Shown here: one piece after another, positions 1-53,095 of the stretch
Layout: each line of letters starts with the position of its first letter
How positions within the stretch are numbered: position 1 is the first letter of the stretch
DNA from: a virus
Lineage: Duplodnaviria; Caudoviricetes
Virus record (IMG/VR): IMGVR_UViG_3300027608_000043
Location: 1 to 53,095 of that record
Direction: 5' to 3' (one strand)
Length of the DNA: 53,095 nucleotides
Notes under the pieces: model-generated
The model's database searches: none
Seen by the model: the letters and a program-made list of their open reading frames with translations, nothing else
What the model was told of the DNA's origin: nothing
Position numbers and translations under genes: made by a program

Positions 1-87
1 ACCAACTGTCTGTGTTGTTACACGTACAGTATCAAATAAAGGACGATCAATAAACAGTGGTTGTTTATTTGTGGAAGTAGATGACAA
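1..87 (-). CDS. 5' part of a putative virion protein running off the window (MSSTSTNKQPLFIDRPLFDTVRVTTQTVG...)
   Basis: Translated by hand: TTG start at 87 preceded by AAGGAA, open to position 1, continues the - strand late operon. Confidence 0.6.
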   Translation of the reverse strand, partial: MSSTSTNKQPLFIDRPLFDTVRVTTQTVG

Positions 88-127
88 GTTCCTTACCTTA
101 ATTCTTCGTATTTAAATTCTAGCTTAT

Positions 128-850
128 TCAACTGTAATATGGTCTAGTTTGACTCAAAAGTTGAGCAAATAAATTGGTTTTATCTTCTTCTGGTTGAAAC
201 AGACTAGTTAAAAGTTCTTCTTGTATTCCTTGTTTCATAATGTTTTCTAATGTCATTTCTCCAAATAAATTACCTGTTCCGATTTGTTGTGCTATTGTGT
301 CCGTTGAATTTACAGGAGATGCACTAGCACGTTGCTGAGGGGCGGTTTCTTCCCACCACTTTTTTGTTGCTGGGCGTTTTTTCTCATTGAAAAAAGTATT
401 TTCGCCTCGAAAAGGAGTTGCTTTTGTAAGTTGTAATTCTGCAGGTGTTAAATATTTTTCAACACCACCTACCATTACAGGGATTAAATTATCTGGATAA
501 GACGTTAGTTTACCAATCTTTTGTAAATATTCTGTAGCACGGAAATCGGTTACTCCTTTTAATTGCCTGGCAGTATCAGTAAGCTCTTTTCTCCCCTTAT
601 CTGAACCGTAATAAGCTAAAGCTTTAGATGGGTCAATTTTATTAAATCCAGGAAGCTTCATTGCTGCATATTGGTCTGGATTCAACCAACTTACATTACT
701 ACCATAATCAGGATTGTGGTATCTATTTATTATGGAAGCGAGTGTGCCTCGACGCGCCCCACGAATAGGATCTCCTGCTTCTGGAATTGCTACCTGTAAT
801 ATTTTTTTAAAGATAGGAGTTGGAACACCGAAATAATTTTGTTCTGCCAT
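128..850 (-). CDS. Putative SleB/Hydrolase_2-like cell-wall hydrolase, virion associated
   Basis: PEAG...GTLASIINR...PDQY...GVTDF resembles the SleB pattern EA.GE...VA.VI.NR...QF...GA.xF. Confidence 0.5.
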   Translation of the reverse strand: MAEQNYFGVPTPIFKKILQVAIPEAGDPIRGARRGTLASIINRYHNPDYGSNVSWLNPDQYAAMKLPGFNKIDPSKALAYYGSDKGRKELTDTARQLKGVTDFRATEYLQKIGKLTSYPDNLIPVMVGGVEKYLTPAELQLTKATPFRGENTFFNEKKRPATKKWWEETAPQQRASASPVNSTDTIAQQIGTGNLFGEMTLENIMKQGIQEELLTSLFQPEEDKTNLFAQLLSQTRPYYS

Positions 851-863
851 AATTACTCCTTAT

Positions 864-2099
864 TTAATACTGATTATAAAACATTTGATTTACCATATCT
901 ATTTGTTCTTCCGTTAGTTCTGTTGGACCCACACTTGTTGGAAGCGTTGCTTGTGGATACACCCGTTGCATTACATCGTAACCAGCTTGACCGGGGCGGA
1001 CTTTTTTAGCTAACTCTGGATTTGCTAAAGCAAACATTTGCATCCCAAGATCTTCTGCTGCTCTTGGATCGGGTTTACGTAAAGCATTGTATTGATTCAA
1101 TAAAGGATTTTGTGCTGTTTGCTGTGCAACACTAGATAATTCAGATAGATAAGAACGTCTTTCGGCTTCTGTATTACGAGGAGAAACATTTCCAAATCCT
1201 CCCGTATCTACATTATTGCCTATTTGCATAAGTCCTGAGTCAACAGGTGGTGCATCAAATTGTTTTGTAAAAATAGTTTTTTGTTGATCACCAGGGATAT
1301 AACGTCCTGTATCTAATATTCCTTCTTTTGTTGTTTGTGTATTTACCTTATTCTGCATATCTTCTTTTGATCTATAGCCAAGTTGTCTCCAATTATCAAA
1401 TCCTTGTGGAGATGACCCTTCTAATCCAGCTACAGCTAATGCAACACCAGCGGGGGATGCTGGTATCAACAGATTACGTGCAAACCCAGGTAAAGAACCG
1501 ATTACAGGAATATTTTTAGCAATATTAGAAGATTGAAACAATGGACTAGCTGCTTTATTTAAATTTTGAATTAAGCCACCAACACTTCCAATAGGATTAA
1601 ATGCTTGTTTTGGAAGAAGAGATTCGGCAACACCTTGCATGCCTCCTCCTGCTCTTTGCATTAACTCCCTAGTTAAACCATAATCTCGAGTAAAAGGATC
1701 AAAAGTCCGTGCTGCTTCGGGTAAACGCGTCGTTACTTGTCGTGCTAAACTTTGCCCTATATTTGGTGCCCGTAATAAACCTTCAGCGTTTTGTGTAACA
1801 GTTCTAGCAAGCTGTGGTACATTCAGTGCTTGAATCGCCCTATTTGCTCCTGCAGCCTGAACAGCTCGTTGAGCACCTGAAGTTCCAGCAAGATCATTAA
1901 GTAAACCCGTTATACGAGTGGGAATATTACCAAAATTAGATCCTGCAAACTGAGGCGGAAGATTACGACCTAATAATTTTTCAGCGTCTACTGCTAATCT
2001 TCGATATGTTAATGGGTCAGTAATAGTGTCTACTAAAACTCGAGGAGCTGCTTTAGCACCATATCCTTTTATTGCGTTTAAAAATTGAAGTGGATTCAT
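864..2099 (-). CDS. Putative internal virion protein
   Basis: 411-aa Ala/Gly/Gln-rich ORF in the structural operon. Confidence 0.55.
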   Translation of the reverse strand: MNPLQFLNAIKGYGAKAAPRVLVDTITDPLTYRRLAVDAEKLLGRNLPPQFAGSNFGNIPTRITGLLNDLAGTSGAQRAVQAAGANRAIQALNVPQLARTVTQNAEGLLRAPNIGQSLARQVTTRLPEAARTFDPFTRDYGLTRELMQRAGGGMQGVAESLLPKQAFNPIGSVGGLIQNLNKAASPLFQSSNIAKNIPVIGSLPGFARNLLIPASPAGVALAVAGLEGSSPQGFDNWRQLGYRSKEDMQNKVNTQTTKEGILDTGRYIPGDQQKTIFTKQFDAPPVDSGLMQIGNNVDTGGFGNVSPRNTEAERRSYLSELSSVAQQTAQNPLLNQYNALRKPDPRAAEDLGMQMFALANPELAKKVRPGQAGYDVMQRVYPQATLPTSVGPTELTEEQIDMVNQMFYNQY

Positions 2100-2103
2100 G
2101 ATA

Positions 2104-2565
2104 CTACCTGTGGTTTACGTGAAGATAAAGATTACTACCTACGGCAGTATCAGCGGGCCCAGGTAATGCTTGAATGTATTCAGCACCTGAACGTTCATAA
2201 CGATAACGTGCTTGGAATGGATCTTTATAATTTGGTACATAAAGAATCATTGCTAGCCGATTTGTTTCATACAAGTATATTTCATCCCATACTTTAAGGG
2301 CTTCTTTTGCATTAGAAGATCGGATAGTGCGGTCTACGTCTCCAAGAATACTTTCAATCCTTGTGGAAGGAGAACTTGCAACTTCAGTTTTCTTTTCTGC
2401 TGTATCACAACGACCAACCTGAATAGTAATCTTATTGTAAAAATAAGAATCAGGTATAGTATTCATTGCTTCTTCCAGACGAGCGTAGTCTCCTGCTGGA
2501 ATAGAAACAGTAAAATATCCTAGATGGTACCTTACTCTACTTTTGTCAAAATCAGATAGCTGCAC
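2104..2565 (-). CDS. Putative head completion/adaptor protein
   Basis: 153 aa downstream of the capsid genes, with an N-terminal 'DKSRVRYHLGY' of the type seen in adaptors; function inferred from position. Confidence 0.45.
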   Translation of the reverse strand: MQLSDFDKSRVRYHLGYFTVSIPAGDYARLEEAMNTIPDSYFYNKITIQVGRCDTAEKKTEVASSPSTRIESILGDVDRTIRSSNAKEALKVWDEIYLYETNRLAMILYVPNYKDPFQARYRYERSGAEYIQALPGPADTAVGSNLYLHVNHR

Positions 2566-2610
2566 TTCTTGTTACCATCATTCTTTTATTATAGGTGTAA
2601 TAAATCAATC

Positions 2611-3342
2611 TTATGCTTCATACGGATTTTGCATCATATAACTCATTAGAAAATCAGTAGTCGGATCACTTTTTGGTTTTAATAAAGAACCCATTAAATC
2701 TCCATATAAACCCATTGAGCTGCTTCTATCTCTTCTGGCTTGACCAAATAATTTACTCATAAAACCTAACGTTGCTAAAGCACCTAACCCTTGTCCTGCT
2801 TGTTGTCCCTGGTTATAAATAGCAAAATCAGATGCTGGTAATGCAGGTGCAGTTGGCTTTGAATTTAAATTAGATGGGTATACCTGTGCTTCTGGCCCCA
2901 GCTTACTCATATGTCCAAAACCTAATTCATATTTATTATCTGCTGTTTTAAACGTCATAAGATTACCGTAACCACCTGCTGATGGTACAGGTAAAGCTTT
3001 ACCATAACCTTGTAAATAAACTGGTGTTCCAGCTGTGCCACCAAAATCGATGCCTTTATGATCAGTCGATGCTCCTGCCGTTGGTGCTGTCCTTCGGCCA
3101 AACGGTGAGGTAACTACTAATCCTGTATCAGGATTCCACTCAAAACCACCTGTAGAGGTACGTCTAACCAAAGGAGTTCTTTTCTCTCCTATCTGAATCC
3201 CGGTTAAAGCGCTTTTAATTGTCGATGGATCAATATAAGAACCTGTCCTTAAATCCTTGACATATTTATGAATATGAGGACCAGTAGCTGTACCAGTACT
3301 GCCAATATTTCCTACAAAGAACCTACCACCTGAGTTTGCCAT
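2611..3342 (-). CDS. M23 family metallopeptidase, circularly permuted
   Basis: HKGID (HxxxD), GTPVY, GYGN, FGHM, plus GSTGxxTGPHIH (HxH), which lies at the N-terminus. Confidence 0.8.
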   Translation of the reverse strand: MANSGGRFFVGNIGSTGTATGPHIHKYVKDLRTGSYIDPSTIKSALTGIQIGEKRTPLVRRTSTGGFEWNPDTGLVVTSPFGRRTAPTAGASTDHKGIDFGGTAGTPVYLQGYGKALPVPSAGGYGNLMTFKTADNKYELGFGHMSKLGPEAQVYPSNLNSKPTAPALPASDFAIYNQGQQAGQGLGALATLGFMSKLFGQARRDRSSSMGLYGDLMGSLLKPKSDPTTDFLMSYMMQNPYEA

Positions 3343-3364
3343 TTTACTACTTTATTTCAATTCT

Positions 3365-3395
3365 AAAATGAAGAAGCCCCACCGAAGCAGGGCTT
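3365..3395 (-). terminator. Intrinsic terminator/stabilising hairpin at the end of the capsid transcript
   Basis: Minus strand AAGCCCUGC-UUCG-GUGGGGCUU (cUUCGg tetraloop) followed by CUUCAUUUU. Confidence 0.7.
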
Positions 3396-3398
3396 ATA

Positions 3399-3809
3399 TC
3401 ACACGCGTACCAGGTTAGCAGCAAATACAGAGTCCCAATCAACACGTTTGATCTGTTTTAACTGATCTAGATTGCTGAACTTTTCACCAGAAAGACTCAT
3501 CTGTATGTCTTTAATCTCACGTGCTGTCTTGAGACCAATCCCTTTAATATGGTCAGCAATCATTTGAGCGGTTGCTGAATTAATATTCAAGCGATGATCT
3601 GGGGGAAAAGCACGGGGCGCTTCCTTTGCTGCTTTATCTTTTACCTGTAGAGTCTTAACCGTTTTAGTGGCTGACTCATCCGGTTTGATCTCAGTCTTGT
3701 ATACGGTATAAAGGCGACCGTCCTGATCTTCGACCATGAACCATTCGCCGTTATCCCATTCACTAATAACTTTGACCCGAGCGCCGGTTTTGGTGTGTTG
3801 ATAAAGCAT
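3399..3809 (-). CDS. Helix-hairpin-helix (ComEA-like) DNA-binding protein
   Basis: RLNINSATAQMIADHIKGIGLKTAREI...FSNLDQLKQIKRV matches the ComEA HhH pattern. Confidence 0.75.
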   Translation of the reverse strand: MLYQHTKTGARVKVISEWDNGEWFMVEDQDGRLYTVYKTEIKPDESATKTVKTLQVKDKAAKEAPRAFPPDHRLNINSATAQMIADHIKGIGLKTAREIKDIQMSLSGEKFSNLDQLKQIKRVDWDSVFAANLVRV

Positions 3810-3843
3810 GGGTACCAGGTGTTCTGGTATTAGTTTACCCTAA

Positions 3844-4677
3844 TTAAGTCGAACTGACGGTCCGATTATTAAGATAAGCTTCCAAATCACTGTAATCAGG
3901 GGCGTTATCAGGAACCAGGTAGCAAACTTCTACAAACAGGTAACCGGTTAAACCAGCATTTTTGTCTGCTTGTGAGATGTAGACACCGCCTGAAACAGCA
4001 GTGGCATCACCAGAAGCTTTGGCGTATACCTTAAAGGTTGTAGCAGAAGTGATCTGTTTGTATACAGCACCACTGTTTACAAAACCTGAACCAGTTGTAA
4101 CTTGTAGGCCAGAGGCAGGTCCAATAAATACAGGAACTGAACCAAAGGCTTGATTACCACCTGCAAAATAAACAGTACCTGCACCTTCACCTGAAACAGT
4201 AGAAGATAATACAGCAGCAGCAACTGATTCACCAGAAGCAGCAACTGGACCAGAACTGTCACGACCAAAGGCAATTACGTTACCTGTTGCGGCGTAAACA
4301 CCAGAAGCAACACGATTGTCTCCCCAGCCAGAACCAACGGAGATTGCAGCGCGGTAAACATAGCCTGCTTGGGTGGAGTTACCACTGATTACCATTCCGG
4401 TAATATCAGTACGAGTATCATCTTGCCTGTAAGGAGATGGGATGATAACACTCATGGTTTGACCATAAGTAGCAGAATCACCAGACACCCAGGTTACAGG
4501 AACATAACCACGTTGCTGAAAGTAACGATAGCCAGGAATAGCTAGAACAGATGTAGGACCAGCCTTAGACACATCTGCACTTCCACCAGCGCCAGTGGAA
4601 TCAAAGTTTTTGTACCAGCCATTAAGAGCTTCTACCCAGTTACCAGGGTAGATCTTTTTGGAAGTCAAATAAGTCAT
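3844..4677 (-). CDS. Putative capsid decoration/minor structural protein
   Basis: Gly/Ser/Ala/Thr-rich, predicted beta-rich, directly downstream of the MCP, with a strong AAGGAG SD. Confidence 0.55.
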   Translation of the reverse strand: MTYLTSKKIYPGNWVEALNGWYKNFDSTGAGGSADVSKAGPTSVLAIPGYRYFQQRGYVPVTWVSGDSATYGQTMSVIIPSPYRQDDTRTDITGMVISGNSTQAGYVYRAAISVGSGWGDNRVASGVYAATGNVIAFGRDSSGPVAASGESVAAAVLSSTVSGEGAGTVYFAGGNQAFGSVPVFIGPASGLQVTTGSGFVNSGAVYKQITSATTFKVYAKASGDATAVSGGVYISQADKNAGLTGYLFVEVCYLVPDNAPDYSDLEAYLNNRTVSST

Positions 4678-4707
4678 TTATTTCTCCTTGTTGTTTTATT
4701 TATTGTA

Positions 4708-5874
4708 TCAAAGAACGCCGTCATCGCTGACGAAGCTGTAAGCAGTGGTAACAAAGTCCTTGTTCAGGATTTCAAAACCAGCATACAGTTGCCAGATGAG
4801 AATGATAAAGCGGCTGAAGTCATCATTGTTGTTAATGAGAACTTGAGCATTAGGACCGCCTACACCAACGCCTACTGCTTGAGGACCAAAGAAGAAACCT
4901 TGGGCTACTTCCTGGGAAGTATAAGCAGGAGCGTCAGTAAAGCTAGCTGTAATATTCTTGGTTGGGAAGTTGGTAGATTCATAGAATTTAACACCTTCAA
5001 ACTGAACGCCAGTAGGCATTACAGGTTCACCGGCCAGGAAGTAACCTTGACCCGCTTGAGGACCTTGGTAGAAGCTAGCGTTATTAGGCATCATGGGATT
5101 GCCAGACATATACATGCCTTGGCCAGGATTACCTGAATAACGTGCGATTTCACGGAAGTCAGCATCACGACGCAAGTGCATCATGAAAGTAGGATCGCAA
5201 ATACAACGATACAAACCATCAGAGAAGGTAGGTACGTTGCGCTTACGGAGATCCTTAACTACATTCAAAAGGTCGGTAGATACGTGGAACTGTTGTGAGT
5301 TAGCTGTGTACTGAGCAGTGGTGTAAGAAATACGGCCACTGGAATCCTTAGCAGCGCCAGTTGGGAAATAGTAACCACCTTGTGATGTTGATGCTTCACC
5401 ATTAGCTTCTGCTTTGGCTAGTTCATCAATAAACACACGATCACGCCAACGGCGATAATCATCAAGAAGTGTAAGGGAGCCAATAGACTGGTGGAACATA
5501 TTCAGATTACCTGTGTCCAGCAACATGCGCTGAGCAGTAATCAGAGTTTCACGAGCAATCTTAAAGGTACTGGGCTGAGTAGGATCAGAAGGATCCGCAG
5601 GGCCAGTGTATTCCTTAAGCACCACAAGGACTTTCTCCTTAGTGATGTTACGGCTGTTAGCAGTACCAATGGTTTGATCGGAGATACGTTCGCGGCTATC
5701 CTTAGTACCAGGAGTGCCCCAGAATTTGTAGCGGTCAAGTTGAACGGTTTGGCCAGGCTGACGAGTAAAGTCATGAACCACTACTGGTTCTACGGCCATC
5801 TCGCAGATGTAAGCAGGGTGAGGACGGTAAAGTTCTGCACCTAAGATTTTTGGAAAATCGGTATCAATAAACAC
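4708..5874 (-). CDS. Major capsid protein
   Basis: 388 aa; HK97-type features (PGQTVQLDRY, 'NDDFSRFIILIWQLYAGFEIL'); strong AGGAGG SD; position after portal and scaffold. Confidence 0.8.
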   Translation of the reverse strand: MFIDTDFPKILGAELYRPHPAYICEMAVEPVVVHDFTRQPGQTVQLDRYKFWGTPGTKDSRERISDQTIGTANSRNITKEKVLVVLKEYTGPADPSDPTQPSTFKIARETLITAQRMLLDTGNLNMFHQSIGSLTLLDDYRRWRDRVFIDELAKAEANGEASTSQGGYYFPTGAAKDSSGRISYTTAQYTANSQQFHVSTDLLNVVKDLRKRNVPTFSDGLYRCICDPTFMMHLRRDADFREIARYSGNPGQGMYMSGNPMMPNNASFYQGPQAGQGYFLAGEPVMPTGVQFEGVKFYESTNFPTKNITASFTDAPAYTSQEVAQGFFFGPQAVGVGVGGPNAQVLINNNDDFSRFIILIWQLYAGFEILNKDFVTTAYSFVSDDGVL

Positions 5875-5969
5875 TTTAGTTTATCCTCCTATATTGCAGG
5901 ATGTATGGTGAAAAGATTCAGACGTACAACTGTCTTTATCTATGAAAATTTTAGCAGGTATTAATTTAA

Positions 5970-6569
5970 CTATCGTTGATAGTTACTAATACCCGCAGTG
6001 CCTGTTGTTTGTTTGTACCGGGCACCTGGTGAATTACTAGATCCGTAAGATTCAGGATCAATACGTTGATCTGTAAATCCTGGTACACCCATAGAACCAG
6101 GGATGGCTCCAAGGGCAACACCTCCGAGGCCAGCTACTCCTGCAGAAACGGGCGCCGAAATAGCTCCCAAGCCACGCTTTATATTGAATAGGGTAGCCTC
6201 GGGCGAATATACGCTGTCCCCTAATGCATTAGTCAGCGCGTTGATTCCGCGAGTAGCTCCACGCATCGCCCCCATTCGCTGACTGGACGGATCTGCTTTT
6301 ACCTTTTCGGGAATCTTGGCACCAAGGGATTGTAAAGCACTGCCACCAGTTTGGCTAATTTGATTTGCCAAACCTTGAACAGAATCTGCATAGCGTCCAG
6401 CAAGTCGAGGTGCAACTGAACGTGCGCCAAGTAGTCCAGCGGCTCCGCCAAGAGTACCTGTGATTCCAGCTAAAGCAGCAGATCCTGGATCTTCACCTTG
6501 TGCATAGGCATAACCGCCGGCAGCTAAACCAGCGGCTGCAGGAATTCCATACTTAAGAAGTGGACGCAT
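5970..6569 (-). CDS. Gly/Ala-rich hypothetical protein with hydrophobic segments
   Basis: 199-aa ORF with GAGG SD between scaffold and MCP. Confidence 0.6.
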   Translation of the reverse strand: MRPLLKYGIPAAAGLAAGGYAYAQGEDPGSAALAGITGTLGGAAGLLGARSVAPRLAGRYADSVQGLANQISQTGGSALQSLGAKIPEKVKADPSSQRMGAMRGATRGINALTNALGDSVYSPEATLFNIKRGLGAISAPVSAGVAGLGGVALGAIPGSMGVPGFTDQRIDPESYGSSNSPGARYKQTTGTAGISNYQR

Positions 6570-6573
6570 GGCC

Positions 6574-7542
6574 TCACTCCATTACAAATAGCTTGTTAGC
6601 TACAGTATTGGGTTGAGCTTGGTTGAGAACACGCCAGGCATTCTGGGGATCTCGTGCCATCATTTCATTGAAGCCACCCCAGAAGTTTTGGGGTTGTTGT
6701 GGGCCAGCAGCCTCAGGAGGCGCAGGGAAATTCCCATACCCAGGTACTACTTGCTCTGTGCGATAGCCACGGGTATTCAAATCTTGCTCACTTTCGTAAA
6801 CAGGATAAGGACCTTCAGGACCGAAGAACTTAAGTGTGTAATCACTCAGTACATCAGGGTTAGTAAGAATTTCGTTATAAGCGAGATTCTCTTGATACTC
6901 ATTTACAGCAAAGTTGGCGTAACCACCTAACAGACCTTTTGCTTTAGAGCCCCATGCAACTGCACTATCCAACATGCTTTCCAGTTGGAGAGCATAGTTA
7001 TTTAGGACGGCTGGTGCTTCTACCCCGAACGCGTCGATCACCTGGCGGCTTTCGTTGCTCAGGCCCAGGTAATCCGCTACGTCCGCCAATGAGGGACTGG
7101 AGGAGGTTTGGGAATAGTTGGTTGAGTATTCCTGGTTGGGATACGAGGTCTGCGTCCCCAAGCTGGGCATAGGTTGGCCGTTGTACGTCTGACCGTAATT
7201 GGCCGGGGCGTATGTTGGCGTCGGAGCCGAGGGTTGACCCTGGAACGGGGATTGGACTGGTGCGCTCAGCAGACCCACCACCTTGTTGAACGCCGATTCC
7301 CATGGGCTGTTCTGGGGTGCCGCCGGTTGGGATTGGGGGGCGTACTGAGTAGGGCTTGATTGGTAGCTGATAGGTGCTTGTGGCACCGCTTGGGGGTAAC
7401 TGGTACCCACCTGGTAATTGATCGGTCCCTGGTAGCTCTGTCCCGGAGCTTGAGGCGCTGGTACTGCCACGTAGCTGCTTGGTGCTACTGCTGTTGGTAC
7501 TTGGCTCATCTGTGGGATCGATTGGACGGTAGCGTCCTGCAT
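6574..7542 (-). CDS. Putative scaffolding protein
   Basis: Pro/Gln-rich N-half and helical C-half; AAGGAG SD upstream of ATG 7542; lies between portal and MCP. Confidence 0.6.
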   Translation of the reverse strand: MQDATVQSIPQMSQVPTAVAPSSYVAVPAPQAPGQSYQGPINYQVGTSYPQAVPQAPISYQSSPTQYAPQSQPAAPQNSPWESAFNKVVGLLSAPVQSPFQGQPSAPTPTYAPANYGQTYNGQPMPSLGTQTSYPNQEYSTNYSQTSSSPSLADVADYLGLSNESRQVIDAFGVEAPAVLNNYALQLESMLDSAVAWGSKAKGLLGGYANFAVNEYQENLAYNEILTNPDVLSDYTLKFFGPEGPYPVYESEQDLNTRGYRTEQVVPGYGNFPAPPEAAGPQQPQNFWGGFNEMMARDPQNAWRVLNQAQPNTVANKLFVME

Positions 7543-9286
7543 AACTCATCTCCTTTTGTAATGCTTCTAAGGTGCGATACAGATAAGGTGTAAGGTCAAG
7601 ACGTGGGTCCGCAGCCATCGGTAAATCTGGTGACTGCGGGTGAGGGGTCTGCATCATGCCCCCCACTAATTTTGCAAAAGCTGAGTAAGCACCTTGCAAT
7701 TCGTTGACCATCCTGAACGGGAACCCCGATAACATCGCGGCCCGCTCCTCATCCGTTTTTGACGGGAAGAGGTACTTCAGTGCTTCAATACTATCAACAC
7801 CTAATTCTTGGAGGTTACGTACCACGATAGAATTATTTAAAATATCTTGTGTAGAGTCTTCGTAAACAGGACCTAACCAACGCCAAAGCATGGTCAGATC
7901 CCCGTCTGGTATTAGGCCAATTACTCCTGTAGGTATATGTTGAGTCTCCACACATGCCTTCATTATTTGTTTAATCTTTTCTTCAAATCCTTTTAAACCT
8001 TCTTCGTATAAATCAATTTCTTCCTTAGATGCGTTCTCTGTTGGCTCAACTGGTTTTTCAATTCCTGTGGCAGCAGCTAAGGTATCACGGAATAAACGCT
8101 CTTCTTGATAAATGATTAACTCTAAACACCTACAAATGCCATATGTATAAATAGCATTTGCTTTTTTCTTAGATGTTGCTGATACACGACCGAATAATGA
8201 CTTATATTCTGTTGCTGTGATACCAGCGGAGATAGAAAGGTCGTCTACACCCCCTAGAGCTGTTCGTATTTCTTCTCGATACTGACGTGCAAAGTTATTT
8301 TGGTCCCCAGTGATAGCATCTGGGACAATATAGCCAACACGGTCGTTAGGTTCCAGGTTGGCAATCACCCTAGGTACCCTAATTTGCCCATCCATACCCC
8401 TAGAGAGTGGATCAGACTTAAATCTTGATTGACTCAAGGCTCCTAATCCAGTAAAACCGGAGTTTGCTGCAATAGAAGGACGTTGAACTGTAGAATCTGA
8501 CCCAGCTTCCATCAAATCTGTCTTAGGTCTTGATGAGAGAAGGGTTGGATTACCAAAGAACTGTACATTCTTACGCATGGTGCGTACCATTTCGTCATGC
8601 GTGACAATATGATTAGCTAATGCATCAAATTCACCTACTCCTTCGTTAGAAAAACCCTTGGGACTATTGAAAATTTCTACGCAGGGAATGAATCCAAGTG
8701 TATTTTTGAATGTTTGAGTACGCCCTGGGACATTATAACTAGGTAAGTCAAAGGACATCTCTCCTTCACTATGTGTTTCTTCAATTACCTTGTCTTTGAT
8801 TGATAATTTGATGTATCGCTTGGCTCCTTGTGGCCCAGTAATCGCATTACCTGAGATATTAGTGACGTTGATACCATCGCTAAAGCCTGTTCCCTGCCTT
8901 ACTTTATAGCTATAGATAATAATTACTTCTTCTAGCTCACCATTAATGCCGTAGTAAGAACGATATTCATGTTGACGGAAAAAGTAAAGTCGGTAATTAG
9001 ACTCAGTAGGTCTGATATAAAACAAACCTTGTCCATCACACAGGAAATACTCCCAGATTGAATCTAGGCGTGTATCCATCCTGTTGTATTTGAGTACCCT
9101 ATCGACAAAATCTTTGCGTTGATTACCAAAATTATCTTGAGAAGGAAAAAATTCTACCCCTTGGCGGATACCAAAGAGTTTCATTTGGGCTACGTGGGAC
9201 GCAACAATGCCTGTGTCAATATTTGCTCCGCCGTCTTTCTCAAGATAGGAATCAACAATTTCTTTTAGGCGAGAGTTAGCGTCCAC
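6998..9286 (-). CDS. Portal protein with a long low-complexity C-terminal extension
   Basis: 'GFIPCVEIFNSP...GVGEFD' portal-like motif, size, and position between terminase and MCP. Confidence 0.7.
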   Translation of the reverse strand: MDANSRLKEIVDSYLEKDGGANIDTGIVASHVAQMKLFGIRQGVEFFPSQDNFGNQRKDFVDRVLKYNRMDTRLDSIWEYFLCDGQGLFYIRPTESNYRLYFFRQHEYRSYYGINGELEEVIIIYSYKVRQGTGFSDGINVTNISGNAITGPQGAKRYIKLSIKDKVIEETHSEGEMSFDLPSYNVPGRTQTFKNTLGFIPCVEIFNSPKGFSNEGVGEFDALANHIVTHDEMVRTMRKNVQFFGNPTLLSSRPKTDLMEAGSDSTVQRPSIAANSGFTGLGALSQSRFKSDPLSRGMDGQIRVPRVIANLEPNDRVGYIVPDAITGDQNNFARQYREEIRTALGGVDDLSISAGITATEYKSLFGRVSATSKKKANAIYTYGICRCLELIIYQEERLFRDTLAAATGIEKPVEPTENASKEEIDLYEEGLKGFEEKIKQIMKACVETQHIPTGVIGLIPDGDLTMLWRWLGPVYEDSTQDILNNSIVVRNLQELGVDSIEALKYLFPSKTDEERAAMLSGFPFRMVNELQGAYSAFAKLVGGMMQTPHPQSPDLPMAADPRLDLTPYLYRTLEALQKEMSYAGRYRPIDPTDEPSTNSSSTKQLRGSTSASSSGTELPGTDQLPGGYQLPPSGATSTYQLPIKPYSVRPPIPTGGTPEQPMGIGVQQGGGSAERTSPIPVPGSTLGSDANIRPGQLRSDVQRPTYAQLGDADLVSQPGILNQLFPNLLQSLIGGRSGLPGPEQRKPPGDRRVRGRSTSRPK

Positions 9287-9389
9287 AGATTAGTTATTAG
9301 AGTTTGGTTTTGTAAATCTTAGCATCTTTATTAAAGATTTGCTTGCCTAGCGTCGAAGGTATTTAATAATTCTTGAAACGGATTCATTA

Positions 9390-9875
9390 CTAATAATTTC
9401 CTAGATTTCTTCCATAATTTTCAAGCCCTCTTCTATCTTTTTCTCTCTGGCTGTTTTGCATATTTTGTTCTTGCAGTGATTCAAGTAAACTAGCAAATCC
9501 TGTCATATTACCTGGGACTTCTCCTAGCATCCCACCAACGTTACCTATATCCTGTCCTCCTGGAGAAGCCTGAGCTAGCAAAATGTTAGGATTAGGTCCA
9601 AAGGGAGTTCCAGCTTGTGGCATTAACCTTTCATCGTAATACACAGGAGGTTTGCCTGATCCAGAAGGAGGTGATAACAACGGATGTCGTCTAAGATGAT
9701 TACCTTCAAAATCAGGATAAAGTGGATAATTTGAATCAGGCCGCTCATCATATGGTTGCATTCCTTTTTTATTAAAAAATTTTAAAAGCGGATTAACTCC
9801 ACCTAAATTACGAACCCCCGCAATATTACCTATTTCTGAACCGTAAAACCCACTATCTTGTTGTTTGGGGTACAT
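9390..9875 (-). CDS. Hypothetical protein
   Basis: 161-aa ORF preceded by a TAGAAT -10-like box. Confidence 0.55.
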   Translation of the reverse strand: MYPKQQDSGFYGSEIGNIAGVRNLGGVNPLLKFFNKKGMQPYDERPDSNYPLYPDFEGNHLRRHPLLSPPSGSGKPPVYYDERLMPQAGTPFGPNPNILLAQASPGGQDIGNVGGMLGEVPGNMTGFASLLESLQEQNMQNSQREKDRRGLENYGRNLGNY

Positions 9876-9908
9876 TTATCTATTTATTATTGTTTATATT
9901 CTATCAAC

Positions 9909-10091
9909 CTATTCTTCTATTGCTTCATATCCTGTTGGATCATTAAGTTTTGATAAAATTACACCCTGACCCTTTAGTTTCCATTCTAAAATATCTCCTT
10001 CTGTCCAGCCAAGAGCTTCTACTATTTCAGTGGGAAATTCAATAAAATAATCTCCGTTACTGTCTTCTTGAATTTCAAGGGTGTAATTCAT
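9909..10091 (-). CDS. AbrB/MazE-like swapped-hairpin small protein
   Basis: YFIEFPTEIVEALGWTEGDILEW pattern; likely start ATG 10091. Confidence 0.65.
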   Translation of the reverse strand: MNYTLEIQEDSNGDYFIEFPTEIVEALGWTEGDILEWKLKGQGVILSKLNDPTGYEAIEE

Positions 10092-10095
10092 CTGG

Positions 10096-10371
10096 TTATA
10101 GCTTTTCAATTAGTTTATCAAGCTTAATATTAATCTGTTTGAAATTATCTTGCATCTGTTGCATCTCTCTCAAGAAATCTACCTTAAGTACATATTCGAT
10201 TGGCAGACGGTGGTGCATGGAGTTCAGGTTGGCATCAGTGTTGTCCATTCGTTTTTCCACACGAAGGATACGTTCGTGAAAGCGGCCTAACAATTTATTC
10301 GTCACCCACCCAACACCAGTGACAGCTGGTACCGAAAAGCCAATAATAACCAGCAAGAGATCGGGTCCCAA
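10096..10371 (-). CDS. Small membrane protein with coiled coil (possible lysis/holin-like)
   Basis: N-terminal hydrophobic helix followed by a heptad-rich tail. Confidence 0.5.
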   Translation of the reverse strand: MGPDLLLVIIGFSVPAVTGVGWVTNKLLGRFHERILRVEKRMDNTDANLNSMHHRLPIEYVLKVDFLREMQQMQDNFKQINIKLDKLIEKL

Positions 10372-10407
10372 TGCGTCAGCCTGTTCTTTCTGCTACTATT
10401 CTAAGGT

Positions 10408-13071
10408 CTAGTAATCAAATTGGAGCTTTCCTTTTTTGGCCAATCCATTTACTAGCCATACCAACGCATCCACACAATCATCATGACTACTCACGCCGAA
10501 GTTTGTGAGTTCCTCGAAGAGATTAGTGAAGTTCCGAAAACGATTAAAGATTATTTTTCGTTCTTCAAACATGCCTATAATCCCCCTAAACCGCGCCAGC
10601 TTATCTGCACGGAATCCCTTGACGGGGTGCCAGATCAAGTTGTTCAAACCTTCGTCATTAAGGCAAATCCTCTTAAAATCGGCTTCGAGAGAAGCTTGAT
10701 ATTGGACGGCTTCTGACCAGATATCACAAGTAGAGAAGGTTGGGAAGTAGTTCCCATTGTCATCTTTTCCTATGATCGACCAATCATTAAGCAATTCTTT
10801 CATTTCATCTAGCTTTTCTAGGTTGCCCATGGCCCGTATCCTGCGGTAATCAATGATATGAATACGATCATCAATACGTCCACCCAGGACCATTACGGTG
10901 TAGTCATTCTTTTCTTTAATTCCAGCAGATAAATCTACCCCTATACCAAGTGTATCAAATTCTGTTGCTATCTCCGCCTTTACTATCAGCTCTGGTGCCA
11001 GGGATAGCTCACCTTGTCTGACAATCTGATTCATGTATTGAAAAGAGAATGCAACAGGTGCTTGTCTTTTCTTTTCTTTTAAGTAATCCAGTGACCACAT
11101 TTCAGGCCAATAAGAAATCTCATCTCCTGTTTTAGGATCTGTTTGGATAGCAGACAACACAATTTGTTGCCAGTTATTTTGTTCATTAAAAGTAGTGGCG
11201 TGTATATCATCATGTCTGAATCTGGTACCCAAACATATTGCTCTCCCTCCTTCAAACATAGTTGGTGAGATAACCGCATTCCAGTTATCTTGCATTGCTT
11301 TACGTATATCAGGATTAGCTATATCTGTCGCTGATTTTATACAGTCATCAATTAAACATAAATGACTACGTTTAGATGTAACAGAGCCTTTTAATCCAGC
11401 TGCACAAAGAGTAAACATCTCATCACCGATATTATCAATACCGGCAAATTTATGATCAATGGACCAATATTCATTACTTGTTACGTTCTTTAATAGACGG
11501 ACTGCCGGGAATACTTCTTGATATTTACGGCTTTCTATAATACGTTTAATTGCTGCTGATTTAGGACGTGCAATTTCAACTGTATAAGAAAGATAAAGAA
11601 TTTGTAAAGGTAGCTTAGCTGTGGTATGTACACCAATAGCCCATGCAGTAAACAAACCTAAGGTCGTTGACTTTGCTGAATTGTGACTAACAATATAATC
11701 TTTAGTTAAGAAAGTATGACAGTTGTCGGCTACTTCAATACAACGTACTTTTTCTGTTGTTGATGGGCAAATATTTTTAATGCTGCGGCAAGGAAGATAC
11801 TTGGTGCAAGGAGAATATCTTTGGGCTTTACGGTGTAAGTGAAAAGGTTTAATGCTATCTGGTAATTTGATACCTAAGGTAACTGATGGTGTTGTCGTAC
11901 GTACGCGCTCTTGATGTTTGTTTAGGTATGTATTCAGTTGTGACGCACGTTGTGTTGCTATCCCTCCAAGGGATTGAACTAGCTCTGTTACATCTCTAAC
12001 AAGAGCTGTAGATGTTGTACAAAAAGACACCCCTCCTGTAGATGCAACAGTACCATCTGTGTCTAGCAACCCTTGTAGCAAGGCTTCTCGATCAGGTATC
12101 GATGCTATCAAATAAGACTTAGGAATAAACTTATCAATTGATGTTTTACCATAGACCCCAAGTGTTTTTAGGATCTCTCGCACAATACTTGGTTTTCCTC
12201 CAGCAAGAACCCCTTTAACATGTGAGATATTATATCCATATTTTGCTACTTTTTTAAAACGATAATCTTCTGGTAATCCTAGGGCACAACGTTCAACAAT
12301 CTCTGGATCTGCACTACATAAAGAAAGGTTATTAGAACTAAGAGAACCATCACCAAGTAATGCTCCTAATAAATATGGATCAAGAGGAAGTTCTGTTGCT
12401 GGATATTCAACTGGTTGTGTGACAGGAATCTGATAACGAGGATAACCTCTACTGTCTAACCAAGGTGTTTCTCCTGGTTCACAAGTAGCAGTAACTCTTT
12501 GGGTCAATGCTCCAGGGCGACCATTCCCTTTAATCCCTACTGTTTTTTGTGTACGTATTTCATTAAGTGTCATGCTGCGCCAATCTCCTTTTCCGTCTGT
12601 TCCCATTCGTCGCACCTTCCATAGGTGTTGATCGTCACAACGAACAGAAGAACCATCAGTAAAGACGACTTCCCATGTAAGTGATTCTTCGTAATCTGAA
12701 ATACCTACTACTTCAGTTAATTGCCCGTGTTCAGAAAAGACAATATCACCAACTTGTAGTTCCCCTATAGGTACCCATCCATTAGGAGTAGCTACCGGTG
12801 TAGATACAGCTAATGGCCCACGGGGACCAAGTAGATCAATATTCGGACCGGCTATATTTTTTAAACAGACACTATCCTCACCTGTTACAAAGTGTCCGTG
12901 CCAATCCTTGTGGTGGGAGGCTGGAGGTTTATTAGCAACATATTCACAAAAGAAACTAAAATCTTCTCTAGCTTTTTTTACTGCTTCTTGGTTATCAGAT
13001 GGTTTAACTGTGTAGTTTTTTGCAGCCGCCCTTGCGTTGCGTCGATACGCAAGATGTAAATATGAGGGCAT
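10408..13071 (-). CDS. terL: Terminase large subunit, intein-containing
   Basis: Walker A PRG|SAKST split by the intein, Walker B LCLIDD, GTRF coupling motif, nuclease GVD...DYT...HDDCVDA. Confidence 0.92.
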   Translation of the reverse strand: MPSYLHLAYRRNARAAAKNYTVKPSDNQEAVKKAREDFSFFCEYVANKPPASHHKDWHGHFVTGEDSVCLKNIAGPNIDLLGPRGPLAVSTPVATPNGWVPIGELQVGDIVFSEHGQLTEVVGISDYEESLTWEVVFTDGSSVRCDDQHLWKVRRMGTDGKGDWRSMTLNEIRTQKTVGIKGNGRPGALTQRVTATCEPGETPWLDSRGYPRYQIPVTQPVEYPATELPLDPYLLGALLGDGSLSSNNLSLCSADPEIVERCALGLPEDYRFKKVAKYGYNISHVKGVLAGGKPSIVREILKTLGVYGKTSIDKFIPKSYLIASIPDREALLQGLLDTDGTVASTGGVSFCTTSTALVRDVTELVQSLGGIATQRASQLNTYLNKHQERVRTTTPSVTLGIKLPDSIKPFHLHRKAQRYSPCTKYLPCRSIKNICPSTTEKVRCIEVADNCHTFLTKDYIVSHNSAKSTTLGLFTAWAIGVHTTAKLPLQILYLSYTVEIARPKSAAIKRIIESRKYQEVFPAVRLLKNVTSNEYWSIDHKFAGIDNIGDEMFTLCAAGLKGSVTSKRSHLCLIDDCIKSATDIANPDIRKAMQDNWNAVISPTMFEGGRAICLGTRFRHDDIHATTFNEQNNWQQIVLSAIQTDPKTGDEISYWPEMWSLDYLKEKKRQAPVAFSFQYMNQIVRQGELSLAPELIVKAEIATEFDTLGIGVDLSAGIKEKNDYTVMVLGGRIDDRIHIIDYRRIRAMGNLEKLDEMKELLNDWSIIGKDDNGNYFPTFSTCDIWSEAVQYQASLEADFKRICLNDEGLNNLIWHPVKGFRADKLARFRGIIGMFEERKIIFNRFRNFTNLFEELTNFGVSSHDDCVDALVWLVNGLAKKGKLQFDY
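11680..12816 (-). mobile_element. Class 3-type intein (Pro1 ... SHN/S+1) with LAGLIDADG homing endonuclease, 379 aa
   Basis: Block A PLAVSTPVATPNGW, block B HLW, block F VRCIEV, block G IVSHN; LLGALLGDG and LLQGLLDTDG motifs. Confidence 0.9.
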
Positions 13072-13100
13072 GCCAAGAAACTAACTAGATCAAATATAGC

Positions 13101-13253
13101 CTAAGATTTAGATTTTTGTTCTTTATATTTACGAGCTTTATCTAAAGCAGCCTTACGTTTTTCTTTGTCTGTCATATTAGAGCCGTCTTCTTTTTTCGCC
13201 TCTTTATTCTTGAATATCTCAAGAACTTCAGGAGGCATTGATTTTTTAGCCAT
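13101..13253 (-). CDS. Small Lys-rich protein
   Basis: MAKKSMPPEV...; likely start ATG 13253. Confidence 0.55.
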   Translation of the reverse strand: MAKKSMPPEVLEIFKNKEAKKEDGSNMTDKEKRKAALDKARKYKEQKSKS

Positions 13254-13257
13254 CCTA

Positions 13258-13629
13258 TTAACGCATCTGTCTTTGTGAACGAGCTGCCATTTGAGCACGT
13301 TGCATTATTTCCTGAGCTTCTTCATCTGTATAGCGAGTAGATCTACCTGGTCCCATGGAGATACCGCCTTTAGCAGGCATATTCAATGGAGCAATAGGAT
13401 TAGCTGCTTCTACATTAGATCTGTTCTCAAGACCGCTATAACGATTGTTGGCTTGCATGTCACTATAATCTGGTTCTAAGCCAGGGCGAAAATCAGCATT
13501 TACTGGGGATCTTTGAGCATTTGTTATTTGCTCTTCTCTTTGTTTACGCATCATGGCTTCCATCATGGTTCGCTTTCCTGCATCAGCAGTTCTGCCTTCC
13601 ATGCCTGGTAACCCGCTATTGGCTCCCAT
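13258..13629 (-). CDS. Hypothetical protein
   Basis: 123-aa ORF tightly packed in the operon. Confidence 0.6.
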   Translation of the reverse strand: MGANSGLPGMEGRTADAGKRTMMEAMMRKQREEQITNAQRSPVNADFRPGLEPDYSDMQANNRYSGLENRSNVEAANPIAPLNMPAKGGISMGPGRSTRYTDEEAQEIMQRAQMAARSQRQMR

Positions 13630-13636
13630 GAGTACC

Positions 13637-13822
13637 TTATTTACCCTTTAGGGCACGTAAGCGATCCATCTTAGTCTTCATATCCTCTTTCTTGTCCACA
13701 GGCTTTGCAGCGCCTTTAGCACCAGGCTTACCGCCCTTGGGTGGATTAGGCGGGATAGCCTTCTTGCCACCTTTCATTTCTTCTTTCCCTTTAGGGGGTA
13801 CTTTGCCAGTCATGTCATTCAC
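13637..13822 (-). CDS. Small Lys/Gly/Pro-rich basic protein
   Basis: 61-aa ORF. Confidence 0.55.
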   Translation of the reverse strand: MNDMTGKVPPKGKEEMKGGKKAIPPNPPKGGKPGAKGAAKPVDKKEDMKTKMDRLRALKGK

Positions 13823-13848
13823 TTAAGTAATAAATTTATTTTAGTACA

Positions 13849-14370
13849 TTATTCTTCTAATTGCATTCTTGCCCATACACTCATTGCTGCTTCTTTTAAA
13901 GGACCTTCTATTGGGTCATCTTTAAATATAAAAGCTAATTCACGTATGGCACGGTCTGCCCCTGCCATCAACAAGCCTTTCCTATCTTTATTAGTAGTAA
14001 ACTGCTCTACTTGATTGATGGTACCACGGAGCTCTTTTTCCATTGCTGCAATACGTGCTACCCCTGCTTCTCTCTTTACACCCATATTTTCAATATCATC
14101 GCGTAACAAACGGATGTCATCTTTCATGTAGCCAATTTCATCCAATAGTATCTGCCTGTGGTCAGGTTTCTGATACTTTTCTTTTATCCACTCTTCACAT
14201 GCAGTGATACTACCTAGGTAACCAAGGAAACGAGCATACAGAAAACACTCAATTGTTGAATAGTTTTCAGCACAAAAAGAACAGAATGACTCGTGGGTGC
14301 CAGGATCTAAACCTTCTGCCCACGCATCAAAGACTTCAGTATTTGTAAGCTCCACGGGCCTGGGCAGCAT
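13849..14370 (-). CDS. Helical protein, candidate terminase small subunit
   Basis: Likely start ATG 14370 (MLPRPVEL); coiled-coil core; upstream of terL. Function is inference. Confidence 0.4.
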   Translation of the reverse strand: MLPRPVELTNTEVFDAWAEGLDPGTHESFCSFCAENYSTIECFLYARFLGYLGSITACEEWIKEKYQKPDHRQILLDEIGYMKDDIRLLRDDIENMGVKREAGVARIAAMEKELRGTINQVEQFTTNKDRKGLLMAGADRAIRELAFIFKDDPIEGPLKEAAMSVWARMQLEE

Positions 14371-14590
14371 CCCTGGCTTCGTCGCTTTCACTGAACTCTT
14401 GTTTCTGTTTAGTTCCTGCACGTTCTTCTGCAGCTTGCTTTCCAATAGTTTCTCTTGCTTGTTCACCAGTATCTTTGTATTTCTGTTTGGCAAATTCATA
14501 CGCAACGCCCGCAGCTTTACGATATTGCTCAAGATCTTTATCTGAGAATAAATCGTCGCTATACGTAGTTGCGGAAACAGGGTCTGCCAC
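14336..14590 (-). CDS. Hypothetical virion protein
   Basis: 84-aa ORF in the operon. Confidence 0.55.
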   Translation of the reverse strand: MADPVSATTYSDDLFSDKDLEQYRKAAGVAYEFAKQKYKDTGEQARETIGKQAAEERAGTKQKQEFSESDEARDAAQARGAYKY

Positions 14591-14597
14591 GGTTCAA

Positions 14598-14891
14598 TTA
14601 AAAATTAGACATCATTTGAGCAAGACCTTGACTATAGATGTCGCCCCTTCTAGCACGGTTGGCTTGTTCTGCCTGCCTCATTTTAGAACCTTCTAACTTA
14701 CCAAGAAGGGTTTCAAATTGAGACAAGTCTTGTTCAGGCGCAAATGTTGCATCAGCAAGTGTTTTTTTTGCTAGTTGTCCTTGTTCTGCAGTATATTCCC
14801 CTCGTGTTACAGCGTCTGTAATAGCGTTTACTTGCCTTGAATATTCGTTATAATCCTCTGCTTTACCTGTGCGGGCCCAGTTTTTTGCCAT
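14598..14891 (-). CDS. Hypothetical virion protein
   Basis: 97-aa ORF; its C-terminus GLAQMMSNF resembles that of 15094-15999 (GLVGAFNFS). Confidence 0.6.
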   Translation of the reverse strand: MAKNWARTGKAEDYNEYSRQVNAITDAVTRGEYTAEQGQLAKKTLADATFAPEQDLSQFETLLGKLEGSKMRQAEQANRARRGDIYSQGLAQMMSNF

Positions 14892-14956
14892 TTGTTTGTT
14901 TTGTTAACTAAATTAATTATAGCAAGTTAATCTTAAAAATAGCCAGTGTGCTTTAT

Positions 14957-15094
14957 TTAAAAGGGTTGCCTAGAATCCTGTCTTTCTTTTAAAGTTTTTA
15001 GCAGGTCTTTAAATCTATTCACATCAAATTCTGTTTTGTTTTGTTCTTGTTCAAAGTCTTGTTCTTTATCTGTTTCCTGGTTAAAATCTTCCAT
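14957..15094 (-). CDS. Small acidic protein (45 aa, MEDFNQETDKEQDFEQ...)
   Basis: Translated by hand; TAATG stop/start coupling with the upstream gene. Confidence 0.5.
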   Translation of the reverse strand: MEDFNQETDKEQDFEQEQNKTEFDVNRFKDLLKTLKERQDSRQPF

Positions 15095-15999
15095 TATGAA
15101 AAGTTAAACGCCCCTACTAATCCTTGCATTAAATTCTGGCTTCCTTGTTCTCTGGTAAGTCTAGACTTACTTTCATTCTGTTGTTTGTCCAATTCCATTG
15201 AAATAGATCCCTCCAAGGATTTTAAACCTGAATTATATATAAAACTTTCATAGCTACTAAGCTGTGATTTTGTTAGTTCAAGATCTTCTGGAGAACCCTC
15301 TGTTATAAAATCAGGAGCTGTGATCCCTGTTTTTGTACTTATATCTTTTGATAACGTTGGTCCTTTACCGATATTTAATTTATATTTACCTGTTCTCCAA
15401 CCAGCTCCTCTTGGATCGTCTATTGTTGTTAATATAGGTCCGCCGTAACGCGCCTCCATTTCAGCTTGGAAGGCATTTGCAGGAATACTTTTCTTGTATT
15501 CATCTTTAGATTCTAGCGCTGCTTTAATATCATAATTTGGATCAATACTTAATTTTCCTGTTAGAGGATCTATATAATCCTTTAACTCTTCTTCTGTAGG
15601 AGCACGATTGTAAACATTTTGAAAAAGAGATCTGACTTTTTGTTCTTTTCGTTTAGGTTCATATACAATTGCCTCAGCATCTAATGCTTTATAATCGTCT
15701 TGTAATGTAGCTCTAGATAATCCATGTGCATGATAATAATCGTCAAGTGCTTGTTTTCCTAACTTAAGACTAGTATATCCAGTTTTATATTCGCTTAGTA
15801 GATTTGCTAATTTAGCAGGACGCCCTGCTTCGCCTGATTCTTTCAGTTCTTTCTTCTCTAGTGCATCAGCTTCTTTTTTTGCCTTGATCTCACTATCTGC
15901 GCGATCAAGAATACTTTGTTGAAAATTCCATGCGTCTCTTCTGTCATTAGCCGCGTTTTGTGCGGATAGGTTCATTAAATATACAGATAGAAAATCCAT
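15094..15999 (-). CDS. Putative internal virion protein
   Basis: 301 aa, GGAGG SD. Confidence 0.6.
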   Translation of the reverse strand: MDFLSVYLMNLSAQNAANDRRDAWNFQQSILDRADSEIKAKKEADALEKKELKESGEAGRPAKLANLLSEYKTGYTSLKLGKQALDDYYHAHGLSRATLQDDYKALDAEAIVYEPKRKEQKVRSLFQNVYNRAPTEEELKDYIDPLTGKLSIDPNYDIKAALESKDEYKKSIPANAFQAEMEARYGGPILTTIDDPRGAGWRTGKYKLNIGKGPTLSKDISTKTGITAPDFITEGSPEDLELTKSQLSSYESFIYNSGLKSLEGSISMELDKQQNESKSRLTREQGSQNLMQGLVGAFNFS

Positions 16000-16009
16000 A
16001 AGTTACCTC

Positions 16010-16516
16010 CTATAAGCTTGGTAATACAAAATTACCAAAGCGGGCTCTATCTTCTAATGTTGCTGTAAATCTTTCTGCAAGTCTATTACGTTCAGCAGCA
16101 TCTTTTAAACCTTGTTTAAATAAAAGTGTTTGATTTTGTTCCTCTTCTAACTCTCTCTCTTTTCTTGCTAAAGCAAATTCTTGAGGTTTAAATTTGTACA
16201 GATCTTTTTCTTTTGCTGCTTCTTGTAAAGCAGCATCCATAGGTGCATTATATAAAGAAGTACCTAGTTGTCCAAATATATTCATTGCTTGTGCTTGTGC
16301 TCTTCCAGCAGAAGCCTCCGCAGATGCAAGATAATCACCAAACATTTTATAACGAGCTTGTTCTTTTGCTTGTTTTCTTGCTTGGATAGCTGCTGTTTTA
16401 TAACCTTCTCCTTGTATTGCAGAACCTGCTAATCCTATTAAACCACCTACTATCGGTCCACCTGCACTACCCCAGAAACCTGACGACGCAGTAGCTCCAA
16501 ATGGTGTCATTGCCAT
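16010..16516 (-). CDS. Putative ejection/internal virion protein
   Basis: Gly-rich hydrophobic N-terminus plus coiled coil, typical of pilot/ejection proteins. Confidence 0.55.
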   Translation of the reverse strand: MAMTPFGATASSGFWGSAGGPIVGGLIGLAGSAIQGEGYKTAAIQARKQAKEQARYKMFGDYLASAEASAGRAQAQAMNIFGQLGTSLYNAPMDAALQEAAKEKDLYKFKPQEFALARKERELEEEQNQTLLFKQGLKDAAERNRLAERFTATLEDRARFGNFVLPSL

Positions 16517-16604
16517 GGTTTATCCTCCTGCGCTTGCATACAGTCTACTTCAATCTTACGTAATAAAGTTAAATTATTTTGTTTTTTATAAAAGCTATTC
16601 ATAA

Positions 16605-17144
16605 CTAAGCATAGTATTGTCTATTTGGTAATGGCTGTGGAGCAAATACAGGTATTTCTTGGCGTGGTTGACCTCTTCGTGCACTTAGATATGCATCTGC
16701 ATTTCTTATTGGCGCATCAGCTAGATATGCAAGCATTTCTGGACTACCTCCAGCAATACTTGCTTGTATTCCTTTTTGTAAAGAGCCAAATCCTGCGGCT
16801 AACATTTCTTGCCCGAATTTACGTTGTGCATTTTTATCAGCTAAATTAGCATCAAATTCTCTCATCTTCATCATAAAAGGCATATAAGCGTCAAGTTGTT
16901 CTGCTGTATTTGGAGCTCCAAACTGCTGCATAAACATGGCTCCTGAAAGAGAATTTGGATCTATTCCTGATTGTTTTAATTGAATTAGACCATCAAGTGA
17001 TCGGTTACTTTTTGTTAAAGGTTTGTTTAATAAATCAAGACCAAAGCTATTTGTTGCATCAAAAGTAAGTCCCCCTGGGCCAAAAGCTTTTTGTAATTGA
17101 TCAGGAGTGTAATTTAAAGCAGCACCTGCAAACATTCTTGCCAT
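16605..17144 (-). CDS. Putative internal virion protein
   Basis: 179-aa ORF; starts with NYTPDQ, like the neighbouring gene's NYTPEQ. Confidence 0.55.
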   Translation of the reverse strand: MARMFAGAALNYTPDQLQKAFGPGGLTFDATNSFGLDLLNKPLTKSNRSLDGLIQLKQSGIDPNSLSGAMFMQQFGAPNTAEQLDAYMPFMMKMREFDANLADKNAQRKFGQEMLAAGFGSLQKGIQASIAGGSPEMLAYLADAPIRNADAYLSARRGQPRQEIPVFAPQPLPNRQYYA

Positions 17145-17146
17145 GA

Positions 17147-18079
17147 TTAACCAAATTGAATGTTAGGAGATTGACGAACAGCAGCTTGTATATATGGATT
17201 AGTGCCTGCCATAGTGCGGGCTAATGCTCCAGCTTCTGCTTGTGCTCCTTTAGCTAATGCGCCTTGTGTAGCTAATATACCAAGACGTGCATCTATATTA
17301 CCTTGTGTATTCAGTAAAGCTTGTGAGCGCACCAAGTGTTTATCTAGCCCTGATTGAACAAGTGGATCTAAAGATTTACTATATTGCAGTTGTTGTTGAA
17401 ATTGATGTTGAATAAGATCTTTTTGAGCAGCTACCTCTGATCCAAGCATTTGTTTACTGTATCCAAACTCTCGATCCATCAATTGTGTCTCATATGCATA
17501 ACGACGTGCAGCTTCATTTAATGGGATATTATTAGGACCAAACAAGGGGGTTTCTGTCCCTTTTGTCTCTGGTTTATTTCCAGTTTGTTGCCCAGTGACT
17601 GCATTTTTAATGGTTTCTGCTCCTCTAGCAAAAACTTCTCCTCCTCCGTATGCTCCTAGTACAGGTGCTACTACTCTTGCTATTTTACCAAGAGGGCCAG
17701 GCATTCCTTTTGTAAGGGCATTTACACCAGCTCCGACAAGGCTGCCACCGAGCATGCTACCTGGAATAGCTGCTGCAGCACCAACAAGCTGGTCTTGCTG
17801 AAGTTGATTTATAGTTGAAAAAACACCTGCTCCTACTGCTCCAAGGCCGCCTACATTGCGAGATGTAAGTCCAGCATTCCTAGCATTTTGAACAGCTGTT
17901 TCATAAGCTTCAGGAGCTTTTGCAACCATGTCATTATATCTCCTTAATCCCCTCTCTTTCATTCGTGTTACATAGTCTCCTAATTGATATTGAGCTGCCT
18001 GAGGTGGTGTAGTAGATGCTGCAGGATAGCCATACTTATTTGCTATTTGAGCTATTTGCTCTGGAGTGTAATTTGCCAT
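17147..18079 (-). CDS. Putative internal virion protein with glycine-zipper segments
   Basis: 310 aa, GxxxG-rich hydrophobic stretches. Confidence 0.55.
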   Translation of the reverse strand: MANYTPEQIAQIANKYGYPAASTTPPQAAQYQLGDYVTRMKERGLRRYNDMVAKAPEAYETAVQNARNAGLTSRNVGGLGAVGAGVFSTINQLQQDQLVGAAAAIPGSMLGGSLVGAGVNALTKGMPGPLGKIARVVAPVLGAYGGGEVFARGAETIKNAVTGQQTGNKPETKGTETPLFGPNNIPLNEAARRYAYETQLMDREFGYSKQMLGSEVAAQKDLIQHQFQQQLQYSKSLDPLVQSGLDKHLVRSQALLNTQGNIDARLGILATQGALAKGAQAEAGALARTMAGTNPYIQAAVRQSPNIQFG

Positions 18080-18128
18080 TTATTGTTCAGTCATTTATTT
18101 ATATAGTTAAATTCTATCAGATATTATC

Positions 18129-19127
18129 CTATTGTTGATAATCTGAAAGCCTAGGTAATTGTGGTCTATTAGCAGAAGCTATTATTTCATTAGCTATTAA
18201 ACCAACAGCAGATCCTGCTAATGAGCCAATAGCGGATCCTGCAATGCCTCTGCCCATTCGTGTTCCTTTTGGTGCCGTTGCTTTTAGTGTATCAGGTGTT
18301 TTACTAAGTAAATTAAGCTGTTGTGGACCTTTCATTCTATCAACCGAAGTAACACCCATTCTTGCTCCTGCTATTCCACCGGCAAGCGCTGTTACACCTG
18401 GTATCGATACAGGATTACCTAAGATGCGCATCTCTGGTTTACCTTCTAGATTCTCACCTGTTACTTTTACAATGCCCATTGTGCCAGGGATACCTGGATC
18501 ATTGTGTAAATAATTCATATAATTAGCGTATCTTGCATGCGTTAAATCAAGAATCTCTTCTTTTGCTGCGTCATATTTCAAAGGACGTCCACGTCTCCCC
18601 TGGAAAAAACGTTGAAATAATTCTGCTGCCGGATCGGTTGTTTCCCTAGGGTCTTCTTCACTAGGTAAGTTTTGCTTATAGCCTGCTGGTCTACCCAATT
18701 GTGCAATGTTAAGTGGGTCATAGGCACCAGAAAGGGCAGCCGCTGATTGTATAGCAGTAACTCCTACAGCAGCTCTTCCATAACCACCTAGACGATCCTG
18801 TGGGTCTACTAGCTTCTGTACTAACTCATCTGCTATTGCACCAGGGTGATTGTATTTCCAATAGAAACGTCTAGTTTCATCATTTAAAACATCTCCTAGA
18901 AGGTTGGCACTATAAGCACCAAAAAAAGCAAGCGGAGTTTCAACAGGTGATACACCTTGCGCTTTTAAACGTTTATAGAATTGTGGATCACGTACACCTT
19001 TTCCGTAACCTCTTTCTTCTGCAATCTGTTCTTTTATGTATGCACCAACAGCAGCGCCTTGTTGCATGCCTGCTGGTGTACCATACTTGCCCATATGGCG
19101 TGAATAGTCCCAGGGGGTTTTTGCCAT
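18129..19127 (-). CDS. Putative internal virion protein
   Basis: 332 aa, C-terminal glycine zipper. Confidence 0.55.
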   Translation of the reverse strand: MAKTPWDYSRHMGKYGTPAGMQQGAAVGAYIKEQIAEERGYGKGVRDPQFYKRLKAQGVSPVETPLAFFGAYSANLLGDVLNDETRRFYWKYNHPGAIADELVQKLVDPQDRLGGYGRAAVGVTAIQSAAALSGAYDPLNIAQLGRPAGYKQNLPSEEDPRETTDPAAELFQRFFQGRRGRPLKYDAAKEEILDLTHARYANYMNYLHNDPGIPGTMGIVKVTGENLEGKPEMRILGNPVSIPGVTALAGGIAGARMGVTSVDRMKGPQQLNLLSKTPDTLKATAPKGTRMGRGIAGSAIGSLAGSAVGLIANEIIASANRPQLPRLSDYQQ

Positions 19128-19131
19128 TTTA

Positions 19132-19704
19132 TTACCCTAAAAGACTTGCTTGTTGTGCTAGATAAGCTTGATGTTCAGGCAGTAATTCAATACCGTGCAT
19201 ATTTAATAGTGATCGATCAGGTAAGCCTTGCATTTGAAATCTTGTACCTTGAGCAAGAGCTTGAGTTGCGCCATTGTTTAAATTCTGGAATTGCATCCCT
19301 TGATGATATAACTGTTGTTCTTGTGATACTACAGTAGGTGTTACTTGTGGAAGTAAACGTCCTCCTGTTACCATATCAACTGCAATTGGCGATAATAGAG
19401 AGGCTCCTAGGTTAACTCCTGTTTCTAAACCAGATGGGATGTGATGATCAGTAGAAATAATTTTACCACTTGCATCTTTTAATATTGCTGTTTTACCTTT
19501 GGAAAAATGTCTTGCAAGTCCTACTAAAGGCATGTTAGTAGCAAAGTCCCCTAAGCCATATGCAAGTCCAGCTACCGGTCCCCCTGTAGCAAGACCAAGT
19601 AAACCTGATATTCCAGATTGGATACCTACATCTTTTGCTACTTGTCTTCCTGCTCCGCCTTTAGCAAAATATTTACCTGCTAATTTTGCTATCCCACCCA
19701 ACAT
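19132..19704 (-). CDS. Putative internal virion protein
   Basis: 190 aa, Gly/Ala-rich. Confidence 0.55.
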   Translation of the reverse strand: MLGGIAKLAGKYFAKGGAGRQVAKDVGIQSGISGLLGLATGGPVAGLAYGLGDFATNMPLVGLARHFSKGKTAILKDASGKIISTDHHIPSGLETGVNLGASLLSPIAVDMVTGGRLLPQVTPTVVSQEQQLYHQGMQFQNLNNGATQALAQGTRFQMQGLPDRSLLNMHGIELLPEHQAYLAQQASLLG

Positions 19705-19739
19705 TTTATTTATCCTATATTATCTTTATTTTATACGAA

Positions 19740-20381
19740 CTATTTTTGGTTTGGCTCCAAGGGGAGTTTGTTTTCTTCTTGTATTGTTTTAGTACCTTCT
19801 TGCTGTTCTTTACGTATTTCACTACTAGTTTGTTTAGAAGGAAGTAAATCAGCTACACTCATCTTTCCTTCTGCTTCATCTTTTGCACGTTCATCTGCTG
19901 TTTCCATTAAGAAACCTCTTGGGTCTGGATTATTCATTGTAGGCATTGGATTCTTAGCTCGTTTAGCAGGATTTACAGTTGGACTGAGTTCATATGCATC
20001 CATCCAAAGAGGTTGATAATCAGGTTGTTCTTGTGGACGTTGTTTAGTGAGCGCCCGTCCCTCCACAAAATCATAATCTTCTCTACGTTTAAACCTACCT
20101 AATCCTTTGAATAGTTCATAATTACTATTAACTTCTTTATTCTCATCAAAAAACGGAGAATTAGAAATAAAATTAAGATCGGGGTTTAAATTAAGTTGTT
20201 TGGTTTTAACACGATTTAATAAATCTTCTTCTGTAAAACGAGACGGTGTCCATGGTGCCCTGTTACTACTTGCTTTTGTACGAAACAAATCATCAAAAGA
20301 AAGTTTTTTATGGTCATAATTACCCCTATTAAAAGGGTTGGTGATATAACGACCTAGATCAAGACGGGCATCCTTTGACAT
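19740..20381 (-). CDS. Hypothetical protein
   Basis: 213-aa ORF coupled to the upstream gene. Confidence 0.6.
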   Translation of the reverse strand: MSKDARLDLGRYITNPFNRGNYDHKKLSFDDLFRTKASSNRAPWTPSRFTEEDLLNRVKTKQLNLNPDLNFISNSPFFDENKEVNSNYELFKGLGRFKRREDYDFVEGRALTKQRPQEQPDYQPLWMDAYELSPTVNPAKRAKNPMPTMNNPDPRGFLMETADERAKDEAEGKMSVADLLPSKQTSSEIRKEQQEGTKTIQEENKLPLEPNQK

Positions 20382-20605
20382 TAGCTAGCCTTTTCTTTTT
20401 TACGATTATTTAACTTTACCAAAGTTTTACGCAGGTTAGCTTGCTTGACCGTTTTTTCATCATACTTGTCCGGTTCAGAGAGAACATTCTCCTGTAACTG
20501 AGAAGAAGTGATACCTTTTCGTTTAGCTTTTGCAGTAAAGGTCCCTTCTTTTATCTCAGCTTTTTGAATCCATTTTTTTTCTTTTTTCTTTTTTTCTTTT
20601 GTCAT
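20381..20605 (-). CDS. Small basic protein (KKWIQKA... type)
   Basis: Highly Lys-rich; WIQKA...G.F...A...KTL pattern common in phage small basic proteins. Confidence 0.6.
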   Translation of the reverse strand: MTKEKKKKEKKWIQKAEIKEGTFTAKAKRKGITSSQLQENVLSEPDKYDEKTVKQANLRKTLVKLNNRKKEKAS

Positions 20606-20607
20606 AA

Positions 20608-23600
20608 TTAAAATACCAAATCACCATTTGTGTTTTTTCTTAATTTGTTTCTGACTGATGTAGGACCTGGCGGTTTACCTCTTCTTCCTTGTGGAGTTAC
20701 AATCATTTTATCTAAAGCAGCTTGTCTCATTAACGCATTTCCAAATTGAGCTAAATTACTTCCTGTTATTCCATATCTTTGAATCGTCTCTCCTTCGCTT
20801 AAGGGTCCTACACCAGATAAAATAGGTGCATCACCCCTGCCTAATCTTAACGCTCCTTGACGTACATATCCACCAGGAGTAAGATTAGCCGTTAAAGCAA
20901 ATTGATTAAGTTCATCAATCTGTTCGGGAGTAAGCCTTCTAATACCTGTACCTGCTAAAGGAAGTTGGCTTGTAGGAGCAAGGTTAGGATTTAATTGACT
21001 ACTAGTGTATTGATAATTTCCTTCTAATACGCGAGATGCTGGGCCTGCAGCAGCAGCAGCAACTCCAGTGTATGGATTTTGTGTACGTGCAAAAGAACCT
21101 ATATTCATAGTAGGTACGTTTACTTTACCAACAACATTACCTGTTTGTGGATTACGCACATTAACACGACGCATACCTTCTCCAGTGGAAGGTGTTTCCA
21201 TAGCACCACGTAACCTTGTCATATCAACCCCTGTCTGTGTACTAGGACCTAATCCAACAGCAGCCCCTGCTTCTATGTTACTTTTTTGTAGTATGCCTAA
21301 AAGTTTACGTTGAGATATTGTGTCAATACGGGGTGATTGATATGCCACATTACTTGTGTCCCCTTCGTCACCTAAAGTCATTGGATCCACACCACCGGAA
21401 CCTCTTACTTGATAACGTCCAGGGATAGGCCCTTCTGGAACATCTTCTACTGCCCAATCCACATATTTAGTTGTATACTCTTTACCTGTTTTAGGATCAA
21501 TAGCTTTTTTAAAACCTTTGGCTAAAGGAACGCCCCTTTCATTTGTTTTAACAGGAATACCATAAATACCTGTGTCTTTTTCTGTTTTTAATAAATTAGT
21601 TATAAAACCATGAGCTTCTGTTGGAAAATAAGTAGTTCCTGTTTTTAAACTTATTTCTTGTTTTAAAATAGGTAGATCTATACCTTTGTTATTCATTAAA
21701 TAATCATCAACCGCATTAATAATAAAACCTTGATAATCGTAAGATTCTCCTATTTCACTTAAAGGAAGTCCTTCTGCGCGTCCCTTAGCTAACACCTCTG
21801 GATTGTTTTTTGTTAAGTAAGCAGCTTTTTGAACAGGGTCATTAAAATAAGCATCTTTAGCTGCTTCTGCTACTTCTTCTAATTCAGCACGATTTAATGC
21901 TAACTGTTCTAATTTAGTTGCAGGATGATTGCCCCATGTTGTTTTTATTTGTCCTGTTATAGGATCTACTTGCTTCAAAGGAATAAGTTTTTTACCTAGT
22001 AAAGGAGTCTCTTCATCTAAAAGCAAACGTTTTGTTGTTGGTAAATAATATTTTCCATCATCCCCACGGATAAGACCTGTCTGAGATGAAATGTAAGGAC
22101 TCTTGATTTGATTTGTCCAATCACTTGCTGGTTGTGTTGTTATGAGTCTTGAAACGTTTGCTACTGCAGGTTCAAATCCTCCTGCTAATTTAGTTCCTTG
22201 GGTAAGCGTGTCTTCTGAACTAATAATTCCTCCACGTTTATATCCAATATCACGCAAACCAAGTTGACGTTCAAAAGAAGATTCAGGATCAGCTTGGACA
22301 CGTAGTCCAGTTGTTTGCTCACTATCCACATCTTTTCTAAAAGGTATTACAGCATCAATAACTCGTTCTTGTCTTTCTGTTCCTGCCCTACCTACTAACC
22401 CACGTACACTCTCTACAGCACCAGGTATTAATGTTGTGCTTTTATTTGTTCTTTCTTTAAAAGTCTCAGTAGGAAGTAAAAGATTACCTACTCCTTCTGT
22501 ATCACCATAATCAGTAGCGTTTTCATTAAAAAATCCACCTTCTAGAAAATCAGGTTCAAATTCCATATCATCAATTGTTTGTACATAATTCCCTGTATTA
22601 GGATCAAAAACAAATCCAGCTCGTTCTAATTTTTCTTTCTGCCCTAATCCTGGAAGATTAGCTGTATCTGCATAAGTAAGTCCTACGCCACCAACTCCGG
22701 CTGTTTGTAATTCATCGACAAAAGCTTCAGGCATAGAAGCACGTGCTCCACCTGCTATCTCCATTGTTGGATTAATACTTACAGCTCCGCCACGTACTTT
22801 AGGTGTTGATCCAAGAAACTCCCTGATCTCTTCTCTTGATACATTAGGATTTAAAATTTGATCTCTAATCTCTCTTGGATAAGAAGCTGCTGCCATTGTA
22901 CGTTCTAAAATTTCATTTGGAGTGAATCTGTTGACACCAACGCCTTCACGTGCTGGTGTATCAGAAAACTGACTTAATTGTAAAACGCTTCCAGGGCGAA
23001 CAACAGTTCCTTCTTTACGTAGTTGACGTCCAATTTTAGGATCTACTTTTATCTCTCCTGTTAAATCTGAAACACTACGTCCACCCCGTTCATATGCTCT
23101 TTCTAATTCTTGTGTGCCACGTTCTCCTAGTACTTCAAAATCTTCTTCTGTTATCCCATATGGATTAAATGTTTTTATTACATTTTCATTAACAGTATTA
23201 ATTTTAGCTAATTCTTGAGAAAAATCTTGTATCTCATCAGAAACACGCTTTATGCGATCAGCATTTTTACTGAATGCAGTAAAACCTGTTACTTCTCGTT
23301 GAGCAGGTATTACTACTCCTCTGGTAACAACTTGATCGAGACCAGGATCAGATGCCTCTACTGATTGTTTAGTAATTAATGGATCTAGTTGATCTTGTAT
23401 TGAAGTGAGGTCTGATGATACAGAACCACGTTCTTCTAAAAAAGAACGAGGAGTAAATTTAGTTGGTCCACGTTTTAAACCTTCTTCTCTTGAAATTAAA
23501 CGTCCCTGTCTACGAATTAAAGATTGACGTGTTGGTTCGGAAGTGGGTTTGGGAGTAACAAGTGCAAATTGCTCCACTGTTTTAGAAGGAGGCACACCGG

Positions 23601-23898
23601 CTGTAGAAATTTTTTCTACAACTGGTGCAGCCTCTGCTGGTGGTGCATATACTTTTTTAATTGGAGTTTTTCTTCCGAGTAGTCGTGTTAAACCAAATCC
23701 ACCTGCACCAATGCCTGCTAAAGCTGCTACGGTACCTAGAGCATTTGTTACGTTAAAGTCTTCATCTTTACTTTTGAGTTGATTACGCCTAAACTCAAGT
23801 ACCTCAGGTGCCATCTGTGCCCTTTCTTCTGCGTCTTCTGGGAATGGTGTTCCAGTAGCACGACTATATGCGTAGAAATCAGTCGGAGAAAGGGCCAT
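20608..23898 (-). CDS. Large hypothetical protein, probably virion-internal
   Basis: 1096-aa ORF with one N-proximal hydrophobic segment; first gene of the - strand arm. Confidence 0.65.
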   Translation of the reverse strand: MALSPTDFYAYSRATGTPFPEDAEERAQMAPEVLEFRRNQLKSKDEDFNVTNALGTVAALAGIGAGGFGLTRLLGRKTPIKKVYAPPAEAAPVVEKISTAGVPPSKTVEQFALVTPKPTSEPTRQSLIRRQGRLISREEGLKRGPTKFTPRSFLEERGSVSSDLTSIQDQLDPLITKQSVEASDPGLDQVVTRGVVIPAQREVTGFTAFSKNADRIKRVSDEIQDFSQELAKINTVNENVIKTFNPYGITEEDFEVLGERGTQELERAYERGGRSVSDLTGEIKVDPKIGRQLRKEGTVVRPGSVLQLSQFSDTPAREGVGVNRFTPNEILERTMAAASYPREIRDQILNPNVSREEIREFLGSTPKVRGGAVSINPTMEIAGGARASMPEAFVDELQTAGVGGVGLTYADTANLPGLGQKEKLERAGFVFDPNTGNYVQTIDDMEFEPDFLEGGFFNENATDYGDTEGVGNLLLPTETFKERTNKSTTLIPGAVESVRGLVGRAGTERQERVIDAVIPFRKDVDSEQTTGLRVQADPESSFERQLGLRDIGYKRGGIISSEDTLTQGTKLAGGFEPAVANVSRLITTQPASDWTNQIKSPYISSQTGLIRGDDGKYYLPTTKRLLLDEETPLLGKKLIPLKQVDPITGQIKTTWGNHPATKLEQLALNRAELEEVAEAAKDAYFNDPVQKAAYLTKNNPEVLAKGRAEGLPLSEIGESYDYQGFIINAVDDYLMNNKGIDLPILKQEISLKTGTTYFPTEAHGFITNLLKTEKDTGIYGIPVKTNERGVPLAKGFKKAIDPKTGKEYTTKYVDWAVEDVPEGPIPGRYQVRGSGGVDPMTLGDEGDTSNVAYQSPRIDTISQRKLLGILQKSNIEAGAAVGLGPSTQTGVDMTRLRGAMETPSTGEGMRRVNVRNPQTGNVVGKVNVPTMNIGSFARTQNPYTGVAAAAAGPASRVLEGNYQYTSSQLNPNLAPTSQLPLAGTGIRRLTPEQIDELNQFALTANLTPGGYVRQGALRLGRGDAPILSGVGPLSEGETIQRYGITGSNLAQFGNALMRQAALDKMIVTPQGRRGKPPGPTSVRNKLRKNTNGDLVF

Positions 23899-23988
23899 TT
23901 AGGTTTATCAGCTTTATTTTTGTTCTGTAAATATTCTAATGTTGATAATCTAGGTTATAGTAAAATAATAAAACAAGTTTAAACATAC

Positions 23989-24216
23989 ATGGATCCTCAG
24001 GCAAGGCAAGCAAGAATCGAAGGGCTGCAAAGTATTAAGAAAAAAGCTTTAAACCTTGCTGGTGCTGGTGCAGATGCGTTTGAAATACGTGATTTTGTAA
24101 CAGAAGCTAAAAAGGGACTTGCTTATACAGTACCAGAGGAAGATCAATTTAGAAAATCTAAGACACTTGCATTAGAATACAAGAGACAACAGGCAACAGA
24201 TCCTATTGTTGACTAG
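23989..24216 (+). CDS. Hypothetical protein
   Basis: 75-aa ORF followed by a terminator. Confidence 0.65.
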   Translation: MDPQARQARIEGLQSIKKKALNLAGAGADAFEIRDFVTEAKKGLAYTVPEEDQFRKSKTLALEYKRQQATDPIVD

Positions 24217-24237
24217 ATTTAAGTAAAAGTTAAATCA

Positions 24238-24262
24238 CCGGGCTTAAAAACCCGGATTTTTT
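24238..24262 (+). terminator. Intrinsic terminator
   Basis: CCGGG-cttaaaaa-CCCGG followed by ATTTTTT. Confidence 0.7.
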
Positions 24263-24414
24263 GTGTGTATTTTTGGGCTAAGTAGGGATTTTACATACTA
24301 AAAACACTATAAAAGGGTCTAATTAGGGTAAAAATTTCGTTACTGTTCTCCACATACCCACAGCAAACATAATGTGGGGAGAAAAAAAAGAACTACGGGG
24401 TAGTTCGTATAGAT

Positions 24415-24441
24415 AGGGGGCTGCGCATCCTTATAACGCAG
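24415..24441 (+). ncRNA. Divergent pseudoknot-leader candidate (PK family)
   Basis: AGGG/UCCU and CUGCG/CGCAG helices with a UAUAA linker; ends 21 nt before ATG 24463, as the canonical copies do. Confidence 0.35.
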
Positions 24442-24462
24442 GTATTCCATCGCAATAGTACC

Positions 24463-24738
24463 ATGCAACTGAGCAAGCTAGAGGAGAAGGTTGTCGATTT
24501 TGGCGACAGGTGCCAGCAAGTGGCTAGATACCTGTGGAACGGGCGAAACGTTAGTATCACGGAGCGCCAGCTCCAGTGGTATGAGATGAGCCCACATCAG
24601 GTAATAGAAGAGTTACTTGAATCAGTACAAAGTTTAGAGTGCGAAGAAGCCTGTGAAGCAGGCTTTGAGCGTCAGTTTACAGTTTACTGTACCAAGCGAG
24701 GAGGAGTTTACTCCTTTAAAGCGAAGGTAATGAACTAA
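24463..24738 (+). CDS. Hypothetical early protein
   Basis: 91-aa ORF with the CCATCGCAAT motif 6 nt upstream. Confidence 0.6.
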   Translation: MQLSKLEEKVVDFGDRCQQVARYLWNGRNVSITERQLQWYEMSPHQVIEELLESVQSLECEEACEAGFERQFTVYCTKRGGVYSFKAKVMN

Positions 24739-24843
24739 GCTCCCGGATACCTAGTATAACCTAATCTTCTTAATGTTTTCTTAACGTTTGTAGATTAGGT
24801 CGTGCTAGAATCGCCTGTTTTCGTTCTCAAACGAATGTTGGGC

Positions 24844-24868
24844 CGTCAAGCTGGACGTTAAACGCAGC
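24844..24868 (+). ncRNA. PK-family pseudoknot, variant copy
   Basis: CGUC-AA-GCUG-GACG-UUAAAC-G-CAGC: same topology and UUAAAC linker. Confidence 0.6.
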
Positions 24869-24879
24869 AGACAACTCAG

Positions 24880-25179
24880 GTGGTAGATCACCAGGTGTCC
24901 TTGGCATCCACACTTCAGTGGTATAAGTCCAAGCTACTGGAGAACACCGTGATCAACACCACCGCTAGCGCCAACGTTACTGAGTTGGAGCTGACTGACA
25001 TTACTGAAATGTCATCGGCTGCAATGCAGGAAATGTTTGACGCGTCTCGACGGAAGTGTGGCGATAACGTAATGAGTAAGGTCCTTGACCTACTCGAGTA
25101 CGGACGTAGCCAAACACTTACTGCCGAACATCTCCAGGTCATCAAGTCCTACGTGGATGAGATGCTGGAGAACAACTGA
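24880..25179 (+). CDS. Hypothetical early protein
   Basis: 99-aa ORF; start uncertain. Confidence 0.55.
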   Translation: MVDHQVSLASTLQWYKSKLLENTVINTTASANVTELELTDITEMSSAAMQEMFDASRRKCGDNVMSKVLDLLEYGRSQTLTAEHLQVIKSYVDEMLENN

Positions 25180-25257
25180 ACTGTAGTACTCCACTTGTTG
25201 GAGGGCCAGGTGCAACTCCTGGCTTCAGTTATTACCCACAGCGGAGATGGGTACCGC
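25174..25257 (+). ncRNA. tRNA-like three-way junction plus pseudoknot, copy 1
   Basis: AACUGAA/UUCAGUU stem, CUCCA/UGGAG hairpin, GCCAGG-UGCAACU-CCUGGC T-arm-like hairpin, then UACCCA/UGGGUA with GCGG/CCGC. Confidence 0.7.
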
Positions 25258-25273
25258 ACACATGGAGTTATCC

Positions 25274-25585
25274 ATGGCTAACACTACCATCAACCTTGAA
25301 GATGGTTGGACACAACGCCCAGTTTTTACTGGTGTTTGGCATTTGGAGTATGTTGATCCAGTTGCTGGATTCGACATCTCCATCGTGACAGGACCACTAG
25401 GTTCTGGAGTGATGGGAGTTATTGCTCCAGGTAAGCCAACAACCTATGAAGCCTGGTTGCCAGGATTATCTAACCCCACAGGTTATTTAACCTTGGATGA
25501 AATACGTGGCGTTATTAAATATCTTCGAGAGAAGCATCATGATGATACGTATCGGTTGCTTTGTGAAGATGACATGACAAACTGA
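25274..25585 (+). CDS. Hypothetical early protein
   Basis: Likely start ATG 25274 (MANTT...) after GGAG. Confidence 0.6.
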   Translation: MANTTINLEDGWTQRPVFTGVWHLEYVDPVAGFDISIVTGPLGSGVMGVIAPGKPTTYEAWLPGLSNPTGYLTLDEIRGVIKYLREKHHDDTYRLLCEDDMTN

Positions 25586-25666
25586 GCTGTAGTACTGCAG
25601 CAATGCAGGGCCAGGTGCAACTCCTGGCTTCAGTCATTGCCCAGTCCGCAGGAGATGGGCACCTGC
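25580..25666 (+). ncRNA. tRNA-like three-way junction plus pseudoknot, copy 2
   Basis: ACUGAG/UUCAGU, CUGCA-GCAA-UGCAG, identical T-arm-like hairpin, then UGCCCA/UGGGCA with GCAGG/CCUGC; compensatory changes relative to copy 1. Confidence 0.7.
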
Positions 25667-25683
25667 ACAACATCAACTCGATT

Positions 25684-25872
25684 ATGTTTTCAGTTAATAA
25701 CGTAGCTGCATTCATATGTGGTTATGTGATTGTAATAGGTATTGGTTCGCTAATAGCAGTGCGTATGCTTGATAAAGCAACTGCACAACAATGCATTAAC
25801 CACGACTGGCCTACTGCTGCGCATAAAGTCCACATGGACTGGTGTACAGCTAACGGCTACGTAACTAAGTAA
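25684..25872 (+). CDS. Small membrane protein
   Basis: Likely start ATG 25684; TM helix then 'QQCINHDWP...HMDWC'. Confidence 0.55.
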   Translation: MFSVNNVAAFICGYVIVIGIGSLIAVRMLDKATAQQCINHDWPTAAHKVHMDWCTANGYVTK

Positions 25873-25896
25873 CTTCCTTCATCCAACCTTAAACTC

Positions 25897-26100
25897 ATGA
25901 AATCTGACTCATTGCTAACTCCCGTACTTGCCGTTGTCATGGGCACCGGCCTTGGCATGCTGCTTTCAGTAGCTGGCCAGAAGGTGCTCAATGCACACAC
26001 CCTAGAGAACTGTTGGCGTACACCTAATCGCCAACTTGTCCACCTTCGCTTGTTCCAAGGTGATGCATGGTACTGCGTAGACAAACGCTACCTTAACTAA
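25897..26100 (+). CDS. Small membrane protein
   Basis: TM helix then Cys-x...GDAWYC. Confidence 0.55.
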   Translation: MKSDSLLTPVLAVVMGTGLGMLLSVAGQKVLNAHTLENCWRTPNRQLVHLRLFQGDAWYCVDKRYLN

Positions 26101-26102
26101 CA

Positions 26103-26175
26103 GGACGAAACTAGGTTATAACATCATAACGATGCTGTAACCTGGTCGGCAGTTAATTACTGCCCTGATGAGTCC
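26103..26175 (+). ncRNA. Hammerhead ribozyme, type II
   Basis: GGAC-GAAA-[stem III CUAGGUUAUA/UGUAACCUGG]-UC-[stem I GGCAGU/ACUGCC]-CUGAUGA-GUCC; complete catalytic core, predicted cleavage after C26147. Confidence 0.93.
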
Positions 26176-26203
26176 ACATCAGAAACCCCATCGCATTATT
26201 ACC

Positions 26204-26416
26204 ATGAAGAACAATCACAAGATCTGCGGCAGGTACGTGGAACTAGACACGTATCGTCGCAGTAAAGATACTAGACAGTTAAAGCTAACCATATTAAATA
26301 TCATTACATTTATCGGAGCCGCTGCTGTGATGGCTATTGTCATAACAGCAGGGTTAGGCTCTGATATAACCACACCCTTGACTCCAACACAACATGAACA
26401 ACTCAAGAGAAGATGA
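26204..26416 (+). CDS. Small membrane protein
   Basis: Likely start ATG 26204 with the CCATCGCATT motif 6 nt upstream; one TM helix. Confidence 0.55.
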   Translation: MKNNHKICGRYVELDTYRRSKDTRQLKLTILNIITFIGAAAVMAIVITAGLGSDITTPLTPTQHEQLKRR

Positions 26417-26485
26417 CGTAATAGTCATCAGCATTACCATCATCTCAATCCTATTCACACTATTATTTCAACTCATTCTAGAAAC

Positions 26486-26848
26486 ATGGCATTACTTCCA
26501 GAGCAACAGCAAATCGCAACAGCAATCGGTTACGTCGCCCTTGATGGTGACGAAGGTACCTCACAGTACCCAGCCGATATTGACTTTCCGACCCCTCCTC
26601 CTAAAGGAGCAATCCCCTGCACAGGGAACGTCCGTAAAGATAAACACGGTACCCTCCGCTGCTATTGGATTCCAGCAGGAGGTAACTACACCTCCGAAGA
26701 GAAAGACGAGCTCCAAGGGTGGTACGACGTGCCAACCCTTGAAGACATCGAAGAGTACACGTTCGACGACACCTGCTATACCCCAGCAGGTGACGAAGTA
26801 GAACCTGATCATCCTGATAGCTGGCTAAGGATACTTAGCCTGGTATAA
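26486..26848 (+). CDS. Hypothetical phage protein
   Basis: C-terminal 'GDEVEPDHPDSWLRILSLV' motif typical of small phage proteins. Confidence 0.65.
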   Translation: MALLPEQQQIATAIGYVALDGDEGTSQYPADIDFPTPPPKGAIPCTGNVRKDKHGTLRCYWIPAGGNYTSEEKDELQGWYDVPTLEDIEEYTFDDTCYTPAGDEVEPDHPDSWLRILSLV

Positions 26849-26852
26849 CTAA

Positions 26853-26888
26853 ACCTGGGCACCCATCACCATGGGGTAAGTCCCAGGT
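26853..26888 (+). ncRNA. Internal-loop hairpin leader (CCUGGG-CA...GUAAGY-CCCAG), copy 1
   Basis: ACCUGGG/CCCAGGU plus CCCAU/AUGGG; 31 nt before ATG. Confidence 0.65.
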
Positions 26889-26919
26889 ATCCAACCAACC
26901 TTACTTTATTTTCAACATC

Positions 26920-27300
26920 ATGGCTTTTAAACCAACCTTCACTTTCCCACATTCAGAAGAAGACTTTGTAACAGTAATCTGTTTAAGAGTCGAGCCACGC
27001 TACGAAGAAGTTGTAATGTCACGCGCTGAATTTGAAAGGTTTAACAAAGTATTTAAACCTTGTGAAGAAGAAGGTTATTTTGCTGCTGATTTATTAGAAG
27101 AGTTTAAATTTAAAGATTGGAATACTATGAATCTAGATAGTCCATTAGATTCGTTTAAATATTATTTCAGAGCATACTCTGGTGATGTAACTTCAGGTTC
27201 TGATGACGTAATCTTTATGGATTCTAATCTGAGCTGGCAAAAACCATTCAAACGAAAATATCTTACATTACGTGGAGATGAAAGAATCATTAACACTTAG
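26920..27300 (+). CDS. Hypothetical protein
   Basis: 126-aa ORF. Confidence 0.6.
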   Translation: MAFKPTFTFPHSEEDFVTVICLRVEPRYEEVVMSRAEFERFNKVFKPCEEEGYFAADLLEEFKFKDWNTMNLDSPLDSFKYYFRAYSGDVTSGSDDVIFMDSNLSWQKPFKRKYLTLRGDERIINT

Positions 27301-27311
27301 ATTTAACCATC

Positions 27312-27470
27312 ATGACTTATCTAACTCATCAAAGCTACACTATTGATCAACTAGATGTATTAACAGATATTGCAGATGTACAAGAAGAAGCAATGCGTAA
27401 TTTCAGATGGTGTGATAGTCCAGAACTATTACCTGATGAAGTAACTTTTGTTTCAACAATTACTGAATAA
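27312..27470 (+). CDS. Small acidic protein (52 aa, MTYLTHQSY...)
   Basis: Translated by hand; fills the gap between two elements. Confidence 0.45.
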   Translation: MTYLTHQSYTIDQLDVLTDIADVQEEAMRNFRWCDSPELLPDEVTFVSTITE

Positions 27471-27480
27471 CAACTTAACA

Positions 27481-27516
27481 ACCTGGGCACCCATCACCAT
27501 GGGGTAAGCCCCAGTT
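27481..27516 (+). ncRNA. Internal-loop hairpin leader, copy 2
   Basis: Near-identical to 26853-26888; 29 nt before ATG. Confidence 0.65.
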
Positions 27517-27545
27517 ATTTAATCAAACCTTAACCTCCACCTAAC

Positions 27546-27845
27546 ATGACTACCACTGCGCCACGCATCAATGAATACACTGCTCTCGCGGGTATTCTCA
27601 AAGACCTCAAGGCTATCGTAGCCAGGGAAAGCAAGCGTCCACAAGGGTGTGAAGACCTCACACTCTCAATGCTTGCCCTTTTAGAAGAGGAGATCATTCC
27701 TCAACTAGAGAATGAGATCGAACATGATCTTAACTACGATCCAACACCTCAGCATTTATGGGATGCCACAGGGGGTGAAGCCCCAGTGACCATGGCAGAA
27801 ATGCATGCCTCTGCTTGGCAACAACACCAAGAAATGCATAGCTGA
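27546..27845 (+). CDS. Hypothetical phage protein
   Basis: 99-aa ORF, 'YDPTP...GGEAPVTMAEMH...AWQQH'. Confidence 0.65.
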   Translation: MTTTAPRINEYTALAGILKDLKAIVARESKRPQGCEDLTLSMLALLEEEIIPQLENEIEHDLNYDPTPQHLWDATGGEAPVTMAEMHASAWQQHQEMHS

Positions 27846-27850
27846 ATCAC

Positions 27851-27879
27851 ACGTCCTGAGTATGACGTTAAACTGCTCA
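27851..27879 (+). ncRNA. PK-family pseudoknot leader
   Basis: ACGUC-C-UGAGUA-U-GACG-UUAAAC-UGCUCA. Confidence 0.8.
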
Positions 27880-27900
27880 CACTCCATTGCAATTTAAGAC

Positions 27901-28311
27901 ATGTTCTTTTCCAATCCTTCCAAGTCTCATTGCTTTAACGGTCCGTTAGAGGTTACAGCAACAACAAGTCTCAAGAAGATTACTAAGACAATAGAAGATC
28001 GTATCGACGGTCTTATCTCCAAGCTAATCCGTAGCTTTGAGAAACAATATCCTGGTCGCTACGGCGACATGACCTTTGAGATTAACAAAGGTAACAAGTA
28101 TTACAAGATCATGGAAGTAACAAGTTCCATGGGTTGTATTACTAGTAGATCAGTCCATGCTTTTATTAGTAGACAGACAGGTGCTGTATACAAACCAGCA
28201 GGCTGGAAGTCTCCGGCTAAACATGTAAGATACAATCTACTAGACGATGCATCCTATGCAAAATGTCTAGAGCGAGCTGACTGGGCAGGCGGCTACCTAT
28301 ACATAAGGTAA
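27901..28311 (+). CDS. Conserved phage protein (KYYKI...SVHAF...TG.VYKPA.WK.PAKHVRYNL family)
   Basis: Motif recognised from cyanophage/T4-like hypothetical proteins. Confidence 0.7.
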   Translation: MFFSNPSKSHCFNGPLEVTATTSLKKITKTIEDRIDGLISKLIRSFEKQYPGRYGDMTFEINKGNKYYKIMEVTSSMGCITSRSVHAFISRQTGAVYKPAGWKSPAKHVRYNLLDDASYAKCLERADWAGGYLYIR

Positions 28312-28376
28312 TCCGTCATTTCCTGCATAGATCACTCGCCATCCACTACATTACTACTATCCCCTCCCTTCCCACC

Positions 28377-28688
28377 ATGACTACTACAGACGTAGGCGGT
28401 ACCCTCTTCGGTGCCGTCATCGAGTACAGGATCAAGGTCAATGACATCTGGCAAGATCGATCAGTCTTTCTGATCAACAAACAACACGCACTCACGTGGT
28501 TGTCAGAAGACTGGGTCAAGATGACTAAGAAGCATGATGCCATGCTTATGGATATTCGTATCGATTATCCTGTCTACTATCCAGACATCGATCCAATAGA
28601 TGTTTCTGGCTATGAAGATCCAACGAATGCAGACATGATCTACAGTGTAGATTTCAAGTCTGAAAAGATAAGCTACTCAGAAGTATAG
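28377..28688 (+). CDS. Hypothetical protein
   Basis: 103-aa ORF. Confidence 0.55.
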   Translation: MTTTDVGGTLFGAVIEYRIKVNDIWQDRSVFLINKQHALTWLSEDWVKMTKKHDAMLMDIRIDYPVYYPDIDPIDVSGYEDPTNADMIYSVDFKSEKISYSEV

Positions 28689-28694
28689 ATGTAA

Positions 28695-28723
28695 GTGTCC
28701 TGGGCACGACATTAAACTGCCCT
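28695..28723 (+). ncRNA. PK-family pseudoknot leader
   Basis: GUGUC/GACAU and GGGCA/UGCCC: compensatory changes in both helices. Confidence 0.8.
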
Positions 28724-28755
28724 ATACACTTAATCAATTCTTAACCTCCTCATCC

Positions 28756-28965
28756 ATGACTGACTCCAACATTCAAGTGCCTGATGCTTTAAGCATTCAA
28801 CGATTACAAGCTATGGAATTTGTTGCCAAGATGAGAGCAGCAGCTGACCGTGTCGGAGCTGGTTTCATTGGTGGCTTCATTGATCCAAACACTGGTGAAC
28901 AATTCACCATGACTAATATGAATCCTTCTATTACTCCTGACATTACCAAATTATTAGAAGACTAA
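28756..28965 (+). CDS. Hypothetical protein
   Basis: 69-aa ORF. Confidence 0.6.
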   Translation: MTDSNIQVPDALSIQRLQAMEFVAKMRAAADRVGAGFIGGFIDPNTGEQFTMTNMNPSITPDITKLLED

Positions 28966-29213
28966 TTAACAAGGGGCTGGATCGCATTAGATCCTAAGTC
29001 TGGTGCGGCCAGCTACCCCTCATTAACTGGGTCAGTCCCAGTGATGGCCTTCAACATCACAAGGTCCCATTCTGATTAAGCAGATGTTAATCAGAGGAAT
29101 ATACCAGATCAAACTCTGGATTTTAAATCACCGGCCAGTGAGGTCTCGAGAACCACACCAATTGTACACAACAATTGTCCAGGCCGTGTCTATTATCTCT
29201 ATCCCTAATTCAA

Positions 29214-29414
29214 ATGACTAAACCTAAGTCTGCTTTCAATTTTGACAAGACTATTGCTGGATTCAATATCACGGAGAATGGCATCAAGTCATTCACCAAA
29301 ACAATCCAGCTTGGCCCACTGCAACTCACGCTTAATACCCGTGAGTCAGGCGTTCATGCATCCATTGCTTTACCAGGTACTGGCTTAAGCAAACGCAACA
29401 TAAAGATATTGTAA
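29214..29414 (+). CDS. DUF4236-like small basic protein
   Basis: 'FNITENGIKS...SIALPGTGLS' pattern; likely start ATG 29214. Confidence 0.55.
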   Translation: MTKPKSAFNFDKTIAGFNITENGIKSFTKTIQLGPLQLTLNTRESGVHASIALPGTGLSKRNIKIL

Positions 29415-29425
29415 TTAACTAGCTC

Positions 29426-29453
29426 CGTCCTGGACATGACGTTAAACTGTCTA
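29426..29453 (+). ncRNA. PK-family pseudoknot leader
   Basis: CGUC/GACG and UGGACA/UGUCUA. Confidence 0.8.
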
Positions 29454-29474
29454 CGTCCCATTGCAACTCAGCCC

Positions 29475-29678
29475 ATGACTCCTTCTGAAACCTATCAATT
29501 GACTGTCCGTATGGAAACCTACGGCGGTAAGTTCATCTCATCGCTTGCCGTAGCAATTCGCTACGCTGACCCCGTCAGTAAACACAAACTACTAGCTGCA
29601 TTCCCTGAAGTTGTAGCTAAGTACGGACCTAAGTCTGTATTCGATCCAGCTGATCGTCAACCTATGGAGGTACTTTAA
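29475..29678 (+). CDS. Hypothetical phage protein
   Basis: 'METYGGKFISSLA...ADP...KLLAAFPE' motif; likely start ATG 29475. Confidence 0.65.
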   Translation: MTPSETYQLTVRMETYGGKFISSLAVAIRYADPVSKHKLLAAFPEVVAKYGPKSVFDPADRQPMEVL

Positions 29679-29950
29679 TGCCATCTATCTGGGCCATAAG
29701 GCATATTGATGTCTATCCCACAGGCGTCAACGAATACCAAGTCTATGCGGAAGCATGGATAGAAGATCGTATTCAGGTTAGTCCTGCCACATGGGAAGAA
29801 CCAGCAGAGCATAGGCCTGGCTTATGTTCTGCCTCCACCTATGTAGAAGACAAACCACCTAGTGATCCATCAGATCTAGATGAATATATCCACGAATTAA
29901 ATCGTGGCAATTCTCTTGATTGGATCGACGTTGATTCCACTGACATCTAA
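29678..29950 (+). CDS. Hypothetical protein
   Basis: 90 aa, TAATG coupled. Confidence 0.6.
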   Translation: MPSIWAIRHIDVYPTGVNEYQVYAEAWIEDRIQVSPATWEEPAEHRPGLCSASTYVEDKPPSDPSDLDEYIHELNRGNSLDWIDVDSTDI

Positions 29951-30021
29951 CTATCTATCTCCCTGGTACAATCAAACACCAAAGGAAAATCTACTAACCT
30001 CTTTTCTTATCTTTTTTAATC

Positions 30022-30360
30022 ATGACTAACCAACAAGACTACACGCAGCACCCAATCACCCCACCGCCTGAGCTGGTGCGCGAGTGGATGCACAAGGCAA
30101 ATAACAATGAGGCAATACTCCCTCAAGTTGCCAAATTTGCCTCTCAATGGGGCAGTGACCAGGAGCTGGAGGCGTGTTGCAGTTACTTTGAGGACCATCT
30201 TCGTGAAGGTCTTTCGATAGAACTTCGCATCGCTCGCCGCCCCAAACCACCGAGCTTAAAAGAGCAAGCACTGGCGGTACTTGACGACTGCTCTGACCGT
30301 CTCGACGATGCCCACAAAAACATCGTCCGCTCTGCTCTTGAGGAACTACCCAATGATTAA
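30022..30360 (+). CDS. Hypothetical protein of a cyanophage-type family
   Basis: 'HPITPPPELV..W...DQELEACC...RRPKPPSLKEQAL' pattern. Confidence 0.65.
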   Translation: MTNQQDYTQHPITPPPELVREWMHKANNNEAILPQVAKFASQWGSDQELEACCSYFEDHLREGLSIELRIARRPKPPSLKEQALAVLDDCSDRLDDAHKNIVRSALEELPND

Positions 30361-30580
30361 AGGTTTTAGTATCGAATTCAAACCTTGGTATATCACAATA
30401 CGTGGCCTTAGGGGTAGAGTCTATCTAGCTACAGGCTTTAGTAAACATGTACCAGTCTTTACACCAAGGCATACGTACTTGGATTCCGAGTATTCTACGT
30501 TTATCGAGAATACAACTAACTATATGTCAGAGCACTACGATGAGCTAGAGGAAGAGAGACAATACGGTATCTACAATTAA
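30353..30580 (+). CDS. Hypothetical protein
   Basis: Likely start ATG 30353 (MIKGFSIEF). Confidence 0.5.
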   Translation: MIKGFSIEFKPWYITIRGLRGRVYLATGFSKHVPVFTPRHTYLDSEYSTFIENTTNYMSEHYDELEEERQYGIYN

Positions 30581-30586
30581 ACTTAT

Positions 30587-30614
30587 CGTCCTGAGTATGA
30601 CGTTAAACTGCTCA
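30587..30614 (+). ncRNA. PK-family pseudoknot leader
   Basis: CGUCCUGAGUAUGACGUUAAACUGCUCA. Confidence 0.8.
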
Positions 30615-30636
30615 CATCCCAACTGCAACTCAACTC

Positions 30637-32280
30637 ATGGAATTCCAACTCCCATCAAACCTTCAGCAACACCTCGTCAAGTACGACCCGCAACTCAAGA
30701 AGCTTATCCCACCTAGTAAACCCAAGGTATCACGAAACACACTTGGGTTGCCTGATGATATCATCCCTGCTCACATCATCAAGAAAGAAGTTCTATCAAA
30801 GGTAGTTACTCACATCAACGCTGAACCAGTAGAAGAAAGATACCATATATTCAAGAAGGATAATACTGAGACCAGGGCTTTGATCTACCACGTAGAGAAC
30901 CTATGGGTAGCTGCCTGGTTGCCTAACCCTGGAGAAGATTACGTTTACGGAATATCGTTTGCTTGTAAAGCTAGTGCTTTTAACAAGATCAATATACCAT
31001 TCGGATATAAAGGTGAACGTCTATTCAATATAGACAATGTAATACCTAAGAAGTATGGACGTACTGACTTCTATACCTGGACGGACTACATAACAATAGA
31101 TCACATTAAGAACGGGTTAACTAATCCGTACTGGCTACATAATACAACTGCATACAAACAGAAGTTACAAGAGATTAAACGACACTTAGCTTCGTTTACT
31201 GCGCAGATCAAACAGTCTATCCCTCACTGGAAAGAAGATGGTACACATAACATATTCAAGAGACTTCATCCAGTGACTAATACTTATACTCATATCTTGC
31301 GTATACCAGAAGAGTATCCCTCAGTACCAGGGGTAGACCTATACAAGATGTATCTAGATGAAAATAATAGACATGTACTTGATACACCATGGTTCAAACG
31401 TTACATCAATACAGAAGCACAGAAGATAATCACTGCGTTCCATGATCCAACTACTATATCTCCTGAAGTACTAGCAAATATACATGATGAAGTAAAGCAT
31501 ACGCTTGCATGGATCAACAAGATACTTAAGATATGGCCTGACTGTCCTATCGATTACTTGCAAACTGCTATCAGCAATAATACATTTGCATTACTTACTA
31601 ACCATAGTCTTTACTGGTCCCTTAGCTCATCTGATGGTGCAGTACATACTTGGCTTAATACTTATTTACCTGTAGATTCATTCTTTAAAATCCTTACTAA
31701 ATATACAGATGAAGTAAAGACTAGATTTAATCCATCAAACAATTTACCAAGTAGAAATAGATCTACATTCCAATTATTATTTGACACAATATCTATGCTT
31801 GATCAGATACTTACAGCAGGTGAGACTATCGATCCACCTAAGCGTTGGCGCATAGAAGAATTCCATGATCACATCCAAGTGAAAGCTTGGACAATAAAGA
31901 ATCCTAATCAATGTCTGCCACAGGATTTATTTCCTGCTCCTGTCAAGGTGTTGGATGATAACGAATTAACGTGGACCTTTATACAACCAATAGATACACA
32001 CCAACTATCCAAATGGGGACAAGCAGTACGTAACTGTGTTGGTGCAGCAGCATCATATGCTAATGCCGTTAAGGCTAAGAAGGCATTCATTGTCCTGTGT
32101 CTGTGTAATAACAGACCGCAGTTCACTGTCATGCTTAAGGTATCCAACGGTGTCATGCACGTAGACCAGATCGTTGGTCTATCCAATGCCAGGCTCAACG
32201 ACATTGAAAGAAACATCTATGAAAATATGTTTAGCAAGGCGTTGCAATTACGAGAAGAAGAACTAAGATTAGCCAACTGA
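30637..32280 (+). CDS. PcfJ-like domain protein
   Basis: C-terminal 'EFHD...L..WGQAVRNCVG...Y...Q..G..N' pattern. Confidence 0.7.
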   Translation: MEFQLPSNLQQHLVKYDPQLKKLIPPSKPKVSRNTLGLPDDIIPAHIIKKEVLSKVVTHINAEPVEERYHIFKKDNTETRALIYHVENLWVAAWLPNPGEDYVYGISFACKASAFNKINIPFGYKGERLFNIDNVIPKKYGRTDFYTWTDYITIDHIKNGLTNPYWLHNTTAYKQKLQEIKRHLASFTAQIKQSIPHWKEDGTHNIFKRLHPVTNTYTHILRIPEEYPSVPGVDLYKMYLDENNRHVLDTPWFKRYINTEAQKIITAFHDPTTISPEVLANIHDEVKHTLAWINKILKIWPDCPIDYLQTAISNNTFALLTNHSLYWSLSSSDGAVHTWLNTYLPVDSFFKILTKYTDEVKTRFNPSNNLPSRNRSTFQLLFDTISMLDQILTAGETIDPPKRWRIEEFHDHIQVKAWTIKNPNQCLPQDLFPAPVKVLDDNELTWTFIQPIDTHQLSKWGQAVRNCVGAAASYANAVKAKKAFIVLCLCNNRPQFTVMLKVSNGVMHVDQIVGLSNARLNDIERNIYENMFSKALQLREEELRLAN

Positions 32281-32286
32281 TATAAC

Positions 32287-32323
32287 CCTGGGCAGTCAGC
32301 GCCAACCTGACGTAAGCCCCAGG
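32287..32323 (+). ncRNA. Internal-loop hairpin leader, copy 3
   Basis: CCUGGG-CA-GUCAG...CUGAC-GUAAGC-CCCAGG; apical stem fully replaced but still paired. Confidence 0.7.
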
Positions 32324-32354
32324 CTTTAACCTACTACACCACTGCACTTAACTC

Positions 32355-32720
32355 ATGTCTATCCTTGCTTGCTTTAGTCAACTGCTTCCACAATTCCATG
32401 CTTACATGGATCAAGATCAACGTTACAACCTAGGTGCTACCTGGAAAGATAGTGAGGGTCTTACTGATTGTCACAATCTTGAGCTAAGGTATGTACGTAA
32501 CTCAGAGCGGCTTGCGCTCCAGGGTAAACCCCAGCCTGATGGTAGCTGGGCCTATGTCGAAGCTAATGGTACGGTCCACACCATAACTGCGGATCGTGCA
32601 CAAGCTTTTATGGAGAAGACCCATGAACATGCCACCATTATGTGTGGAATGATCGACCGCCTCAAAGAGGCTGGCCTAATGGGTGAGACTCATGAGACTA
32701 GTGCTCAACCTGCTGCCTAA
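32355..32720 (+). CDS. Hypothetical protein
   Basis: 121-aa ORF with the CCACTGCACT motif 6 nt upstream. Confidence 0.6.
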   Translation: MSILACFSQLLPQFHAYMDQDQRYNLGATWKDSEGLTDCHNLELRYVRNSERLALQGKPQPDGSWAYVEANGTVHTITADRAQAFMEKTHEHATIMCGMIDRLKEAGLMGETHETSAQPAA

Positions 32721-32733
32721 AGATTAAATAAAT

Positions 32734-32767
32734 GGGGGCTAGCTTTACGTTGGTCCCCTTTACCTTT
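32734..32767 (+). terminator. Possible intrinsic terminator
   Basis: GGGGGCUAGC/GUUGGUCCCC stem with G-U pairs favouring the + strand, followed by UUUACCUUU. Confidence 0.55.
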
Positions 32768-32793
32768 ACAATAACAATGTCTTAATTATTACC

Positions 32794-33123
32794 ATGACTA
32801 ACGCCGCTGATCGCATTAATGCAATTGACCCTGGTCTAATTGAAAAGATTGAAGATGGTATCCCTGATCACACTTGGGATTATGTTATCAACTCTCTATC
32901 GCATAGAATGTTAGATTGCTTGCCTATGCAAACGATCATATCAATAGCATCCTTATATCTATCTGAGTATTACACTGAAAATACAGATGAGCTTATCCCT
33001 GATGCTCTTGAGATTATTGGAATTCAAGACACTGTTAATCTATTAGAAACATTAGAGCTAAAGATTATTCCTACTACGGATGAACTAACAATAGATAAGA
33101 ATACAACTAACGATATCTATTAG
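32794..33123 (+). CDS. Hypothetical acidic protein
   Basis: 109-aa ORF. Confidence 0.6.
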   Translation: MTNAADRINAIDPGLIEKIEDGIPDHTWDYVINSLSHRMLDCLPMQTIISIASLYLSEYYTENTDELIPDALEIIGIQDTVNLLETLELKIIPTTDELTIDKNTTNDIY

Positions 33124-33128
33124 GTATC

Positions 33129-33157
33129 ACGTCCTGAGTATGACGTTAAACTGCTTG
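33129..33157 (+). ncRNA. PK-family pseudoknot leader
   Basis: ACGUC/GACGU and UGAGUA/UGCUUG (G-U pairs). Confidence 0.78.
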
Positions 33158-33179
33158 TCTGTTCCATTGCTTTATTCTT

Positions 33180-33524
33180 ATGGCTTCTATGATTGCTTTT
33201 GATGTTACTGAAGATGATTGGATTGCGTTCCAGCAATTCACAGATACCGGTGGTATATCTGTTGCTACAACAGATGTAACTATTACTGCTATTACAGAAC
33301 AGTACGTTTCTTTTTTGCGAGCTCTAAGCTTTATGGATTGCCAAATAGAAGATGCATTCAATGATGCAATAGAAGAGATACGCAAACGTCGCAAAGTAGA
33401 TTCTAATGATTATCTCATGACATCCACATCCAATGAAGCCTCTCTATCAAACATTGACAACAGCACAGAAGACCAAACTAAAGAAACGACTGGAACAAAT
33501 CCAGTTAATGACTGGCTTGAATGA
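33180..33524 (+). CDS. Hypothetical acidic protein
   Basis: 114-aa ORF. Confidence 0.55.
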   Translation: MASMIAFDVTEDDWIAFQQFTDTGGISVATTDVTITAITEQYVSFLRALSFMDCQIEDAFNDAIEEIRKRRKVDSNDYLMTSTSNEASLSNIDNSTEDQTKETTGTNPVNDWLE

Positions 33525-33624
33525 ACGTATCTATGAACAAGATCATCGTTTAACACCAAAGCAAGAACAGTTATCTGCTCTATGTACTGATCGTATGAAG
33601 TTCTTAATGGGACTTCTATCTTAG
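33433..33624 (+). CDS. Hypothetical small protein
   Basis: 63-aa ORF ending just before a PK element. Confidence 0.5.
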   Translation: MKPLYQTLTTAQKTKLKKRLEQIQLMTGLNERIYEQDHRLTPKQEQLSALCTDRMKFLMGLLS

Positions 33625-33631
33625 CTTAGAT

Positions 33632-33659
33632 CGTCCTGAGTATGACGTTAAACTACTCA
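33632..33659 (+). ncRNA. PK-family pseudoknot leader
   Basis: UGAGUA/UACUCA fully Watson-Crick. Confidence 0.8.
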
Positions 33660-33681
33660 CTAAACCCACTGCAATCACACC

Positions 33682-34461
33682 ATGTCACTGCTTAAGTTTT
33701 CCCACGGTAATGCTAAACTTGCTAACCGTTTGATCTTTAATCTACCAGCGGGTTATGCTTGTCCTTCCGCTGGTGTATGTAGAACATTTGCTGATCGCCA
33801 CACAGGTAAGATCAATGACAGTCTTGCAATACCTAATGCAGGAGTAGCTGACTATCGCTGCTTTGCTTCTATGGCAGAGACACGTCCTAATGTTAGAGAT
33901 GCTAGATGGTATAACTGGGATCTACTAAAGGATGCCATGTATACAGATGATGAAGGTGCAGAAGGAATGGCTGATCTAATCATCAGTTCCTTAGCACCAC
34001 ATGAAGAAGATCTTGTAAGGATCCATGAGTCAGGTGACTTCTGGACAGAGCTATACCTAATGGCCTGGATTACGGTAGCTAGAAAGGAACCTAACCGTAC
34101 CTTCTATGCTTTTACTAAGTCACTTAATATGTGGCTTAACCTAGCCAGTGAGATACCTAACAATCTATTCTTGACTGCTTCCATAGGAGGCCAGTTAGAT
34201 TCATTGATACCAGGTAGAGAATCTACTTTCATCCGCCGTGCATACGTTGTATATACAGAGGAGGAAGCGTCTACACGTGGCCTAGAGATAGACCATGATG
34301 ATAGTCATTGCTTTGGCGATAAACCATTCGCATTATTAGTACATGGTTCCCAAAGGGCAGGGTCAGCTGCCAGTAAAGCAATCAGCCTACGTAAGAAAAC
34401 TGGAGGCTTCACTGGGTATAACATAAACAGACGCAAAGCTAAAGAGATTGTTAAGGTATAG
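33682..34461 (+). CDS. Gene-product-88-like (radical-SAM-related) protein
   Basis: GNAKL...FNLPAG..CP...C...C.A and RIHESGDF, FYAFTKS motifs. Confidence 0.7.
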   Translation: MSLLKFSHGNAKLANRLIFNLPAGYACPSAGVCRTFADRHTGKINDSLAIPNAGVADYRCFASMAETRPNVRDARWYNWDLLKDAMYTDDEGAEGMADLIISSLAPHEEDLVRIHESGDFWTELYLMAWITVARKEPNRTFYAFTKSLNMWLNLASEIPNNLFLTASIGGQLDSLIPGRESTFIRRAYVVYTEEEASTRGLEIDHDDSHCFGDKPFALLVHGSQRAGSAASKAISLRKKTGGFTGYNINRRKAKEIVKV

Positions 34462-34639
34462 TTACCAAGGATAGTAGATCTATTGGTATCACTAGCTGTT
34501 ATCCTTAACTTAATAAAAATTAAGTTAGGTCTTACGTTGCAATTATAGATAAGGCCGATAACATCTGATTGTTTACTTCCTGTATATCTCCCCTCACCCC
34601 GAGGGGAGTACCAGGATAATCCTCTATTAGTCTTAGACC

Positions 34640-34873
34640 ATGGCCTATGTAATCAGTTGTTATCTCAAGGGTATTCCCCATGCTATCCAGGCTAATGAAA
34701 AAGAACATAAGTTCTATCTCATCCCTCTTACCAGTGAGTCACACCTTGGTAAAGTATTGTCTCACCCTCATAAGACAGGGATCATCACCATATTAAATTG
34801 GATAAAAGCAAATGACCCAGCCTTATCAAAGCACGACTTACTTATCGAAGACGAACAACTGTTTAGGAAATAA
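34640..34873 (+). CDS. Hypothetical protein
   Basis: 77-aa ORF upstream of the polymerase. Confidence 0.55.
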   Translation: MAYVISCYLKGIPHAIQANEKEHKFYLIPLTSESHLGKVLSHPHKTGIITILNWIKANDPALSKHDLLIEDEQLFRK

Positions 34874-37460
34874 GAAAGCTTATGTATTTGATTTAGAAAC
34901 CAACGGGCTTTACAATGATGTCAATGAGATCTACTGTCTTGTCATCCATGATATCAAGGGAGAACTTACTACTACTTATGGGCCTGATTCTATTGCTGCT
35001 GGTCTTGAGCATCTGGCTAAAGCTGACATTCTCATAGGGCATAACATCATCTTCTATGACATCCCAGTCATAAGAAAACTTTATCCTTTCTATACCTTTA
35101 GAGCAGCTCAGCTTATCGACACGCTCGTTTGTACCAGGCTTATATGGCCCAAGGAATTATTACTTGATGAAGACAATGAAGCTGACTATGATATACCTCC
35201 TAGGCTACGGGGCTCTGCCTCACTTAAAGCCTGGGGGTATCGTCTATTAGATAACAAAATTGAGTTCAAAGATTTCTCTGCTTACTCAGAAGAGATGGCG
35301 GCATACTGTAGACAAGACGTACAAGTAACTCACAAGCTATTCAATCATGTACAAAAACAGAACTACTCTCAGACAGCGCTTGATCTCGAGCATGCATTTG
35401 CTAGGGCAATTAACGATCAGATTATTGTGGGCTTTCCGTTTGATGTGGATAGGTCTCTTGATCTGGTTGATAACCTTAGACAAAAGAAAGAAGAGTTGGA
35501 CCAGATACTGCAACAAATGTTCCCACCCATACCAGTGGAATCCACCTTCATCCCCAAAATAAACAATGAGAAACGAGGCTTTGTTAAAGGCGTCCCCTTT
35601 ATTAGACGAACAGAACAGAAGTTTAACCCAGGATCTCGTCAGCAAATTGTGGAGCGCTTACATAATAAGTACGCTTGGGTTCCAGAGAAAACAACAGCAA
35701 AAGGAAATCCAATCGTTAATGATGATGTGCTGGAAAGCTTATCTTTTCCTGAAGCCAAAACCTTAGTTGAATACCAGCTCATTAAGAAAAGATTAGGACA
35801 GATTGCAGATGGACAGAATGCTTGGCTGAAGTTATTCAATCACGAAGACGGCAAGATGCACGGTGATGTTGTCACGAATGGTTGCATCACTGGTCGATGT
35901 GCACACAAGAATCCAAACATGGCTCAGGTCCCAGGGGTCTATAGCCCTTATGGTAAGGAATGCCGTGCTTTGTTCTATGCACCTAAAGATTATTTACTTA
36001 TGGGTGTAGATGCAAAAGCATTAGAGCTTAGATGTTTAGCAGGGTACTTAGCTCGTTGGGATAAAGGAGAATACGCTGCTCTAGTAGTAGATCCTGAGGT
36101 TGATATTCATACATACAATCAGGAAAGATTTGGTGTGAGTACCAGGGATATAAGCAAGCGTCTTCTCTATGCTTGTGTTCCTACTGATATAACAACAGTG
36201 CTTACAAAAGAAGGATGGAAAACATATGATGAATTAAAGGTTGGTCAATTAGTTTTAACTTACAACGAAGAAAAAGAAATAAAAGAATGGAAGCCTATTT
36301 TTGAAATCATACCTGAACATGAAGATGATGTTTGGCAAATGCAACATAATCATTCATTCAAAGTACAAGCTACCGCTGACCATCGGTGGTATGTAAAGAA
36401 ACGTAAACGTAATGGAAATGTATCTTGCGGTTGGAGAACAGGTAAAAATTATATGGTGTCTAAAGTTGAAACAACAACAGAAATAAATACTGAATCTAAT
36501 ATTATTGTTAATGCCCTATTAGTTGAACCTGAGTCTTTGCCAATTGACATTGATTGGAAGTGGCGAAAATATGGTACAGATTGGACTAAAGTTATTTTAC
36601 AAATGAACCAAGCCCAACGTAAAGCTTGGCTATCTGGATTCATGATTGCTGATGGATTTCAATCATGTAAACCAAATCAAAAAGAGAAATGGCATTGGAC
36701 ACAAATACGTAATGAACATTATGAAGCAGCTTTAGTTGCTTCTTATCTAGAATTTCCAGGAGTAATCCATGTTGCTAAGCCATCACTCAATGCTAGTGGT
36801 ACTACACAAATGCATGTGAGCATTGCAAATAAAGGTCATGTTACTGGACAAAAATTACAAAAGACTTATATAGGAAAGAAGAATGTATTTTGTATACGTA
36901 CAGAAAATAAATCTTTTGTTATGCGCCAAGGGGATTGTATTACCATTACAGGAAATTGTTTGTATGGTGCAGGCTCTTTAAAGATGGGAGGGATTATTGA
37001 TCCGAATGAAAAAGATGAAGCAGTTCTACGTAAACTAGGAAGTACTGCAATTAATTTATTCCTTGAAGGTGTGCCTGCACTTAAATCATTAAAGGAAGAA
37101 ATCAATTGTTACTTATCAGAACGTGATTATCTTATTGGTTTAGATCGCAGACAATTATATTGTCGTTCAGCATTCAAAGGATTGAATGTATTGTTGCAAT
37201 CTGCTGGTGCCATCCTTATGAAACAAGTTGTTATTAATCTGAATACTGCATTAGATAAACTTGGTTTGGTATATGGAGAGGACTGGATGCAGCTCGCTAT
37301 GATCCATGATGAAATCCAACTAGCTTGCTTACCAGAACATAAAGATCTGGTTATGACGCAAGCACTAGATGCTTTCCCTGCTGCTCAAAAGTTCTTTAAG
37401 TTTGCTTGCAAGATTGAAGGCGACGCTAAGATCGGTTATACTTGGGCCGACACCCACTAG
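34812..37460 (+). CDS. polA: Family A DNA polymerase (3'-5' exo + pol), intein-containing
   Basis: Exo I FDLETNG, GHNI..YD, YC.QDV; motif A DAKALELR, motif B R..SKRLLYA|CLYGAG, motif C IHDEIQ; T7-like. Confidence 0.95.
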   Translation: MTQPYQSTTYLSKTNNCLGNKKAYVFDLETNGLYNDVNEIYCLVIHDIKGELTTTYGPDSIAAGLEHLAKADILIGHNIIFYDIPVIRKLYPFYTFRAAQLIDTLVCTRLIWPKELLLDEDNEADYDIPPRLRGSASLKAWGYRLLDNKIEFKDFSAYSEEMAAYCRQDVQVTHKLFNHVQKQNYSQTALDLEHAFARAINDQIIVGFPFDVDRSLDLVDNLRQKKEELDQILQQMFPPIPVESTFIPKINNEKRGFVKGVPFIRRTEQKFNPGSRQQIVERLHNKYAWVPEKTTAKGNPIVNDDVLESLSFPEAKTLVEYQLIKKRLGQIADGQNAWLKLFNHEDGKMHGDVVTNGCITGRCAHKNPNMAQVPGVYSPYGKECRALFYAPKDYLLMGVDAKALELRCLAGYLARWDKGEYAALVVDPEVDIHTYNQERFGVSTRDISKRLLYACVPTDITTVLTKEGWKTYDELKVGQLVLTYNEEKEIKEWKPIFEIIPEHEDDVWQMQHNHSFKVQATADHRWYVKKRKRNGNVSCGWRTGKNYMVSKVETTTEINTESNIIVNALLVEPESLPIDIDWKWRKYGTDWTKVILQMNQAQRKAWLSGFMIADGFQSCKPNQKEKWHWTQIRNEHYEAALVASYLEFPGVIHVAKPSLNASGTTQMHVSIANKGHVTGQKLQKTYIGKKNVFCIRTENKSFVMRQGDCITITGNCLYGAGSLKMGGIIDPNEKDEAVLRKLGSTAINLFLEGVPALKSLKEEINCYLSERDYLIGLDRRQLYCRSAFKGLNVLLQSAGAILMKQVVINLNTALDKLGLVYGEDWMQLAMIHDEIQLACLPEHKDLVMTQALDAFPAAQKFFKFACKIEGDAKIGYTWADTH
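36174..36956 (+). mobile_element. Intein (261 aa; C1 ... GN / C+1) with a degenerate LAGLIDADG region
   Basis: CVPTDITTVLTKEGW block A, ATADHRW block B, VFCI block F, ITGN end; single WLSGFMIADG motif. Confidence 0.88.
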
Positions 37461-37465
37461 ACTTC

Positions 37466-37493
37466 CGTCCTAGGCATGACGTTAAACTGTCTT
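37466..37493 (+). ncRNA. PK-family pseudoknot leader
   Basis: CGUC/GACG and AGGCA/UGUCU. Confidence 0.78.
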
Positions 37494-37512
37494 TCACTTC
37501 ACTTCTGATCCA

Positions 37513-38301
37513 ATGAACTTCACTAGCCTTTGCGCCCAAACAACTCAAGAACCTACTGAGGTGTATACATCGGCCACTAGTACTGCTGTACGGTGTCCAT
37601 TGCTCTTGCCTCCAGTGGGTAATAAAGCTCCTACTGCAATCGAACTTACTCTCTATGGTAAGAATTCTGAACGCTTTCTTAAGACTCCTAAGAATTCACA
37701 ACTCTATGTACATGGAGCCAAGCTTAAGTACGATACAACGACACGTACTTTTTCTTTACAGGGAGGAAACATTGCTATAGTCAATACTTCTTTCCCTATC
37801 TTTAATACAGTAATCCTTAGTGGACGCTGCATCAAAGATATTGATAAAGAAGATGAGCGTAGCTTTAAAACAACTGCTGATGGTTTAATGATTGCTAATC
37901 AAACATTATTAGTTAGCTCTGGTAGAAACCAAGCAGACTTATTTAACTTTTATGCAATCAACTCAGCTGATGATAAGTTTAATCAAGCTGAACTCATGGT
38001 CAACTTTACCAGGAAAGGAACAGGTCTTACCATACAAGGTCGACTTGTTACTGATACCTGGTCAGATAAAGAAACTAAAGAACGCAAATCAAATACTAAG
38101 ATTCAACTAATCTCAATGACCTTAGGTCCTAAGCCCCAGGCTTCTGATACTCCTAGAGAATCAACAGGTACTAAAGCGCCAAGCTTATGGGGTGGTGCCA
38201 CAGTAGAAGAGATTGCTGAACCATGGGGACAGAACGTAGGTGACAATCTACCTACTCTGCCTGCTCCCTTTAGTAAGACTGAAGAGTTCCCTCCTTTTTA
38301 A
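37513..38301 (+). CDS. ssb: Single-stranded DNA-binding protein with two OB-like repeats
   Basis: NTVILSGR...KGTGLTIQGRLVTDTW.DKET.E..S and an acidic C-terminal tail ending EEFPPF. Confidence 0.8.
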   Translation: MNFTSLCAQTTQEPTEVYTSATSTAVRCPLLLPPVGNKAPTAIELTLYGKNSERFLKTPKNSQLYVHGAKLKYDTTTRTFSLQGGNIAIVNTSFPIFNTVILSGRCIKDIDKEDERSFKTTADGLMIANQTLLVSSGRNQADLFNFYAINSADDKFNQAELMVNFTRKGTGLTIQGRLVTDTWSDKETKERKSNTKIQLISMTLGPKPQASDTPRESTGTKAPSLWGGATVEEIAEPWGQNVGDNLPTLPAPFSKTEEFPPF

Positions 38302-38317
38302 TCTTCTATTAAACCTA

Positions 38318-38345
38318 CGTCCTAAGCATGACGCTAAACTGCTTA
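38318..38345 (+). ncRNA. PK-family pseudoknot leader
   Basis: CGUC/GACG and UAAGCA/UGCUUA. Confidence 0.8.
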
Positions 38346-38366
38346 CGTCCAACCTCAGCACATCTC

Positions 38367-39434
38367 ATGTCTGAAACTTTGTTCGACATCCCAACCCAAG
38401 CACCTCCTACGAAATCACTTCCGATCATGACTATGAAGAAAACTTCTGGCTCCGCTCTGGCAACACGTGGCCTTGACTCATTTAAAATATTCCAATCCAA
38501 GGAATATATTACTGGGTACCAAAACTTTGTTACTATTCAACCCTTAAACAAATCTAAAACAAGAGGTTGGTTTATACGTAACACAGACCTTGATACATGT
38601 AAATGGCATGCTACAGAAGATCAGTTTGCTAAAGGATCAGTCATCTGGAACTACAAGCAAACATTCGGAATGGCACCTAACACTTCTGTAGAGGAAGGTC
38701 TTAATTTTACTGAACCACGTATTCAGATTTTATTACGTTCACCTCTTATGGTTGAGGAAACCACAGGGATGAAACAAACGATTGGCACATTCGATAACCC
38801 TGAGGTTAAAACCAAGTGGGATAACGATAAGCTAGCTGCTGATCTAGCTAATAGTAAAGGTGAGATGTACAAACGTAAGTACAGTGTACGTACAAAGTAT
38901 CTTGTTTTTATTCTTAAAGAAGATAACCGTCGTGCCCATGATTTACCAATGGTCCTTACTCTGAAAGGATTGAACGGTACTGATGCAGCAGAGAAGATCA
39001 AGATGTATGAGAAAGAAATGTCCAAGTGTTTAAGTAAGGCACTTGATACTGAAGTACCACTAGTATTTAACGAGAAGTTTTATGCTACTACTGTATTCAC
39101 ACCTAGCTTGGTTAATGATATGCGTGGTGCTAATAACGTTGAGATATGTGCTATTGAAGGGTTTAATATCCCTGACTATGCCACACAAGAAGCAGCAGTT
39201 GAATCACTGAGTGACATGAGTATTCCTGATGAAGATCGAGAATCAACTTGGAAGTATCAAGAACTATTCCAAGATTATATTATGCAACACTCAAAACAAG
39301 ACGCAGCTAAATTAGGTGGTGCCTATGGTATCAAAGATGGTATTGAGATACTACCTGAATGTCGTATAACAGATGTAGCTGCACTACCCAGTGCAAAAGA
39401 CCCTGTTACAGGTGAGGATGATTCTCTGCTTTAA
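38367..39434 (+). CDS. Hypothetical replication/recombination-region protein
   Basis: Likely start ATG 38367 (MSETLF); follows SSB. Confidence 0.6.
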   Translation: MSETLFDIPTQAPPTKSLPIMTMKKTSGSALATRGLDSFKIFQSKEYITGYQNFVTIQPLNKSKTRGWFIRNTDLDTCKWHATEDQFAKGSVIWNYKQTFGMAPNTSVEEGLNFTEPRIQILLRSPLMVEETTGMKQTIGTFDNPEVKTKWDNDKLAADLANSKGEMYKRKYSVRTKYLVFILKEDNRRAHDLPMVLTLKGLNGTDAAEKIKMYEKEMSKCLSKALDTEVPLVFNEKFYATTVFTPSLVNDMRGANNVEICAIEGFNIPDYATQEAAVESLSDMSIPDEDRESTWKYQELFQDYIMQHSKQDAAKLGGAYGIKDGIEILPECRITDVAALPSAKDPVTGEDDSLL

Positions 39435-39691
39435 CCTTCTAGGTTAACCTCAGGATTAGCAAGCTCACTATCATCAATCTTTAAATTCTTGATAGTGAGC
39501 AATTCTTTTGCTAGTCCCTTGATAACACCTTGTCTTTGTGTACACAATCCCAACAGTAATGTTGAGTATTGTTTAAGGGTATCAACAGAAGTTGTTTCAT
39601 TTATTGCACGTTGGATTCTTTCTTTCCAAAACAGATCATCTAACCCTGGATCTAATTCTAATTTACCCAAGGGAATCAATTTGTATTCCAT
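39431..39691 (-). CDS. Hypothetical protein
   Basis: 86-aa ORF convergent with the preceding gene. Confidence 0.5.
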   Translation of the reverse strand: MEYKLIPLGKLELDPGLDDLFWKERIQRAINETTSVDTLKQYSTLLLGLCTQRQGVIKGLAKELLTIKNLKIDDSELANPEVNLEG

Positions 39692-39722
39692 AGTTTAAAC
39701 TATTTTAATTAATGTTACTACC

Positions 39723-39920
39723 ATGAATTCCAGATTGAAAGCAGCTACTAAACATGTAGCACCCTATGCAGCTATCGGTACCTTAGCTGCTCTTGCCCTA
39801 GCTAACCCTATTAGCTGGGGCATGCTTGCCTATGGTTTGTTACGTATTGGTAAGACTGCTTACGATACTGCTCCAAGGAATGCTATTATTCCTAACGAAC
39901 AGGATGACCTGTTCATCTAA
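39723..39920 (+). CDS. Small membrane protein
   Basis: 65 aa, hydrophobic. Confidence 0.55.
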   Translation: MNSRLKAATKHVAPYAAIGTLAALALANPISWGMLAYGLLRIGKTAYDTAPRNAIIPNEQDDLFI

Positions 39921-39939
39921 TCCCATCTCAACTCACCCA

Positions 39940-40908
39940 ATGAAAACTCTTATTCAAGATCAACTTAATTCCGCTCAAAAACAAATCTATTCTATTAGTA
40001 ATCTAGGAAGAGCATTCCCTGATTTCAAGGACACTGCTATTGCTGGCATCTACTTACGTGATGATTCCGTTGTTGTTGTATACCAAGATGGAGCAGAGCA
40101 GCTCTATCCTAAACAGAATGTTATTGCTGCGTACCAAGAGTTTACCTTTCGTTTAAAAGACTTCTTCTCTTACCTTGGCCCTAACTATAGGGGTCCAAGT
40201 ATGTGGCATAACAACTCTTATATTATGTTTAAGGGTTGGCATTACCATCATCAGCTAGGAGCTAAGAGTGATCAGGCTTTATTTCAAAGGGAATGGATAG
40301 ATAAATTTATTTATCTCAAAGATAAAGAAAAATTAAAAGCTTTATTGCAAGGTGAGCATACAGATCTGGGTCATCTAGTAGCACCTGATGGTTTCTTTGA
40401 ACCTGATGAAGAAGTTAACTTAAACTCTTCCTTAGAAGATACTGTTGCTAAACAAGAACAAAAGATTAAGGAACCTTATTGTTCATGTGGTTCATTCCAG
40501 CGGCAGCTACTAAACCTATCTGATTTCCAGCAGGAGATTGAAGGGTACAAGCCTCAGTGTATACATCTAACTTGGTTCAAGAAGTATCGTGATCTATTGG
40601 TAAAGCGGACTATAGTGCGTGATCAGTACAGAGGTTCTTCCCCTGATAACGCTTGTGCCTGGTGGTATGCCCCACCAGCAGACCACACATCGAAAGGTCG
40701 ATTCCTTGTGTTGTATACCAAATCTGGTTCAATGGCTCCTTTGTCCCACTGGAGGACCTATAAACCTGATGAACATTACACAGCAGATGATGTCTGGACT
40801 CTATTTGACGCTATGCTAGACGCAAGCTTTGTGCCATTCCCTGGTACAAGCCTATCCCAACTCTCTCGTAGAACCAATGGAAACACAAACGGTTGTCCAA
40901 TTGCATGA
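39940..40908 (+). CDS. SWIM zinc-finger protein
   Basis: YCSCGSF...QCIH (CxC...CxH); likely start ATG 39940. Confidence 0.65.
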   Translation: MKTLIQDQLNSAQKQIYSISNLGRAFPDFKDTAIAGIYLRDDSVVVVYQDGAEQLYPKQNVIAAYQEFTFRLKDFFSYLGPNYRGPSMWHNNSYIMFKGWHYHHQLGAKSDQALFQREWIDKFIYLKDKEKLKALLQGEHTDLGHLVAPDGFFEPDEEVNLNSSLEDTVAKQEQKIKEPYCSCGSFQRQLLNLSDFQQEIEGYKPQCIHLTWFKKYRDLLVKRTIVRDQYRGSSPDNACAWWYAPPADHTSKGRFLVLYTKSGSMAPLSHWRTYKPDEHYTADDVWTLFDAMLDASFVPFPGTSLSQLSRRTNGNTNGCPIA

Positions 40909-41143
40909 CCTTGTTGAGCAAGGTAAATTCAAAATTGAATGTTTAAATTTTAAAGAAGAAGATACAGGAACACCATCTATAAGAGTTAGCTGGGATGAAA
41001 CAGAACCAGCTCTTGATTGGTGGACAAGTAAAACAAAAGAAGAACAAGAAGCTTTTATATATAAAGTAGTAGCACACACTGCATACTCATTAGATCCAGA
41101 TAAAGATGATGAAGAAGATAGAGTGTTTGAAAGTAATCTTTAA
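40877..41143 (+). CDS. Hypothetical protein
   Basis: Likely start ATG 40877; 'I.VSWDETEP...W' motif. Confidence 0.55.
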   Translation: METQTVVQLHDLVEQGKFKIECLNFKEEDTGTPSIRVSWDETEPALDWWTSKTKEEQEAFIYKVVAHTAYSLDPDKDDEEDRVFESNL

Positions 41144-41148
41144 TTTAC

Positions 41149-41176
41149 CGTCCTGAGTATGACGTAAAACTACTCA
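41149..41176 (+). ncRNA. PK-family pseudoknot leader
   Basis: CGUCCUGAGUAUGACGUAAAACUACUCA. Confidence 0.8.
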
Positions 41177-41198
41177 TCAATTCCATCTCTTTATTATC

Positions 41199-41327
41199 AT
41201 GTTTGAATTCTTTTCTTCTGTTGTTTTGCCTTGCGTTTCTAGTATTGCAAAAGATTTGTTGTTTGCACTTAGTGCAATAGCAATCACTTGGATATTGAAT
41301 AAGATCAAGATGCAATTTGCATCATGA
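41199..41327 (+). CDS. Small membrane protein (42 aa, MFEFFSSVVLP...)
   Basis: Translated by hand; ATG lies 22 nt after a PK element, the family spacing. Confidence 0.55.
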   Translation: MFEFFSSVVLPCVSSIAKDLLFALSAIAITWILNKIKMQFAS

Positions 41328-41400
41328 ATTACATAGTTGCTTTCTGTTTAATCCTTATTGTTTGTTTTACTATTGATCACTTTATTACCAAACTATTCAA

Positions 41401-42111
41401 ATGACTACAACAACTCAAATCACTGCAACTAATCTTGCAGATCTAAACGTTCTTAAATTGTATGAACACTATCAGATCCTTGAACGCAGCATGCCTTTGC
41501 TTACACCAGAATCTCAGGCTATCTGTAAAGCAGAACTAGAACAGACTGTTGCTTTACGTTCAGACAAAATTGATCGCATCTACTATGCACTTGCTGCCCA
41601 TGAAGATGCTATCGAACGTGTCAAGAAAGAGCAGGACCTACTTGCTGCAGCTAAGAAACACCATGAGACCAACCTTGCTGGCCTCAAAGGATTACTTAAT
41701 TGGATTCGTAGGTCAGGTGTCATCAAAGAAAACAAAATCACAGGGCGTAACTATGAGTTTGTTCTTGTGCGTAAACCTGTTCTTACAGTTACTATTTCTA
41801 GTGATATAGCTGATTGGACAGAAGAGGAACGTCAAAAGTTTTGTGTATTACAAGAAGTCACTACAACAAAACAAACCGTGTTACGATCCATGAGTGGGGA
41901 GGTCCTCGAAGAGAAGACCGACCCTAAAACTAAAACTGAAACCCTACCTAACCTTGATGAACTCCGCAATGCTTACCAAACCGGACAAGCTATCCCCAGT
42001 GGAATCAAAATTGTCCAGGACTATTCCATCCGTCCCAAAAGATTGCTTACCACTAAACGGTTGGACACTGAAACATCCGAATATAACGGAGAGTTTCTAT
42101 TACAAGATTGA
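41401..42111 (+). CDS. Gp157/Gam-like coiled-coil protein
   Basis: 'K.DRI.Y.L...E..IER.K.E...L...KK' coiled coil and C-terminal 'G..IP.G' typical of siphovirus Gp157. Confidence 0.6.
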   Translation: MTTTTQITATNLADLNVLKLYEHYQILERSMPLLTPESQAICKAELEQTVALRSDKIDRIYYALAAHEDAIERVKKEQDLLAAAKKHHETNLAGLKGLLNWIRRSGVIKENKITGRNYEFVLVRKPVLTVTISSDIADWTEEERQKFCVLQEVTTTKQTVLRSMSGEVLEEKTDPKTKTETLPNLDELRNAYQTGQAIPSGIKIVQDYSIRPKRLLTTKRLDTETSEYNGEFLLQD

Positions 42112-42361
42112 TCCTCCTACCGATATAGAAGATGCGCATGTACGTATGTCATGCCATAACCATGCAGCAGAAGACTTCAGTATTCAAATTGAGATGAATG
42201 ATATCAGTCGTTCGCTCATGCCAGAAGATGATGTCTTGCCGTACCAGGAAGAAGAGTTTGAAGAGATGGAGAATAAAAGACTTAAGCTATTGGCAGGTAA
42301 ACGGTTTCATCTAACAGCAGCCAGAGCCTATTGGTACTACGGTATTAAGTCAGATAAGTAA
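41957..42361 (+). CDS. Hypothetical protein (start uncertain, overlaps upstream gene)
   Basis: ORF 41894-42361; the acidic C-terminal two-thirds look coding. Confidence 0.5.
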   Translation: MNSAMLTKPDKLSPVESKLSRTIPSVPKDCLPLNGWTLKHPNITESFYYKIDPPTDIEDAHVRMSCHNHAAEDFSIQIEMNDISRSLMPEDDVLPYQEEEFEEMENKRLKLLAGKRFHLTAARAYWYYGIKSDK

Positions 42362-42391
42362 TGCTACAGTGAAGATAACGGCTAAGATATT

Positions 42392-42652
42392 GTGGATTCT
42401 CAACAACTATATCAATTGTTAGAGTCATTCACAAATGGTGGTACACCTTTACCTGCTTTGATTGGTACCAAGCAAGAGATGAGGGTAACCATACTAGTGG
42501 CTGCCCTCATTTCAAATGATTCAGTATGTTCTAATTCAGAACCTGCCGAGTTAGTAGATGCAGCAATTGCTTATAACAATCTAATAGAAGAACGATTGGG
42601 TGTGTACCAGCAGCAACAAGTCCATACATTAGAACGTTTACTGGAGGGGTAA
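42392..42652 (+). CDS. Hypothetical protein
   Basis: 86-aa ORF. Confidence 0.6.
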   Translation: MDSQQLYQLLESFTNGGTPLPALIGTKQEMRVTILVAALISNDSVCSNSEPAELVDAAIAYNNLIEERLGVYQQQQVHTLERLLEG

Positions 42653-42876
42653 TGGGACGTTGGCTTTCTACTTCTGTTCTTATTGTTGTTGTTACAATTT
42701 CAACAGTATCAGTAGCTGATTGGGCAGCTTGTATGTTCTATCTTTTACCACAGGCAGGAGCAAATGAAAATACAACAAGTGTATGTAAAGCGCCGGGAGA
42801 GAGGGCTGCTGGTACTTTGTCAGCCTTGCTTGCTACTTTACTAGGGCTTGGTGTCACACCACCAAAAGAACGTTAG
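42652..42876 (+). CDS. Small two-TM membrane protein
   Basis: Two hydrophobic segments flanking a Cys pair; TAATG coupled. Confidence 0.55.
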   Translation: MGRWLSTSVLIVVVTISTVSVADWAACMFYLLPQAGANENTTSVCKAPGERAAGTLSALLATLLGLGVTPPKER

Positions 42877-42902
42877 ACTGTGCAGGTACCCTCATCGATA
42901 AG

Positions 42903-43106
42903 ATGAAAACTGAATTGAAGCCTATTGTCCGCATTTCATATGCGGTAGATCTTGAAGTATGTTATGATCCGTTTAAGGGAAATACCCCTGAAAAGATAGC
43001 AGACTTAATAGAAGATCAGATGCATGTCTTATTGATGGAAGCTTCTCCTGATGTACTAGGTATCCACACCAGCATTATCGATGTGAATACCAATGATCTA
43101 TTCTGA
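42903..43106 (+). CDS. Hypothetical protein
   Basis: 67-aa ORF. Confidence 0.55.
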   Translation: MKTELKPIVRISYAVDLEVCYDPFKGNTPEKIADLIEDQMHVLLMEASPDVLGIHTSIIDVNTNDLF

Positions 43107-43347
43107 TCCCATAAAAGAACAGCAGAAGGCTGATTTCATGGAGCATCTCTACGAGGTATACCAGCCTGCTAATCATTTGTATACTGGTTTATGGGAACGC
43201 TTCAAGGGAGAAGCTGCTGAACATTGTCGTAATGAATACTTTGCAAAGTTACAATTCATTAAGGATTTTCAATTGGATGTAGCCCTTAGACAGGTAGCAG
43301 AACAACTTGTAGAAGAAGAAGATGCTATAACTGAATCCAATCAGTAA
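43093..43347 (+). CDS. Hypothetical protein
   Basis: 'EQQKADFMEHLY...YTGLW' cyanophage-type motif. Confidence 0.6.
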   Translation: MIYSDPIKEQQKADFMEHLYEVYQPANHLYTGLWERFKGEAAEHCRNEYFAKLQFIKDFQLDVALRQVAEQLVEEEDAITESNQ

Positions 43348-43466
43348 CTATGTCGTGGAATCCACACAAAACCTAAAGTCTATTAACCTGTTAGATCGTG
43401 AGTATTTGCGCTATGTTAAAGAAGTACAAGACCCTTCTTGGTTAGAAGGTTACCATCAAGCTATCC

Positions 43467-43847
43467 ATGACTTACTCCGGTTTCACCAATCCTGTTTACG
43501 AAGAGTGGAAGAAAAGTCAACAGAATCTTTTTAGTTCTTTCCACAACACTCCTTCTCCTTCTAAGGAAAGCCGTGAGACATTTTACTATGTGACAAGTGA
43601 GCTTCCTCCTTTAAAAGAAAGGACAGAAGAAGAAATAGCTAAGAGTAAAGAAGAGCAGAAGACTAGGTTGTACAACTTTTTGTACGACAGCTACACTGAA
43701 TTTGTTTCAGAAGGCGACCTTTCTTCTGAGGATTTCTTTGAAGCAATCCTAAAAGTGGCTACAGATGAACTCGAACGTAGTGGAAAAGAACATGCGCAAG
43801 CTGTTGTCCTTATGTCAAACCTTAAGAAAGAACAAACAGTTTTCTGA
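43467..43847 (+). CDS. Hypothetical protein
   Basis: 126-aa ORF. Confidence 0.55.
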   Translation: MTYSGFTNPVYEEWKKSQQNLFSSFHNTPSPSKESRETFYYVTSELPPLKERTEEEIAKSKEEQKTRLYNFLYDSYTEFVSEGDLSSEDFFEAILKVATDELERSGKEHAQAVVLMSNLKKEQTVF

Positions 43848-44016
43848 TGGATGAAGATCAGATCAAGAAATGGGAAAAAGTTAAGGCTGCCTTAGAAGAA
43901 GCAGGCAAGACAGACTGTTATTTTTATAAGAAAGCTTGTGCTGCTTTAAAGGGTATTGACTTGGACGTTTTTACAAATGAGCTTATAGAATAATAAGATC
44001 TAGCTAAAAGATACAG

Positions 44017-44685
44017 ATGGCTTGTTTAATTGCCAATCTTCCATCACAAGATGTATGGGTACGTAAAGAATATTTGATGGATCACCAGAGTGGATGGGGT
44101 GAGTTTGTTAAAGGTGTGTGGGTATCTGTTAAGTCAATGCCTGGACGCACCTTTTATTTTGAAACTTACCTACCAGAGTATGCAGCTATGTATGACAAGT
44201 TGCCTATCAGTGCATTTACTTCATCACCTACCACGCCTTCTCCTGATATGAATCTTCCAAACTTACAGTTTTGGAATTGTATGGACTATGGAGTAACTGT
44301 TGTACAGAAACAATTTATTGGTTCAATGGATTATGAAATTCGTACTCGTGATCATGGAAACCAAAAAGGAATTTATATTTGTACTATAGATAATTACCAT
44401 CAAGATCCTGATGCAATTGATTATGCTACCAGTGAAAATCCTGCTGAGCACAAGTCTTTTAATGTGATTGAGTTACAGAATGGTCAGTATGCTCTCTATC
44501 CAAATAACAGGATGAGAGTCTATGACAATAGTTTGACACCAGCAGAACCAAAGACGCCTGACTTTAAAGTATCTACCCAGTATTACCAGGTAGAAAATAC
44601 ATATGATCGTCTTGCTTTAGGTGATGATACTGATTATTTCTGGGATACACTAAAGGAACAGAAAGTTAATTTGCCCCTAGGCTAA
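44017..44685 (+). CDS. Conserved cyanophage-type hypothetical protein
   Basis: 'LIANLP...VWVRKEYL.DH..G.GEF..G.WVS.KS.PGR.FYFETYLPEYAAMYDKLPISAF' recognised from cyanomyovirus proteins. Confidence 0.7.
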   Translation: MACLIANLPSQDVWVRKEYLMDHQSGWGEFVKGVWVSVKSMPGRTFYFETYLPEYAAMYDKLPISAFTSSPTTPSPDMNLPNLQFWNCMDYGVTVVQKQFIGSMDYEIRTRDHGNQKGIYICTIDNYHQDPDAIDYATSENPAEHKSFNVIELQNGQYALYPNNRMRVYDNSLTPAEPKTPDFKVSTQYYQVENTYDRLALGDDTDYFWDTLKEQKVNLPLG

Positions 44686-45001
44686 ACAATACAGTAGCTG
44701 CTGTACCACCTGATTCAGATACAAAGATAGGTTGTACGTACCTAACAGGATGGTTAGCAATGTTGTAATGAGTCGTACCGTTAGCAGTAATAGTTTGGTT
44801 TGCAATTATCTTTGACCAGTTTGTACCATCAATTGAACCGTTTAATGCCACAACAACGTTAGTGTTAATGCTTGCAACAGTGGTAAACAAGGTGTAGTTC
44901 CTTGTATTAATAGTGCTGCCTAGCTGAACTGGTGTAGATATTCCAGAAGCAGGTGCTGCTAATGTGTCGTATGTAGCAAAGAAACTTTCTGCGTTAGCCA
45001 T
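44666..45001 (-). CDS. Small beta-rich protein, probably structural
   Basis: 'GSIDGTNW' motif; Thr/Ala-rich. Confidence 0.55.
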   Translation of the reverse strand: MANAESFFATYDTLAAPASGISTPVQLGSTINTRNYTLFTTVASINTNVVVALNGSIDGTNWSKIIANQTITANGTTHYNIANHPVRYVQPIFVSESGGTAATVLFSLGAN

Positions 45002-45078
45002 AACAAACTCTTTTTCTTATTCTAATTTAAGATTTTTAAAATAAACTTTGATAGACTATATGTAATAGTAAAGACTGT

Positions 45079-45633
45079 ATGTATACCTCTGGACCCGAGC
45101 CTGCTGCTCAATACGTACCAATGCCTAACGCAGTCGCTAAAGGTACAGAAGAGAAGCCAAAGAAAGTTAAGACGGTACCAGCTAAGCTTGGTGTTCCTGA
45201 TTTTATAAAGCAACTAACAAGTCATGCATCTTATGCTCACCAGCTTTATGTGCAAGCCCATCTAAATCATTTAAATTATGAGGGTAGTAACTTCCTTGCT
45301 ATCCATGCCTTCTTGAAAGATCAATATGAATTACATACTGAACAGTTCGATAGGTTAGCTGAGTTTGTACGCAGCATGGACTACCTTATGCCAATGTGTG
45401 GCTGTGGTTTAAAAGATGCTTACCCTAATTTCAAAAGTGTTACTAGCTATGACGGTAAGGCGATGCTGCTTACATACTTAAAGAACCTTGAAGATTTTGG
45501 TATGCAGTCAAAAGACTTGGGTGTTGCTGCAAAAGAAGTACAGGCACCTGATGTAGAAAACTATAGTGCTGAATTAGTAGGCGATTCATTTAAGTCAGCT
45601 TGGTTCCTGAAAGCTACTTTGAGAAATAGTTAA
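45079..45633 (+). CDS. dps: Dps/ferritin-like protein
   Basis: H..HLNYEG.NF..IH.....Y......D..AE and C-terminal K.AWFL. Confidence 0.8.
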   Translation: MYTSGPEPAAQYVPMPNAVAKGTEEKPKKVKTVPAKLGVPDFIKQLTSHASYAHQLYVQAHLNHLNYEGSNFLAIHAFLKDQYELHTEQFDRLAEFVRSMDYLMPMCGCGLKDAYPNFKSVTSYDGKAMLLTYLKNLEDFGMQSKDLGVAAKEVQAPDVENYSAELVGDSFKSAWFLKATLRNS

Positions 45634-45634
45634 G

Positions 45635-46525
45635 ATGATTCCTTTAGCCGGACAAAACAGAATTCTTAATTTTCTTTCAACTCCTTTAGGAGAAGAACTT
45701 GGTGAAGGGATCATGACCGGTGGGGTGGCCGGTTTATCCCAAGTTGGTTCTGATACAATACCTCAAGAAATAGCTTTAAAAACAGTAGGTGCAATTGCTG
45801 GTGGTGTAGGTTTAGGTATAGCAGGTCGACGTATTGGTGCTGCTATAGGTAAAAGAATTAACCCTAACGCATTAAAAGATCAAGAAGGAGCTCTTGCTAC
45901 TTTTGGTAGGGTAGCTGGTTCTGAAACTACTATGGAAGGTGCTAAGCGTCAAGCGCAAGTACTAAAAAATGTTGTTCAAGAGTCTCTTGTTAACGAGACC
46001 TCGGCTGCTATGCTAGAACAAGCTCTTGAAAATCCTAATTTATTTGCTGAAAAATATGGTGTAACTGCTGATGAATTTAAAGATCTAATACCATACGTAA
46101 AGAAAGGACGCATGGCAGCATCTGCAGCAAAAACATTTGAAATGTATTCAGAAAAAGAAAAACATGACTTAGTACATAATCTTAAAAATACATATAAACA
46201 AGTTGAGCAGGCTGTTGTTACAAATGCTGCTAATAACATTGATTCAACTATTAAAAAAGCAGTTGATAACCCTAACCTAAAAGATATGATATTACCAGGA
46301 ACAAATAAATCAGCTTCACAAATGTTTGAAAGTTTACTTAATGCTGCTCCTCCAGTTACAGGTGAGAATGTAGGCAGGGCTATAGGTAGGTTTGCTGGTG
46401 ATGAGATAGGTGTGTTAGCCGGACTAAGTGCAGCAAGTGCCTTAGCGGGACCGTTAGGTATACAAAGCCCTAAAGATATAAAAATTAAAAAACTAGAACA
46501 AGACCTACAACAAAAAAATAATTAA
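45635..46525 (+). CDS. Gly/Ala-rich hypothetical protein resembling the virion-arm proteins
   Basis: 296 aa with glycine-zipper segments. Confidence 0.55.
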   Translation: MIPLAGQNRILNFLSTPLGEELGEGIMTGGVAGLSQVGSDTIPQEIALKTVGAIAGGVGLGIAGRRIGAAIGKRINPNALKDQEGALATFGRVAGSETTMEGAKRQAQVLKNVVQESLVNETSAAMLEQALENPNLFAEKYGVTADEFKDLIPYVKKGRMAASAAKTFEMYSEKEKHDLVHNLKNTYKQVEQAVVTNAANNIDSTIKKAVDNPNLKDMILPGTNKSASQMFESLLNAAPPVTGENVGRAIGRFAGDEIGVLAGLSAASALAGPLGIQSPKDIKIKKLEQDLQQKNN

Positions 46526-46809
46526 TGTCACAAGATACTAACAAATATACTAAGCCTGAATTACGTGAGCGTATTAAAGATCGTATAATGGCAGGTAGCA
46601 AAGGAGGGAAGCCTGGTCAATGGAGCGCTAGGAAAGCTCAACTTCTTGCACAAGAATATGAAAAAGCTGGTGGTGGGTACCAAGGTGGAAAAGACTCTAA
46701 ACAAAAATCGTTGGAAAAATGGGGTAAAGAAAAATGGCAAACGAAAGATGAATATGAAAAACGCAGTAAAGCTAAGGCTGCTGCTAAAAAATATAAGGAG
46801 AGTAAGTAA
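46525..46809 (+). CDS. DUF5872-like basic protein, N-terminal part
   Basis: YTKPELRERIK..IMAG.KGGKPGQWSARKAQLLA..YEKAGGGY. Confidence 0.7.
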   Translation: MSQDTNKYTKPELRERIKDRIMAGSKGGKPGQWSARKAQLLAQEYEKAGGGYQGGKDSKQKSLEKWGKEKWQTKDEYEKRSKAKAAAKKYKESK

Positions 46810-47006
46810 TGGCTGATAAAGCAATCCAACCTGATCACACTAAGCGTTACCTGCCAGAGAAAGCATGGGCTTCTTTATCTAAAGAAGAGAGAGCTAAGAC
46901 TGACGCAAAGAAAAAAGCTGGCAGTAAACAAGGTAAACAATTTGTACCTAATACAGAAGCAGCTAAGAAAGCTAGTAAGAAAGCAAGAACACCTAAGAAA
47001 AAATAA
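46809..47006 (+). CDS. Basic protein, companion of the previous gene
   Basis: RYLPEKAW.SLS.EE...TD.KK..GS..GKQFV.NT. Confidence 0.65.
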   Translation: MADKAIQPDHTKRYLPEKAWASLSKEERAKTDAKKKAGSKQGKQFVPNTEAAKKASKKARTPKKK

Positions 47007-47049
47007 AGTTGAATAAGACATTTGCTTATTCAAACTTAACCCTTAATCT

Positions 47050-47250
47050 TTAATAAGGTCCGCACTTAGATGGGTCACTTGCTCTATTAATAAAGTGTTC
47101 AATACTTTTAATAGCATCTAACTTAAGAAGAACTTCAGATAAAGCTTGGATAATAATAGGGTGTTCTCCACGGGCGGAGAAGGCTAGCCCATTACGTAAG
47201 GCTGCAATAGCTTCGTTAACAGAATCATCTACTTGTTTGGTAAGTGCCAT
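47050..47250 (-). CDS. Hypothetical cyanophage-type small protein
   Basis: 'MALTKQVDDS..EA...LRN.LAF.AR.E.P' motif. Confidence 0.6.
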   Translation of the reverse strand: MALTKQVDDSVNEAIAALRNGLAFSARGEHPIIIQALSEVLLKLDAIKSIEHFINRASDPSKCGPY

Positions 47251-47292
47251 GGAATTGTTTTGGTTAGGTGGGATAGGTTATCTTGTGATATA

Positions 47293-48633
47293 TTAGCAGG
47301 TCTTGGTTACTGTCCAGATTAAATCATCATACCTACCTTTGGTTCGACGTACGTCAAATGTACGTACAGAACTACGGTGTTCAGCAGAAAGTCTCTTGGT
47401 TAAAACGTCAAGATGATTACTGTCTTGAATATCCTCAATTATTAAAATACCATTAAGATTTAATAAGGGAAAGTAATTGTCTACAACAAAGTTTTGACTA
47501 TGTAAAGAATGGGGACCGTCATCAATAATAATATCAAAACCGTTAGGTACTTCTTCTTTAAACCTTTGAACTAAACTATTATCATATGCATTAGTACAAT
47601 AGAACTTATAGCGATCTTTATCCATGCTGTTCCAGATTTTACTAGGGACAACATCTGCAATATCAACTAGATGTAAAGAAAATTCAGGAAGATAGTCATG
47701 CCACAATAAAGAAGATCCACCATGCTGTACACCTATCTCTAGTAGGGTACCAGGGGAGTTACGATAGTTTTTAAGAACATGATCATAGATTCCAGTGTAG
47801 TTATGCAGACTGTTTTTATCTGTTCCACCTGGATATTCAAAGCCATTTACGTTGTGTTTATCTAAGATTTCTACAATGTCATCTGCTGGGTTGCACCAGG
47901 AAAGAGCAGATAGTTTTGGTTTGGTTTGAGTTGTTGTCATCTTGGGAAACTCTGTGTCTGTAAGATAGTTCTTACTATAGCTGGTTTTAGGGTACGGCTG
48001 TACATAATGCTGCGCATTATTTAATTTATTTAATCCTGTTTCCCACAAATTCTTAACTGTTGGATTATTGCTACCGATCCAGAACTCTCGGAAGTATCGC
48101 ACTGGTTTATGTAGTAGGTACTCATCGGTTAATGCCGCAATATAGTTGGTGTTTGCCCACCAGAATCCTCCAGAAAAATGGGGGTAGTCACCTAGCATCG
48201 TCTGTGTTTGCCAGTTGATTCCTGTTGTTGCATATCCCTCATCTAGATATGATACACACTTAGTCCAGTTATGGATAGTGAAGTATTCCATACAATGACG
48301 CCAGTCTTCTACATACTTAAAATCTGGTTGATCTATTCGTGAGATCCCTTTGGTATGCATATACAATACATACGAATCTGGATTAGCTTTTGCCCAGGTA
48401 TGTAACGCTTCTAACGTATTTGTTTCTTCTGTCTTATTAGTGTTTTCTATTACGACAGCCTTGGCTGGAGCTTTGATTAAAGAGGGATCTCCATTTACTC
48501 CTATATGAAAATAATCTAGGGAGTCATAAAGACCACTCAACCAAACTGCTCCCATCTGTTCTTGGTACATGGTTTCCCATGCATGAGGTTCACAAGGAAA
48601 CACATGATAGAAGACAGCAAGTTTAGTCATCAT
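47293..48633 (-). CDS. Fusion: glycosyltransferase-like domain plus class I SAM methyltransferase
   Basis: N-half VLYMHTKG...WR..M.YF...HFSGGFWWA; C-half GTDK...H.Y...LLEIGV..GGS...FDIIIDDGPH. Confidence 0.7.
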   Translation of the reverse strand: MMTKLAVFYHVFPCEPHAWETMYQEQMGAVWLSGLYDSLDYFHIGVNGDPSLIKAPAKAVVIENTNKTEETNTLEALHTWAKANPDSYVLYMHTKGISRIDQPDFKYVEDWRHCMEYFTIHNWTKCVSYLDEGYATTGINWQTQTMLGDYPHFSGGFWWANTNYIAALTDEYLLHKPVRYFREFWIGSNNPTVKNLWETGLNKLNNAQHYVQPYPKTSYSKNYLTDTEFPKMTTTQTKPKLSALSWCNPADDIVEILDKHNVNGFEYPGGTDKNSLHNYTGIYDHVLKNYRNSPGTLLEIGVQHGGSSLLWHDYLPEFSLHLVDIADVVPSKIWNSMDKDRYKFYCTNAYDNSLVQRFKEEVPNGFDIIIDDGPHSLHSQNFVVDNYFPLLNLNGILIIEDIQDSNHLDVLTKRLSAEHRSSVRTFDVRRTKGRYDDLIWTVTKTC

Positions 48634-49826
48634 TCCAGATCATTTATATAGTCACTATACATACTGATCTCGGTGGCAGGAAGCATTGTAATAATACGTC
48701 CTTTGTAGTGAGGCCTTAAACTTTTGATAATGTAATCTTTAAAGTTGTGGGCTAACACAATTAAGTTGTCAGGTTGATTCTTGTATAGGTAATCACGATC
48801 CATAATTTGCATTCCAGTACCAGGGACGTATAGCCCTTGTTTGGATGTAGTATCATCAACAACATAAGCTCTGGGTTTAGTGGCGGTTGTCACACCTAAC
48901 GCATTCAGGTATACACATCCTTTGGCCGCTGCCCCAAAGTAGGCAGTCTCCCCTTCCAGATTATTAAGAAAACATATATCTTTTATAATTTTTACATCAA
49001 GATCAGAACGGCAACGTTTAAAATCAAACTCCTGTTCTTGTTTTATAAAATCAAGGTGAGCATTCGTGTTGGCATAAACTTCTTTATTTGTTATCCATAG
49101 ACGCATCGTTCCCCCATGTATAGAAAGTTCTTCTGCATTGAAGATATGTAAGCCATACTCTTCAAACAATTTTTGTAGAGGTGACACAAGCCAATAGTAG
49201 TAGTGTTCGTGATAGAACTGATCAAACTGTAAAGTCTTAAGGGTATTTAACGTGTAAGGAAATTCAAGAATCCATACACCATCTAGATGTTCCTTGATGC
49301 CTTCAACAAATTTACGGGCATCTGAAGTATGTTGAAATACATTAGTAGAAATTATTAGATCAGCTTTAGGTAAGGCTAAGTCTTTATTGAAGTATGCATT
49401 AACGTATTCAATATTTGCAATACGATTTTCTTCTAAGAAAGAAGTACTGGCATCTACATTAATCAAACGTAGTTTATCTGTTGTCTGTGACTGAAAAGCT
49501 TTAAGGAGTGTGCCATCGTTTCCTCCAATATCAATAATGGTATTGTGTGTGAGATGTTTTAGTTTGTGCCAGAGGAGGTAACAGTGGTTAATGTAAGGTT
49601 TGTTGACTCCTGAATGATAGAGATAGTTCTTGTACAGCTTGTCTGGTGGTACAGCAGTACTAAGTTTAATGACTAGCTTGTCATCTATGGTCGCTTTCAA
49701 TGGATAGCGTTTAGCTGATAGAGCTTCCTTCCTTGTCTTACACAAGTTGTTGACTAAAGGTTGGGTGCCTAGATCAACTAAGGTTTGTTCAAATCCACCT
49801 AAGTCGTTGCGTTCGGGTTGGATCAT
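48630..49826 (-). CDS. NDP-hexose C-methyltransferase-like protein
   Basis: DLG.QPL.N, YLY.SG, DIGGNDGTLL, FDQFYHEH, HGGTMR, GAAAKG, KQG.Y.PGT; likely start ATG 49826. Confidence 0.82.
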   Translation of the reverse strand: MIQPERNDLGGFEQTLVDLGTQPLVNNLCKTRKEALSAKRYPLKATIDDKLVIKLSTAVPPDKLYKNYLYHSGVNKPYINHCYLLWHKLKHLTHNTIIDIGGNDGTLLKAFQSQTTDKLRLINVDASTSFLEENRIANIEYVNAYFNKDLALPKADLIISTNVFQHTSDARKFVEGIKEHLDGVWILEFPYTLNTLKTLQFDQFYHEHYYYWLVSPLQKLFEEYGLHIFNAEELSIHGGTMRLWITNKEVYANTNAHLDFIKQEQEFDFKRCRSDLDVKIIKDICFLNNLEGETAYFGAAAKGCVYLNALGVTTATKPRAYVVDDTTSKQGLYVPGTGMQIMDRDYLYKNQPDNLIVLAHNFKDYIIKSLRPHYKGRIITMLPATEISMYSDYINDLE

Positions 49827-50523
49827 ATTTCCAGTAATCGACTGGATAGTTTTTGTTAAAAGGCGTAACATACGTTTCCTTGTTGGGAGGTCCTCCCCAT
49901 TTCTTTATATAATAGTTGTAATTTTCTTGAAATGTAAAGTTGTTTTTTTGTTGGAAGATAGTAGAACTTTTTAAGGTGCTGCTCGTCTGGTGTTCATTAG
50001 TAAGAGGGATGGATGTAATCTTGGTATTGGTTAGCTTAAGACGGTAGCGATAGTCGTTGTCTTCAAAGTAACCGGGGAAAAAGTTTTCATCAAAGTAACC
50101 CACCCGATCTAAAAGCGTAGGAGTCAATACAAGACCACACATCTCATCGTTTCCAGTGCCAAGGGTTGCACCAAAGGGGAGCAGATCGCTTTTACTAAGG
50201 ACTTTCTGCCATTCGCCAGGGGCTACCCACCAATCAAATCCTGTAATAATCCAGTGGTTGCAGTCAGTGTTCTGACGGACTATTAGGTTTACTGCCCCAG
50301 GGAATCCTACGTTCTGTGATAAGGAGCAAACAACAACCTTATCAATGTGCTTTGGCTTCCAGTTGATGATATGTTTTATGGCCTCACCCACGGAAGGGTC
50401 TTTGCCCATGGAGTTATCTAGGATGAAATACCGCTTAAGGGGTACATCAATTGTTTCAAAATGACGTATGAGTTTGTCACCGTCTACCAGAATGGGAACA
50501 GCGATCAGGTCAAGTTTTTTCAT
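49789..50523 (-). CDS. Glycosyltransferase family 2-like
   Basis: ILDNS, NVGFPGAVN, VGYFDENFFPGYFEDNDY..R. Confidence 0.78.
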   Translation of the reverse strand: MKKLDLIAVPILVDGDKLIRHFETIDVPLKRYFILDNSMGKDPSVGEAIKHIINWKPKHIDKVVVCSLSQNVGFPGAVNLIVRQNTDCNHWIITGFDWWVAPGEWQKVLSKSDLLPFGATLGTGNDEMCGLVLTPTLLDRVGYFDENFFPGYFEDNDYRYRLKLTNTKITSIPLTNEHQTSSTLKSSTIFQQKNNFTFQENYNYYIKKWGGPPNKETYVTPFNKNYPVDYWKYDPTRTQRLRWI

Positions 50524-50666
50524 AGGTCTATACGTAGGTAGTCCGCGTCCTTAGCAATAAGGGTTACTTCGTATTCATCAGCTTCATCAGTCAGAATATC
50601 TGTGACGTATCCATCCGACTCTTCCTTGTCCGTACAGATGTAGAAGCGAGAAATATTACAGCTCAT
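50520..50666 (-). CDS. Small acidic protein (48 aa, MSCNISRFYI...)
   Basis: Translated by hand; ATGA overlap with the GT2 start. Confidence 0.5.
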   Translation of the reverse strand: MSCNISRFYICTDKEESDGYVTDILTDEADEYEVTLIAKDADYLRIDL

Positions 50667-50814
50667 AATGAGGGACACATAAGAGTAGGGGGTTTAGATC
50701 AAGTATAACGGAAGAAAGGAAGGGGTAACAACAATAAAGAAAGTATTAAGAGAATAGGTAGGGGCGTATTAAATTCTGAGATAGACTATATTTAAGATAA
50801 GTTAAAACCTTGTA

Positions 50815-51615
50815 ATGTCTGTTGATTACGCAGAATTAAATCAGCTACCTTCCAGGGTCACAATTAATGGTAAACGCCATTACAACACACCCTTCTATAC
50901 GGGGCCTGCACCTTCAGTAACCACAATTCTTTCGGAGACTGCATCAGAAGCCAACAAGAAAAAACTAGAGATGTGGTCTAAGAATAATCCTGGTGTAAAG
51001 GAAGCTGCTGCAGAGAGAGGTACCTTTATCCATAGTTGTATGGAGAATTATTGCAAGAAGGTTCCAGTTGAGGTACCCGAGGATTATCAGCCTTACTGGG
51101 AAGGCATGCCAAAGATATTGGATCAGTTTGATGAGATACTTTGGGCTGAGACACCCCTACTAGATAAACATCAATTTGCTTTATCAGAAGACGGGGTAGG
51201 CAGAGTATGGGGTAAGGATCATGAAGATAGAGCTTGGGCTGGATCACCTGACCTTATCGGAGTGGTTAACAACAAGTTAACATTAGCTGACCTTAAGACT
51301 AGCGTTAAACCTTACTCAAGAAACTGGCCTAAAGATCTAGAAAAAGGTTCGGCTGAATGGCGTGATCTACTGGGAGGTCACATGAAATTTAAAAAGACTT
51401 TGAAGCAACTAGCTGCATACGACTTAGGTATTGAACAAACTCTTGGGATGAAGGTCCAGCAGGCAGCCATCCTTGTTTCAACTCCTATCAGGACACAAGT
51501 TTTTAAAATATCCAGGAGGTTTTTGGATAGCTTAAGGGAAGATTGGTTCAAGATTGTAGAGGAATACTATCAACAGATGGAGAATCAGGTAATGCATGAT
51601 CCTGATCTAATTTAA
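50815..51615 (+). CDS. PD-(D/E)XK exonuclease
   Basis: PSVTTIL, RGT.IH, AGSPD, ADLKTS, QLAAY. Confidence 0.85.
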   Translation: MSVDYAELNQLPSRVTINGKRHYNTPFYTGPAPSVTTILSETASEANKKKLEMWSKNNPGVKEAAAERGTFIHSCMENYCKKVPVEVPEDYQPYWEGMPKILDQFDEILWAETPLLDKHQFALSEDGVGRVWGKDHEDRAWAGSPDLIGVVNNKLTLADLKTSVKPYSRNWPKDLEKGSAEWRDLLGGHMKFKKTLKQLAAYDLGIEQTLGMKVQQAAILVSTPIRTQVFKISRRFLDSLREDWFKIVEEYYQQMENQVMHDPDLI

Positions 51616-51676
51616 AGATTCCTTAGAGATTAGGTCACATCAGTAGCGGTAGGATGGTAGATGTTGCCACAAGGGG

Positions 51677-51868
51677 ATGGACATTTACGTCAGCACAGGG
51701 CAGTGGATGAAGACCTTGATGGAACAGATGTCAGGAAACACTGACATACCAACTTGTTTTCGTCTCCCGTCGTCCCAACACGTTCATGCTTTTCTCCTTG
51801 TAAAAGAATCTAGTTTTTCTCAGCAACCTTTTACATATACACTAGAAGAAGAAGCAACAGCAAAATGA
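51677..51868 (+). CDS. Hypothetical small protein
   Basis: 63 aa, ATGA overlap with the primase. Confidence 0.5.
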   Translation: MDIYVSTGQWMKTLMEQMSGNTDIPTCFRLPSSQHVHAFLLVKESSFSQQPFTYTLEEEATAK

Positions 51869-53095
51869 AAGGACAAAAAACTTCCCTTGCACCTGGTGAA
51901 ATAAGGCTTGATCTTATTCCACTTGATTGGCCCTTAACTCCTTTAGGGGAGAAAAAAAATCCTTACAAGGCAGGCTGGCAAAATAAACCATTCGGTGTCA
52001 GTGAAATCGAAACAGAATTGGTAGAAGGACACTGTAAAGCAATCGGTCTGATGTCAGGCCCTGCTTTTAATAATCCCTACGGTTTGGTATGGGTTGATGC
52101 TGATGGTCCCAGTGTTGCCAAACTTATTGTTGATACTGCTGGTTGCTCATTAGAAGAAGCTTTACCTAAAACGCTTACTATTAAGAGTGGGAAAGAAGGA
52201 AGGTTTCGCAAGCTATATAAGTTAGAGCGTAAAGATTGGCAGCATTTCACAAGAAATAAATATGTTTGGCATGCAGAAGCTAACCGTGAACAATTAGAAG
52301 TCCTTTGGGAAAAGCACCAGGGGGCATTGATGGGTTTACATCCAGAGACCGATGGCTACTTTACGGCAGAAGGGGAAGGATTTGAATGGGCACATAAATT
52401 ACCGTTGCTTCCTGCTTGGTTATTGAATGGGATCATAAATAAAAACGTTAGACAGGGCAAGCCTGCAGCAGAACACAGTCGTTTTGTTGGTCCAGGGTTT
52501 GCTATTAATACAACAATTTCTCTTGAGAGGGATATTAAGTTAGCACTCGAAGGTATGTATGCCTGTCCACCAGAGGCTGCTGATGATCACGATATCTGGA
52601 TAACCATAGGGCAAAGTTTGCATTCATTAGATGAATCATTACTGGAGCATTGGGATAACTGGTCAAGGTTGAGTGATAAATATAAAGAGGGTGAATGCCA
52701 TAAAAGATGGAAGTCTTTCAGTAAAGAAGGTGGGCGAGGTGTTGGAAGCATCATCTATGTAGCAAAAGATTATGGTTGGCATCCACCGCAAGATCATAAG
52801 ATACTACCTGCAGATGATGCATTGGTAGAACAAACAGCTCTCCTATTAAACAACTTGGCTTTAGAACAAGAAATTACTTTTAATTATCTCCCTGATTCTA
52901 GCCCTCAGATGAATGGTACTACTGCTTTGATTGCCCCAGTGGAACTGGTTGATACACGTAACACATTACCTTTGATAGAAGAAGAGGAAATACAAGAGAA
53001 AGGGAAGAAAGATAAGATACGTAATGCTCCGGCTAGTGTTATTGCTGATGTGTTGATGCAAGATTATAAGGGCAGATTGTTATTCAATAGAGTCC
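51865..53095 (+). CDS. Bifunctional primase-polymerase (Prim-Pol) with PriCT-2 domain, truncated by the window end
   Basis: Translated by hand: WPLTPLGEKKNPY..GWQ, LVWVDADG, GLHPETDGY, then DD.DIWITIGQSLH......W..WSRLSDKY..GEC.KRWKSF. Confidence 0.85.
   Translation, partial: MKGQKTSLAPGEIRLDLIPLDWPLTPLGEKKNPYKAGWQNKPFGVSEIETELVEGHCKAIGLMSGPAFNNPYGLVWVDADGPSVAKLIVDTAGCSLEEALPKTLTIKSGKEGRFRKLYKLERKDWQHFTRNKYVWHAEANREQLEVLWEKHQGALMGLHPETDGYFTAEGEGFEWAHKLPLLPAWLLNGIINKNVRQGKPAAEHSRFVGPGFAINTTISLERDIKLALEGMYACPPEAADDHDIWITIGQSLHSLDESLLEHWDNWSRLSDKYKEGECHKRWKSFSKEGGRGVGSIIYVAKDYGWHPPQDHKILPADDALVEQTALLLNNLALEQEITFNYLPDSSPQMNGTTALIAPVELVDTRNTLPLIEEEEIQEKGKKDKIRNAPASVIADVLMQDYKGRLLFNRV

What the first reader, a model, noticed from the sequence alone, without database searches (positions are those of the whole stretch)
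24415..41201. Early arm built from gene cassettes, many fronted by one of several interchangeable structured-RNA leader modules
Seen: many intergenic gaps from 24.4 to 41.2 kb hold one of four unrelated folded modules (PK pseudoknot x9-11, tRNA-like plus second pseudoknot x2, internal-loop hairpin x3, hammerhead x1). Each starts 0-17 nt after, or overlaps, the upstream stop (except the two PK variants). Each is followed by a G-poor, mostly SD-less spacer of class-specific length: PK 19-22 nt (one 32), hairpin 29-31 nt, second pseudoknot 16-17 nt. I saw none of these in the - strand structural arm, which uses SD sequences and -10 boxes instead. Inference: a phage RNA-level expression system in which a long early transcript is cut (hammerhead, tRNA-like RNase P/Z substrates, RNase III-like hairpins) and cistrons receive a folded 5' module that stabilises them or recruits ribosomes without SD. 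The repeats could also drive cassette shuffling by recombination. I do not recognise a described system with this combination.
Basis: partly seen in the sequence, partly recalled or inferred. Interest (0 to 1): 0.9.

Follow-up and report, generated by a model that had tools for sequence, protein, structure and literature searches.

The report
Coremin-like RNA knots punctuating phage genes
Between the early genes of this freshwater cyanophage sit interchangeable folded RNA modules, and the commonest one closely matches a plant-virus RNA knot known to stop RNA-degrading enzymes, a kind of element not so far described in phages or bacteria.

Summary
The + strand arm from 24.4 to 41.2 kb carries 9 canonical copies of a 28-nt H-type pseudoknot and one conserved variant. 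It also carries 3 internal-loop hairpins, 2 tRNA-like modules and 1 type II hammerhead. All lie in intergenic gaps and none is on the - strand.

The pseudoknot is real and widespread. A pattern scan found it in at least 116 IMG/VR contigs, and 74 of those share no protein with this phage. It also occurs in bacterial genomes. Stem 2 covaries strongly.

No Rfam family matches it. In sequence and architecture it matches the plant-virus 'coremin' Xrn1-resistant RNA: the same GUC/GAC hairpin, loop-first C, loop-end A-D and GUUAAACU spacer. It differs by a longer loop and a Watson-Crick stem 2 in place of coremin's second hairpin.

It starts 5 nt after the upstream stop codon (the mode) and 19-22 nt before the next ATG.

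At one junction, relatives carry a hairpin, a genuine tRNA-Leu, or both. Cassettes present only in the window are flanked by duplicated modules.

Best reading (about 0.45): intercistronic RNA punctuation, with the knot acting as a directional roadblock that sets or protects RNA ends. Function is untested, because no RNA-end data could be had.

The parts
27852..27879 (+). PK copy 1: CGUC-C-UGAGUA-U-GACG-UUAAAC-UGCUCA. It starts 6 nt after the stop codon and ends 21 nt before ATG 27901 (DUF7717 protein).
28696..28723 (+). PK copy 2. Stem 1 is UGUC/GACA and stem 2 is GGGCA/UGCCC. It ends 32 nt before ATG 28756.
29426..29453 (+). PK copy 3. Stem 2 is UGGACA/UGUCUA. It ends 21 nt before ATG 29475.
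30587..30614 (+). PK copy 4, 22 nt before ATG 30637 (547-aa PcfJ-like protein). A PK stands at this junction in 18 of 20 relatives by a strict pattern; one of the other two (S-EIVl, L245) has a variant copy.
33130..33157 (+). PK copy 5, before g33180. This cassette has no orthologue in the relatives held.
33632..33659 (+). PK copy 6, before g33682 (GP88 family). Relatives carry this PK type or a type with the stem flipped to GGAC/GUCC.
37466..37493 (+). PK copy 7, 5 nt after the DNA polymerase stop codon and 19 nt before the SSB gene. Present in 9 of 11 relatives; the other 2 have a longer-loop version.
38318..38345 (+). PK copy 8 (spacer CUAAAC), before g38367 (DUF5895).
41149..41176 (+). PK copy 9 (spacer UAAAAC), before the 42-aa ORF at 41199.
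24844..24868 (+). PK variant with a 6-nt loop: CGUC-AAGCUG-GACG-UUAAAC-G-CAGC. The same variant occurs in L013 and L066.
24416..24441 (+). Hairpin CUGCG-loop-CGCAG. A similar hairpin lies upstream of a related gene in S-EIVl. No knot is supported.
25180..25257 (+). tRNA-like module 1: acceptor-like stem, a hairpin, a T-arm-like hairpin (CCAGG-UGCAACU-CCUGG), then a second knot. The upstream stop codon TGA abuts it.
25585..25666 (+). tRNA-like module 2. Same architecture, with compensatory changes in hairpin 1 and in the second knot.
26103..26175 (+). Type II hammerhead: GGAC-GAAA-stem III-GUC | stem I (GGCAG/CUGCC)-CUGAUGA-GUCC. The predicted cut is 3' of C26147.
26854..26887 (+). Internal-loop hairpin 1: CCUGGG-CA-CCCAU-CACC-AUGGG-GUAAGU-CCCAGG.
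27482..27515 (+). Internal-loop hairpin 2, a duplicate 628 nt downstream of hairpin 1 with a weakened outer stem.
32287..32323 (+). Internal-loop hairpin 3. The inner stem is wholly different (GUCAG/CUGAC). At this junction relatives carry the hairpin, tRNA-Leu(UAA), or both.

Best explanation
The early (+ strand) arm is transcribed into long RNAs whose cistrons are separated by autonomous folded 'punctuation' modules. Each module sets or protects an RNA end between two genes.

The commonest module is a 28-nt H-type pseudoknot, a phage and bacterial version of the coremin exoribonuclease-resistant RNA. Inferred mechanism: once the upstream RNA is cut, a 5'-to-3' enzyme runs into the knot and stalls just 5' of stem 1. 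In cyanobacteria that enzyme would be RNase J, or RNase E sensing a 5' end. The downstream cistron is left with a knot-capped 5' end and its G-poor 20-nt leader, so decay of one cistron does not spread to the next.

The other modules reach the same result by other routes. The hammerhead cuts itself. tRNA-Leu in relatives, and the tRNA-like module here, would be cut by host tRNA-processing enzymes. The hairpin's route is unknown.

The knot sits as close to both reading frames as ribosomes allow without melting it.

As a by-product, the repeated modules serve as recombination points for gaining and losing gene cassettes.

Shown here: the structures, their conservation, their placement, their interchangeability and their likeness to coremin. 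Inferred: nuclease blocking, cleavage and the effect on expression.
For: Structure.
- In 117 distinct PK sequences, 93.7% of cells are paired, against 84.4% in shuffles (0 of 500 reach it).
- 131 cells show a change on both sides, against 42 expected. Five of the 6 stem 2 pairs covary. Slid controls give 22-50% paired.

Spread.
139 of 147 occurrences have 5 or 6 of 6 stem 2 pairs.
- 74 of the 116 loci share no protein with the window.

Likeness to coremin (GUCCGAAGACGUUAAACUAC, from the Methods of PMC10520033).
- With a 4-nt loop insertion, 17 of 20 positions equal the phage consensus.
- In 52 copies found by synteny rather than by the full pattern: loop-first C 52/52, loop-penultimate A 52/52, loop-last A/U 51/52, AAA invariant (this was required by the search), C18 50/52, U19 51/52. 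The two U's after stem 1 vary.
- This mirrors coremin mutagenesis. The loop needs Y...AD with C disallowed at the last position; U13U14 are tolerant; A16 to A20 are essential.
- Coremins with 7- and 8-nt loops still block Xrn1. Coremins also occur in intergenic regions and at stop codons, and Xrn1 stops 1 nt before hairpin 1.
- A laboratory-selected coremin with a Watson-Crick loop-spacer helix is Xrn1-resistant.
- Two other classes of such RNAs block Bacillus RNase J1 in vitro and act as general roadblocks.
- Cyanobacteria encode essential RNase E and RNase J (abstract of PMC8682795 in the listing).

Placement.
- The PK is on the sense strand. 123 of 141 contexts have an ORF end within 120 nt upstream, against 73 for the antisense control.
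- The distance from stop codon to PK peaks at exactly 5 nt (33 contexts). Only 6 contexts are below 5 nt. The distance from PK to start codon is 19-22 nt in 44 of 101.

Equivalence with processing elements.
- At the g32355 junction, relatives carry the hairpin, tRNA-Leu(UAA) (found in 11 of 16 loci scanned), or both.
- A hammerhead with a complete core holds the same kind of position. Perreault et al. 2011 read hammerhead-flanked prophage genes as transcript processing and saw cleavage in vitro (passages).

Tandem PKs occur in L015, L046, L095 and L114, as tandem coremins do in plant viruses (figure legends).
Against: - Nothing functional was tested. The only RNA-library data are assembled contigs, which cannot show RNA ends or prove transcription.
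- The phage loop has U or C at position 2 (45 U, 7 C of 52), where coremin needs G; C at that position abolished resistance.
- Coremin's second hairpin is absent. Position 20 is mostly G rather than the essential A.
- Frameshifting knots of similar size do not block Xrn1, so the fold alone does not predict resistance.
- Several contexts fit a downstream-protecting cap poorly. In 47 bacterial loci a tiny ORF ends at or inside the knot, so ribosomes must melt it.
- Some copies are followed at once by a T-run (8 of 127 viral, 15 of 99 genomic) or by a terminator (L095).
- In phages unrelated to the window the distance to the next start codon is not fixed.
- In bacteria much mRNA decay begins with internal cuts that a 5' cap cannot prevent (general knowledge).
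- A sample of 400 genomes from each of two phyla was too sparse to relate the motif to RNase J (2 and 0 extra hits).
Confidence: 0.45

Rival explanations
1. The knot acts on ribosomes, not nucleases. Placed at the mRNA entrance of a ribosome that sits on the stop codon, it would uncouple neighbouring cistrons. It could do so by blocking post-termination sliding or re-initiation, or by tuning termination or pausing. Each gene would then be translated only by fresh SD-independent initiation on the G-poor leader.
For: - The sharpest constraint is the distance from the upstream stop codon. The mode is 5 nt, and 64 of 123 contexts lie at 5-9 nt. The constraint also holds in unrelated phages (24 of 56 at 3-10 nt).
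- This is the spacing used by frameshift-stimulating knots (recalled general knowledge).
- Coremin stalls scanning ribosomes and stimulates -1 frameshifting (abstracts and passages).
- In 47 bacterial loci the stop codon of a tiny conserved ORF lies at or inside the knot.
Against: - The 5-nt minimum is equally what one expects for any structure that must stay folded next to a translated ORF in a compact genome.
- The knot also occurs directly 5' of tRNA genes (L102, L173), where no nearby ORF end is evident, and just after T-runs.
- Hammerheads and tRNAs at equivalent junctions point to RNA cutting rather than ribosome control.
Confidence: 0.2
2. The knot is a binding site for a conserved protein or a small ligand. 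It would be a shared operator that lets one factor control many early genes at once, in the manner of a translational repressor site or a small riboswitch aptamer.
For: - Unpaired nucleotides are invariant: loop-first C, loop A, and AAACU.
- In six Erysipelotrichaceae and Bacilli loci the knot is enclosed by an outer helix that pairs with the SD of the next gene, an architecture like a riboswitch expression platform.
- The fold class (short stem, A-rich strand, loop-tail helix) is that of small knot aptamers (recalled).
Against: - No Rfam riboswitch or other family matches, either at gathering or at E up to 10.
- The genes downstream are unrelated to one another, and the hosts range from cyanophages to Omnitrophota and Firmicutes. 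No common ligand logic is apparent.
- In the phage the knot ends about 20 nt before the start codon, with no expression platform.
- The same conserved nucleotides work in plant viruses without any protein.
Confidence: 0.1
3. The knot is a new small self-cleaving ribozyme, or a substrate mimic cut by a host enzyme such as RNase P. It would belong with the hammerhead and tRNAs as a true cleavage site rather than a roadblock.
For: - It holds the same intercistronic position as a hammerhead and as tRNA genes in this phage group.
- Self-cleaving ribozymes cluster in phage DNA. A twister lies near a hammerhead in L289.
- The hairpin-plus-loop knot with an A-rich linker recalls the 5' half of the pistol ribozyme (recalled, not tested by alignment).
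Against: - 28 nt with 10 base pairs leaves little room for an active site.
- No Rfam ribozyme model (pistol, twister, hatchet and others) matches at E up to 10.
- The closest sequence relative, coremin, has been studied as uncleaved RNA that stalls Xrn1.
- No NCCA-like tail follows stem 2.
Confidence: 0.08
4. The repeats act as DNA: promoters of a phage polymerase, recombination or packaging sites. On this view the RNA folds are incidental.
For: - They are dispersed intergenic repeats confined to one strand and one arm.
- Cassette differences between relatives end at modules.
- Consensus sigma-70 promoters are not enriched in the arm (37 found, 47 expected), so other promoter types may be in use.
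Against: - Compensatory changes keep stem 2 paired while its sequence varies freely. That is selection on a single-stranded fold.
- The element lies on the coding strand of its neighbours in unrelated phages.
- The same motif works as RNA in plant RNA viruses.
- Recombination at repeats is expected as a side effect of any dispersed repeat.
Confidence: 0.05

Closest known systems
Coremin motif / xrRNA_C of plant and fungal RNA viruses (BNYVV RNA3, cucumoviruses and others; Dilweg, Gultyaev and Olsthoorn 2019, PMC6546385; Dilweg et al. 2023, PMC10520033)
   Same: - Hairpin 1 with a G-U-C/G-A-C stem.
- The first loop nucleotide is a pyrimidine (C), and the loop ends in A followed by A/U/G.
- The spacer G-UUAAACU follows the stem directly.
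- Natural variation falls on the two U's that mutagenesis found tolerant.
- It occurs in intergenic regions and next to stop codons, and sometimes in tandem.
- 17 of 20 coremin letters equal the phage consensus once a 4-nt loop insertion is allowed.
   Different: - The host is a DNA phage or a bacterium, not a eukaryotic RNA virus.
- The loop is 7-10 nt (mostly 8), with U or C rather than G at position 2.
- A 5-6 bp Watson-Crick stem 2 starts at U19. It replaces both the non-canonical loop-spacer contact and the obligatory second hairpin.
- Nuclease resistance is untested.
xrRNA_WCC, the 'Watson-Crick coremin' selected in the laboratory, with one natural candidate in a picorna-like virus (Dilweg et al. 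2023, PMC10321173)
   Same: - The coremin hairpin and spacer are combined with a canonical antiparallel loop-spacer helix.
- The first loop nucleotide acts as loop 1 and cannot be changed (passages).
   Different: - Its stem 2 is only about 3 bp, formed by a 4-nt loop with spacer positions 18-20.
- The phage version keeps C18 unpaired and has a 6-bp stem 2.
Type II hammerhead ribozymes flanking genes in prophages and phage contigs (Perreault et al. 2011, PMC3088659)
   Same: - The window's hammerhead has the full core and the three junction pairs required by that study.
- It sits between a stop codon and the next start, as do the examples I printed from the 119 or more IMG/VR loci found with a related pattern.
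- That paper already proposes processing of long phage transcripts into gene-length mRNAs.
   Different: - Here the hammerhead is one of at least five module types used at equivalent junctions.
- Only 1 of 119 hammerhead loci also carries the PK pattern.
- Rfam models do not reach threshold on this copy, nor on 15 comparison loci.
tRNA punctuation of polycistronic RNA (mitochondria) and tRNA genes embedded in phage operons
   Same: In 11 of 16 relatives scanned, a tRNA-Leu(UAA) lies in the early arm. Where it was mapped, it lies between a stop codon and the g32355 orthologue, about 25 nt before its ATG.
   Different: - The window itself has no tRNA. It has only a hairpin at that junction, and two tRNA-like three-helix modules elsewhere.
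- Processing was not shown.

Membership tests
Coremin / xrRNA_C | Hairpin 1 of 3-4 bp (G-U-C/G-A-C) whose pairing, not identity, matters for base pairs 2-3 | tested here: met
   GUC/GAC is present in all 117 pattern-found copies, but the pattern fixed it. Among 52 copies found by synteny, 9 have the flipped GGAC/GUCC stem and the outer pair covaries.
Coremin / xrRNA_C | Loop consensus YGAD / YGNNAD (first Y, second G, penultimate A, last not C) | tested here: not met
   First position C in 52/52, penultimate A in 52/52, last A/U in 51/52. The second position is U (45) or C (7), never G.
Coremin / xrRNA_C | Conserved 10-nt spacer GUUAAACUAC, with A16 to A20 essential and U13U14 tolerant | tested here: inconclusive
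   AAA is invariant (the search required it). C18 is present in 50/52 and U19 in 51/52, and the U's vary (7 C, 1 A). Position 20 is G in 42, C in 7 and A in 3, because it pairs in stem 2.
Coremin / xrRNA_C | A second hairpin directly after the spacer | tested here: not met
   After the spacer comes the 3' strand of stem 2 and then a G-poor unstructured leader. No conserved hairpin follows.
Coremin / xrRNA_C | Stalls a 5'-3' exoribonuclease 1 nt before hairpin 1 | not testable with these tools
   RNA-library data were available only as contigs.
xrRNA_WCC (Watson-Crick coremin) | [quoted passage not shown] | tested here: met
   Five of 6 stem 2 pairs covary and 91% of cells are paired. The first loop C is invariant. 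The helix is longer and shifted by one position compared with the published one.
Hammerhead ribozyme, type II | Core CUGANGA, GAAA and a non-G nucleotide at the cleavage site, with pairs 10.1-11.1, 1.1-2.1 and 15.1-16.1; stems I and III closed, stem II open | tested here: met
   All are present at 26103-26175. This was the only hit of a strict descriptor in all loci then held. The rejection criteria are from Perreault et al..
Hammerhead ribozyme, type II | Reaches the Rfam gathering score | tested here: not met
   The best clan hit is 19.9 bits against a threshold of 48.5. The models also missed every pattern-found hammerhead in 15 comparison loci, so this says little.
Hammerhead ribozyme, type II | Self-cleavage | not testable with these tools
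   The lowest-energy fold contains a competing hairpin, CUGAUG/CAUCAG, that would sequester the core.
tRNA | Cloverleaf recognised by a tRNA finder | tested here: not met
   ARAGORN finds 0 tRNAs in the window, and Rfam tRNA does not hit. The module has an acceptor-like stem, one hairpin and a T-arm-like hairpin. Its loop UGCAACU resembles UGCAAGU in the tRNA-Leu of relatives.
Known riboswitch and ribozyme knots (preQ1, SAM-II/V, guanidine-III, pistol and others, as held in Rfam 15) | Match to the family's covariance model | tested here: not met
   No hit on any PK copy at gathering or at E up to 10. Twelve PK-bearing loci from other phages and bacteria gave only tRNAs.

The most novel reading that the evidence does not exclude
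The 28-nt knot would be the first exoribonuclease-resistant RNA class of the prokaryotic world, and it would be the same motif as plant-virus coremin. On this reading it is a protein-independent mechanical roadblock shared by eukaryotic RNA viruses, DNA phages of many hosts and bacterial operons. Phages of the S-EIV1 group would use it, interchangeably with ribozymes and tRNAs, to cut a long early transcript into separately stable messages. The natural Watson-Crick stem 2 would also settle the disputed pseudoknot model of coremin.
Probability: 0.35. Interest if true: 0.9.

Novelty: new variant of a known kind. Interest (0 to 1): 0.8.

Why it matters
- Exoribonuclease-resistant RNAs are known only from eukaryotic viruses. 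A bacterial and phage class would open the question of how 5'-3' decay (RNase J, 5'-end-dependent RNase E) is countered in prokaryotes.
- The phage copies supply hundreds of natural variants with clear covariation. These bear directly on the unsolved three-dimensional model of coremin.
- A 28-nt, protein-free insulator between cistrons would be a useful synthetic-biology part.
- S-EIVl is a cultured phage-host pair that carries the motif, so the idea can be tested directly.
- The interchangeable use of a knot, a hairpin, a tRNA, a tRNA-like fold and a hammerhead at the same junctions offers a natural experiment on what intercistronic ribozymes in phages are for. That question has been open since 2011.

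Tried and rejected
Rfam. The whole window at gathering gave 0 hits. Positions 24000-42000 at E up to 10 gave 12 weak hits. None lay on the PKs, hairpins or tRNA-like modules, and only a sub-threshold hammerhead hit was relevant.

ARAGORN found 0 tRNAs.

Ideas considered from recall and dropped for lack of any model match: a preQ1-type or other small knot riboswitch, and a pistol-like ribozyme. I did not align them, because I hold no tool-given sequences of those families.

RNA evidence. One run search and one laying of four RNA-library runs gave only assembled contigs of relatives at small shares. They show no starts, ends, strand or proof of transcription. Parts without cover mean nothing. 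I use only two bridging contigs (the skips 26898->27563 and 36171->36993) and two contigs that match a module alone.

Relating the motif to RNase J. I took 400 genomes from the phylum of an Enterococcus hit and 400 from the phylum of an alphaproteobacterial hit. They gave 2 and 0 further matches, which is too sparse for any conclusion.

The loose PK descriptor has a background of about 3 hits per window-sized Markov sequence at score 8 or more, against 12 observed. I therefore discard its hits at 49683(-), 23193(-) and the hits of score 7. The one at 49683 lies in coding sequence.

The 24415 'PK variant' has no knot pairing and a fold z of +0.56.

Sigma-70 promoter words are not enriched, so I could not define transcription units.

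The tiny bacterial ORF has no Pfam or NCBIfam match.

Literature. Searches for the motif's letters, 'exoribonuclease-resistant' with 'bacteriophage', 'xrRNA' with 'RNase J' and 'cyanophage' with 'pseudoknot' found no description of this knot in phages or bacteria. The three coremin papers do not contain 'phage' or 'bacteri' (for PMC6546385 I read parts 1 and 2 of 4). Fremin et al. 2023 (PMC10690425) list over ten thousand unnamed candidate RNAs from IMG/VR in supplementary tables. I could not open these, and the knot may be among them.

Full report
What the window is. The 53,095-base window is a whole IMG/VR virus record, rated 67% complete. Its only named relative in the phage collection is Synechococcus phage S-EIVl (KJ410740), a freshwater isolate from a high arctic lake. 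That match covers 6% of the query at 75.8% identity, over the DNA polymerase and SSB genes. The stretch from 24.4 to 41.2 kb is a + strand block of about 30 mostly small genes. It includes a family A DNA polymerase with an inserted element, an SSB, a GP88-family protein, a DUF5895 protein and a PcfJ-like protein. That gene content fits a replication or early arm.

The observation.
- A 28-nt element, CGUC-C-UGAGUA-U-GACG-UUAAAC-UGCUCA, occurs 9 times, always on the + strand and always between genes. Shuffles give 0.05 matches expected.
- A tenth copy at 24844 has a 6-nt loop. The same variant occurs in two relatives.
- The proposed eleventh copy at 24415 is only a hairpin.
- The PKs start 5-16 nt after the upstream stop codon and end 19-22 nt (once 32 nt) before the next ATG.
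- The leaders contain 6% G, against 20% in the region.
- SD-like words precede 3 of 30 early starts, against 8 of 22 starts on the - strand arm.

The pseudoknot is a real and widespread RNA structure.
- I scanned IMG/VR with only the 16 conserved letters fixed.
- The five loop positions and five tail positions that the pattern left free (the sixth pair was set by it) form 5 or 6 of 6 stem 2 pairs in 139 of 147 occurrences.
- On an alignment of 117 distinct copies, 93.7% of cells pair. Five of the 6 stem 2 pairs show compensatory change. 131 cells changed on both sides, against 42 in shuffles, and sliding the partner strand drops pairing to 22-50%.
- The invariance of the GUC/GAC stem and the spacer in that alignment is partly due to the search pattern.
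- I therefore also collected 52 copies by synteny, upstream of orthologues of window genes in 26 relatives. There the first loop nucleotide is C in 52 of 52, the penultimate loop nucleotide is A in 52 of 52, the last is A or U in 51, C18 is present in 50 and U19 in 51. The two U's after stem 1 vary, and the stem is flipped to GGAC/GUCC in 9.
- Of the 116 IMG/VR loci, 39 are relatives of the window and 74 share no detectable protein with it.
- The same pattern also occurs in bacterial genomes. About a tenth look like chance, as expected for a 16-letter pattern in 596 billion bases.

What it resembles.
- No Rfam family matches any copy, in the window or in 12 other loci.
- A full-text search for the spacer letters led to the 'coremin' motif of plant RNA viruses, GUCCGAAGACGUUAAACUAC (Methods of PMC10520033).
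- Coremin is a 3-4 bp hairpin (GUC/GAC) with a YGAD loop (YGNNAD if the loop has 6 nt). A conserved 10-nt spacer follows, in which A16 to A20 are essential and U13U14 are tolerant, and then a variable second hairpin. Coremin halts the 5'-3' exonuclease Xrn1 one nucleotide before the first hairpin (PMC6546385, parts 1-2 read; PMC10520033 Results part 1).
- Coremins with 7- and 8-nt loops still work. Coremins occur in intergenic regions and at stop codons.
- A laboratory screen produced a 'Watson-Crick coremin', in which the loop pairs canonically with the end of the spacer. The authors argue that coremin itself is a non-canonical knot (PMC10321173, passages).
- The phage element has the same stem, the same first loop C, the same A-D loop end and the same G-UUAAACU. 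Its natural variation falls where coremin tolerates change.
- It differs in four ways. Its loop is longer. It has U or C instead of G at loop position 2. It has a 5-6 bp Watson-Crick stem 2. It has no second hairpin.
- I therefore call it a new variant that works like coremin, not a member in the strict sense. Two defining features fail and the defining activity is untested.
- None of the coremin papers mentions phages or bacteria. My other searches found no such report.

Placement.
- In 141 non-redundant contexts, an ORF of at least 50 codons ends within 120 nt upstream on the same strand in 123 cases, against 73 for the opposite strand.
- The gap from stop codon to knot peaks at exactly 5 nt (33 cases), then 6 nt (13) and 7 nt (8). 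Only 6 cases are below 5 nt.
- In the S-EIV1-like group the gap from knot to start codon is 19-22 nt (39 of 64), or 28 nt, and SD words are absent (63 of 64).
- In unrelated phages the stop-proximal rule persists (24 of 56 at 3-10 nt). There the distance to the next start varies, and 20 of 37 starts have SD words.
It is an autonomous element packed as close to the preceding ORF as a terminating ribosome would allow. That a ribosome covers roughly a dozen nucleotides 3' of its A site is general knowledge, not tested here.
- Other contexts are mixed. There are tandem copies (L015, L046, L095, L114). Some copies lie directly 5' of a tRNA (L102, L173). Some are followed by a T-run (8 of 127 viral, 15 of 99 genomic) or lie just after one (5 and 12).

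The other modules.
- Hairpin. Its consensus is YUGG-CA-[variable stem-loop]-GUAAGY-CCAR. A descriptor finds 10 copies in 0.97 Mb of this phage group and none in reversed sequence. Inner and outer stems differ between copies but stay complementary, although the descriptor required pairing.
- tRNA-like module. It recurs in three other viral contigs. Across the 5 copies, 99% of cells pair and 3 pairs show compensatory change. Its third hairpin resembles the T-arm of the tRNA-Leu of relatives. ARAGORN does not call it a tRNA.
- Hammerhead. It has every core nucleotide, the GUC cleavage triplet and the three junction pairs that Perreault et al. required. Its fold z-score is -6.7. Rfam scores it below threshold, but Rfam also missed all pattern-found type II hammerheads in 15 other phage loci. 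Such hammerheads are common right after stop codons in viral contigs (at least 119 loci).

Interchangeability and cassettes. Synteny maps of 26 relatives show a conserved gene order with modules at fixed junctions but of varying type.
- Before the g32355 orthologue stands tRNA-Leu(UAA) alone (8 loci), hairpin plus tRNA-Leu (6 loci), or hairpin alone (the window and L006). ARAGORN confirms the tRNA in 11 of 16 loci scanned. Where both are present, the hairpin ends 2 nt before the tRNA.
- Before g33682 stands one or the other PK type.
- Before g27546 stands a hairpin, a PK or nothing.
- Genes with no orthologue in any relative I held (g26920 and g27312; g33180 and g33433) sit between two copies of the same module. 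One contig of a relative skips precisely from the first hairpin copy to the sequence after the second.

How it most likely works. The modules share a position and an orientation. Two of them (hammerhead, tRNA) are elements that generate RNA ends, and a third (the knot) matches an element that stops an exonuclease. The simplest common function is to divide a long transcript into units with defined, protected ends.
- For the knot I infer a directional roadblock. Flavivirus and dianthovirus resistant RNAs block Bacillus RNase J1 in vitro and are regarded as general mechanical blocks (passages of 10.1101/262683).
- Cyanobacteria have essential RNase J and RNase E (abstract in the listing).
- I give this reading about 0.45.
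- The main rival (0.2) is a ribosome-directed role at the stop codon. It is favoured by the 5-nt rule, by coremin's effects on ribosomes, and by 47 bacterial loci in which a tiny conserved ORF ends at or inside the knot.
- Binding of a factor, cleavage, and DNA-level roles are less likely, for the reasons given under the rival explanations.

Limits.
- No experiment or RNA-end data underlie the functional claims.
- The PK alignment is partly ascertained by pattern.
- The hairpin and the second knot have few independent copies.

Noticed in passing
L166 minus strand 3943-3860, and 46 other genome-contig loci (for example L140, L193, L231): A tiny conserved ORF of about 18-27 codons (..YMLRPVAHCKEGC.. 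in Omnitrophota and Planctomycetes; MKRFMIPRxAHC(T/S)GGC.. in Desulfobacterales). It has its own SD and often a promoter with a palindromic operator. It ends just before, at or inside the same knot; in L166 the TAA of GUUAAAC is the in-frame stop codon. It has no Pfam or NCBIfam match.
   Followed up: partly
L132, L133, L187, L189, L230, L240 (Erysipelotrichaceae and Bacilli genomes): The knot is enclosed by an outer helix (ggtattacct ... agaggtaatac) whose 3' strand contains the SD of the next gene. The layout resembles a riboswitch. These copies have only 4-5 of 6 stem 2 pairs.
   Followed up: no
window 28966-29215: A 250-nt intergenic region that folds far better than shuffles (-79.8 kcal/mol, z -5.0) and has no Rfam match. 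Contigs from three RNA-library runs lie on it. It may be an unknown non-coding RNA.
   Followed up: partly
window 36172-36992, inside the DNA polymerase gene 34812-37460: An AT-rich insert splits the family A polymerase: Pfam and PHROG matches stop near residue 456 and resume near 702-718. One contig of a relative joins 36171 to 36993 with 38 other letters in between. This is consistent with an intein or similar insertion that some relatives lack.
   Followed up: partly
window leaders at 24444, 26185, 27882, 29457, 30618, 32336, 33163, 33665 (about 10-14 nt before the ATG): A shared leader word CCAYYGCAA (CCAUUGCAA, CCAUCGCAA, CCACUGCAA, CCAACUGCAA). It follows PK, hammerhead, hairpin and variant modules alike, and recurs in relatives. 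It may be an SD-independent initiation signal.
   Followed up: no
L004, L013, L016, L029, L042, L050, L060, L077, L089, L101 upstream of g28756 orthologues: At this junction relatives carry a further conserved element, TTGAC-N(5-12)-GGTAGACT, often inside a hairpin loop, where the window has a PK. It could be an extended -10 type promoter or another RNA module.
   Followed up: no
window 26094-26100 with 26153-26159, and 26165-26182: The stem I loop of the hammerhead (UUAAUUA) can pair 6 of 7 with UAACUAA just 5' of stem II, a word that includes the upstream stop codon. This may be a tertiary knot. Downstream, CAUCAG can pair with the core CUGAUG, forming a competing hairpin seen in the lowest-energy fold.
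   Followed up: partly
L289 745-803 (minus strand): A type-P5 twister ribozyme (45.2 bits, above the gathering score) lies about 650 nt from a type II hammerhead in an unrelated viral contig.
   Followed up: no
L095 4614-4802: Three tandem knot units spaced about 75 nt apart. The first two are each followed at once by a terminator-like hairpin and a T-run. They may be a set of small stable RNAs.
   Followed up: no
window 24238-24262 and 32734-32768: Strong intrinsic-terminator-like hairpins on the + strand. The first lies just before the early arm (the weak isrK hit is this terminator). The second lies after g32355, inside the arm.
   Followed up: no

Follow-up and report, generated by a model that had tools for sequence, protein, structure and literature searches.

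Transfer RNA shapes that punctuate messages are textbook mitochondrial biology. In animal mitochondria, tRNAs abutting reading frames define the sites at which the polycistronic transcript is cut. In phage T7, long irregular hairpins between genes serve as RNase III sites that split the early polycistronic RNA and leave a protective stem. The PeSL cassettes of T4-type phages, reportedly described by Arbiol et al. in 2010, are said to consist of a promoter and a terminator-like stem. Plant mitochondria carry t-elements, tRNA-like folds within mRNAs (Hanic-Joyce et al. 1990, cited in Forner et al. 2007, PMC1920247). As the t-element passages of Forner et al. have it, the ends of t-elements are mRNA termini and are taken as RNase Z and RNase P signals, and non-templated C/A is present on the released t-element. 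Literature on tRNA-like intergenic elements of cyanophages and on RNase Z elements of bacteriophages yielded no description of tRNA-shaped punctuation in a bacteriophage.

Here we describe a repeated element in the window, the whole 53,095-nucleotide stretch of viral DNA that was analysed. It is a widespread phage RNA that has not been catalogued. Its anatomy suggests a cut mark that would split a long early message into separately protected genes, like t-elements, a reading to which we give a probability of about 0.45; punctuation through RNase P or RNase Z is the function that best fits the anatomy, the cut itself being predicted.

Two copies of a three-part element

The two copies lie on the plus strand at 25174-25260 and 25580-25669, and each consists of a three-way junction (P1, P2 and P3), the trinucleotide AUU and a pseudoknot. 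The sequence-only reading had noticed both copies and named the parts of the junction, all of which are present at the coordinates given; the unit it drew ended with the junction, however, and the repeat runs about 30 nt further, through N-AUU and the pseudoknot, to ~25260 and ~25669. A 26-nt core, GGCCAGGTGCAACTCCTGGCTTCAGT, occurs exactly twice in the window (25204-25229 and 25609-25634), and 0 of 100 shuffles gave two matches. When the window was scanned with filters off, using a covariance model built from 10 copies, only these two copies were recovered, at 90.5 and 80.3 bits, the next best match scoring 12.6 bits (E 1.3). The folding energy of the element is ordinary (z -0.96 to -2.21) and was left out as evidence.

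The first copy follows ORF 1 (24880-25179, plus strand), which encodes 99 aa assigned to no PHROG family and ends with the codon AAC and the stop UGA (25177-25179) within the 5' strand of P1. This acceptor-like strand, AACUGAA (25174-25180), pairs with UUCAGUU at 25224-25230. Next come the J1/2 linker CUGUAGUA (25181-25188), which is the same in every type-A copy, and the P2 hairpin CUCCA-CUUGU-UGGAG (25189-25203), whose pairing is kept while its sequence differs among copies. A single J2/3 base, G25204, separates P2 from P3, the T-arm-like hairpin GCCAGG-UGCAACU-CCUGGC (25205-25223). The 3' strand of P1 is made up of UUCAGU and U25230, the latter being either the discriminator position or the partner of A25174 in a seventh pair. 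The invariant single-stranded AUU occupies 25231-25233, and the predicted cut falls at or beside 25230/25231. The pseudoknot (25234-25260) joins 25234-25238 with 25248-25252 in stem S1 and 25241-25244 with 25254-25257 in stem S2; AGAU lies between the 5' strand of S2 and the 3' strand of S1 (AGA with the fifth S1 pair formed), and ACA trails. ORF 2 (25274-25585, plus strand) probably starts at ATG 25274, after GGAG at 25264-25267, and its frame is open from 25247. This matters for annotation, as starts have been called within the knot both in the ORF list of the window (25247) and in Synechococcus phage S-EIVl.

The stop codon of ORF 2, UGA at 25583-25585, lies within P1 of the second copy, where the 5' strand ACUGAG (25581-25586) pairs with UUCAGU at 25629-25634 through five regular pairs and one wobble, G25586-U25629. 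The linker is again CUGUAGUA (25587-25594), P2 is CUGCA-GCAA-UGCAG (25595-25608), and P3 at 25610-25628 is identical to that of the first copy. The segment 25629-25638 comprises the 3' strand of P1, an unpaired C25635 and AUU at 25636-25638. The pseudoknot that follows (25639-25669) is of a long-L1 form, with S1 joining 25639-25642 to 25657-25660 and S2 joining 25648-25652 to 25662-25666. ORF 3 (25684-25872, plus strand) encodes a hydrophobic protein of 62 aa from a probable start at ATG 25684, 15 nt past the knot. Two earlier observations hold in both copies, namely that the upstream ORFs end AAC-UGA in the 5' strand of P1 and that the middle hairpin, though different in sequence, stays paired. 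The 10 small ORFs around the units have no PHROG family, and a scan of 23800-26500 found no promoter-like or terminator-like site in 25174-25260 or 25580-25669.

A family of tRNA-like units in S-EIV1-like phages

Homologues of the element number in the hundreds and are found in contigs of S-EIV1-like phages, including the cultured S-EIVl, which has units at record positions ~43,430-43,500 and ~43,730-43,780 and whose GenBank record has no RNA feature at the unit sites. Units form arrays on one strand, one per small gene and placed after it, with up to 6 units per locus at a median spacing of 281 nt; with ~100 nt following each gene, a large share of the early region is spent on them. The 10,006 candidate viral RNAs compiled in PMC10690425 may include the family. 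Relatives of the unit also occur on contigs from three RNA-library runs of three studies, where DNA carry-over is possible; these are assembled contigs in which breaks at a repeat are expected from assembly, and they are not evidence for transcription or transcript ends. The family is confined to phages, a host origin having been considered and rejected: 55 pattern matches turned up in 185,579 species genomes, of which only one, on an 8.9-kb MAG contig (L282), has the T arm, the others being chance.

The junctions fall into three types. The linker CUGUAGUA is invariant across type-A copies, including 55 retrieved with the linker left free, and searches of viral contigs with linker or loop freed led to the same 7 contigs only. 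Types B and C lack the linker at sites orthologous to those of type A and have a short D-arm-like hairpin in its place, so that the earlier view of a linker simply replacing the D arm needs amending. P2 is wholly different among the three types, and within type A its loop may be as short as 3 nt or reach 8 nt and more, without any conserved sequence. AUU, which was absent from the search patterns and the model, is found in 55 of 55 metagenome type-A copies, in 10 viral type-A copies and in 7 of the first 7 type-B copies. When 254 stretches were picked by the downstream module alone, the five T-stem pairs at a fixed offset formed in 194-244 of them. Some relatives have a hairpin in place of the downstream pseudoknot.

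Structural conservation in related phages, one of the points on which the sequence-only reading had let its proposal depend, is present throughout this family, and covariation is strong both in the junction and in the pseudoknot. In an alignment of 10 type-A copies, 99.4% of 170 cells are paired and 4 of 17 pairs change on both sides; the covariation score of the alignment is reached by 0 of 500 shuffles. The 125 type-B copies, which were picked by length, P2 motif and loop motif with pairing not a criterion, are paired in 97.8% of 2000 cells and show both-sided changes in 11 of 16 pairs. A pseudoknot alignment of 146 sequences (A5), whose search pattern fixed one S2 pair and two S1 pairs, is paired in 99.8% of 1168 cells with both-sided changes in 5 of 8 pairs, against 26-49% pairing in slid controls. 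In S1, pairs 4-22 (GC 121, AU 25) and 7-19 (CG 72, UA 60, UG 13) have changed in both partners, and the same is true of pairs 12-26 and 13-25 in S2. The downstream module is an H-type pseudoknot, two interleaved helices with compensatory change. Type B also has strand-specific wobbles: of its 125 copies, 114 have U-G at pair 8-21 and 47 have G-U at pair 3-47. Since such pairs would be A-C mismatches on the other strand, they point to the sense strand, and an opposite-strand RNA or DNA hairpins are disfavoured. Pairing between a hairpin-loop ACUGA and the P1 3' strand UCAGU was also considered and dropped: in locus L026, P1 is GCUAA/UAGC, yet the ACUGA loop is kept.

The pairing bears on whether the units are borders of gene-cassette recombination, PeSL-like homology patches that would let phages exchange their small accessory genes. 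A gene ending ...PENYG has a type-A unit behind it in L010 but type-B units in L004, L042 and L044, the switch falling exactly after CUGA; the orthologue of window ORF 2 in L007 has a hairpin at the place of the window's knot; private variants are common to both copies of one genome (GGCCAGG in the window, GGCUAGG in L006); and every one of the three junction types is found with every type of downstream module. Homology patches, however, require identity rather than pairing, yet the stems covary, the G-U pairs are strand-specific and the units are one-stranded; nor do the units have a promoter-like site as PeSL cassettes do. The shuffling is probably a by-product of the repeats rather than their purpose, and we consider recombination an improbable function.

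The conserved shape resembles a tRNA's acceptor and T arms. P1 is stacked on the T-arm-like P3 to give a helix of ~12 bp as in tRNA, followed by a discriminator-like base; in the window the helix has 6 + 6 bp plus one variable base. Across 278 elements, P1 and the T stem add up to 12 bp in 183, 11 in 64 and 13 in 28, and the end of the T loop lies 12 nt from AUU in 219 and 13 nt in 56. The two G-C pairs adjoining the loop persist in 123 and 124 of the 125 type-B copies, and the remaining stem covaries freely. T loops in the family include UGCAAAC (111), AUCGAAU (38), UGCAACU (15), UUCGAUU (7), UUCGACU (6) and UUCAACU (3). Set beside the tRNA consensus, UUCRANN closed by G53-C61, the UGCAACU loop of the window is closed by two G-C pairs and has G where tRNAs have U55; a related phage encodes a genuine tRNA-Leu(UAA) whose T loop reads UGCAAGU. 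The window sequence GGUGCAACUCC (the same as GGTGCAACTCC) agrees with the t-element motif GGTTCRANYCC, as worded in the t-element passages of PMC1920247, at 10 of 11 positions, and sister copies such as GGTTCGATTCC in L061 agree at 11 of 11. The Rfam tRNA model aligned end to end with a type-C sister copy over acceptor and T arm, at 19 bits under a threshold of 29. The family comparison thereby backs the original description of a tRNA mimic with a T-loop-like hairpin on an acceptor-like stem.

The element is neither a tRNA nor a twister-sister ribozyme, and Rfam has no family for it. No anticodon arm with a 7-nt loop plus D arm was found, as P2 alone lies between P1 and the T arm, and no 3' CCA was found, AUU standing at the CCA place in every copy seen; the sequence-only reading was right about both absences. 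The ARAGORN and Rfam searches it had proposed returned neither a tRNA nor an Rfam family: ARAGORN reported 0 tRNA genes in the window and called no element in 20 loci, and Rfam 15 gave no match to the window region at gathering score and nothing relevant, RF00005 included, at E<=10. Copies of the element fall below threshold with the Rfam tRNA, tmRNA and TLS models; sister copies in L037 reach 16.9 bits with RF00233 (threshold 40) and 14.1 bits with RF00023 (threshold 47).

A type-A three-way junction with an invariant linker and loop might also suggest a self-cleaving ribozyme of the twister-sister kind, a link raised earlier from the UGCAA loop, or a ligand-sensing riboswitch. There was no family match in the window region or three type B/C loci at E<=10, or in seven type-B loci at E<=1, and the twister-sister link falls away. 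As types B and C lack the linker yet occupy orthologous sites, there is no conserved junction core, making a ribozyme or riboswitch extremely unlikely. Alternatively, the fold could be a site or decoy for a protein that binds the tRNA elbow or the acceptor/T minihelix, such as the CCA-adding enzyme, EF-Tu, TruB/TrmA, a tRNA-directed defence or a phage factor, which it would titrate or recruit. The T-loop hairpin conserved on an acceptor-like stem and the up to 6 copies per early transcript speak for such a binder. On the other hand, P2, the sole possible partner of the T loop, is wholly different in types A, B and C, and the window proteins yielded no candidate partner, so that we give this explanation little weight. 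Anticodon nucleases would not be served at all: with no anticodon loop and with P2 loops of variable length, the decoy proposed in the sequence-only reading is without support.

Stop codon, predicted cut and proposed end protection

The stop codon of the upstream gene overlaps the 5' strand of P1 in 179 of the 272 elements with a clear upstream frame and does not in the other 93. Where UGA becomes UAA in type B, the change is compensated in the 3' strand of P1 (pair 6-44: GC 111, AU 8). In many early proteins an RNA stem restricts the choice of the final residue. Coding or read-through past UGA was rejected, because P2 lengths differ by numbers that are not multiples of 3 and the reading frames consequently differ between copies. 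AUU and the next start lie a median of 34-43 nt apart, and the downstream knot or hairpin ends about 10-17 nt ahead of the next start codon. A Shine-Dalgarno-like word precedes only 47 of 258 next genes.

This layout could also be that of a cis-acting insulator which is never cut, an explanation that we regard as unlikely. The folds would stay in the polycistronic RNA, where they would block exonucleases or scanning ribosomes or set the translation rate of the next gene, and the tRNA-like shape would serve for stability or as a platform for proteins rather than to signal to a nuclease. The downstream module indeed abuts the ribosome landing zone, few of the next genes have a Shine-Dalgarno-like word, and with a stop codon in P1 the end of upstream translation is coupled to the unfolding of the stem. 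In eukaryotic extracts, scanning ribosomes can be stalled by knots of the coremin type (PMC10520033). What an insulator leaves unexplained is the 12-bp ruler, the loop-adjoining G-C pairs, the T-loop sequence and the presence of AUU at the CCA position.

If the element is a cut mark, each repeat would be one punctuation unit of an early polycistronic RNA, read in the sense direction. A host tRNA-processing endonuclease would recognise the acceptor/T minihelix and cut at AUU, the most likely enzyme being RNase Z, which would cut after the discriminator; RNase E, acting at AUU, and RNase P, acting on the 5' side, are alternatives. The Pfam scan of 37 window proteins, from a record that is 67% complete, found no tRNA-processing enzyme; the nuclease would therefore have to be the host's. 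RNase Z cuts directly past the discriminator, and C residues following that base inhibit it (PMC7479834); RNase E and RNase J are encoded in all sequenced cyanobacteria (PMC8682795). No cut position around AUU fully fits the cyanobacterial RNase E signature (A at -3, U at +2), and the single-stranded stretch is only 3-4 nt long. Cleavage at AUU would give an upstream mRNA that still has its stop codon and finishes in a compact, tRNA-like 3' terminus, perhaps extended by CCA, as a guard against 3' exonucleases. The downstream mRNA would start 0-3 nt ahead of the knot or hairpin, and this fold would protect the monophosphate at its 5' end against RNase J and RNase E. Because each terminating ribosome must melt P1, the fold would be present only part of the time, a point against the reading, as are the short single-stranded stretch and the 93 elements in which the stop does not overlap P1.

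That RNase P is the main enzyme is very unlikely. It would cleave where P1 begins, ahead of the stop codon, so that early mRNAs would lack a stop and the supply of early proteins would be shut off at a set time. The 12-bp ruler would place its cut between 25174 and 25175, ahead of AAC-UGA, and the t-element passages of PMC1920247 report that cleavage of t-elements by RNase P gives 3' ends inside the reading frames of nad6 and ccmC in plant mitochondria. However, stripping the stop codon off the upstream message seems harmful, and the stop is kept in P1 when its type changes, the other strand compensating, which argues that the stop codon is used. Bacteria tag non-stop messages for destruction, which likewise counts against such a shut-off.

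A more elaborate form of the cut-mark reading, which we hold to be rather improbable, is that early mRNAs of S-EIV1-like cyanophages have tRNA-like 3' ends released by RNase Z, extended by the host CCA-adding enzyme and perhaps charged or bound by translation factors, together with 5' knots that block RNase J. If true, this would be a bacterial-virus counterpart to the tRNA-like 3' ends of plant viruses and the first exonuclease-resistant RNA described in a bacterial system, and the stop codon in the acceptor stem would make the 3' end open and close with each termination event. If the plain cut-mark reading holds, the units would provide a natural collection of minimal substrates for RNase Z or RNase P, knots that are candidates for resistance to RNase J, and a compact, portable cassette for cutting and protecting both ends in cyanobacteria, which to our knowledge lack Rho.

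Comparison with known systems

The downstream module resembles the coremin motif of plant viruses, as described in PMC10520033, in that small knots or hairpin pairs stand where they could halt a 5'-to-3' exonuclease, in the phage units at the place of a would-be new 5' end. An alternative module at 24846-24866 of the window, which also follows AUU in L178, L180 and L185, has a stem and spacer, GACGUUAAAC, in common with coremin, but its hexaloop AAGCUG breaks the YGNNAD rule of coremin. The two knots of the window have no sequence likeness to coremin and no YGAD/YGNNAD hairpin or spacer. The enzyme at coremin is Xrn1, whereas at the phage module it would be RNase J, with resistance predicted.

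Like the RNase III sites of T7, the units are phage-encoded and intercistronic, their splitting and protecting roles being predicted; the T7 sites have a different fold and a different enzyme, and neither tRNA likeness nor overlap with a stop codon. Like PeSL cassettes, the units are conserved, lie between genes beside the small accessory genes of a plastic early region and show signs that modules have been exchanged, but they are complex RNA folds rather than promoter-like and terminator-like sites. The Tymo_tRNA-like family (RF00233), tmRNA (RF00023) and the phage unit all mimic the acceptor and T arm without a normal anticodon arm. The first two are 3'-terminal, end in CCA and are aminoacylated, whereas the phage units are internal, with AUU instead of CCA.

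The punctuation marks of animal mitochondria are functional tRNAs, whereas the phage units, lacking an anticodon arm, cannot decode. Compared with t-elements, the units belong to a bacteriophage and stand in tandem arrays after nearly every small gene, with processing that is here predicted; the stop codon is built into the acceptor-like stem, AUU and a downstream knot or hairpin are always present, and the T loop is mostly UGCAA where t-elements have UUCRA. In both, a conserved T arm without a full cloverleaf lies inside an mRNA beside reading frames.

The two units in the window

Both copies of the repeat lie on the plus strand where the sequence-only reading had placed them, and inspection of the sequence finds their 26-nt core identical at 25204-25229 and 25609-25634 (two matches in none of 100 shuffles). 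Pairwise alignment carries the likeness, which begins about 6 nt 5' of each stop codon, some 30 nt past the right-hand borders given in that reading. In copy 1 (25174-25260), the acceptor-like stem P1 pairs 25174-25180 with 25224-25230 and encloses the linker CUGUAGUA (25181-25188), a variable hairpin P2 (25189-25203), a single joining base, J2/3 (G25204), and a T-arm-like hairpin P3 (25205-25223, loop UGCAACU). AUU (25231-25233) follows, and then a pseudoknot with helices S1 (25234-25238 with 25248-25252) and S2 (25241-25244 with 25254-25257). Copy 2 (25581-25669) has the same plan, except that the first loop of its knot is longer. As had been proposed, a stop codon sits within the 5' strand of each P1 (UGA at 25177-25179 and 25583-25585). 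For the genes that follow, the likeliest starts are 25274 and 25684, 13-15 nt 3' of the knots. The mechanical ORF list opens an ORF at 25247, the AUG within the copy 1 knot (GGAGAUGGG), and the GenBank annotation of the cultured Synechococcus phage S-EIVl (KJ410740.1, locus 3768) likewise starts at the in-knot AUG; both true starts are probably further downstream.

A covariance model matches only these two copies in the window, a virus record of 53,095 nt that is 67% complete. They lie near the start of a rightward gene block that extends to DNA polymerase A, SSB and a primase-polymerase and points away from a leftward block with the terminase. A LAGLIDADG homing-endonuclease domain splits the large terminase subunit (10408-13071, minus strand), which likely carries an intein. 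The first rightward ORF (23989-24216) has a promoter-like site, TTGATA-16-AATAAT, on its 5' side (23942-23969, plus) and a terminator-like hairpin with a T run on its 3' side (24238-24255, plus). An extended -10-like word, TGCTAGAAT, seen by eye at about 24805-24813 ahead of the gene preceding copy 1, is absent from the promoter scan output. Elsewhere, 45079-45633 (plus) and 47293-49871 (minus) encode a ferritin-like protein and two proteins with methyltransferase domains; of these two, one also has a C-methyltransferase C-terminal domain.

A phage family of exchangeable modules

A pattern search of IMG/VR with the linker and loop matched 10 stretches. Seven contigs among these hold true relatives of the window's junction type (type A; eight copies), and the other three stretches are chance matches within coding sequence. 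Across ten aligned type-A copies, standard pairs fill 99.4% of 170 pair cells and both sides change in 4 of 17 pairs; the covariation score was reached by none of 500 shuffles, and slid controls were 32-57% paired. A coding role is ruled out because copies differ in P2 length by numbers that are not multiples of three. A metagenome scan with the 8-nt linker left free recovered 55 distinct type-A copies, every one carrying the unconstrained CUGUAGUA and a 3' AUU.

Scanning entire related contigs with the covariance model gave weaker same-strand matches at distances of 300-600 nt, which fall into two sister types. Type B lacks the linker, its P1 (GCUGA/UCAGC) directly abutting a 4-bp hairpin, UCCG-UNAAAG-CGG; the third part is a 6-7-bp hairpin with loop UGCRANN. 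In type C, P1 is CUGAGU/ACUCAG, P2 is bulged and the T arm is GGGGG-AUCRAAU-CCCCC. All three types are followed by AUU and one of four downstream modules: the knot, a hairpin of 7 bp (loop ACUGA), a hairpin of 5 bp (GCCAC-AAUCCC-GUGGC) or, rarely, a coremin-like hairpin. The free combination of junction types and downstream modules, and their mutual replacement at orthologous sites, argue that they are functionally equivalent. Private variants common to the copies of one genome point to exchange between copies; that the units are borders for cassette recombination is nevertheless an unlikely reading.

A coremin-like module, hairpin CGUC-AAGCUG-GACG then UUAAAC, lies in the window at 24846-24866 (plus), 5' of a GTG start at 24880. 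No tRNA-like unit precedes it there, and it may lie in the 5' leader of this transcript's first gene. In three related loci (L178, L180 and L185) it stands directly 3' of AUU behind type-A units. It has GACGUUAAAC in common with the coremin motif of plant viruses, a likeness that does not extend to the knots of copies 1 and 2.

The ACUGA-hairpin pattern alone matched 53 viral contigs and the knot pattern at least 119 stretches; among the collected loci, a custom scanner found 278 distinct units. Arrays reach six units at a single locus, always on one strand only, with a median spacing of 281 nt. Two type-B units in S-EIVl occupy the same genomic setting, and its GenBank record has no RNA feature at either. 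Prokaryotic species genomes gave 55 pattern matches but only one true unit, on a short MAG contig, and the family therefore belongs to phages. At least half of the sequence words sampled from 23900-28900 are present in each of 17 DNA runs, whose sources are freshwater, lake, aquatic and wastewater metagenomes. Contigs with relatives of the unit also occur in three RNA-library runs from three studies; assembled contigs say nothing about RNA ends, and these may derive from DNA. The family is absent from Rfam 15 (window and sister loci) and we found no published description, though it may be among the 10,006 candidate viral RNAs catalogued in 2023 (PMC10690425).

Covariation and likeness to tRNA

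In 125 type-B copies, chosen by length and by P2 and loop motifs rather than by pairing, pairing holds in 97.8% of 2000 cells, and 11 of 16 pairs vary at both positions. In the T stem, each of the five outer pairs takes three to six standard pair types, and the two next to the loop are G-C in 123 and 124 copies. In tRNA, G52-C62 and G53-C61 are likewise constant G-C pairs adjoining the T loop. Pair 8-21 is U-G in 114 copies and pair 3-47 G-U in 47; the folded strand is therefore the sense RNA. The knot alignment (146 of common length) is 99.8% paired and both helices show compensatory changes, although the search pattern fixed three of the eight pairs and 4-22, 7-19, 11-27, 12-26 and 13-25 are the informative ones.

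The earlier proposal of a tRNA mimic gains support in a narrower form: the unit appears to mimic the acceptor/T minihelix. From T loop to AUU the distance is 12 nt in 219 of 278 units and 13 nt in 56. P1 and T stem sum to 12 bp in 183 units, but the distance is the cleaner figure because the sum comes from a pairing-maximising scanner. In stretches chosen by downstream module only, the five T-stem pairs at a fixed offset form in 194-244 of 254. Loops across the family bridge UGCAA and UUCGA, and some T arms are fully canonical (GCCGGG-UUCGAUU-CCCGGC in locus L061, GGAGGG-UUCGACU-CCCUCC in L037). Rfam's tRNA model aligned the whole acceptor and T arm of a type-C copy, with D and anticodon arms deleted, at 19 bits against a threshold of 29; L037 copies gave sub-threshold matches to the tmRNA and tymovirus TLS models. 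Of the searches suggested alongside the sequence-only reading, ARAGORN found zero tRNA genes in the window, and Rfam 15 gave no match there at the gathering threshold and none of relevance at E<=10. The unit is not a tRNA, because it lacks an anticodon arm and CCA, as already remarked, and falls below every model threshold. That it serves as a protein decoy or recruiter is improbable. A genuine tRNA-Leu(UAA) with encoded CCA in a related phage (locus L007, 11971-12056, plus) has the unusual T loop UGCAAGU, its L063 orthologue UUCGAUC. Some 60 nt 5' of the tRNA-Leu genes in L007 and L029 there is a hairpin of AUUGCC type.

The stop codon and a possible cut at AUU

The P1 UGA closes an upstream frame of 73-156 codons in nine of ten type-A copies; in the tenth (the second in L006) that frame extends over just 12 codons. 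The ten upstream proteins represent several different families, and their last residue is N, H, S, Y, D or G. Family-wide, an upstream frame is clear in 272 units (stop codons TGA 208, TAA 52, TAG 11), and in 179 of these its stop overlaps the 5' strand of P1. Most of the other 93 stops fall no more than about 45 nt from the P1 start, on one side or the other. Change from UGA to UAA is matched by the partner base (type-B pair 6-44: GC 111, AU 8), and the last sense codon is biased toward NNC because it forms part of P1.

We favour, at roughly 45%, a cut at AUU that would give two protected RNA ends. The 12-bp ruler, the T loop with its closing pairs and the invariant AUU at the discriminator/CCA position are features specific to tRNA recognition, and structure begins immediately 3' of AUU. 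RNase Z is described as cutting directly after the discriminator of CCA-less precursors, where C's hinder it (PMC7479834), and cyanobacteria are reported to possess RNase E and RNase J (PMC8682795); both argue for this reading, as does the t-element precedent. The same units acting uncut, as insulators or translation-control elements, are a less probable alternative, and a ribozyme or riboswitch is the least credible of all. With the stop codon inside P1 there would be no naked 3' UTR. An RNase Z cut would retain that codon, whereas an RNase P cut would take it off the upstream message, which makes RNase P less likely as the main enzyme; that it makes non-stop messages here is very improbable. 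As to the precedent for a cut at AUU, comparable tRNA-like t-elements are described as making mRNA ends in plant mitochondria (PMC1920247); at the phage units we infer cleavage.

Follow-up and report, generated by a model that had tools for sequence, protein, structure and literature searches.

In phage T7, the early polycistronic RNA is cut between genes at hairpins by host RNase III, giving rise to stable, hairpin-ended monocistronic RNAs. These sites are substrates of a protein enzyme and do not cleave themselves, the ends produced have another chemistry, and the reaction depends on the host. They nevertheless work like the role we propose below for a ribozyme, i.e., early phage RNA is cut between cistrons at hairpins. 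Type II hammerhead ribozymes have been known between phage genes since 2011 (PMC3088659); they often flank single prophage genes, and the processing of long phage transcripts has been proposed as their role (Perreault et al. 2011, PMC3088659). According to that report, the majority of type II hammerheads, though not all, have a pseudoknot of at least 4 bp between loop I and the 3′ tail (PMC3088659). The same source describes HHphage, a variant hammerhead of the haloviruses HF1 and HF2 located upstream of an early helicase gene, a few nucleotides before the start codon and with a mapped transcript 5′ end near the cleavage site (PMC3088659). In Desulfovibrio vulgaris, cleavage of three type II hammerheads located close to phage-like genes has been shown both in vivo and during in vitro transcription (Olzog et al. 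2021, cyPhyRNA-seq, PMC8782182). The purpose of such ribozymes still needs work (Weinberg et al. 2019, PMC6765202).

The window analyzed here, that is, the whole stretch of 53,095 bases, comes from an IMG/VR viral record that is estimated to be 67% complete. Its − strand carries head, terminase and virion genes, and its + strand a run of small ORFs followed by a DNA polymerase and a primase. Judged by its sequence, the phage is an S-EIV1-like cyanophage: its 761-aa virion protein is 76% identical, over the full length, to that of Synechococcus phage S-EIV1, the sole match among 50,697 phage records. Positions 26103 to 26175 of the + strand are a real type II hammerhead ribozyme, which the initial annotation of this DNA had both located and classified correctly. 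Our reading, to which we assign a probability of roughly 0.7, is that this genuine hammerhead stands in an early + strand block of small ORFs and cleaves a polycistronic RNA between two cistrons. The elements of the locus are as follows.

26098–26100, + strand: stop codon TAA, which ends the upstream 67-aa ORF (25897–26100), 2 nt 5′ of the ribozyme
26103–26106, + strand: 5′-proximal strand of stem II, GGAC, ending in C11.1; pairs with GUCC 26172–26175
26107–26110, + strand: GAAA box (G12, A13, A14, A15.1) of the conserved core, with G12, A13 and A14 at 26107–26109
26110–26146, + strand: stem III hairpin, from A15.1 (26110) to U16.1 (26146), as in the lowest-energy fold
26147, + strand: C17 (H17 position) of the GUC triplet 26145–26147, by the hammerhead consensus position
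C26147/G26148, + strand: predicted scissile bond, by consensus position
26148–26164, + strand: stem I hairpin (17 nt), GGCAGU/ACUGCC, 6 bp with loop UAAUU, from the fold
26165–26171, + strand: CUGAUGA box (C3 to A9) of the conserved core
26172–26175, + strand: 3′-proximal strand of stem II, GUCC, starting with G10.1; pairs with GGAC 26103–26106
26177–26182, + strand: anti-core tail CAUCAG, the complement of CUGAUG 26165–26170; the resulting 6-bp hairpin excludes stem II
26183–26203, + strand: spacer before the downstream start codon, unpaired in the folds and variable in homologs
26204–26416, + strand: downstream ORF of 70 aa, with a single hydrophobic helix; accompanies the ribozyme in 12 of 12 homologous contigs

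The conserved sequences CUGAUGA, GAAA and GUC are found in the right order around the junction, and three helices (6, 4 and 11+4 bp) meet the core, with both closing pairs, namely G10.1-C11.1 and A15.1-U16.1, present. Stems I and III are capped by loops and stem II is open, and the elements follow each other in the order GAAA, stem III, H17, stem I and CUGAUGA, which is the type II permutation. The stem III hairpin (37 nt) consists of 11 bp, one A×C mismatch, 4 bp and a 5-nt loop, AUAAC. In the initial annotation, a complete motif with all core nucleotides and three stems had been placed 2 nt after the stop codon at 26098–26100 and 28 nt before the ATG at 26204, with a predicted cut after C26147 in an intercistronic slot of the + strand. 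These positions are right, the predicted cut agrees with the consensus numbering and with the strand of the ORFs, and the completeness of the motif is borne out by its sequence, its fold and a covariance model (see below).

The element is therefore to be compared with systems of an already known kind. With the type II hammerheads of Perreault et al. it shares the core and the permutation with an open stem II (PMC3088659, RF02276), and, as in that report, it occurs in a phage context between single coding-strand genes, for which the cutting of long phage transcripts was proposed (PMC3088659). Like 78 examples from IMG/VR, it has a 4-bp GGNC/GNCC stem II and a stem I of 6–7 bp whose loop retains a U and an A. 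Unlike the majority described in PMC3088659, it is without a pseudoknot between loop I and the 3′ tail: the best pairing amounts to 2 bp in the first 14 tail nucleotides, 4 A-U pairs are possible 20 nt downstream or in the 5′ flank, and among 84 comparison phage ribozymes such loop I/tail pairing showed no excess over shuffles. It also differs from RF02276, in that it scores below the cut-off of that model and has a long, 37-nt stem III. Furthermore, it is single-copy, whereas many phage contigs carry arrays of near-identical type II hammerheads, one every few hundred bases (9 in locus L089, at least 9 in L080). The D. vulgaris trio is of the same class and has a similar gene neighbourhood, in a different organism (PMC8782182). 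HHphage, too, is a hammerhead that belongs to the early polycistronic region of a lytic virus, but its core is a variant one, it resides in an archaeal virus, and it is located at the transcript start rather than between cistrons (PMC3088659). Among titles and opening parts of abstracts on hammerhead ribozymes and cyanophages, no natural cyanophage ribozyme was found. The locus thus adds a clean single-copy case in an S-EIV1-like cyanophage lineage with a defined flanking gene pair, together with natural alleles that keep the fold and natural variants that differ in the presence or absence of an additional cassette upstream.

The lowest-energy fold of the 73-nt motif is exactly the hammerhead fold, at −30 kcal/mol (z = −5.87). 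None of 200 shuffles was as good; shuffled 73-mers fold at −13.6 ± 2.8 kcal/mol. A strict descriptor, which demands the two boxes, an NUH triplet and no fewer than 3 bp in each of the three stems, detected exactly one type II hammerhead on the two strands of the window. IMG/VR was scanned with a gapped core pattern, which returned at least 119 loci, at least 60 of them with complete type II hammerheads by the descriptor; many of the type II hammerheads among the matches listed stand in arrays. A covariance model, R1, was then based on 78 non-redundant hammerheads from other viral contigs (50–68 nt; minimum stem lengths of 5, 4 and 5 bp). With filters off, R1 scores the candidate at 47.5 bits (E = 5.8e-13), and the next-best scores in the window are 15.0, 7.6, 7.1 and 6.9 bits; the training set was gathered with a pattern from this very core, so that the core contributes to the score by construction, while the stems, the spacing and loop I are independent.

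These results bear on the question of whether the motif is a chance resemblance, or merely a set of unrelated hairpins such as a terminator or a nuclease site. The loose pattern CTGATGA...GAAA does arise by chance in 43 of 100 shuffles, and Rfam gathering thresholds are not reached. However, the E-value of R1, a full descriptor match that is unique within the window, and a motif kept with compensatory changes in 12 contigs (see below) all argue against chance; in addition, there is no T-run after either hairpin, and a terminator scan was empty at 26103–26182. We consider this explanation extremely improbable. Two descriptor hits in other loci, L023 and L031, whose stems have 4, 4 and 3 bp, were not confirmed by R1 at E ≤ 1 and were dismissed as chance.

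The Rfam result itself requires some care in its interpretation. At gathering thresholds, the whole window gives no matches, and RF02276 (Hammerhead_II, gathering cut-off 37 bits) gives none at the ribozyme site; that is, the Hammerhead_II search that had been suggested as a check in the initial annotation came out negative. In a permissive scan, the best match of the clan was a partial Hammerhead_3 alignment, at 19.9 bits versus a cut-off of 48.5. A type III reading of this alignment was rejected, as its stems II and III do not pair. To judge from a positive control, however, the sensitivity of the type II model is low. Nine loci (L080, L089, L115, L136, L114, L175, L196, L081 and L082) hold 36 phage type II hammerheads by the descriptor; the RF02276 cut-off was reached by 3 of these, all of them in L080, and the other 33 clear cases were missed. 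In the printed Rfam consensus of Hammerhead_II, stem II is 2 bp long and the 3′ tail 8 nt; the subclass of the candidate has a 4-bp stem II. With so few clear phage examples recovered by the model, the negative result weighs very little. The curated threshold misses the 4-bp stem II subclass almost entirely, and phage annotation pipelines will consequently under-report these ribozymes.

Elsewhere in the window, the second match of R1, at 24541–24593 (15 bits), was rejected as a working hammerhead, as it has no CUGA box, no cleavage triplet and no second hairpin. This hammerhead-like stretch, 24541–24600 (+), lies inside ORF 24463–24738 and consists of GGGCGAAAC, one long hairpin, and then GAUGAGCCC ACAUCAG. 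Its final 16 nt are 94% identical to 26167–26182 (R1 15 bits, E = 0.021; fold z = −4.95), and the segment that holds it, 24403–24750, is missing from L002 and L003. It could be a decayed ribozyme that was taken into an ORF, or chance.

To follow the ribozyme in related phages, 70 syntenic loci were fetched via the conserved 120-aa gene at 26486–26848. A hammerhead is found at the same slot in 2 of the 70, namely the two nearest (L002 and L003), and is absent from the other 68. A complete relative of 76,874 bp has exactly one hammerhead. No hammerhead was found in the cultured relative S-EIV1, and a search of 185,579 prokaryote species genomes revealed no copy of the variant described here. Given this narrow distribution across the syntenic loci and its absence from S-EIV1, the ribozyme is dispensable for the lineage.

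A metagenome scan, with a pattern that constrained stem II, the two boxes and the tail but not stems I and III, yielded 9 further homologous copies, as well as 2 from an unrelated phage. The window, L002, L003 and the 9 metagenome contigs were combined in a 12-copy alignment of closely related copies, with 10 distinct rows. Across the 12 copies, 98.5% of the pair cells are standard pairs, compared with 27–51% when the partners are slid by 1–3 columns. In stem III, 14 of 33 columns vary among the 10 distinct homologs, and 97.5% of the cells are paired. Two of its pairs are changed on both sides (UA/CG/UG and GC/AU) and four show compatible changes on one side, in copies that are close relatives; the controls are only partly exceeded, as the pairs with a two-sided change were matched in 203 of 500 shuffles. 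Stem I and its loop vary in 0 of 17 columns, versus 8 of 21 in the 3′ spacer (12 homologs; Fisher p = 0.005), and stem II is invariant in all 12, though it was fixed by the search pattern. We regard the pairing-preserving variation in these closely related sequences as supporting evidence, not as proof.

The same alignment bears on where the downstream ORF begins. The spacer at 26183–26203 is non-coding, since it is variable in homologs and contains a 1-nt indel. An AUG inside the core, at 26168, was accordingly discarded as the true start of this ORF: it is out of frame with the ATG at 26204 in L003, L201 and L210, owing to a 1-nt deletion in the spacer, and in L201 an A-to-T change also creates a TAA five codons after the core AUG.

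Every ORF from 23989 to beyond 32280 is on the + strand. A promoter-like site is located at 23942–23969 and a terminator-like hairpin at 24238–24255, after the first gene; from 24255 to 27500, a terminator scan of the + strand revealed no terminator-like site. The early hairpin, at 24238–24264 (+) when its T-run is included, is GC-rich, lies just 3′ of the first + strand gene (23989–24216), and gives a weak isrK-like Rfam alignment (24.6 bits versus a cut-off of 50). It may attenuate read-through into the small-ORF block.

The two ORFs that flank the ribozyme, of 67 and 70 aa, have one hydrophobic segment each (Kyte-Doolittle 19-residue means of 1.92 and 2.43), and their initial description as small membrane proteins is reasonable. 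Neither has a family in PHROGs or Pfam. Six other small ORFs were scanned, and the sole match was that of 27901–28311 to DUF7717 (Pfam) and to phrog_818, of unknown function (PHROGs). In viral contigs, the downstream 70-aa protein has only 2 relatives, both near-identical to it.

To assess the position of the ribozyme relative to these genes, we used 81 phage type II hammerheads flanked by no less than 400 nt, ORFs of at least 50 aa, and random positions from the same loci. Of these hammerheads, 49 start between −2 and +5 nt from the stop of a same-strand ORF, compared with 487 of 16,200 random positions (3.0%), and in 48 of the 81 an ORF begins no more than 60 nt downstream. A position 2 nt after a TAA, on the coding strand, is thus typical of the class.

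Six of the 12 homologous contigs carry an additional cassette, some 255 nt long, whose insertion separates the stop codon of the upstream gene from the ribozyme and falls exactly between the two. The cassette consists of a 29-nt motif like window 24413–24441 and a 66-aa ORF, and in the contigs that bear it the ribozyme again starts 2 nt after a TAA. The same extra cassette is found upstream of the ribozyme in a contig from sequencing run X3. L002 keeps the 67-aa gene and has an extra cassette before its ribozyme (BLAST). Identical stem III alleles occur with and without the insert. This mosaic early region, in which repeated leader modules border further cassettes that relatives lack, is what would be expected if the motif persisted mainly as the boundary of a mobile cassette, i.e., as a recombination or hitch-hiking sequence with no important role in expression; the presence of the ribozyme in only 2 of 70 syntenic loci fits such an explanation too. 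However, an element that is single-copy in the window and in the 76,874-bp relative cannot supply repeats for recombination within a genome, the kept pairing of stem III and the unchanged stem I and loop point to a function at the RNA level, and the strand and the position just after a stop codon fit a use at the level of expression. Because the ribozyme is single-copy in each genome and constrained as an RNA, a role as cassette boundary only is less likely than the readings that involve cleavage, and we rate it as quite improbable.

The reading we favor is therefore that of cleavage between the two cistrons. In this mechanism, the small-ORF block would be transcribed as a polycistronic RNA, and the 73-nt motif would fold into a three-way junction and self-cleave between C26147 and G26148. 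The cut would separate the cistron that ends at 26100 from the one that starts at 26204. The upstream product would end in a 2′,3′-cyclic phosphate on the C that immediately follows the long hairpin of stem III, and the downstream product would start with a paired 5′-OH G, the first base of the stem I hairpin. A long 3′ hairpin on the upstream RNA and a 5′ hairpin on the downstream RNA had indeed been anticipated in the initial annotation, and the predicted folds are in agreement with both. The products should separate at once, because the only link between them is the 4-bp stem II. The freed CUGAUGAGUCC segment and the CAUCAG tail would then form a second hairpin, so that the downstream product would have about 35 nt of 5′ structure, followed by 21 open bases before the AUG; in the predicted fold of this 3′ product, stem I and the core-tail hairpin are back to back (−16.1 kcal/mol, z = −3.9). 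5′ ends that carry a 5′-OH or are paired escape 5′-end-dependent attack by RNase E/J, and 3′ hairpins slow down 3′ exonucleases. We infer that the block is transcribed as one RNA and that this RNA is cleaved, as well as any consequences for the stability of the RNA or for the expression of one cistron relative to the other.

In a search of sequencing runs, only small shares of the sampled words were found. Among four runs compared with the window, no RNA contig covers 26092–26259, a result that is neither for nor against cleavage. In the RNA run X2, a marine metatranscriptome, contigs were obtained only over 26366–26739 and 25176–25260. Those at 26366–26739 (95–99% alike) cover part of the 70-aa and 120-aa genes; DNA is possible in RNA libraries, and the X2 contigs do not show transcription.

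A feature that had been missed in the initial annotation is the tail of the ribozyme: CAUCAG, at 26177–26182, is the exact complement of the catalytic CUGAUG. In every construct that bears the tail, the lowest-energy fold contains a 6-bp core-tail hairpin that replaces stem II. In an 88-nt context, the active fold is at −31.7 kcal/mol, the alternative at −34.3 kcal/mol and the lowest-energy fold at −35.1 kcal/mol. The nearest-neighbour pairing probability is 0.99 for the core-tail hairpin versus 0.003 for stem II, in an energy model that ignores the tertiary contacts of the hammerhead and Mg2+. The competing hairpin is complete only 7 nt after the ribozyme is. Owing to this hairpin, cleavage may be slow, time-limited or regulated, and it could be inefficient unless tertiary contacts favor the active fold.

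To determine how common such tails are, we surveyed 94 phage type II hammerheads from the listed IMG/VR loci, none of which was chosen by its tail (minimum stem lengths of 5, 3 and 4 bp; at most 95 nt in total; no duplicates; a 16-nt tail available). In 17 of the 94, from 14 loci, at least 5 Watson-Crick bases complementary to the core are found within 16 nt of stem II, compared with about 2.05 expected from shuffled tails, and 11 of these 17 complementary tails begin at the first tail base. TCAG occurs within the first 12 tail nucleotides in 14 of 94 and in the 5′ flanks in 0 of 94; the base that precedes it complements core N7 in 13 of the 14, including one with a CUGACGA core. In the parts of the literature on type II hammerheads available to us, no description of an anti-core tail was found, and the supplements of PMC3088659 may already show such tails or subclasses. 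The tail of this otherwise familiar element is, then, possibly under-described.

The main rival to our reading is accordingly one of a different regime, not of a different identity: the tail may hold most molecules inactive. According to this alternative, the hammerhead is real but attenuated or switched, with most transcripts trapped by the tail in an inactive fold. Cutting would take place in a brief co-transcriptional window, as a slow timer, or after a ribosome, a protein or a change in temperature opens the hairpin. In this way, the ribozyme would fix the proportions of uncut and cut early mRNA. The predicted dominance of the hairpin in all extended constructs (0.99 of the ensemble) is in line with such a regime, as are the enrichment of the tail throughout the class and the occurrence of TCAG in tails and not in 5′ flanks, with a preceding base that complements N7. 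Moreover, the first strand of stem II is 3–6 nt past the stop codon, and, judged by ribosome footprint sizes, a terminating ribosome would reach it. On the other hand, the energy model omits tertiary contacts and Mg2+, and the hairpin can be read as the mere post-cleavage fold of the 3′ product, which requires no switching. Furthermore, 77 of the 94 class members are without such a tail, which is thus not required for function in the class; the covariation with N7 comes from a single C7 case within a 12-nt window; and the search pattern itself dictated the tail of the 12 homologs. We consider an attenuated or switched ribozyme rather unlikely.

A broader proposal, which we put forward tentatively, is that the 3′ tail may be a built-in second state of the ribozyme, by which the RNA would flip from a cutting fold to a hairpin that hides the core. 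If so, ribozymes of this kind would be kinetic devices, cutting only before the tail is made, slowly at later times, or once a ribosome or a protein opens the hairpin. The hairpin formed after cleavage would lock the 5′ end of the product and block re-ligation, and intercistronic hammerheads would be tunable valves that set the split fraction of the early message, not plain scissors. The anti-core tail is a simple, testable handle on constitutive versus tuned ribozymes.

RNA processing had also been suggested as the theme of the region, with the ribozyme in its support. The other repeated leader modules match no Rfam family and look like cassette-boundary or regulatory elements at least as much as elements of RNA processing. 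One such module precedes four start codons by 25–50 nt, at 27852–27903, 28697–28720, 29426–29477 and 30587–30638 (+), and consists of a 4-bp hairpin and then UUAAACUG. Its loop bases GAGU, GGGC, GGAC and GAGU covary with GCUC, GCCC, GUCU and GCUC after UUAAACU, and in one copy a C-G pair of the hairpin stem is replaced by U-A, which suggests, at the level of sequence, a small H-type pseudoknot.

A second module is found in two copies, at 25174–25238 and 25580–25643 (+), each with AACTGA(A/G)CTGTAGTACT, a variable hairpin and a 40-nt block; the block is 93% identical between the copies and forms a hairpin with a 7-nt loop. The copy at 25580–25643 overlaps the predicted start of ORF 25603–25872, the true start of which may be further downstream. 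In contigs from runs X1–X3, loose ends show similar hairpins at the slots of this module. Finally, direct repeats of 47 nt at 26852–26898 and 27480–27526 (+), which are 89% identical, flank ORFs 26920–27300 and 27312–27470. In L003, L203, L208 and L210, position 26903 is joined directly to 27480; the segment is therefore a cassette that is gained or lost by recombination between repeated leaders, and resembles the arrangement in T4-type phages, in which early genes are shuffled at repeated promoter/stem-loop modules.

Follow-up and report, generated by a model that had tools for sequence, protein, structure and literature searches.

The window analysed here is the whole 53,095-nt stretch of DNA from a lake cyanophage, and its early/replication gene block carries nine copies of a 28-nt element on the + strand, from 27852 to 41176. 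The consensus of the nine copies is CGUCC-UGAGYA-U-GACG-UUAAAC-UGCUCA, and all nine are intergenic, lying 5–16 nt past a stop codon and 19–32 nt ahead of an ATG that has no SD (Shine–Dalgarno) sequence. The copies are given below with their CM (covariance model) scores, their leaders (from element to ATG, also + strand) and the genes downstream, followed by a degenerate look-alike.

27852..27879, + strand: pseudoknot copy 1, 47.5 bits, 6 nt past the stop of the ORF at 27546-27845; leader 27880..27900 (21 nt, G-poor, SD-less); DUF7717 gene, 27901-28311 (Pfam)
28696..28723, + strand: pseudoknot copy 2, 40.2 bits, stem 1 UGUC/GACA and stem 2 GGGCA/UGCCC by pair counts; leader 28724..28755 (32 nt, G-poor, zero G); 69-aa ORF, 28756-28965
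29426..29453, + strand: pseudoknot copy 3, 42.4 bits, stem 2 UGGACA/UGUCUA; leader 29454..29474 (21 nt, G-poor); 67-aa ORF, start 29475
30587..30614, + strand: pseudoknot copy 4, 47.5 bits; leader 30615..30636 (22 nt, G-poor); PcfJ-like gene, 30637-32280 (Pfam PF14284)
33130..33157, + strand: pseudoknot copy 5, 42.6 bits; leader 33158..33179 (22 nt); 114-aa ORF, 33180-33524
33632..33659, + strand: pseudoknot copy 6, 46.8 bits, stem 2 UGAGUA/UACUCA; leader 33660..33681 (22 nt, G-poor); GP88-like gene, 33682-34461 (Pfam PF17338)
37466..37493, + strand: pseudoknot copy 7, 40.8 bits, 5 nt past the DNA polymerase stop; leader 37494..37512 (19 nt, the shortest of the nine); SSB gene, 37513-38301 (Pfam PF00436, phrog_44)
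38318..38345, + strand: pseudoknot copy 8, 45.2 bits, linker CUAAAC; leader 38346..38366 (21 nt); DUF5895 gene, start 38367 (Pfam PF19247)
41149..41176, + strand: pseudoknot copy 9, 44.2 bits, linker UAAAAC; leader 41177..41198 (22 nt, zero G); 42-aa ORF, 41199-41327
24844..24871, + strand: degenerate look-alike with CGUC/GACG, UUAAAC and a stem 2 of 4 bp (GCUG/CAGC), but without C5 and U12

A scan with the pattern CGTCCTNNNNATGACGTTAAAC, allowing at most three mismatches, gave nine forward matches, none in reverse and none in a backwards-read control. In addition, an unfiltered CM search of both strands of the 53 kb scored the nine copies at 40–47.5 bits, with the runner-up at 9.7 bits. Both searches thus recover all nine copies listed in the sequence-only reading, six of whose coordinates were exact and three of which lay 1 nt early, the true starts being 27852, 28696 and 33130. 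Of the two variants that it had added, the one at 24844 is a partial model match only (9.7 bits) and is not counted as a member, and that at 24415 gave no match to the model.

The element folds as an H-type pseudoknot, with a 4-bp stem 1 (CGUC/GACG) and a 5–6-bp stem 2 in which the hairpin loop pairs with bases 3′ of the UUAAAC linker, giving approximately ten coaxial pairs. Among the 14 distinct copies from the window and S-EIV1, 95% of cells pair and six of the ten pairs change on both sides, and the covariation score of this set was reached in none of 500 shuffles. A set of 99 distinct other-phage copies gave 95.6% paired cells, with both sides changing in all ten pairs; none of 500 shuffles matched any measure, and slid controls pair at 9–44%. 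These data clearly show, as had been proposed, that both stems pair and covary, the stem-1 change to UGUC/GACA at 28696 being real by pair counts. In a pattern scan of viral and genome sequences that left stem 2 unconstrained, at least five of its six pairs were formed in 118 of 137 viral and 87 of 127 genome matches, compared with 3 of 137 and 3 of 127 for a displaced stem-2 control. G–U pairs are common among the 99 other-phage copies (24 UG at pair 12-30 and 17 GU at pair 9-34), and, because these would become A–C mismatches on the opposite strand, they bear out the suggestion of a + strand RNA. Model searches of the window, S-EIV1 and four relatives gave 39 hits, each of them on the coding strand.

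The lake cyanophage is far from alone in carrying this fold, which matches no Rfam family and recurs across many unrelated phages and bacteria. It is found in S-EIV1, in more than 100 IMG/VR contigs and in cultured phages of Staphylococcus, Synechococcus, Nostoc, Mycobacterium, Paracoccus and Vibrio, the Vibrio phage carrying a true copy, and bacterial chromosomes and a giant-virus contig also have the same element. In several phages, copies share intergenic positions with tRNAs and end 1–4 nt before tRNA genes. In Firmicutes, an ordinary SD sequence comes after the copy at a distance that varies, and at 28 bacterial loci a tiny ORF enters the element and terminates inside it or at its edge.

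Within the window, the distances from element to ATG match exactly those read previously (21, 32, 21, 22, 22, 22, 19, 21 and 22 nt), and Pfam confirms that key genes are fronted, namely SSB, PcfJ-like and GP88-like. The nine leaders are unstructured and SD-less, and together contain 12 G in 202 nt (6%), against 20% G across the gene block. Other gaps between genes of this block hold different stable structures followed by a similar G-poor leader, which is consistent with a generic structural role. For distance statistics, element contexts were grouped into 103 clusters. Both distances show a floor, at 5 nt between upstream stop and element (18 clusters at that value, five below it) and at 19–20 nt between element and ATG (29 clusters at 19–22 nt, six below).

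The explanation that we favour, with about even confidence, is that the element may obstruct, independently of any protein, enzymes that move along RNA from 5′ to 3′ (scanning RNase E, and RNase J), protecting each downstream cistron. Each copy would be transcribed within the + strand early/replication message and would form a compact H-type pseudoknot, in which the invariant unpaired C5, U12 and linker AAAC most likely make groove triples (compare the luteovirus-type knots and the proposal for coremin). The folded knot, without any protein, would mechanically block enzymes arriving from the 5′ side; in the cyanobacterial host these would be the 5′-exonuclease RNase J and RNase E that has begun to scan at a 5′ monophosphate. 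Decay begun upstream would halt at the knot, the downstream cistron would retain a 5′ end capped by structure, and the unstructured, G-poor leader of 19–32 nt would permit ribosomes to initiate without an SD sequence. The knot sits as near to both neighbouring genes as ribosomes permit, the floors being 5 nt for termination and approximately 19 nt for initiation, and could therefore remain folded while both are translated.

Several known RNAs bear on this proposal. One flaviviral xrRNA halts bacterial RNase J1 in vitro. Coremin (xrRNA-C), an Xrn1-resistant motif known from plant viruses (beny- and cucumoviruses among them) and from further eukaryotic RNA viruses, stalls both Xrn1 and scanning ribosomes and promotes −1 frameshifting; it strictly requires a second hairpin (hp2) for Xrn1 resistance, and its Watson–Crick pseudoknot version, xrRNA-WCC, is also Xrn1-resistant (PMC10520033, PMC10321173, PMC6546385). 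In E. coli, H-type pseudoknots hinder RNase E scanning to an extent that scales with coaxial pairs (8, 11 and 15), those with 8–11 pairs being merely modest obstacles, whereas ordinary stem-loops are bypassed (PMC9943677), which would explain the use of a knot rather than a hairpin. Host RNase E is reported to be raised by cyanophage infection, and antisense RNA to shield transcripts from it (PMC9692554, PMC3113571). The earlier idea of an exonuclease roadblock gains real support from the coremin core and from the RNase E precedent, but RNase J does not hold up as its universal partner. RNase J is encoded in 31 of 50 element-bearing genomes, compared with 18 of 31 control genomes with non-folding chance matches, and RNase E/G in 16 of the remaining 19; because 19 bearers lack RNase J and there is no enrichment over controls, we rejected RNase J as the sole or universal partner, and the true copy in the Vibrio phage also speaks against it. 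Some observations run against the obstacle reading itself: protection of downstream RNA offers no obvious explanation for copies 1–4 nt before tRNA genes, the hp2 required by coremin is absent, knots of 8–11 coaxial pairs hinder RNase E only modestly, and at the 28 tiny-ORF loci it is the ribosome, not a nuclease, that meets the element.

The ribosome might indeed be the target, the knot insulating or tuning translation either by halting ribosomes that scan on after termination, leaving the downstream gene to initiate independently, or by offering, at a fixed distance, a standby or platform contact in aid of SD-less initiation. We regard this as rather unlikely. The sharp, ribosome-sized floors (5 nt past stops, 19–22 nt before ATGs), the SD-less leaders with 6% G, the small ORFs ending in or at the edge of the element and the effects of coremin on scanning ribosomes and frameshifting are all in its favour; however, such floors are equally expected if the knot must merely stay folded in a compact genome, 56 of the 103 clusters have no start codon at 17–35 nt and 49 have no stop inside 12 nt. 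The start-less clusters, together with the tRNA-adjacent copies and the Firmicute contexts with SD sequences, also mean that an SD-independent translation enhancer, as put forward previously, cannot be the general role, whereas in the lake cyanophage itself such a function is possible. The tRNA-type slots, with copies 1–4 nt away from the 5′ end of a tRNA in several phages, might instead suggest a processing mark that punctuates the long message into separate cistrons. The mark would be either a minihelix that resembles the tRNA acceptor and is a substrate of RNase P or RNase Z, or else a self-cleaving RNA of minimal size. The approximately ten coaxial pairs come near the 12 of the acceptor/T-arm stack, the strongly conserved unpaired bases are reminiscent of small ribozymes, and a P1-loop pseudoknot followed by UUAAA recalls pistol, for which the sequence-only reading proposed a similar UUAAA layout. 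This explanation is nevertheless improbable, as no Rfam family, ribozyme or tRNA-like, matches the element at E values up to 10, there is no CCA, T-loop or conserved downstream partner domain, and the leaders are unstructured; RNA-library contigs also cross the copies at 28696, 30587 and 38318, a weak point given that such libraries may contain DNA. The proposed likeness to half a pistol ribozyme (Rfam RF02679) stands in so far as both place a hairpin loop in a pseudoknot of approximately 6 bp and both occur in phages (PMC4604425), but membership is not supported and was rejected, with no Rfam pistol match at E up to 10 and no P2, P3 or cleavage-site junction.

An operator for an RNA-binding protein, either a phage translational repressor (gene 32 protein, for example, uses a leader pseudoknot) or one from the host, for instance ribosomal protein S1, would suit the regulon-like set of nine fronted genes, SSB among them, and the conserved loop sequences. 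The same sequence, however, recurs in unrelated phage families, in chromosomes and on the giant-virus contig without a common phage-encoded regulator, and a phage-specific regulator site, as entertained in the sequence-only reading, is therefore unlikely and not supported; a universal host protein is a conceivable but unsupported partner, and we judge an operator of either kind highly improbable. It is barely credible that the element acts as DNA, whether as a promoter or as another protein-binding site. TAAACT does fit the TAnnnT form of a −10 hexamer, and the deposited annotation of Staphylococcus phage B166 places a BPROM-predicted promoter across its copy. However, covariation at ten pairs and abundant G–U would be meaningless for a duplex DNA site, none of 38 sigma-70-like sites between 23800 and 43000 coincides with any copy, the −35 position is not conserved, and a start approximately 7 nt past TAAACT would preclude folding of the RNA; a promoter is thus not supported.

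For the preferred explanation, a nuclease obstacle, comparison with coremin is informative. The published coremin motif GUCCGAAGACGUUAAACUAC and the phage consensus have GUCC and GACGUUAAACU in common, in the same order. Stem 1 (CGUC/GACG) is identical, both have a pyrimidine at the start of the loop (C5 in the phage element) and UUAAAC as linker, and both RNAs are short and protein-independent (as proposed for the phage element); in xrRNA-WCC, as here, the loop is Watson–Crick-paired with bases past the linker to give an H-type pseudoknot. In contrast, the loop has 8 nt (C-URRRYA-U) rather than YGAD or YGNNAD, and stem 2 has 5–6 bp rather than 3 bp or non-canonical contacts. The hp2 of coremin follows none of the nine window copies and is not enriched across contexts (15 of 197, against 13 in shuffles). 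The phage element lies in polycistronic mRNAs of dsDNA phages and bacteria and coremin in 3′ UTRs of RNA viruses, and we found no paper linking coremin to phages. Nuclease resistance is published for coremin (against Xrn1) and is putative for the phage element.

The luteovirus-type (BWYV/PLRV) −1 frameshift knots, with which the coremin authors likewise compare their motif, share with the element a compact H-type fold, a short stem 1, a C-bearing loop 1 of one or two bases and an A-rich loop traversing the stem-1 minor groove. The element also starts at the spacing typical of frameshift sites, 5–7 nt past the last decoded codon, but has a stop codon where luteovirus-type sites have a slippery heptamer in an overlapping ORF; frameshift knots, that of BWYV included, failed to resist Xrn1. 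As at copy 7, a pseudoknot precedes the phage SSB gene of T4 (gene 32), in whose leader it serves SSB autoregulation. The element, in contrast, also stands before eight further genes in the window and before many unrelated genes elsewhere, and is therefore not an SSB-specific operator. The available part of PMC9943677 describes no natural, dedicated RNase E obstacle of this kind in bacteria or phages. Its engineered obstacles resemble what we propose for hosts with RNase E, in that coaxial pairing in the path from the 5′ side protects downstream sites, and differ in being foreign pseudoknots inserted into E. coli reporters.

The nine copies of the 28-nt H-type pseudoknot described in the sequence-only reading were all recovered, as a pattern search allowing ≤3 mismatches returned nine forward matches, none on the reverse strand and none with a backwards control. 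The unit reads C1-G-U-C4 / C5 / U6-R-R-R-Y-A11 / U12 / G13-A-C-G16 / U17-U-A-A-A-C22 / U23-R-Y-Y-Y-A28. A covariance model, built from these nine copies and six copies from Synechococcus phage S-EIV1 and run unfiltered, scored the nine at 40–47.5 bits. Two further variants, proposed earlier at 24844 and 24415, have to be removed from the family, since nothing else in the window, on either strand, scored above 9.7 bits; the look-alike at 24844 retains stem 1, the linker and a 4-bp stem 2.

The window, 53,095 bases long, comprises one entire IMG/VR virus record that is estimated to be 67% complete, and no tRNA genes were found in it. Among the named phages of the collection, the arctic-lake phage S-EIV1 is its sole relative, matching at 75.8% identity over 7% of a 15-kb query, with the match spanning the DNA polymerase and SSB. 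The late genes (large terminase, virion structural protein and major head protein) lie at 128-23898 on the − strand, and the early and replication genes, approximately 45 in number and small, at 23989-47006 on the + strand. All nine copies are in the + strand block and none is in the late block. Each copy is intergenic, beginning 5, 5, 6, 6, 6, 7, 7, 11 or 16 nt past the stop codon of the gene before it, with the next ATG 19–32 nt past its end. The genes that follow include those singled out previously, namely SSB, the PcfJ-like and the GP88-like gene, whose identities were confirmed; the others encode a DUF7717 protein, three small ORFs, a 114-aa ORF and a DUF5895 protein. None of the nine leaders carries a Shine–Dalgarno sequence, and the leaders are poor in G (12 G in 202 nt, compared with 20% G in the gene block). 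Three RNA runs contained window DNA (10–17% of sampled words), as contigs only, in which ends and strand are not visible. Such contigs span the copies at 28696, 30587 and 38318 and another terminates within the copy at 37466, with DNA admixture possible. We also noted a CCAYUGCAA-like word in five of the nine leaders, approximately 5 nt past the knot and 8–12 nt ahead of the ATG, which recurs in leaders of other phages (loci L021, L051, L066 and L106):

27885-27895, CCAYUGCAA-like leader word
29458-29468, CCAYUGCAA-like leader word
30618-30628, CCAYUGCAA-like leader word
33164-33171, CCAYUGCAA-like leader word
33665-33675, CCAYUGCAA-like leader word

The stems were examined for covariation in the 14 distinct copies of the window and S-EIV1. 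In these, 95% of cells pair and none of 500 shuffles reached the covariation score, which bears out the covarying stems reported from the sequence. Six unambiguous copies lie on the coding (−) strand of S-EIV1, with stem 1 variants CGUC/GACG, UGUC/GACA and AGUC/GACU. When four relatives, retrieved via their SSB protein and so independently of the element, were added to the window and S-EIV1, the model gave 39 hits, every one on the coding strand. We then scanned IMG/VR with the pattern GTCCTNNNNNTGACNTTAAACT, which leaves base 1 and the 3′ arm of stem 2 free, and obtained at least 115 stretches; stem 2 formed with ≥5 of 6 pairs in 118 of the 137 listed viral matches (21 different arm sequences), compared with three of 137 for a control arm shifted 10 nt along. 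The model gave 145 and 22 hits in the IMG/VR pattern loci. In 99 distinct rows from other phages, 95.6% of cells pair, all ten pairs are altered on both sides, no shuffle of 500 reached any of the measures, and structures slid along the alignment pair in only 9–44% of cells. Taking stem 2 by itself in the same rows, all six pairs show double-sided change and 94.6% of cells pair. The inner pairs of stem 1 are also exchanged in copies that the model detected and the pattern missed (for example AGAC/GUCU, UGUG/CACA and CCUC/GAGG). G-U pairs are common in the 99 rows, and therefore the structure belongs to RNA of the gene strand, as the + strand reading had held. These data clearly show that the element is a real RNA pseudoknot, with strong covariation and a wide spread.

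The unpaired bases are also conserved. Among the 15 copies of the window and S-EIV1, which were not selected by the pattern, six stem 1 positions never vary (G2, U3, C4, G13, A14 and C15), and neither do C5, A11 and A19–A21; in the linker, C22 is present in 14 of 15, and U17 and U18 vary (C, A). Groove triples are predicted to involve C5 and A19–A21. C5 is likewise invariant in 145 of 145 model hits, although the single-stranded invariance in those hits arises partly by construction, because the pattern that chose most of the loci fixes these bases. The linkers AUAAAC, CAAAAC and AAAAAC are found in cultured phages.

Other features of the window lie in and around the same gene block. A second intergenic RNA module, CUGGGCA-[inner hairpin]-GUAAGYCCCAG, is present in three copies, each followed by a G-poor leader and then an ATG; two copies have the inner hairpin CCCAU/AUGGG and the third, by a compensatory swap, GUCAG/CUGAC, and the chance expectation of the module is zero (no matches in 100 shuffles). 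Of the sigma-70-like sites in the region, the best one occupies the divergent gap heading the + strand block and, with the terminator-like hairpin after the first small gene, may represent an early promoter followed by an attenuating terminator. In the family A DNA polymerase, polymerase profiles match two separate stretches; the part between them matches only a phage family of unknown function, at residues 459–533, and may be an insertion.

26855-26886, + strand, second RNA module
27483-27514, + strand, second RNA module
32288-32322, + strand, second RNA module
23942-23969, + strand, sigma-70-like site, TTGATA-16-AATAAT, 10 of 12 positions
24238-24255, + strand, terminator-like hairpin with T-run
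34812-37460, + strand, family A DNA polymerase, 882 aa, profile matches at approximately residues 19–456 and 702–882

No sigma-70-type promoter coincides with the element: of the 38 promoter-like sites in 23800-43000, defined by −35 and −10 hexamers 16–18 nt apart, none falls on any of the nine copies. As regards a −1 frameshift signal, for which a slippery heptamer 5–8 nt upstream would sit within an ORF that stays open in the −1 frame, the ORF upstream reaches its stop codon 5–16 nt before the knot in 9 of 9 copies.

The element is by no means confined to this phage; the frequencies from the pattern scans of IMG/VR and of prokaryotes are to be read as samples. A 32-nt blastn query found 149 records of cultured phages, including, by organism name, 87 from Staphylococcus, 27 near-identical ones from Vibrio, nine from Lactobacillus and five from Synechococcus; Nostoc, Mycobacterium, Paracoccus and Moorella phages and the deep-sea thermophilic phage D6E were also among the matches listed. 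Folding copies occur in Paracoccus phage ParMal1 (CAAAAC linker), Mycobacterium phage Labelle (AAAAAC) and a Vibrio phage (UUAAAC), and the T4-like cyanophage S-H35 has a copy with the linker AUAAAC. The copy in Staphylococcus phage B166 lies in the late region, flanked on one side by a head-morphogenesis gene and on the other by a hypothetical ORF, itself followed by the major capsid gene, and the depositors annotated a BPROM-predicted promoter over it. The copy in Vibrio phage D456 g1, whose lineage comprises the 27 near-identical records, runs opposite to the annotated flanking genes, so that either the annotation or the orientation rule is wrong there. One folding copy is present on a contig that IMG/VR labels as a giant-virus MAG (GVMAG).

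L250 (Staphylococcus phage B166) 1501-1528, record 21040-21067, element copy with stem 1 CGAC/GUCG
L253 (Vibrio phage D456 g1) 301-327, folding element copy with stem 1 UCUC/GAGA
L016 (giant-virus MAG contig) 4424-4451, − strand, folding element copy

In prokaryotes, scanned with GTCCTNNNNNTGACNTTAAACT at one genome per species, there were at least 120 stretches, and 87 of 127 matches fold. Taxa were taken from the record titles of 80 of the 120 stretches. By title, the folding matches belong to Bacillota, Omnitrophota and ‘Planctomycetales’, Patescibacteria, Chloroflexota, Cyanobacteria, Thermodesulfobacteriota and others, and no folding is seen in the few listed matches whose titles are alpha- or gammaproteobacterial, Flavobacteriaceae, Chlamydiae or Wolinella. 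The apparent depletion in Pseudomonadota rests on the titles of these 80 listed stretches and is uncorrected for base composition or phylogeny. A search of 5426 complete E. coli genomes, in which near-consensus copies alone would be detectable, gave 12 weak matches (E approximately 6), all on plasmids of approximately 100 kb; the one inspected (L252) is a chance match, with no C5, a UGCAAC linker and stem 2 unformed.

The position of the element relative to its neighbours was examined in 197 non-duplicate contexts, grouped into 103 clusters by flank similarity. Distances from the upstream stop codon seldom fall below 5 nt, a sharp floor (5 nt in 18 clusters, 6 nt in ten, 7 nt in seven and less than 5 nt in only five), and the distance to the ATG has a floor at approximately 19–20 nt (29 clusters at 19–22 and six below). 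In a ribosome, the mRNA channel entrance is approximately 5 nt of mRNA away from the A-site codon, and the 5′ edge of the footprint lies near −20; we infer that the two floors reflect ribosome geometry. Both neighbours are optional, as 27 clusters have stop and start, 27 the stop only, 20 the start only and 29 neither. In several uncultured phages the element ends 1–4 nt short of a tRNA gene (for Asn, Arg, Ser or Lys), and one of these contigs (L086) has three copies within a six-tRNA cluster:

L028 4882-4985, knot abutting a tRNA gene
L036 7470-7573, knot abutting a tRNA gene
L122 8642-8744, knot abutting a tRNA gene
L086 5861-6676, knots abutting tRNA genes

Firmicute copies often stand behind a terminator-like T-run and ahead of an ordinary Shine–Dalgarno sequence. 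An Rfam search of 15 Firmicute and phage loci in which the element stands behind such a T-run found no riboswitch or leader RNA upstream, the lone match being a tmRNA gene (locus L173).

A different arrangement was found in 28 of the 127 genome matches, where a tiny ORF of 18–26 codons, led by a Shine–Dalgarno sequence and carrying a conserved ..RP(V/I)AHC(K/G)(E/D)GC.. motif, enters the element:

L138, L140, L148, L155, L186, L241, L247 and 21 more genome loci, tiny ORF running into the knot

In 13 of the 16 ORFs inspected, the stop codon is the UGA of element bases 12–14 and the peptide ends in ..SWA. The bearers are MAGs of Omnitrophota/‘Planctomycetales’, Peptococcaceae and others. An operator-like palindrome precedes the tiny ORF and knot, genes for an Rrf2-type regulator or ferritin follow them, and one such locus (L169) adjoins NifS/NifU. 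No Pfam or NCBIfam family was found for the peptide. The combination looks like a leader-peptide device for iron–sulfur or cysteine control.

At these 28 loci a translating ribosome must meet the knot, and this is part of the evidence for the strongest rival to a nuclease roadblock, namely that the knot is directed at ribosomes. We consider this unlikely as the general explanation; if it were correct, the element would be a new kind of intercistronic insulator. According to the available text of PMC9943677, RNase E scans from a 5′ monophosphate and passes over ordinary stem-loops, and H-type pseudoknots impede it in proportion to their coaxial pairs; according to that of PMC5760640, a flaviviral xrRNA halts bacterial RNase J1 by a general mechanical block. 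A knot with approximately 10 coaxial pairs before each cistron could thus plausibly present an obstacle to the host's 5′-tracking nuclease, whichever that is. RNase J as a universal specific partner is rejected. Among the first 50 of the 76 genomes with folding matches, its family (TIGR00649) was matched in 31, and among genomes with only non-folding chance matches in 18 of 31, giving no enrichment. The 19 bearers that lack it are mostly small Omnitrophota-type MAGs, and incompleteness does not account for the absence, because RNase E/G is present in 16 and RNase Y in 17 of them. In Synechococcus elongatus, used as a control genome, both the RNase J and RNase E families were matched, and a Synechococcus host is expected to have both 5′-tracking nucleases.

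Taken together, our analysis makes a putative roadblock function likely for the element. To our knowledge, exoribonuclease-resistant RNAs are known from eukaryotic viruses only. We propose, tentatively and with rather more doubt than confidence, a broader reading in which the element would be the first natural exoribonuclease-resistant RNA of prokaryotes: a 28-nt protein-free knot common to bacteriophages, bacterial chromosomes, a giant-virus contig and eukaryotic RNA viruses, whether inherited or reached independently as the same minimal solution, which would stop any enzyme threading RNA in the 5′-to-3′ direction (RNase J, scanning RNase E, Xrn1 and ribosomes) and by which phages would divide long operon messages into segments of unequal lifetime. 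How phages control unequal gene expression within one long transcript is poorly understood, and a block to 5′-to-3′ decay would answer this directly and in an easily testable way. Such a block would also join the biology of bacterial RNase E and RNase J to the xrRNA field, and provide a very small stabilizing part for engineering bacterial and cyanobacterial mRNA.

Among catalogued RNAs, Rfam 15 gave no match in the window at gathering score, including to the preQ1, SAM-II/V, guanidine-III and fluoride pseudoknot riboswitches. At E ≤10 over 24000-42000 there were 12 weak matches, 11 of them away from the copies; the twelfth, to a plant snoRNA model (41105-41187, E 1.6), overlaps a copy on the opposite strand. 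The pistol ribozyme (RF02679) was rejected, with no match either at gathering score or at E ≤10 over 24000-42000, and the leaders past the element, where P2, P3 and the cleavage junction would be expected, are unstructured. We found no literature joining coremin, the Xrn1-resistant RNA (xrRNA-C) of eukaryotic RNA viruses, with phages. Neither coremin nor a phage xrRNA appears in the main text of two 2026 preprints on mining of prokaryotic non-coding RNAs or of a 2023 catalogue of viral structured RNAs (PMC10690425); the 12 candidates upstream of GP32/SSB genes in that catalogue, detailed in its supplements, could include the element.

The closest likeness is with coremin itself. In the available text of PMC10520033, coremin is defined as GUCCGAAGACGUUAAACUAC, a 4-bp hairpin with a YGAD or YGNNAD loop, a conserved spacer and then hp2, and one octaloop is functional; there and in that of PMC10321173, it is described as stalling Xrn1, as a block to scanning ribosomes and as a stimulator of −1 frameshifting. 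The latter text also states that base 5 is unchangeable, except for C5U, which the original coremin tolerates, and that hp2 is ‘strictly necessary’ for Xrn1 resistance. Set against these descriptions, the element has the same 4-bp hp1 stem CGUC/GACG (core GUC/GAC), a pyrimidine (C5) as first loop base and the GUUAAAC spacer after hp1, in which U17 and U18 vary. However, its loop is the 8-nt C-U-R-R-R-Y-A-U, with U as second base, rather than YGAD or YGNNAD, and hp2 is missing: none of the nine window copies has one behind it, and such a hairpin follows 15 of the 197 contexts compared with 13 in shuffles. By sequence, the element is thus coremin-like and stands outside coremin proper, because it follows the same plan and lacks one defining feature, hp2. 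The Watson–Crick variant xrRNA-WCC, which came from a screen, is described in the available text of PMC10321173 as pairing loop bases 6–8 with spacer bases 18–20; the element shares this antiparallel Watson–Crick loop–spacer stem 2, with compensatory changes, although it has 5–6 bp in place of 3 bp. If the element does block 5′-to-3′ decay, the strong conservation of the coremin core would be explained.
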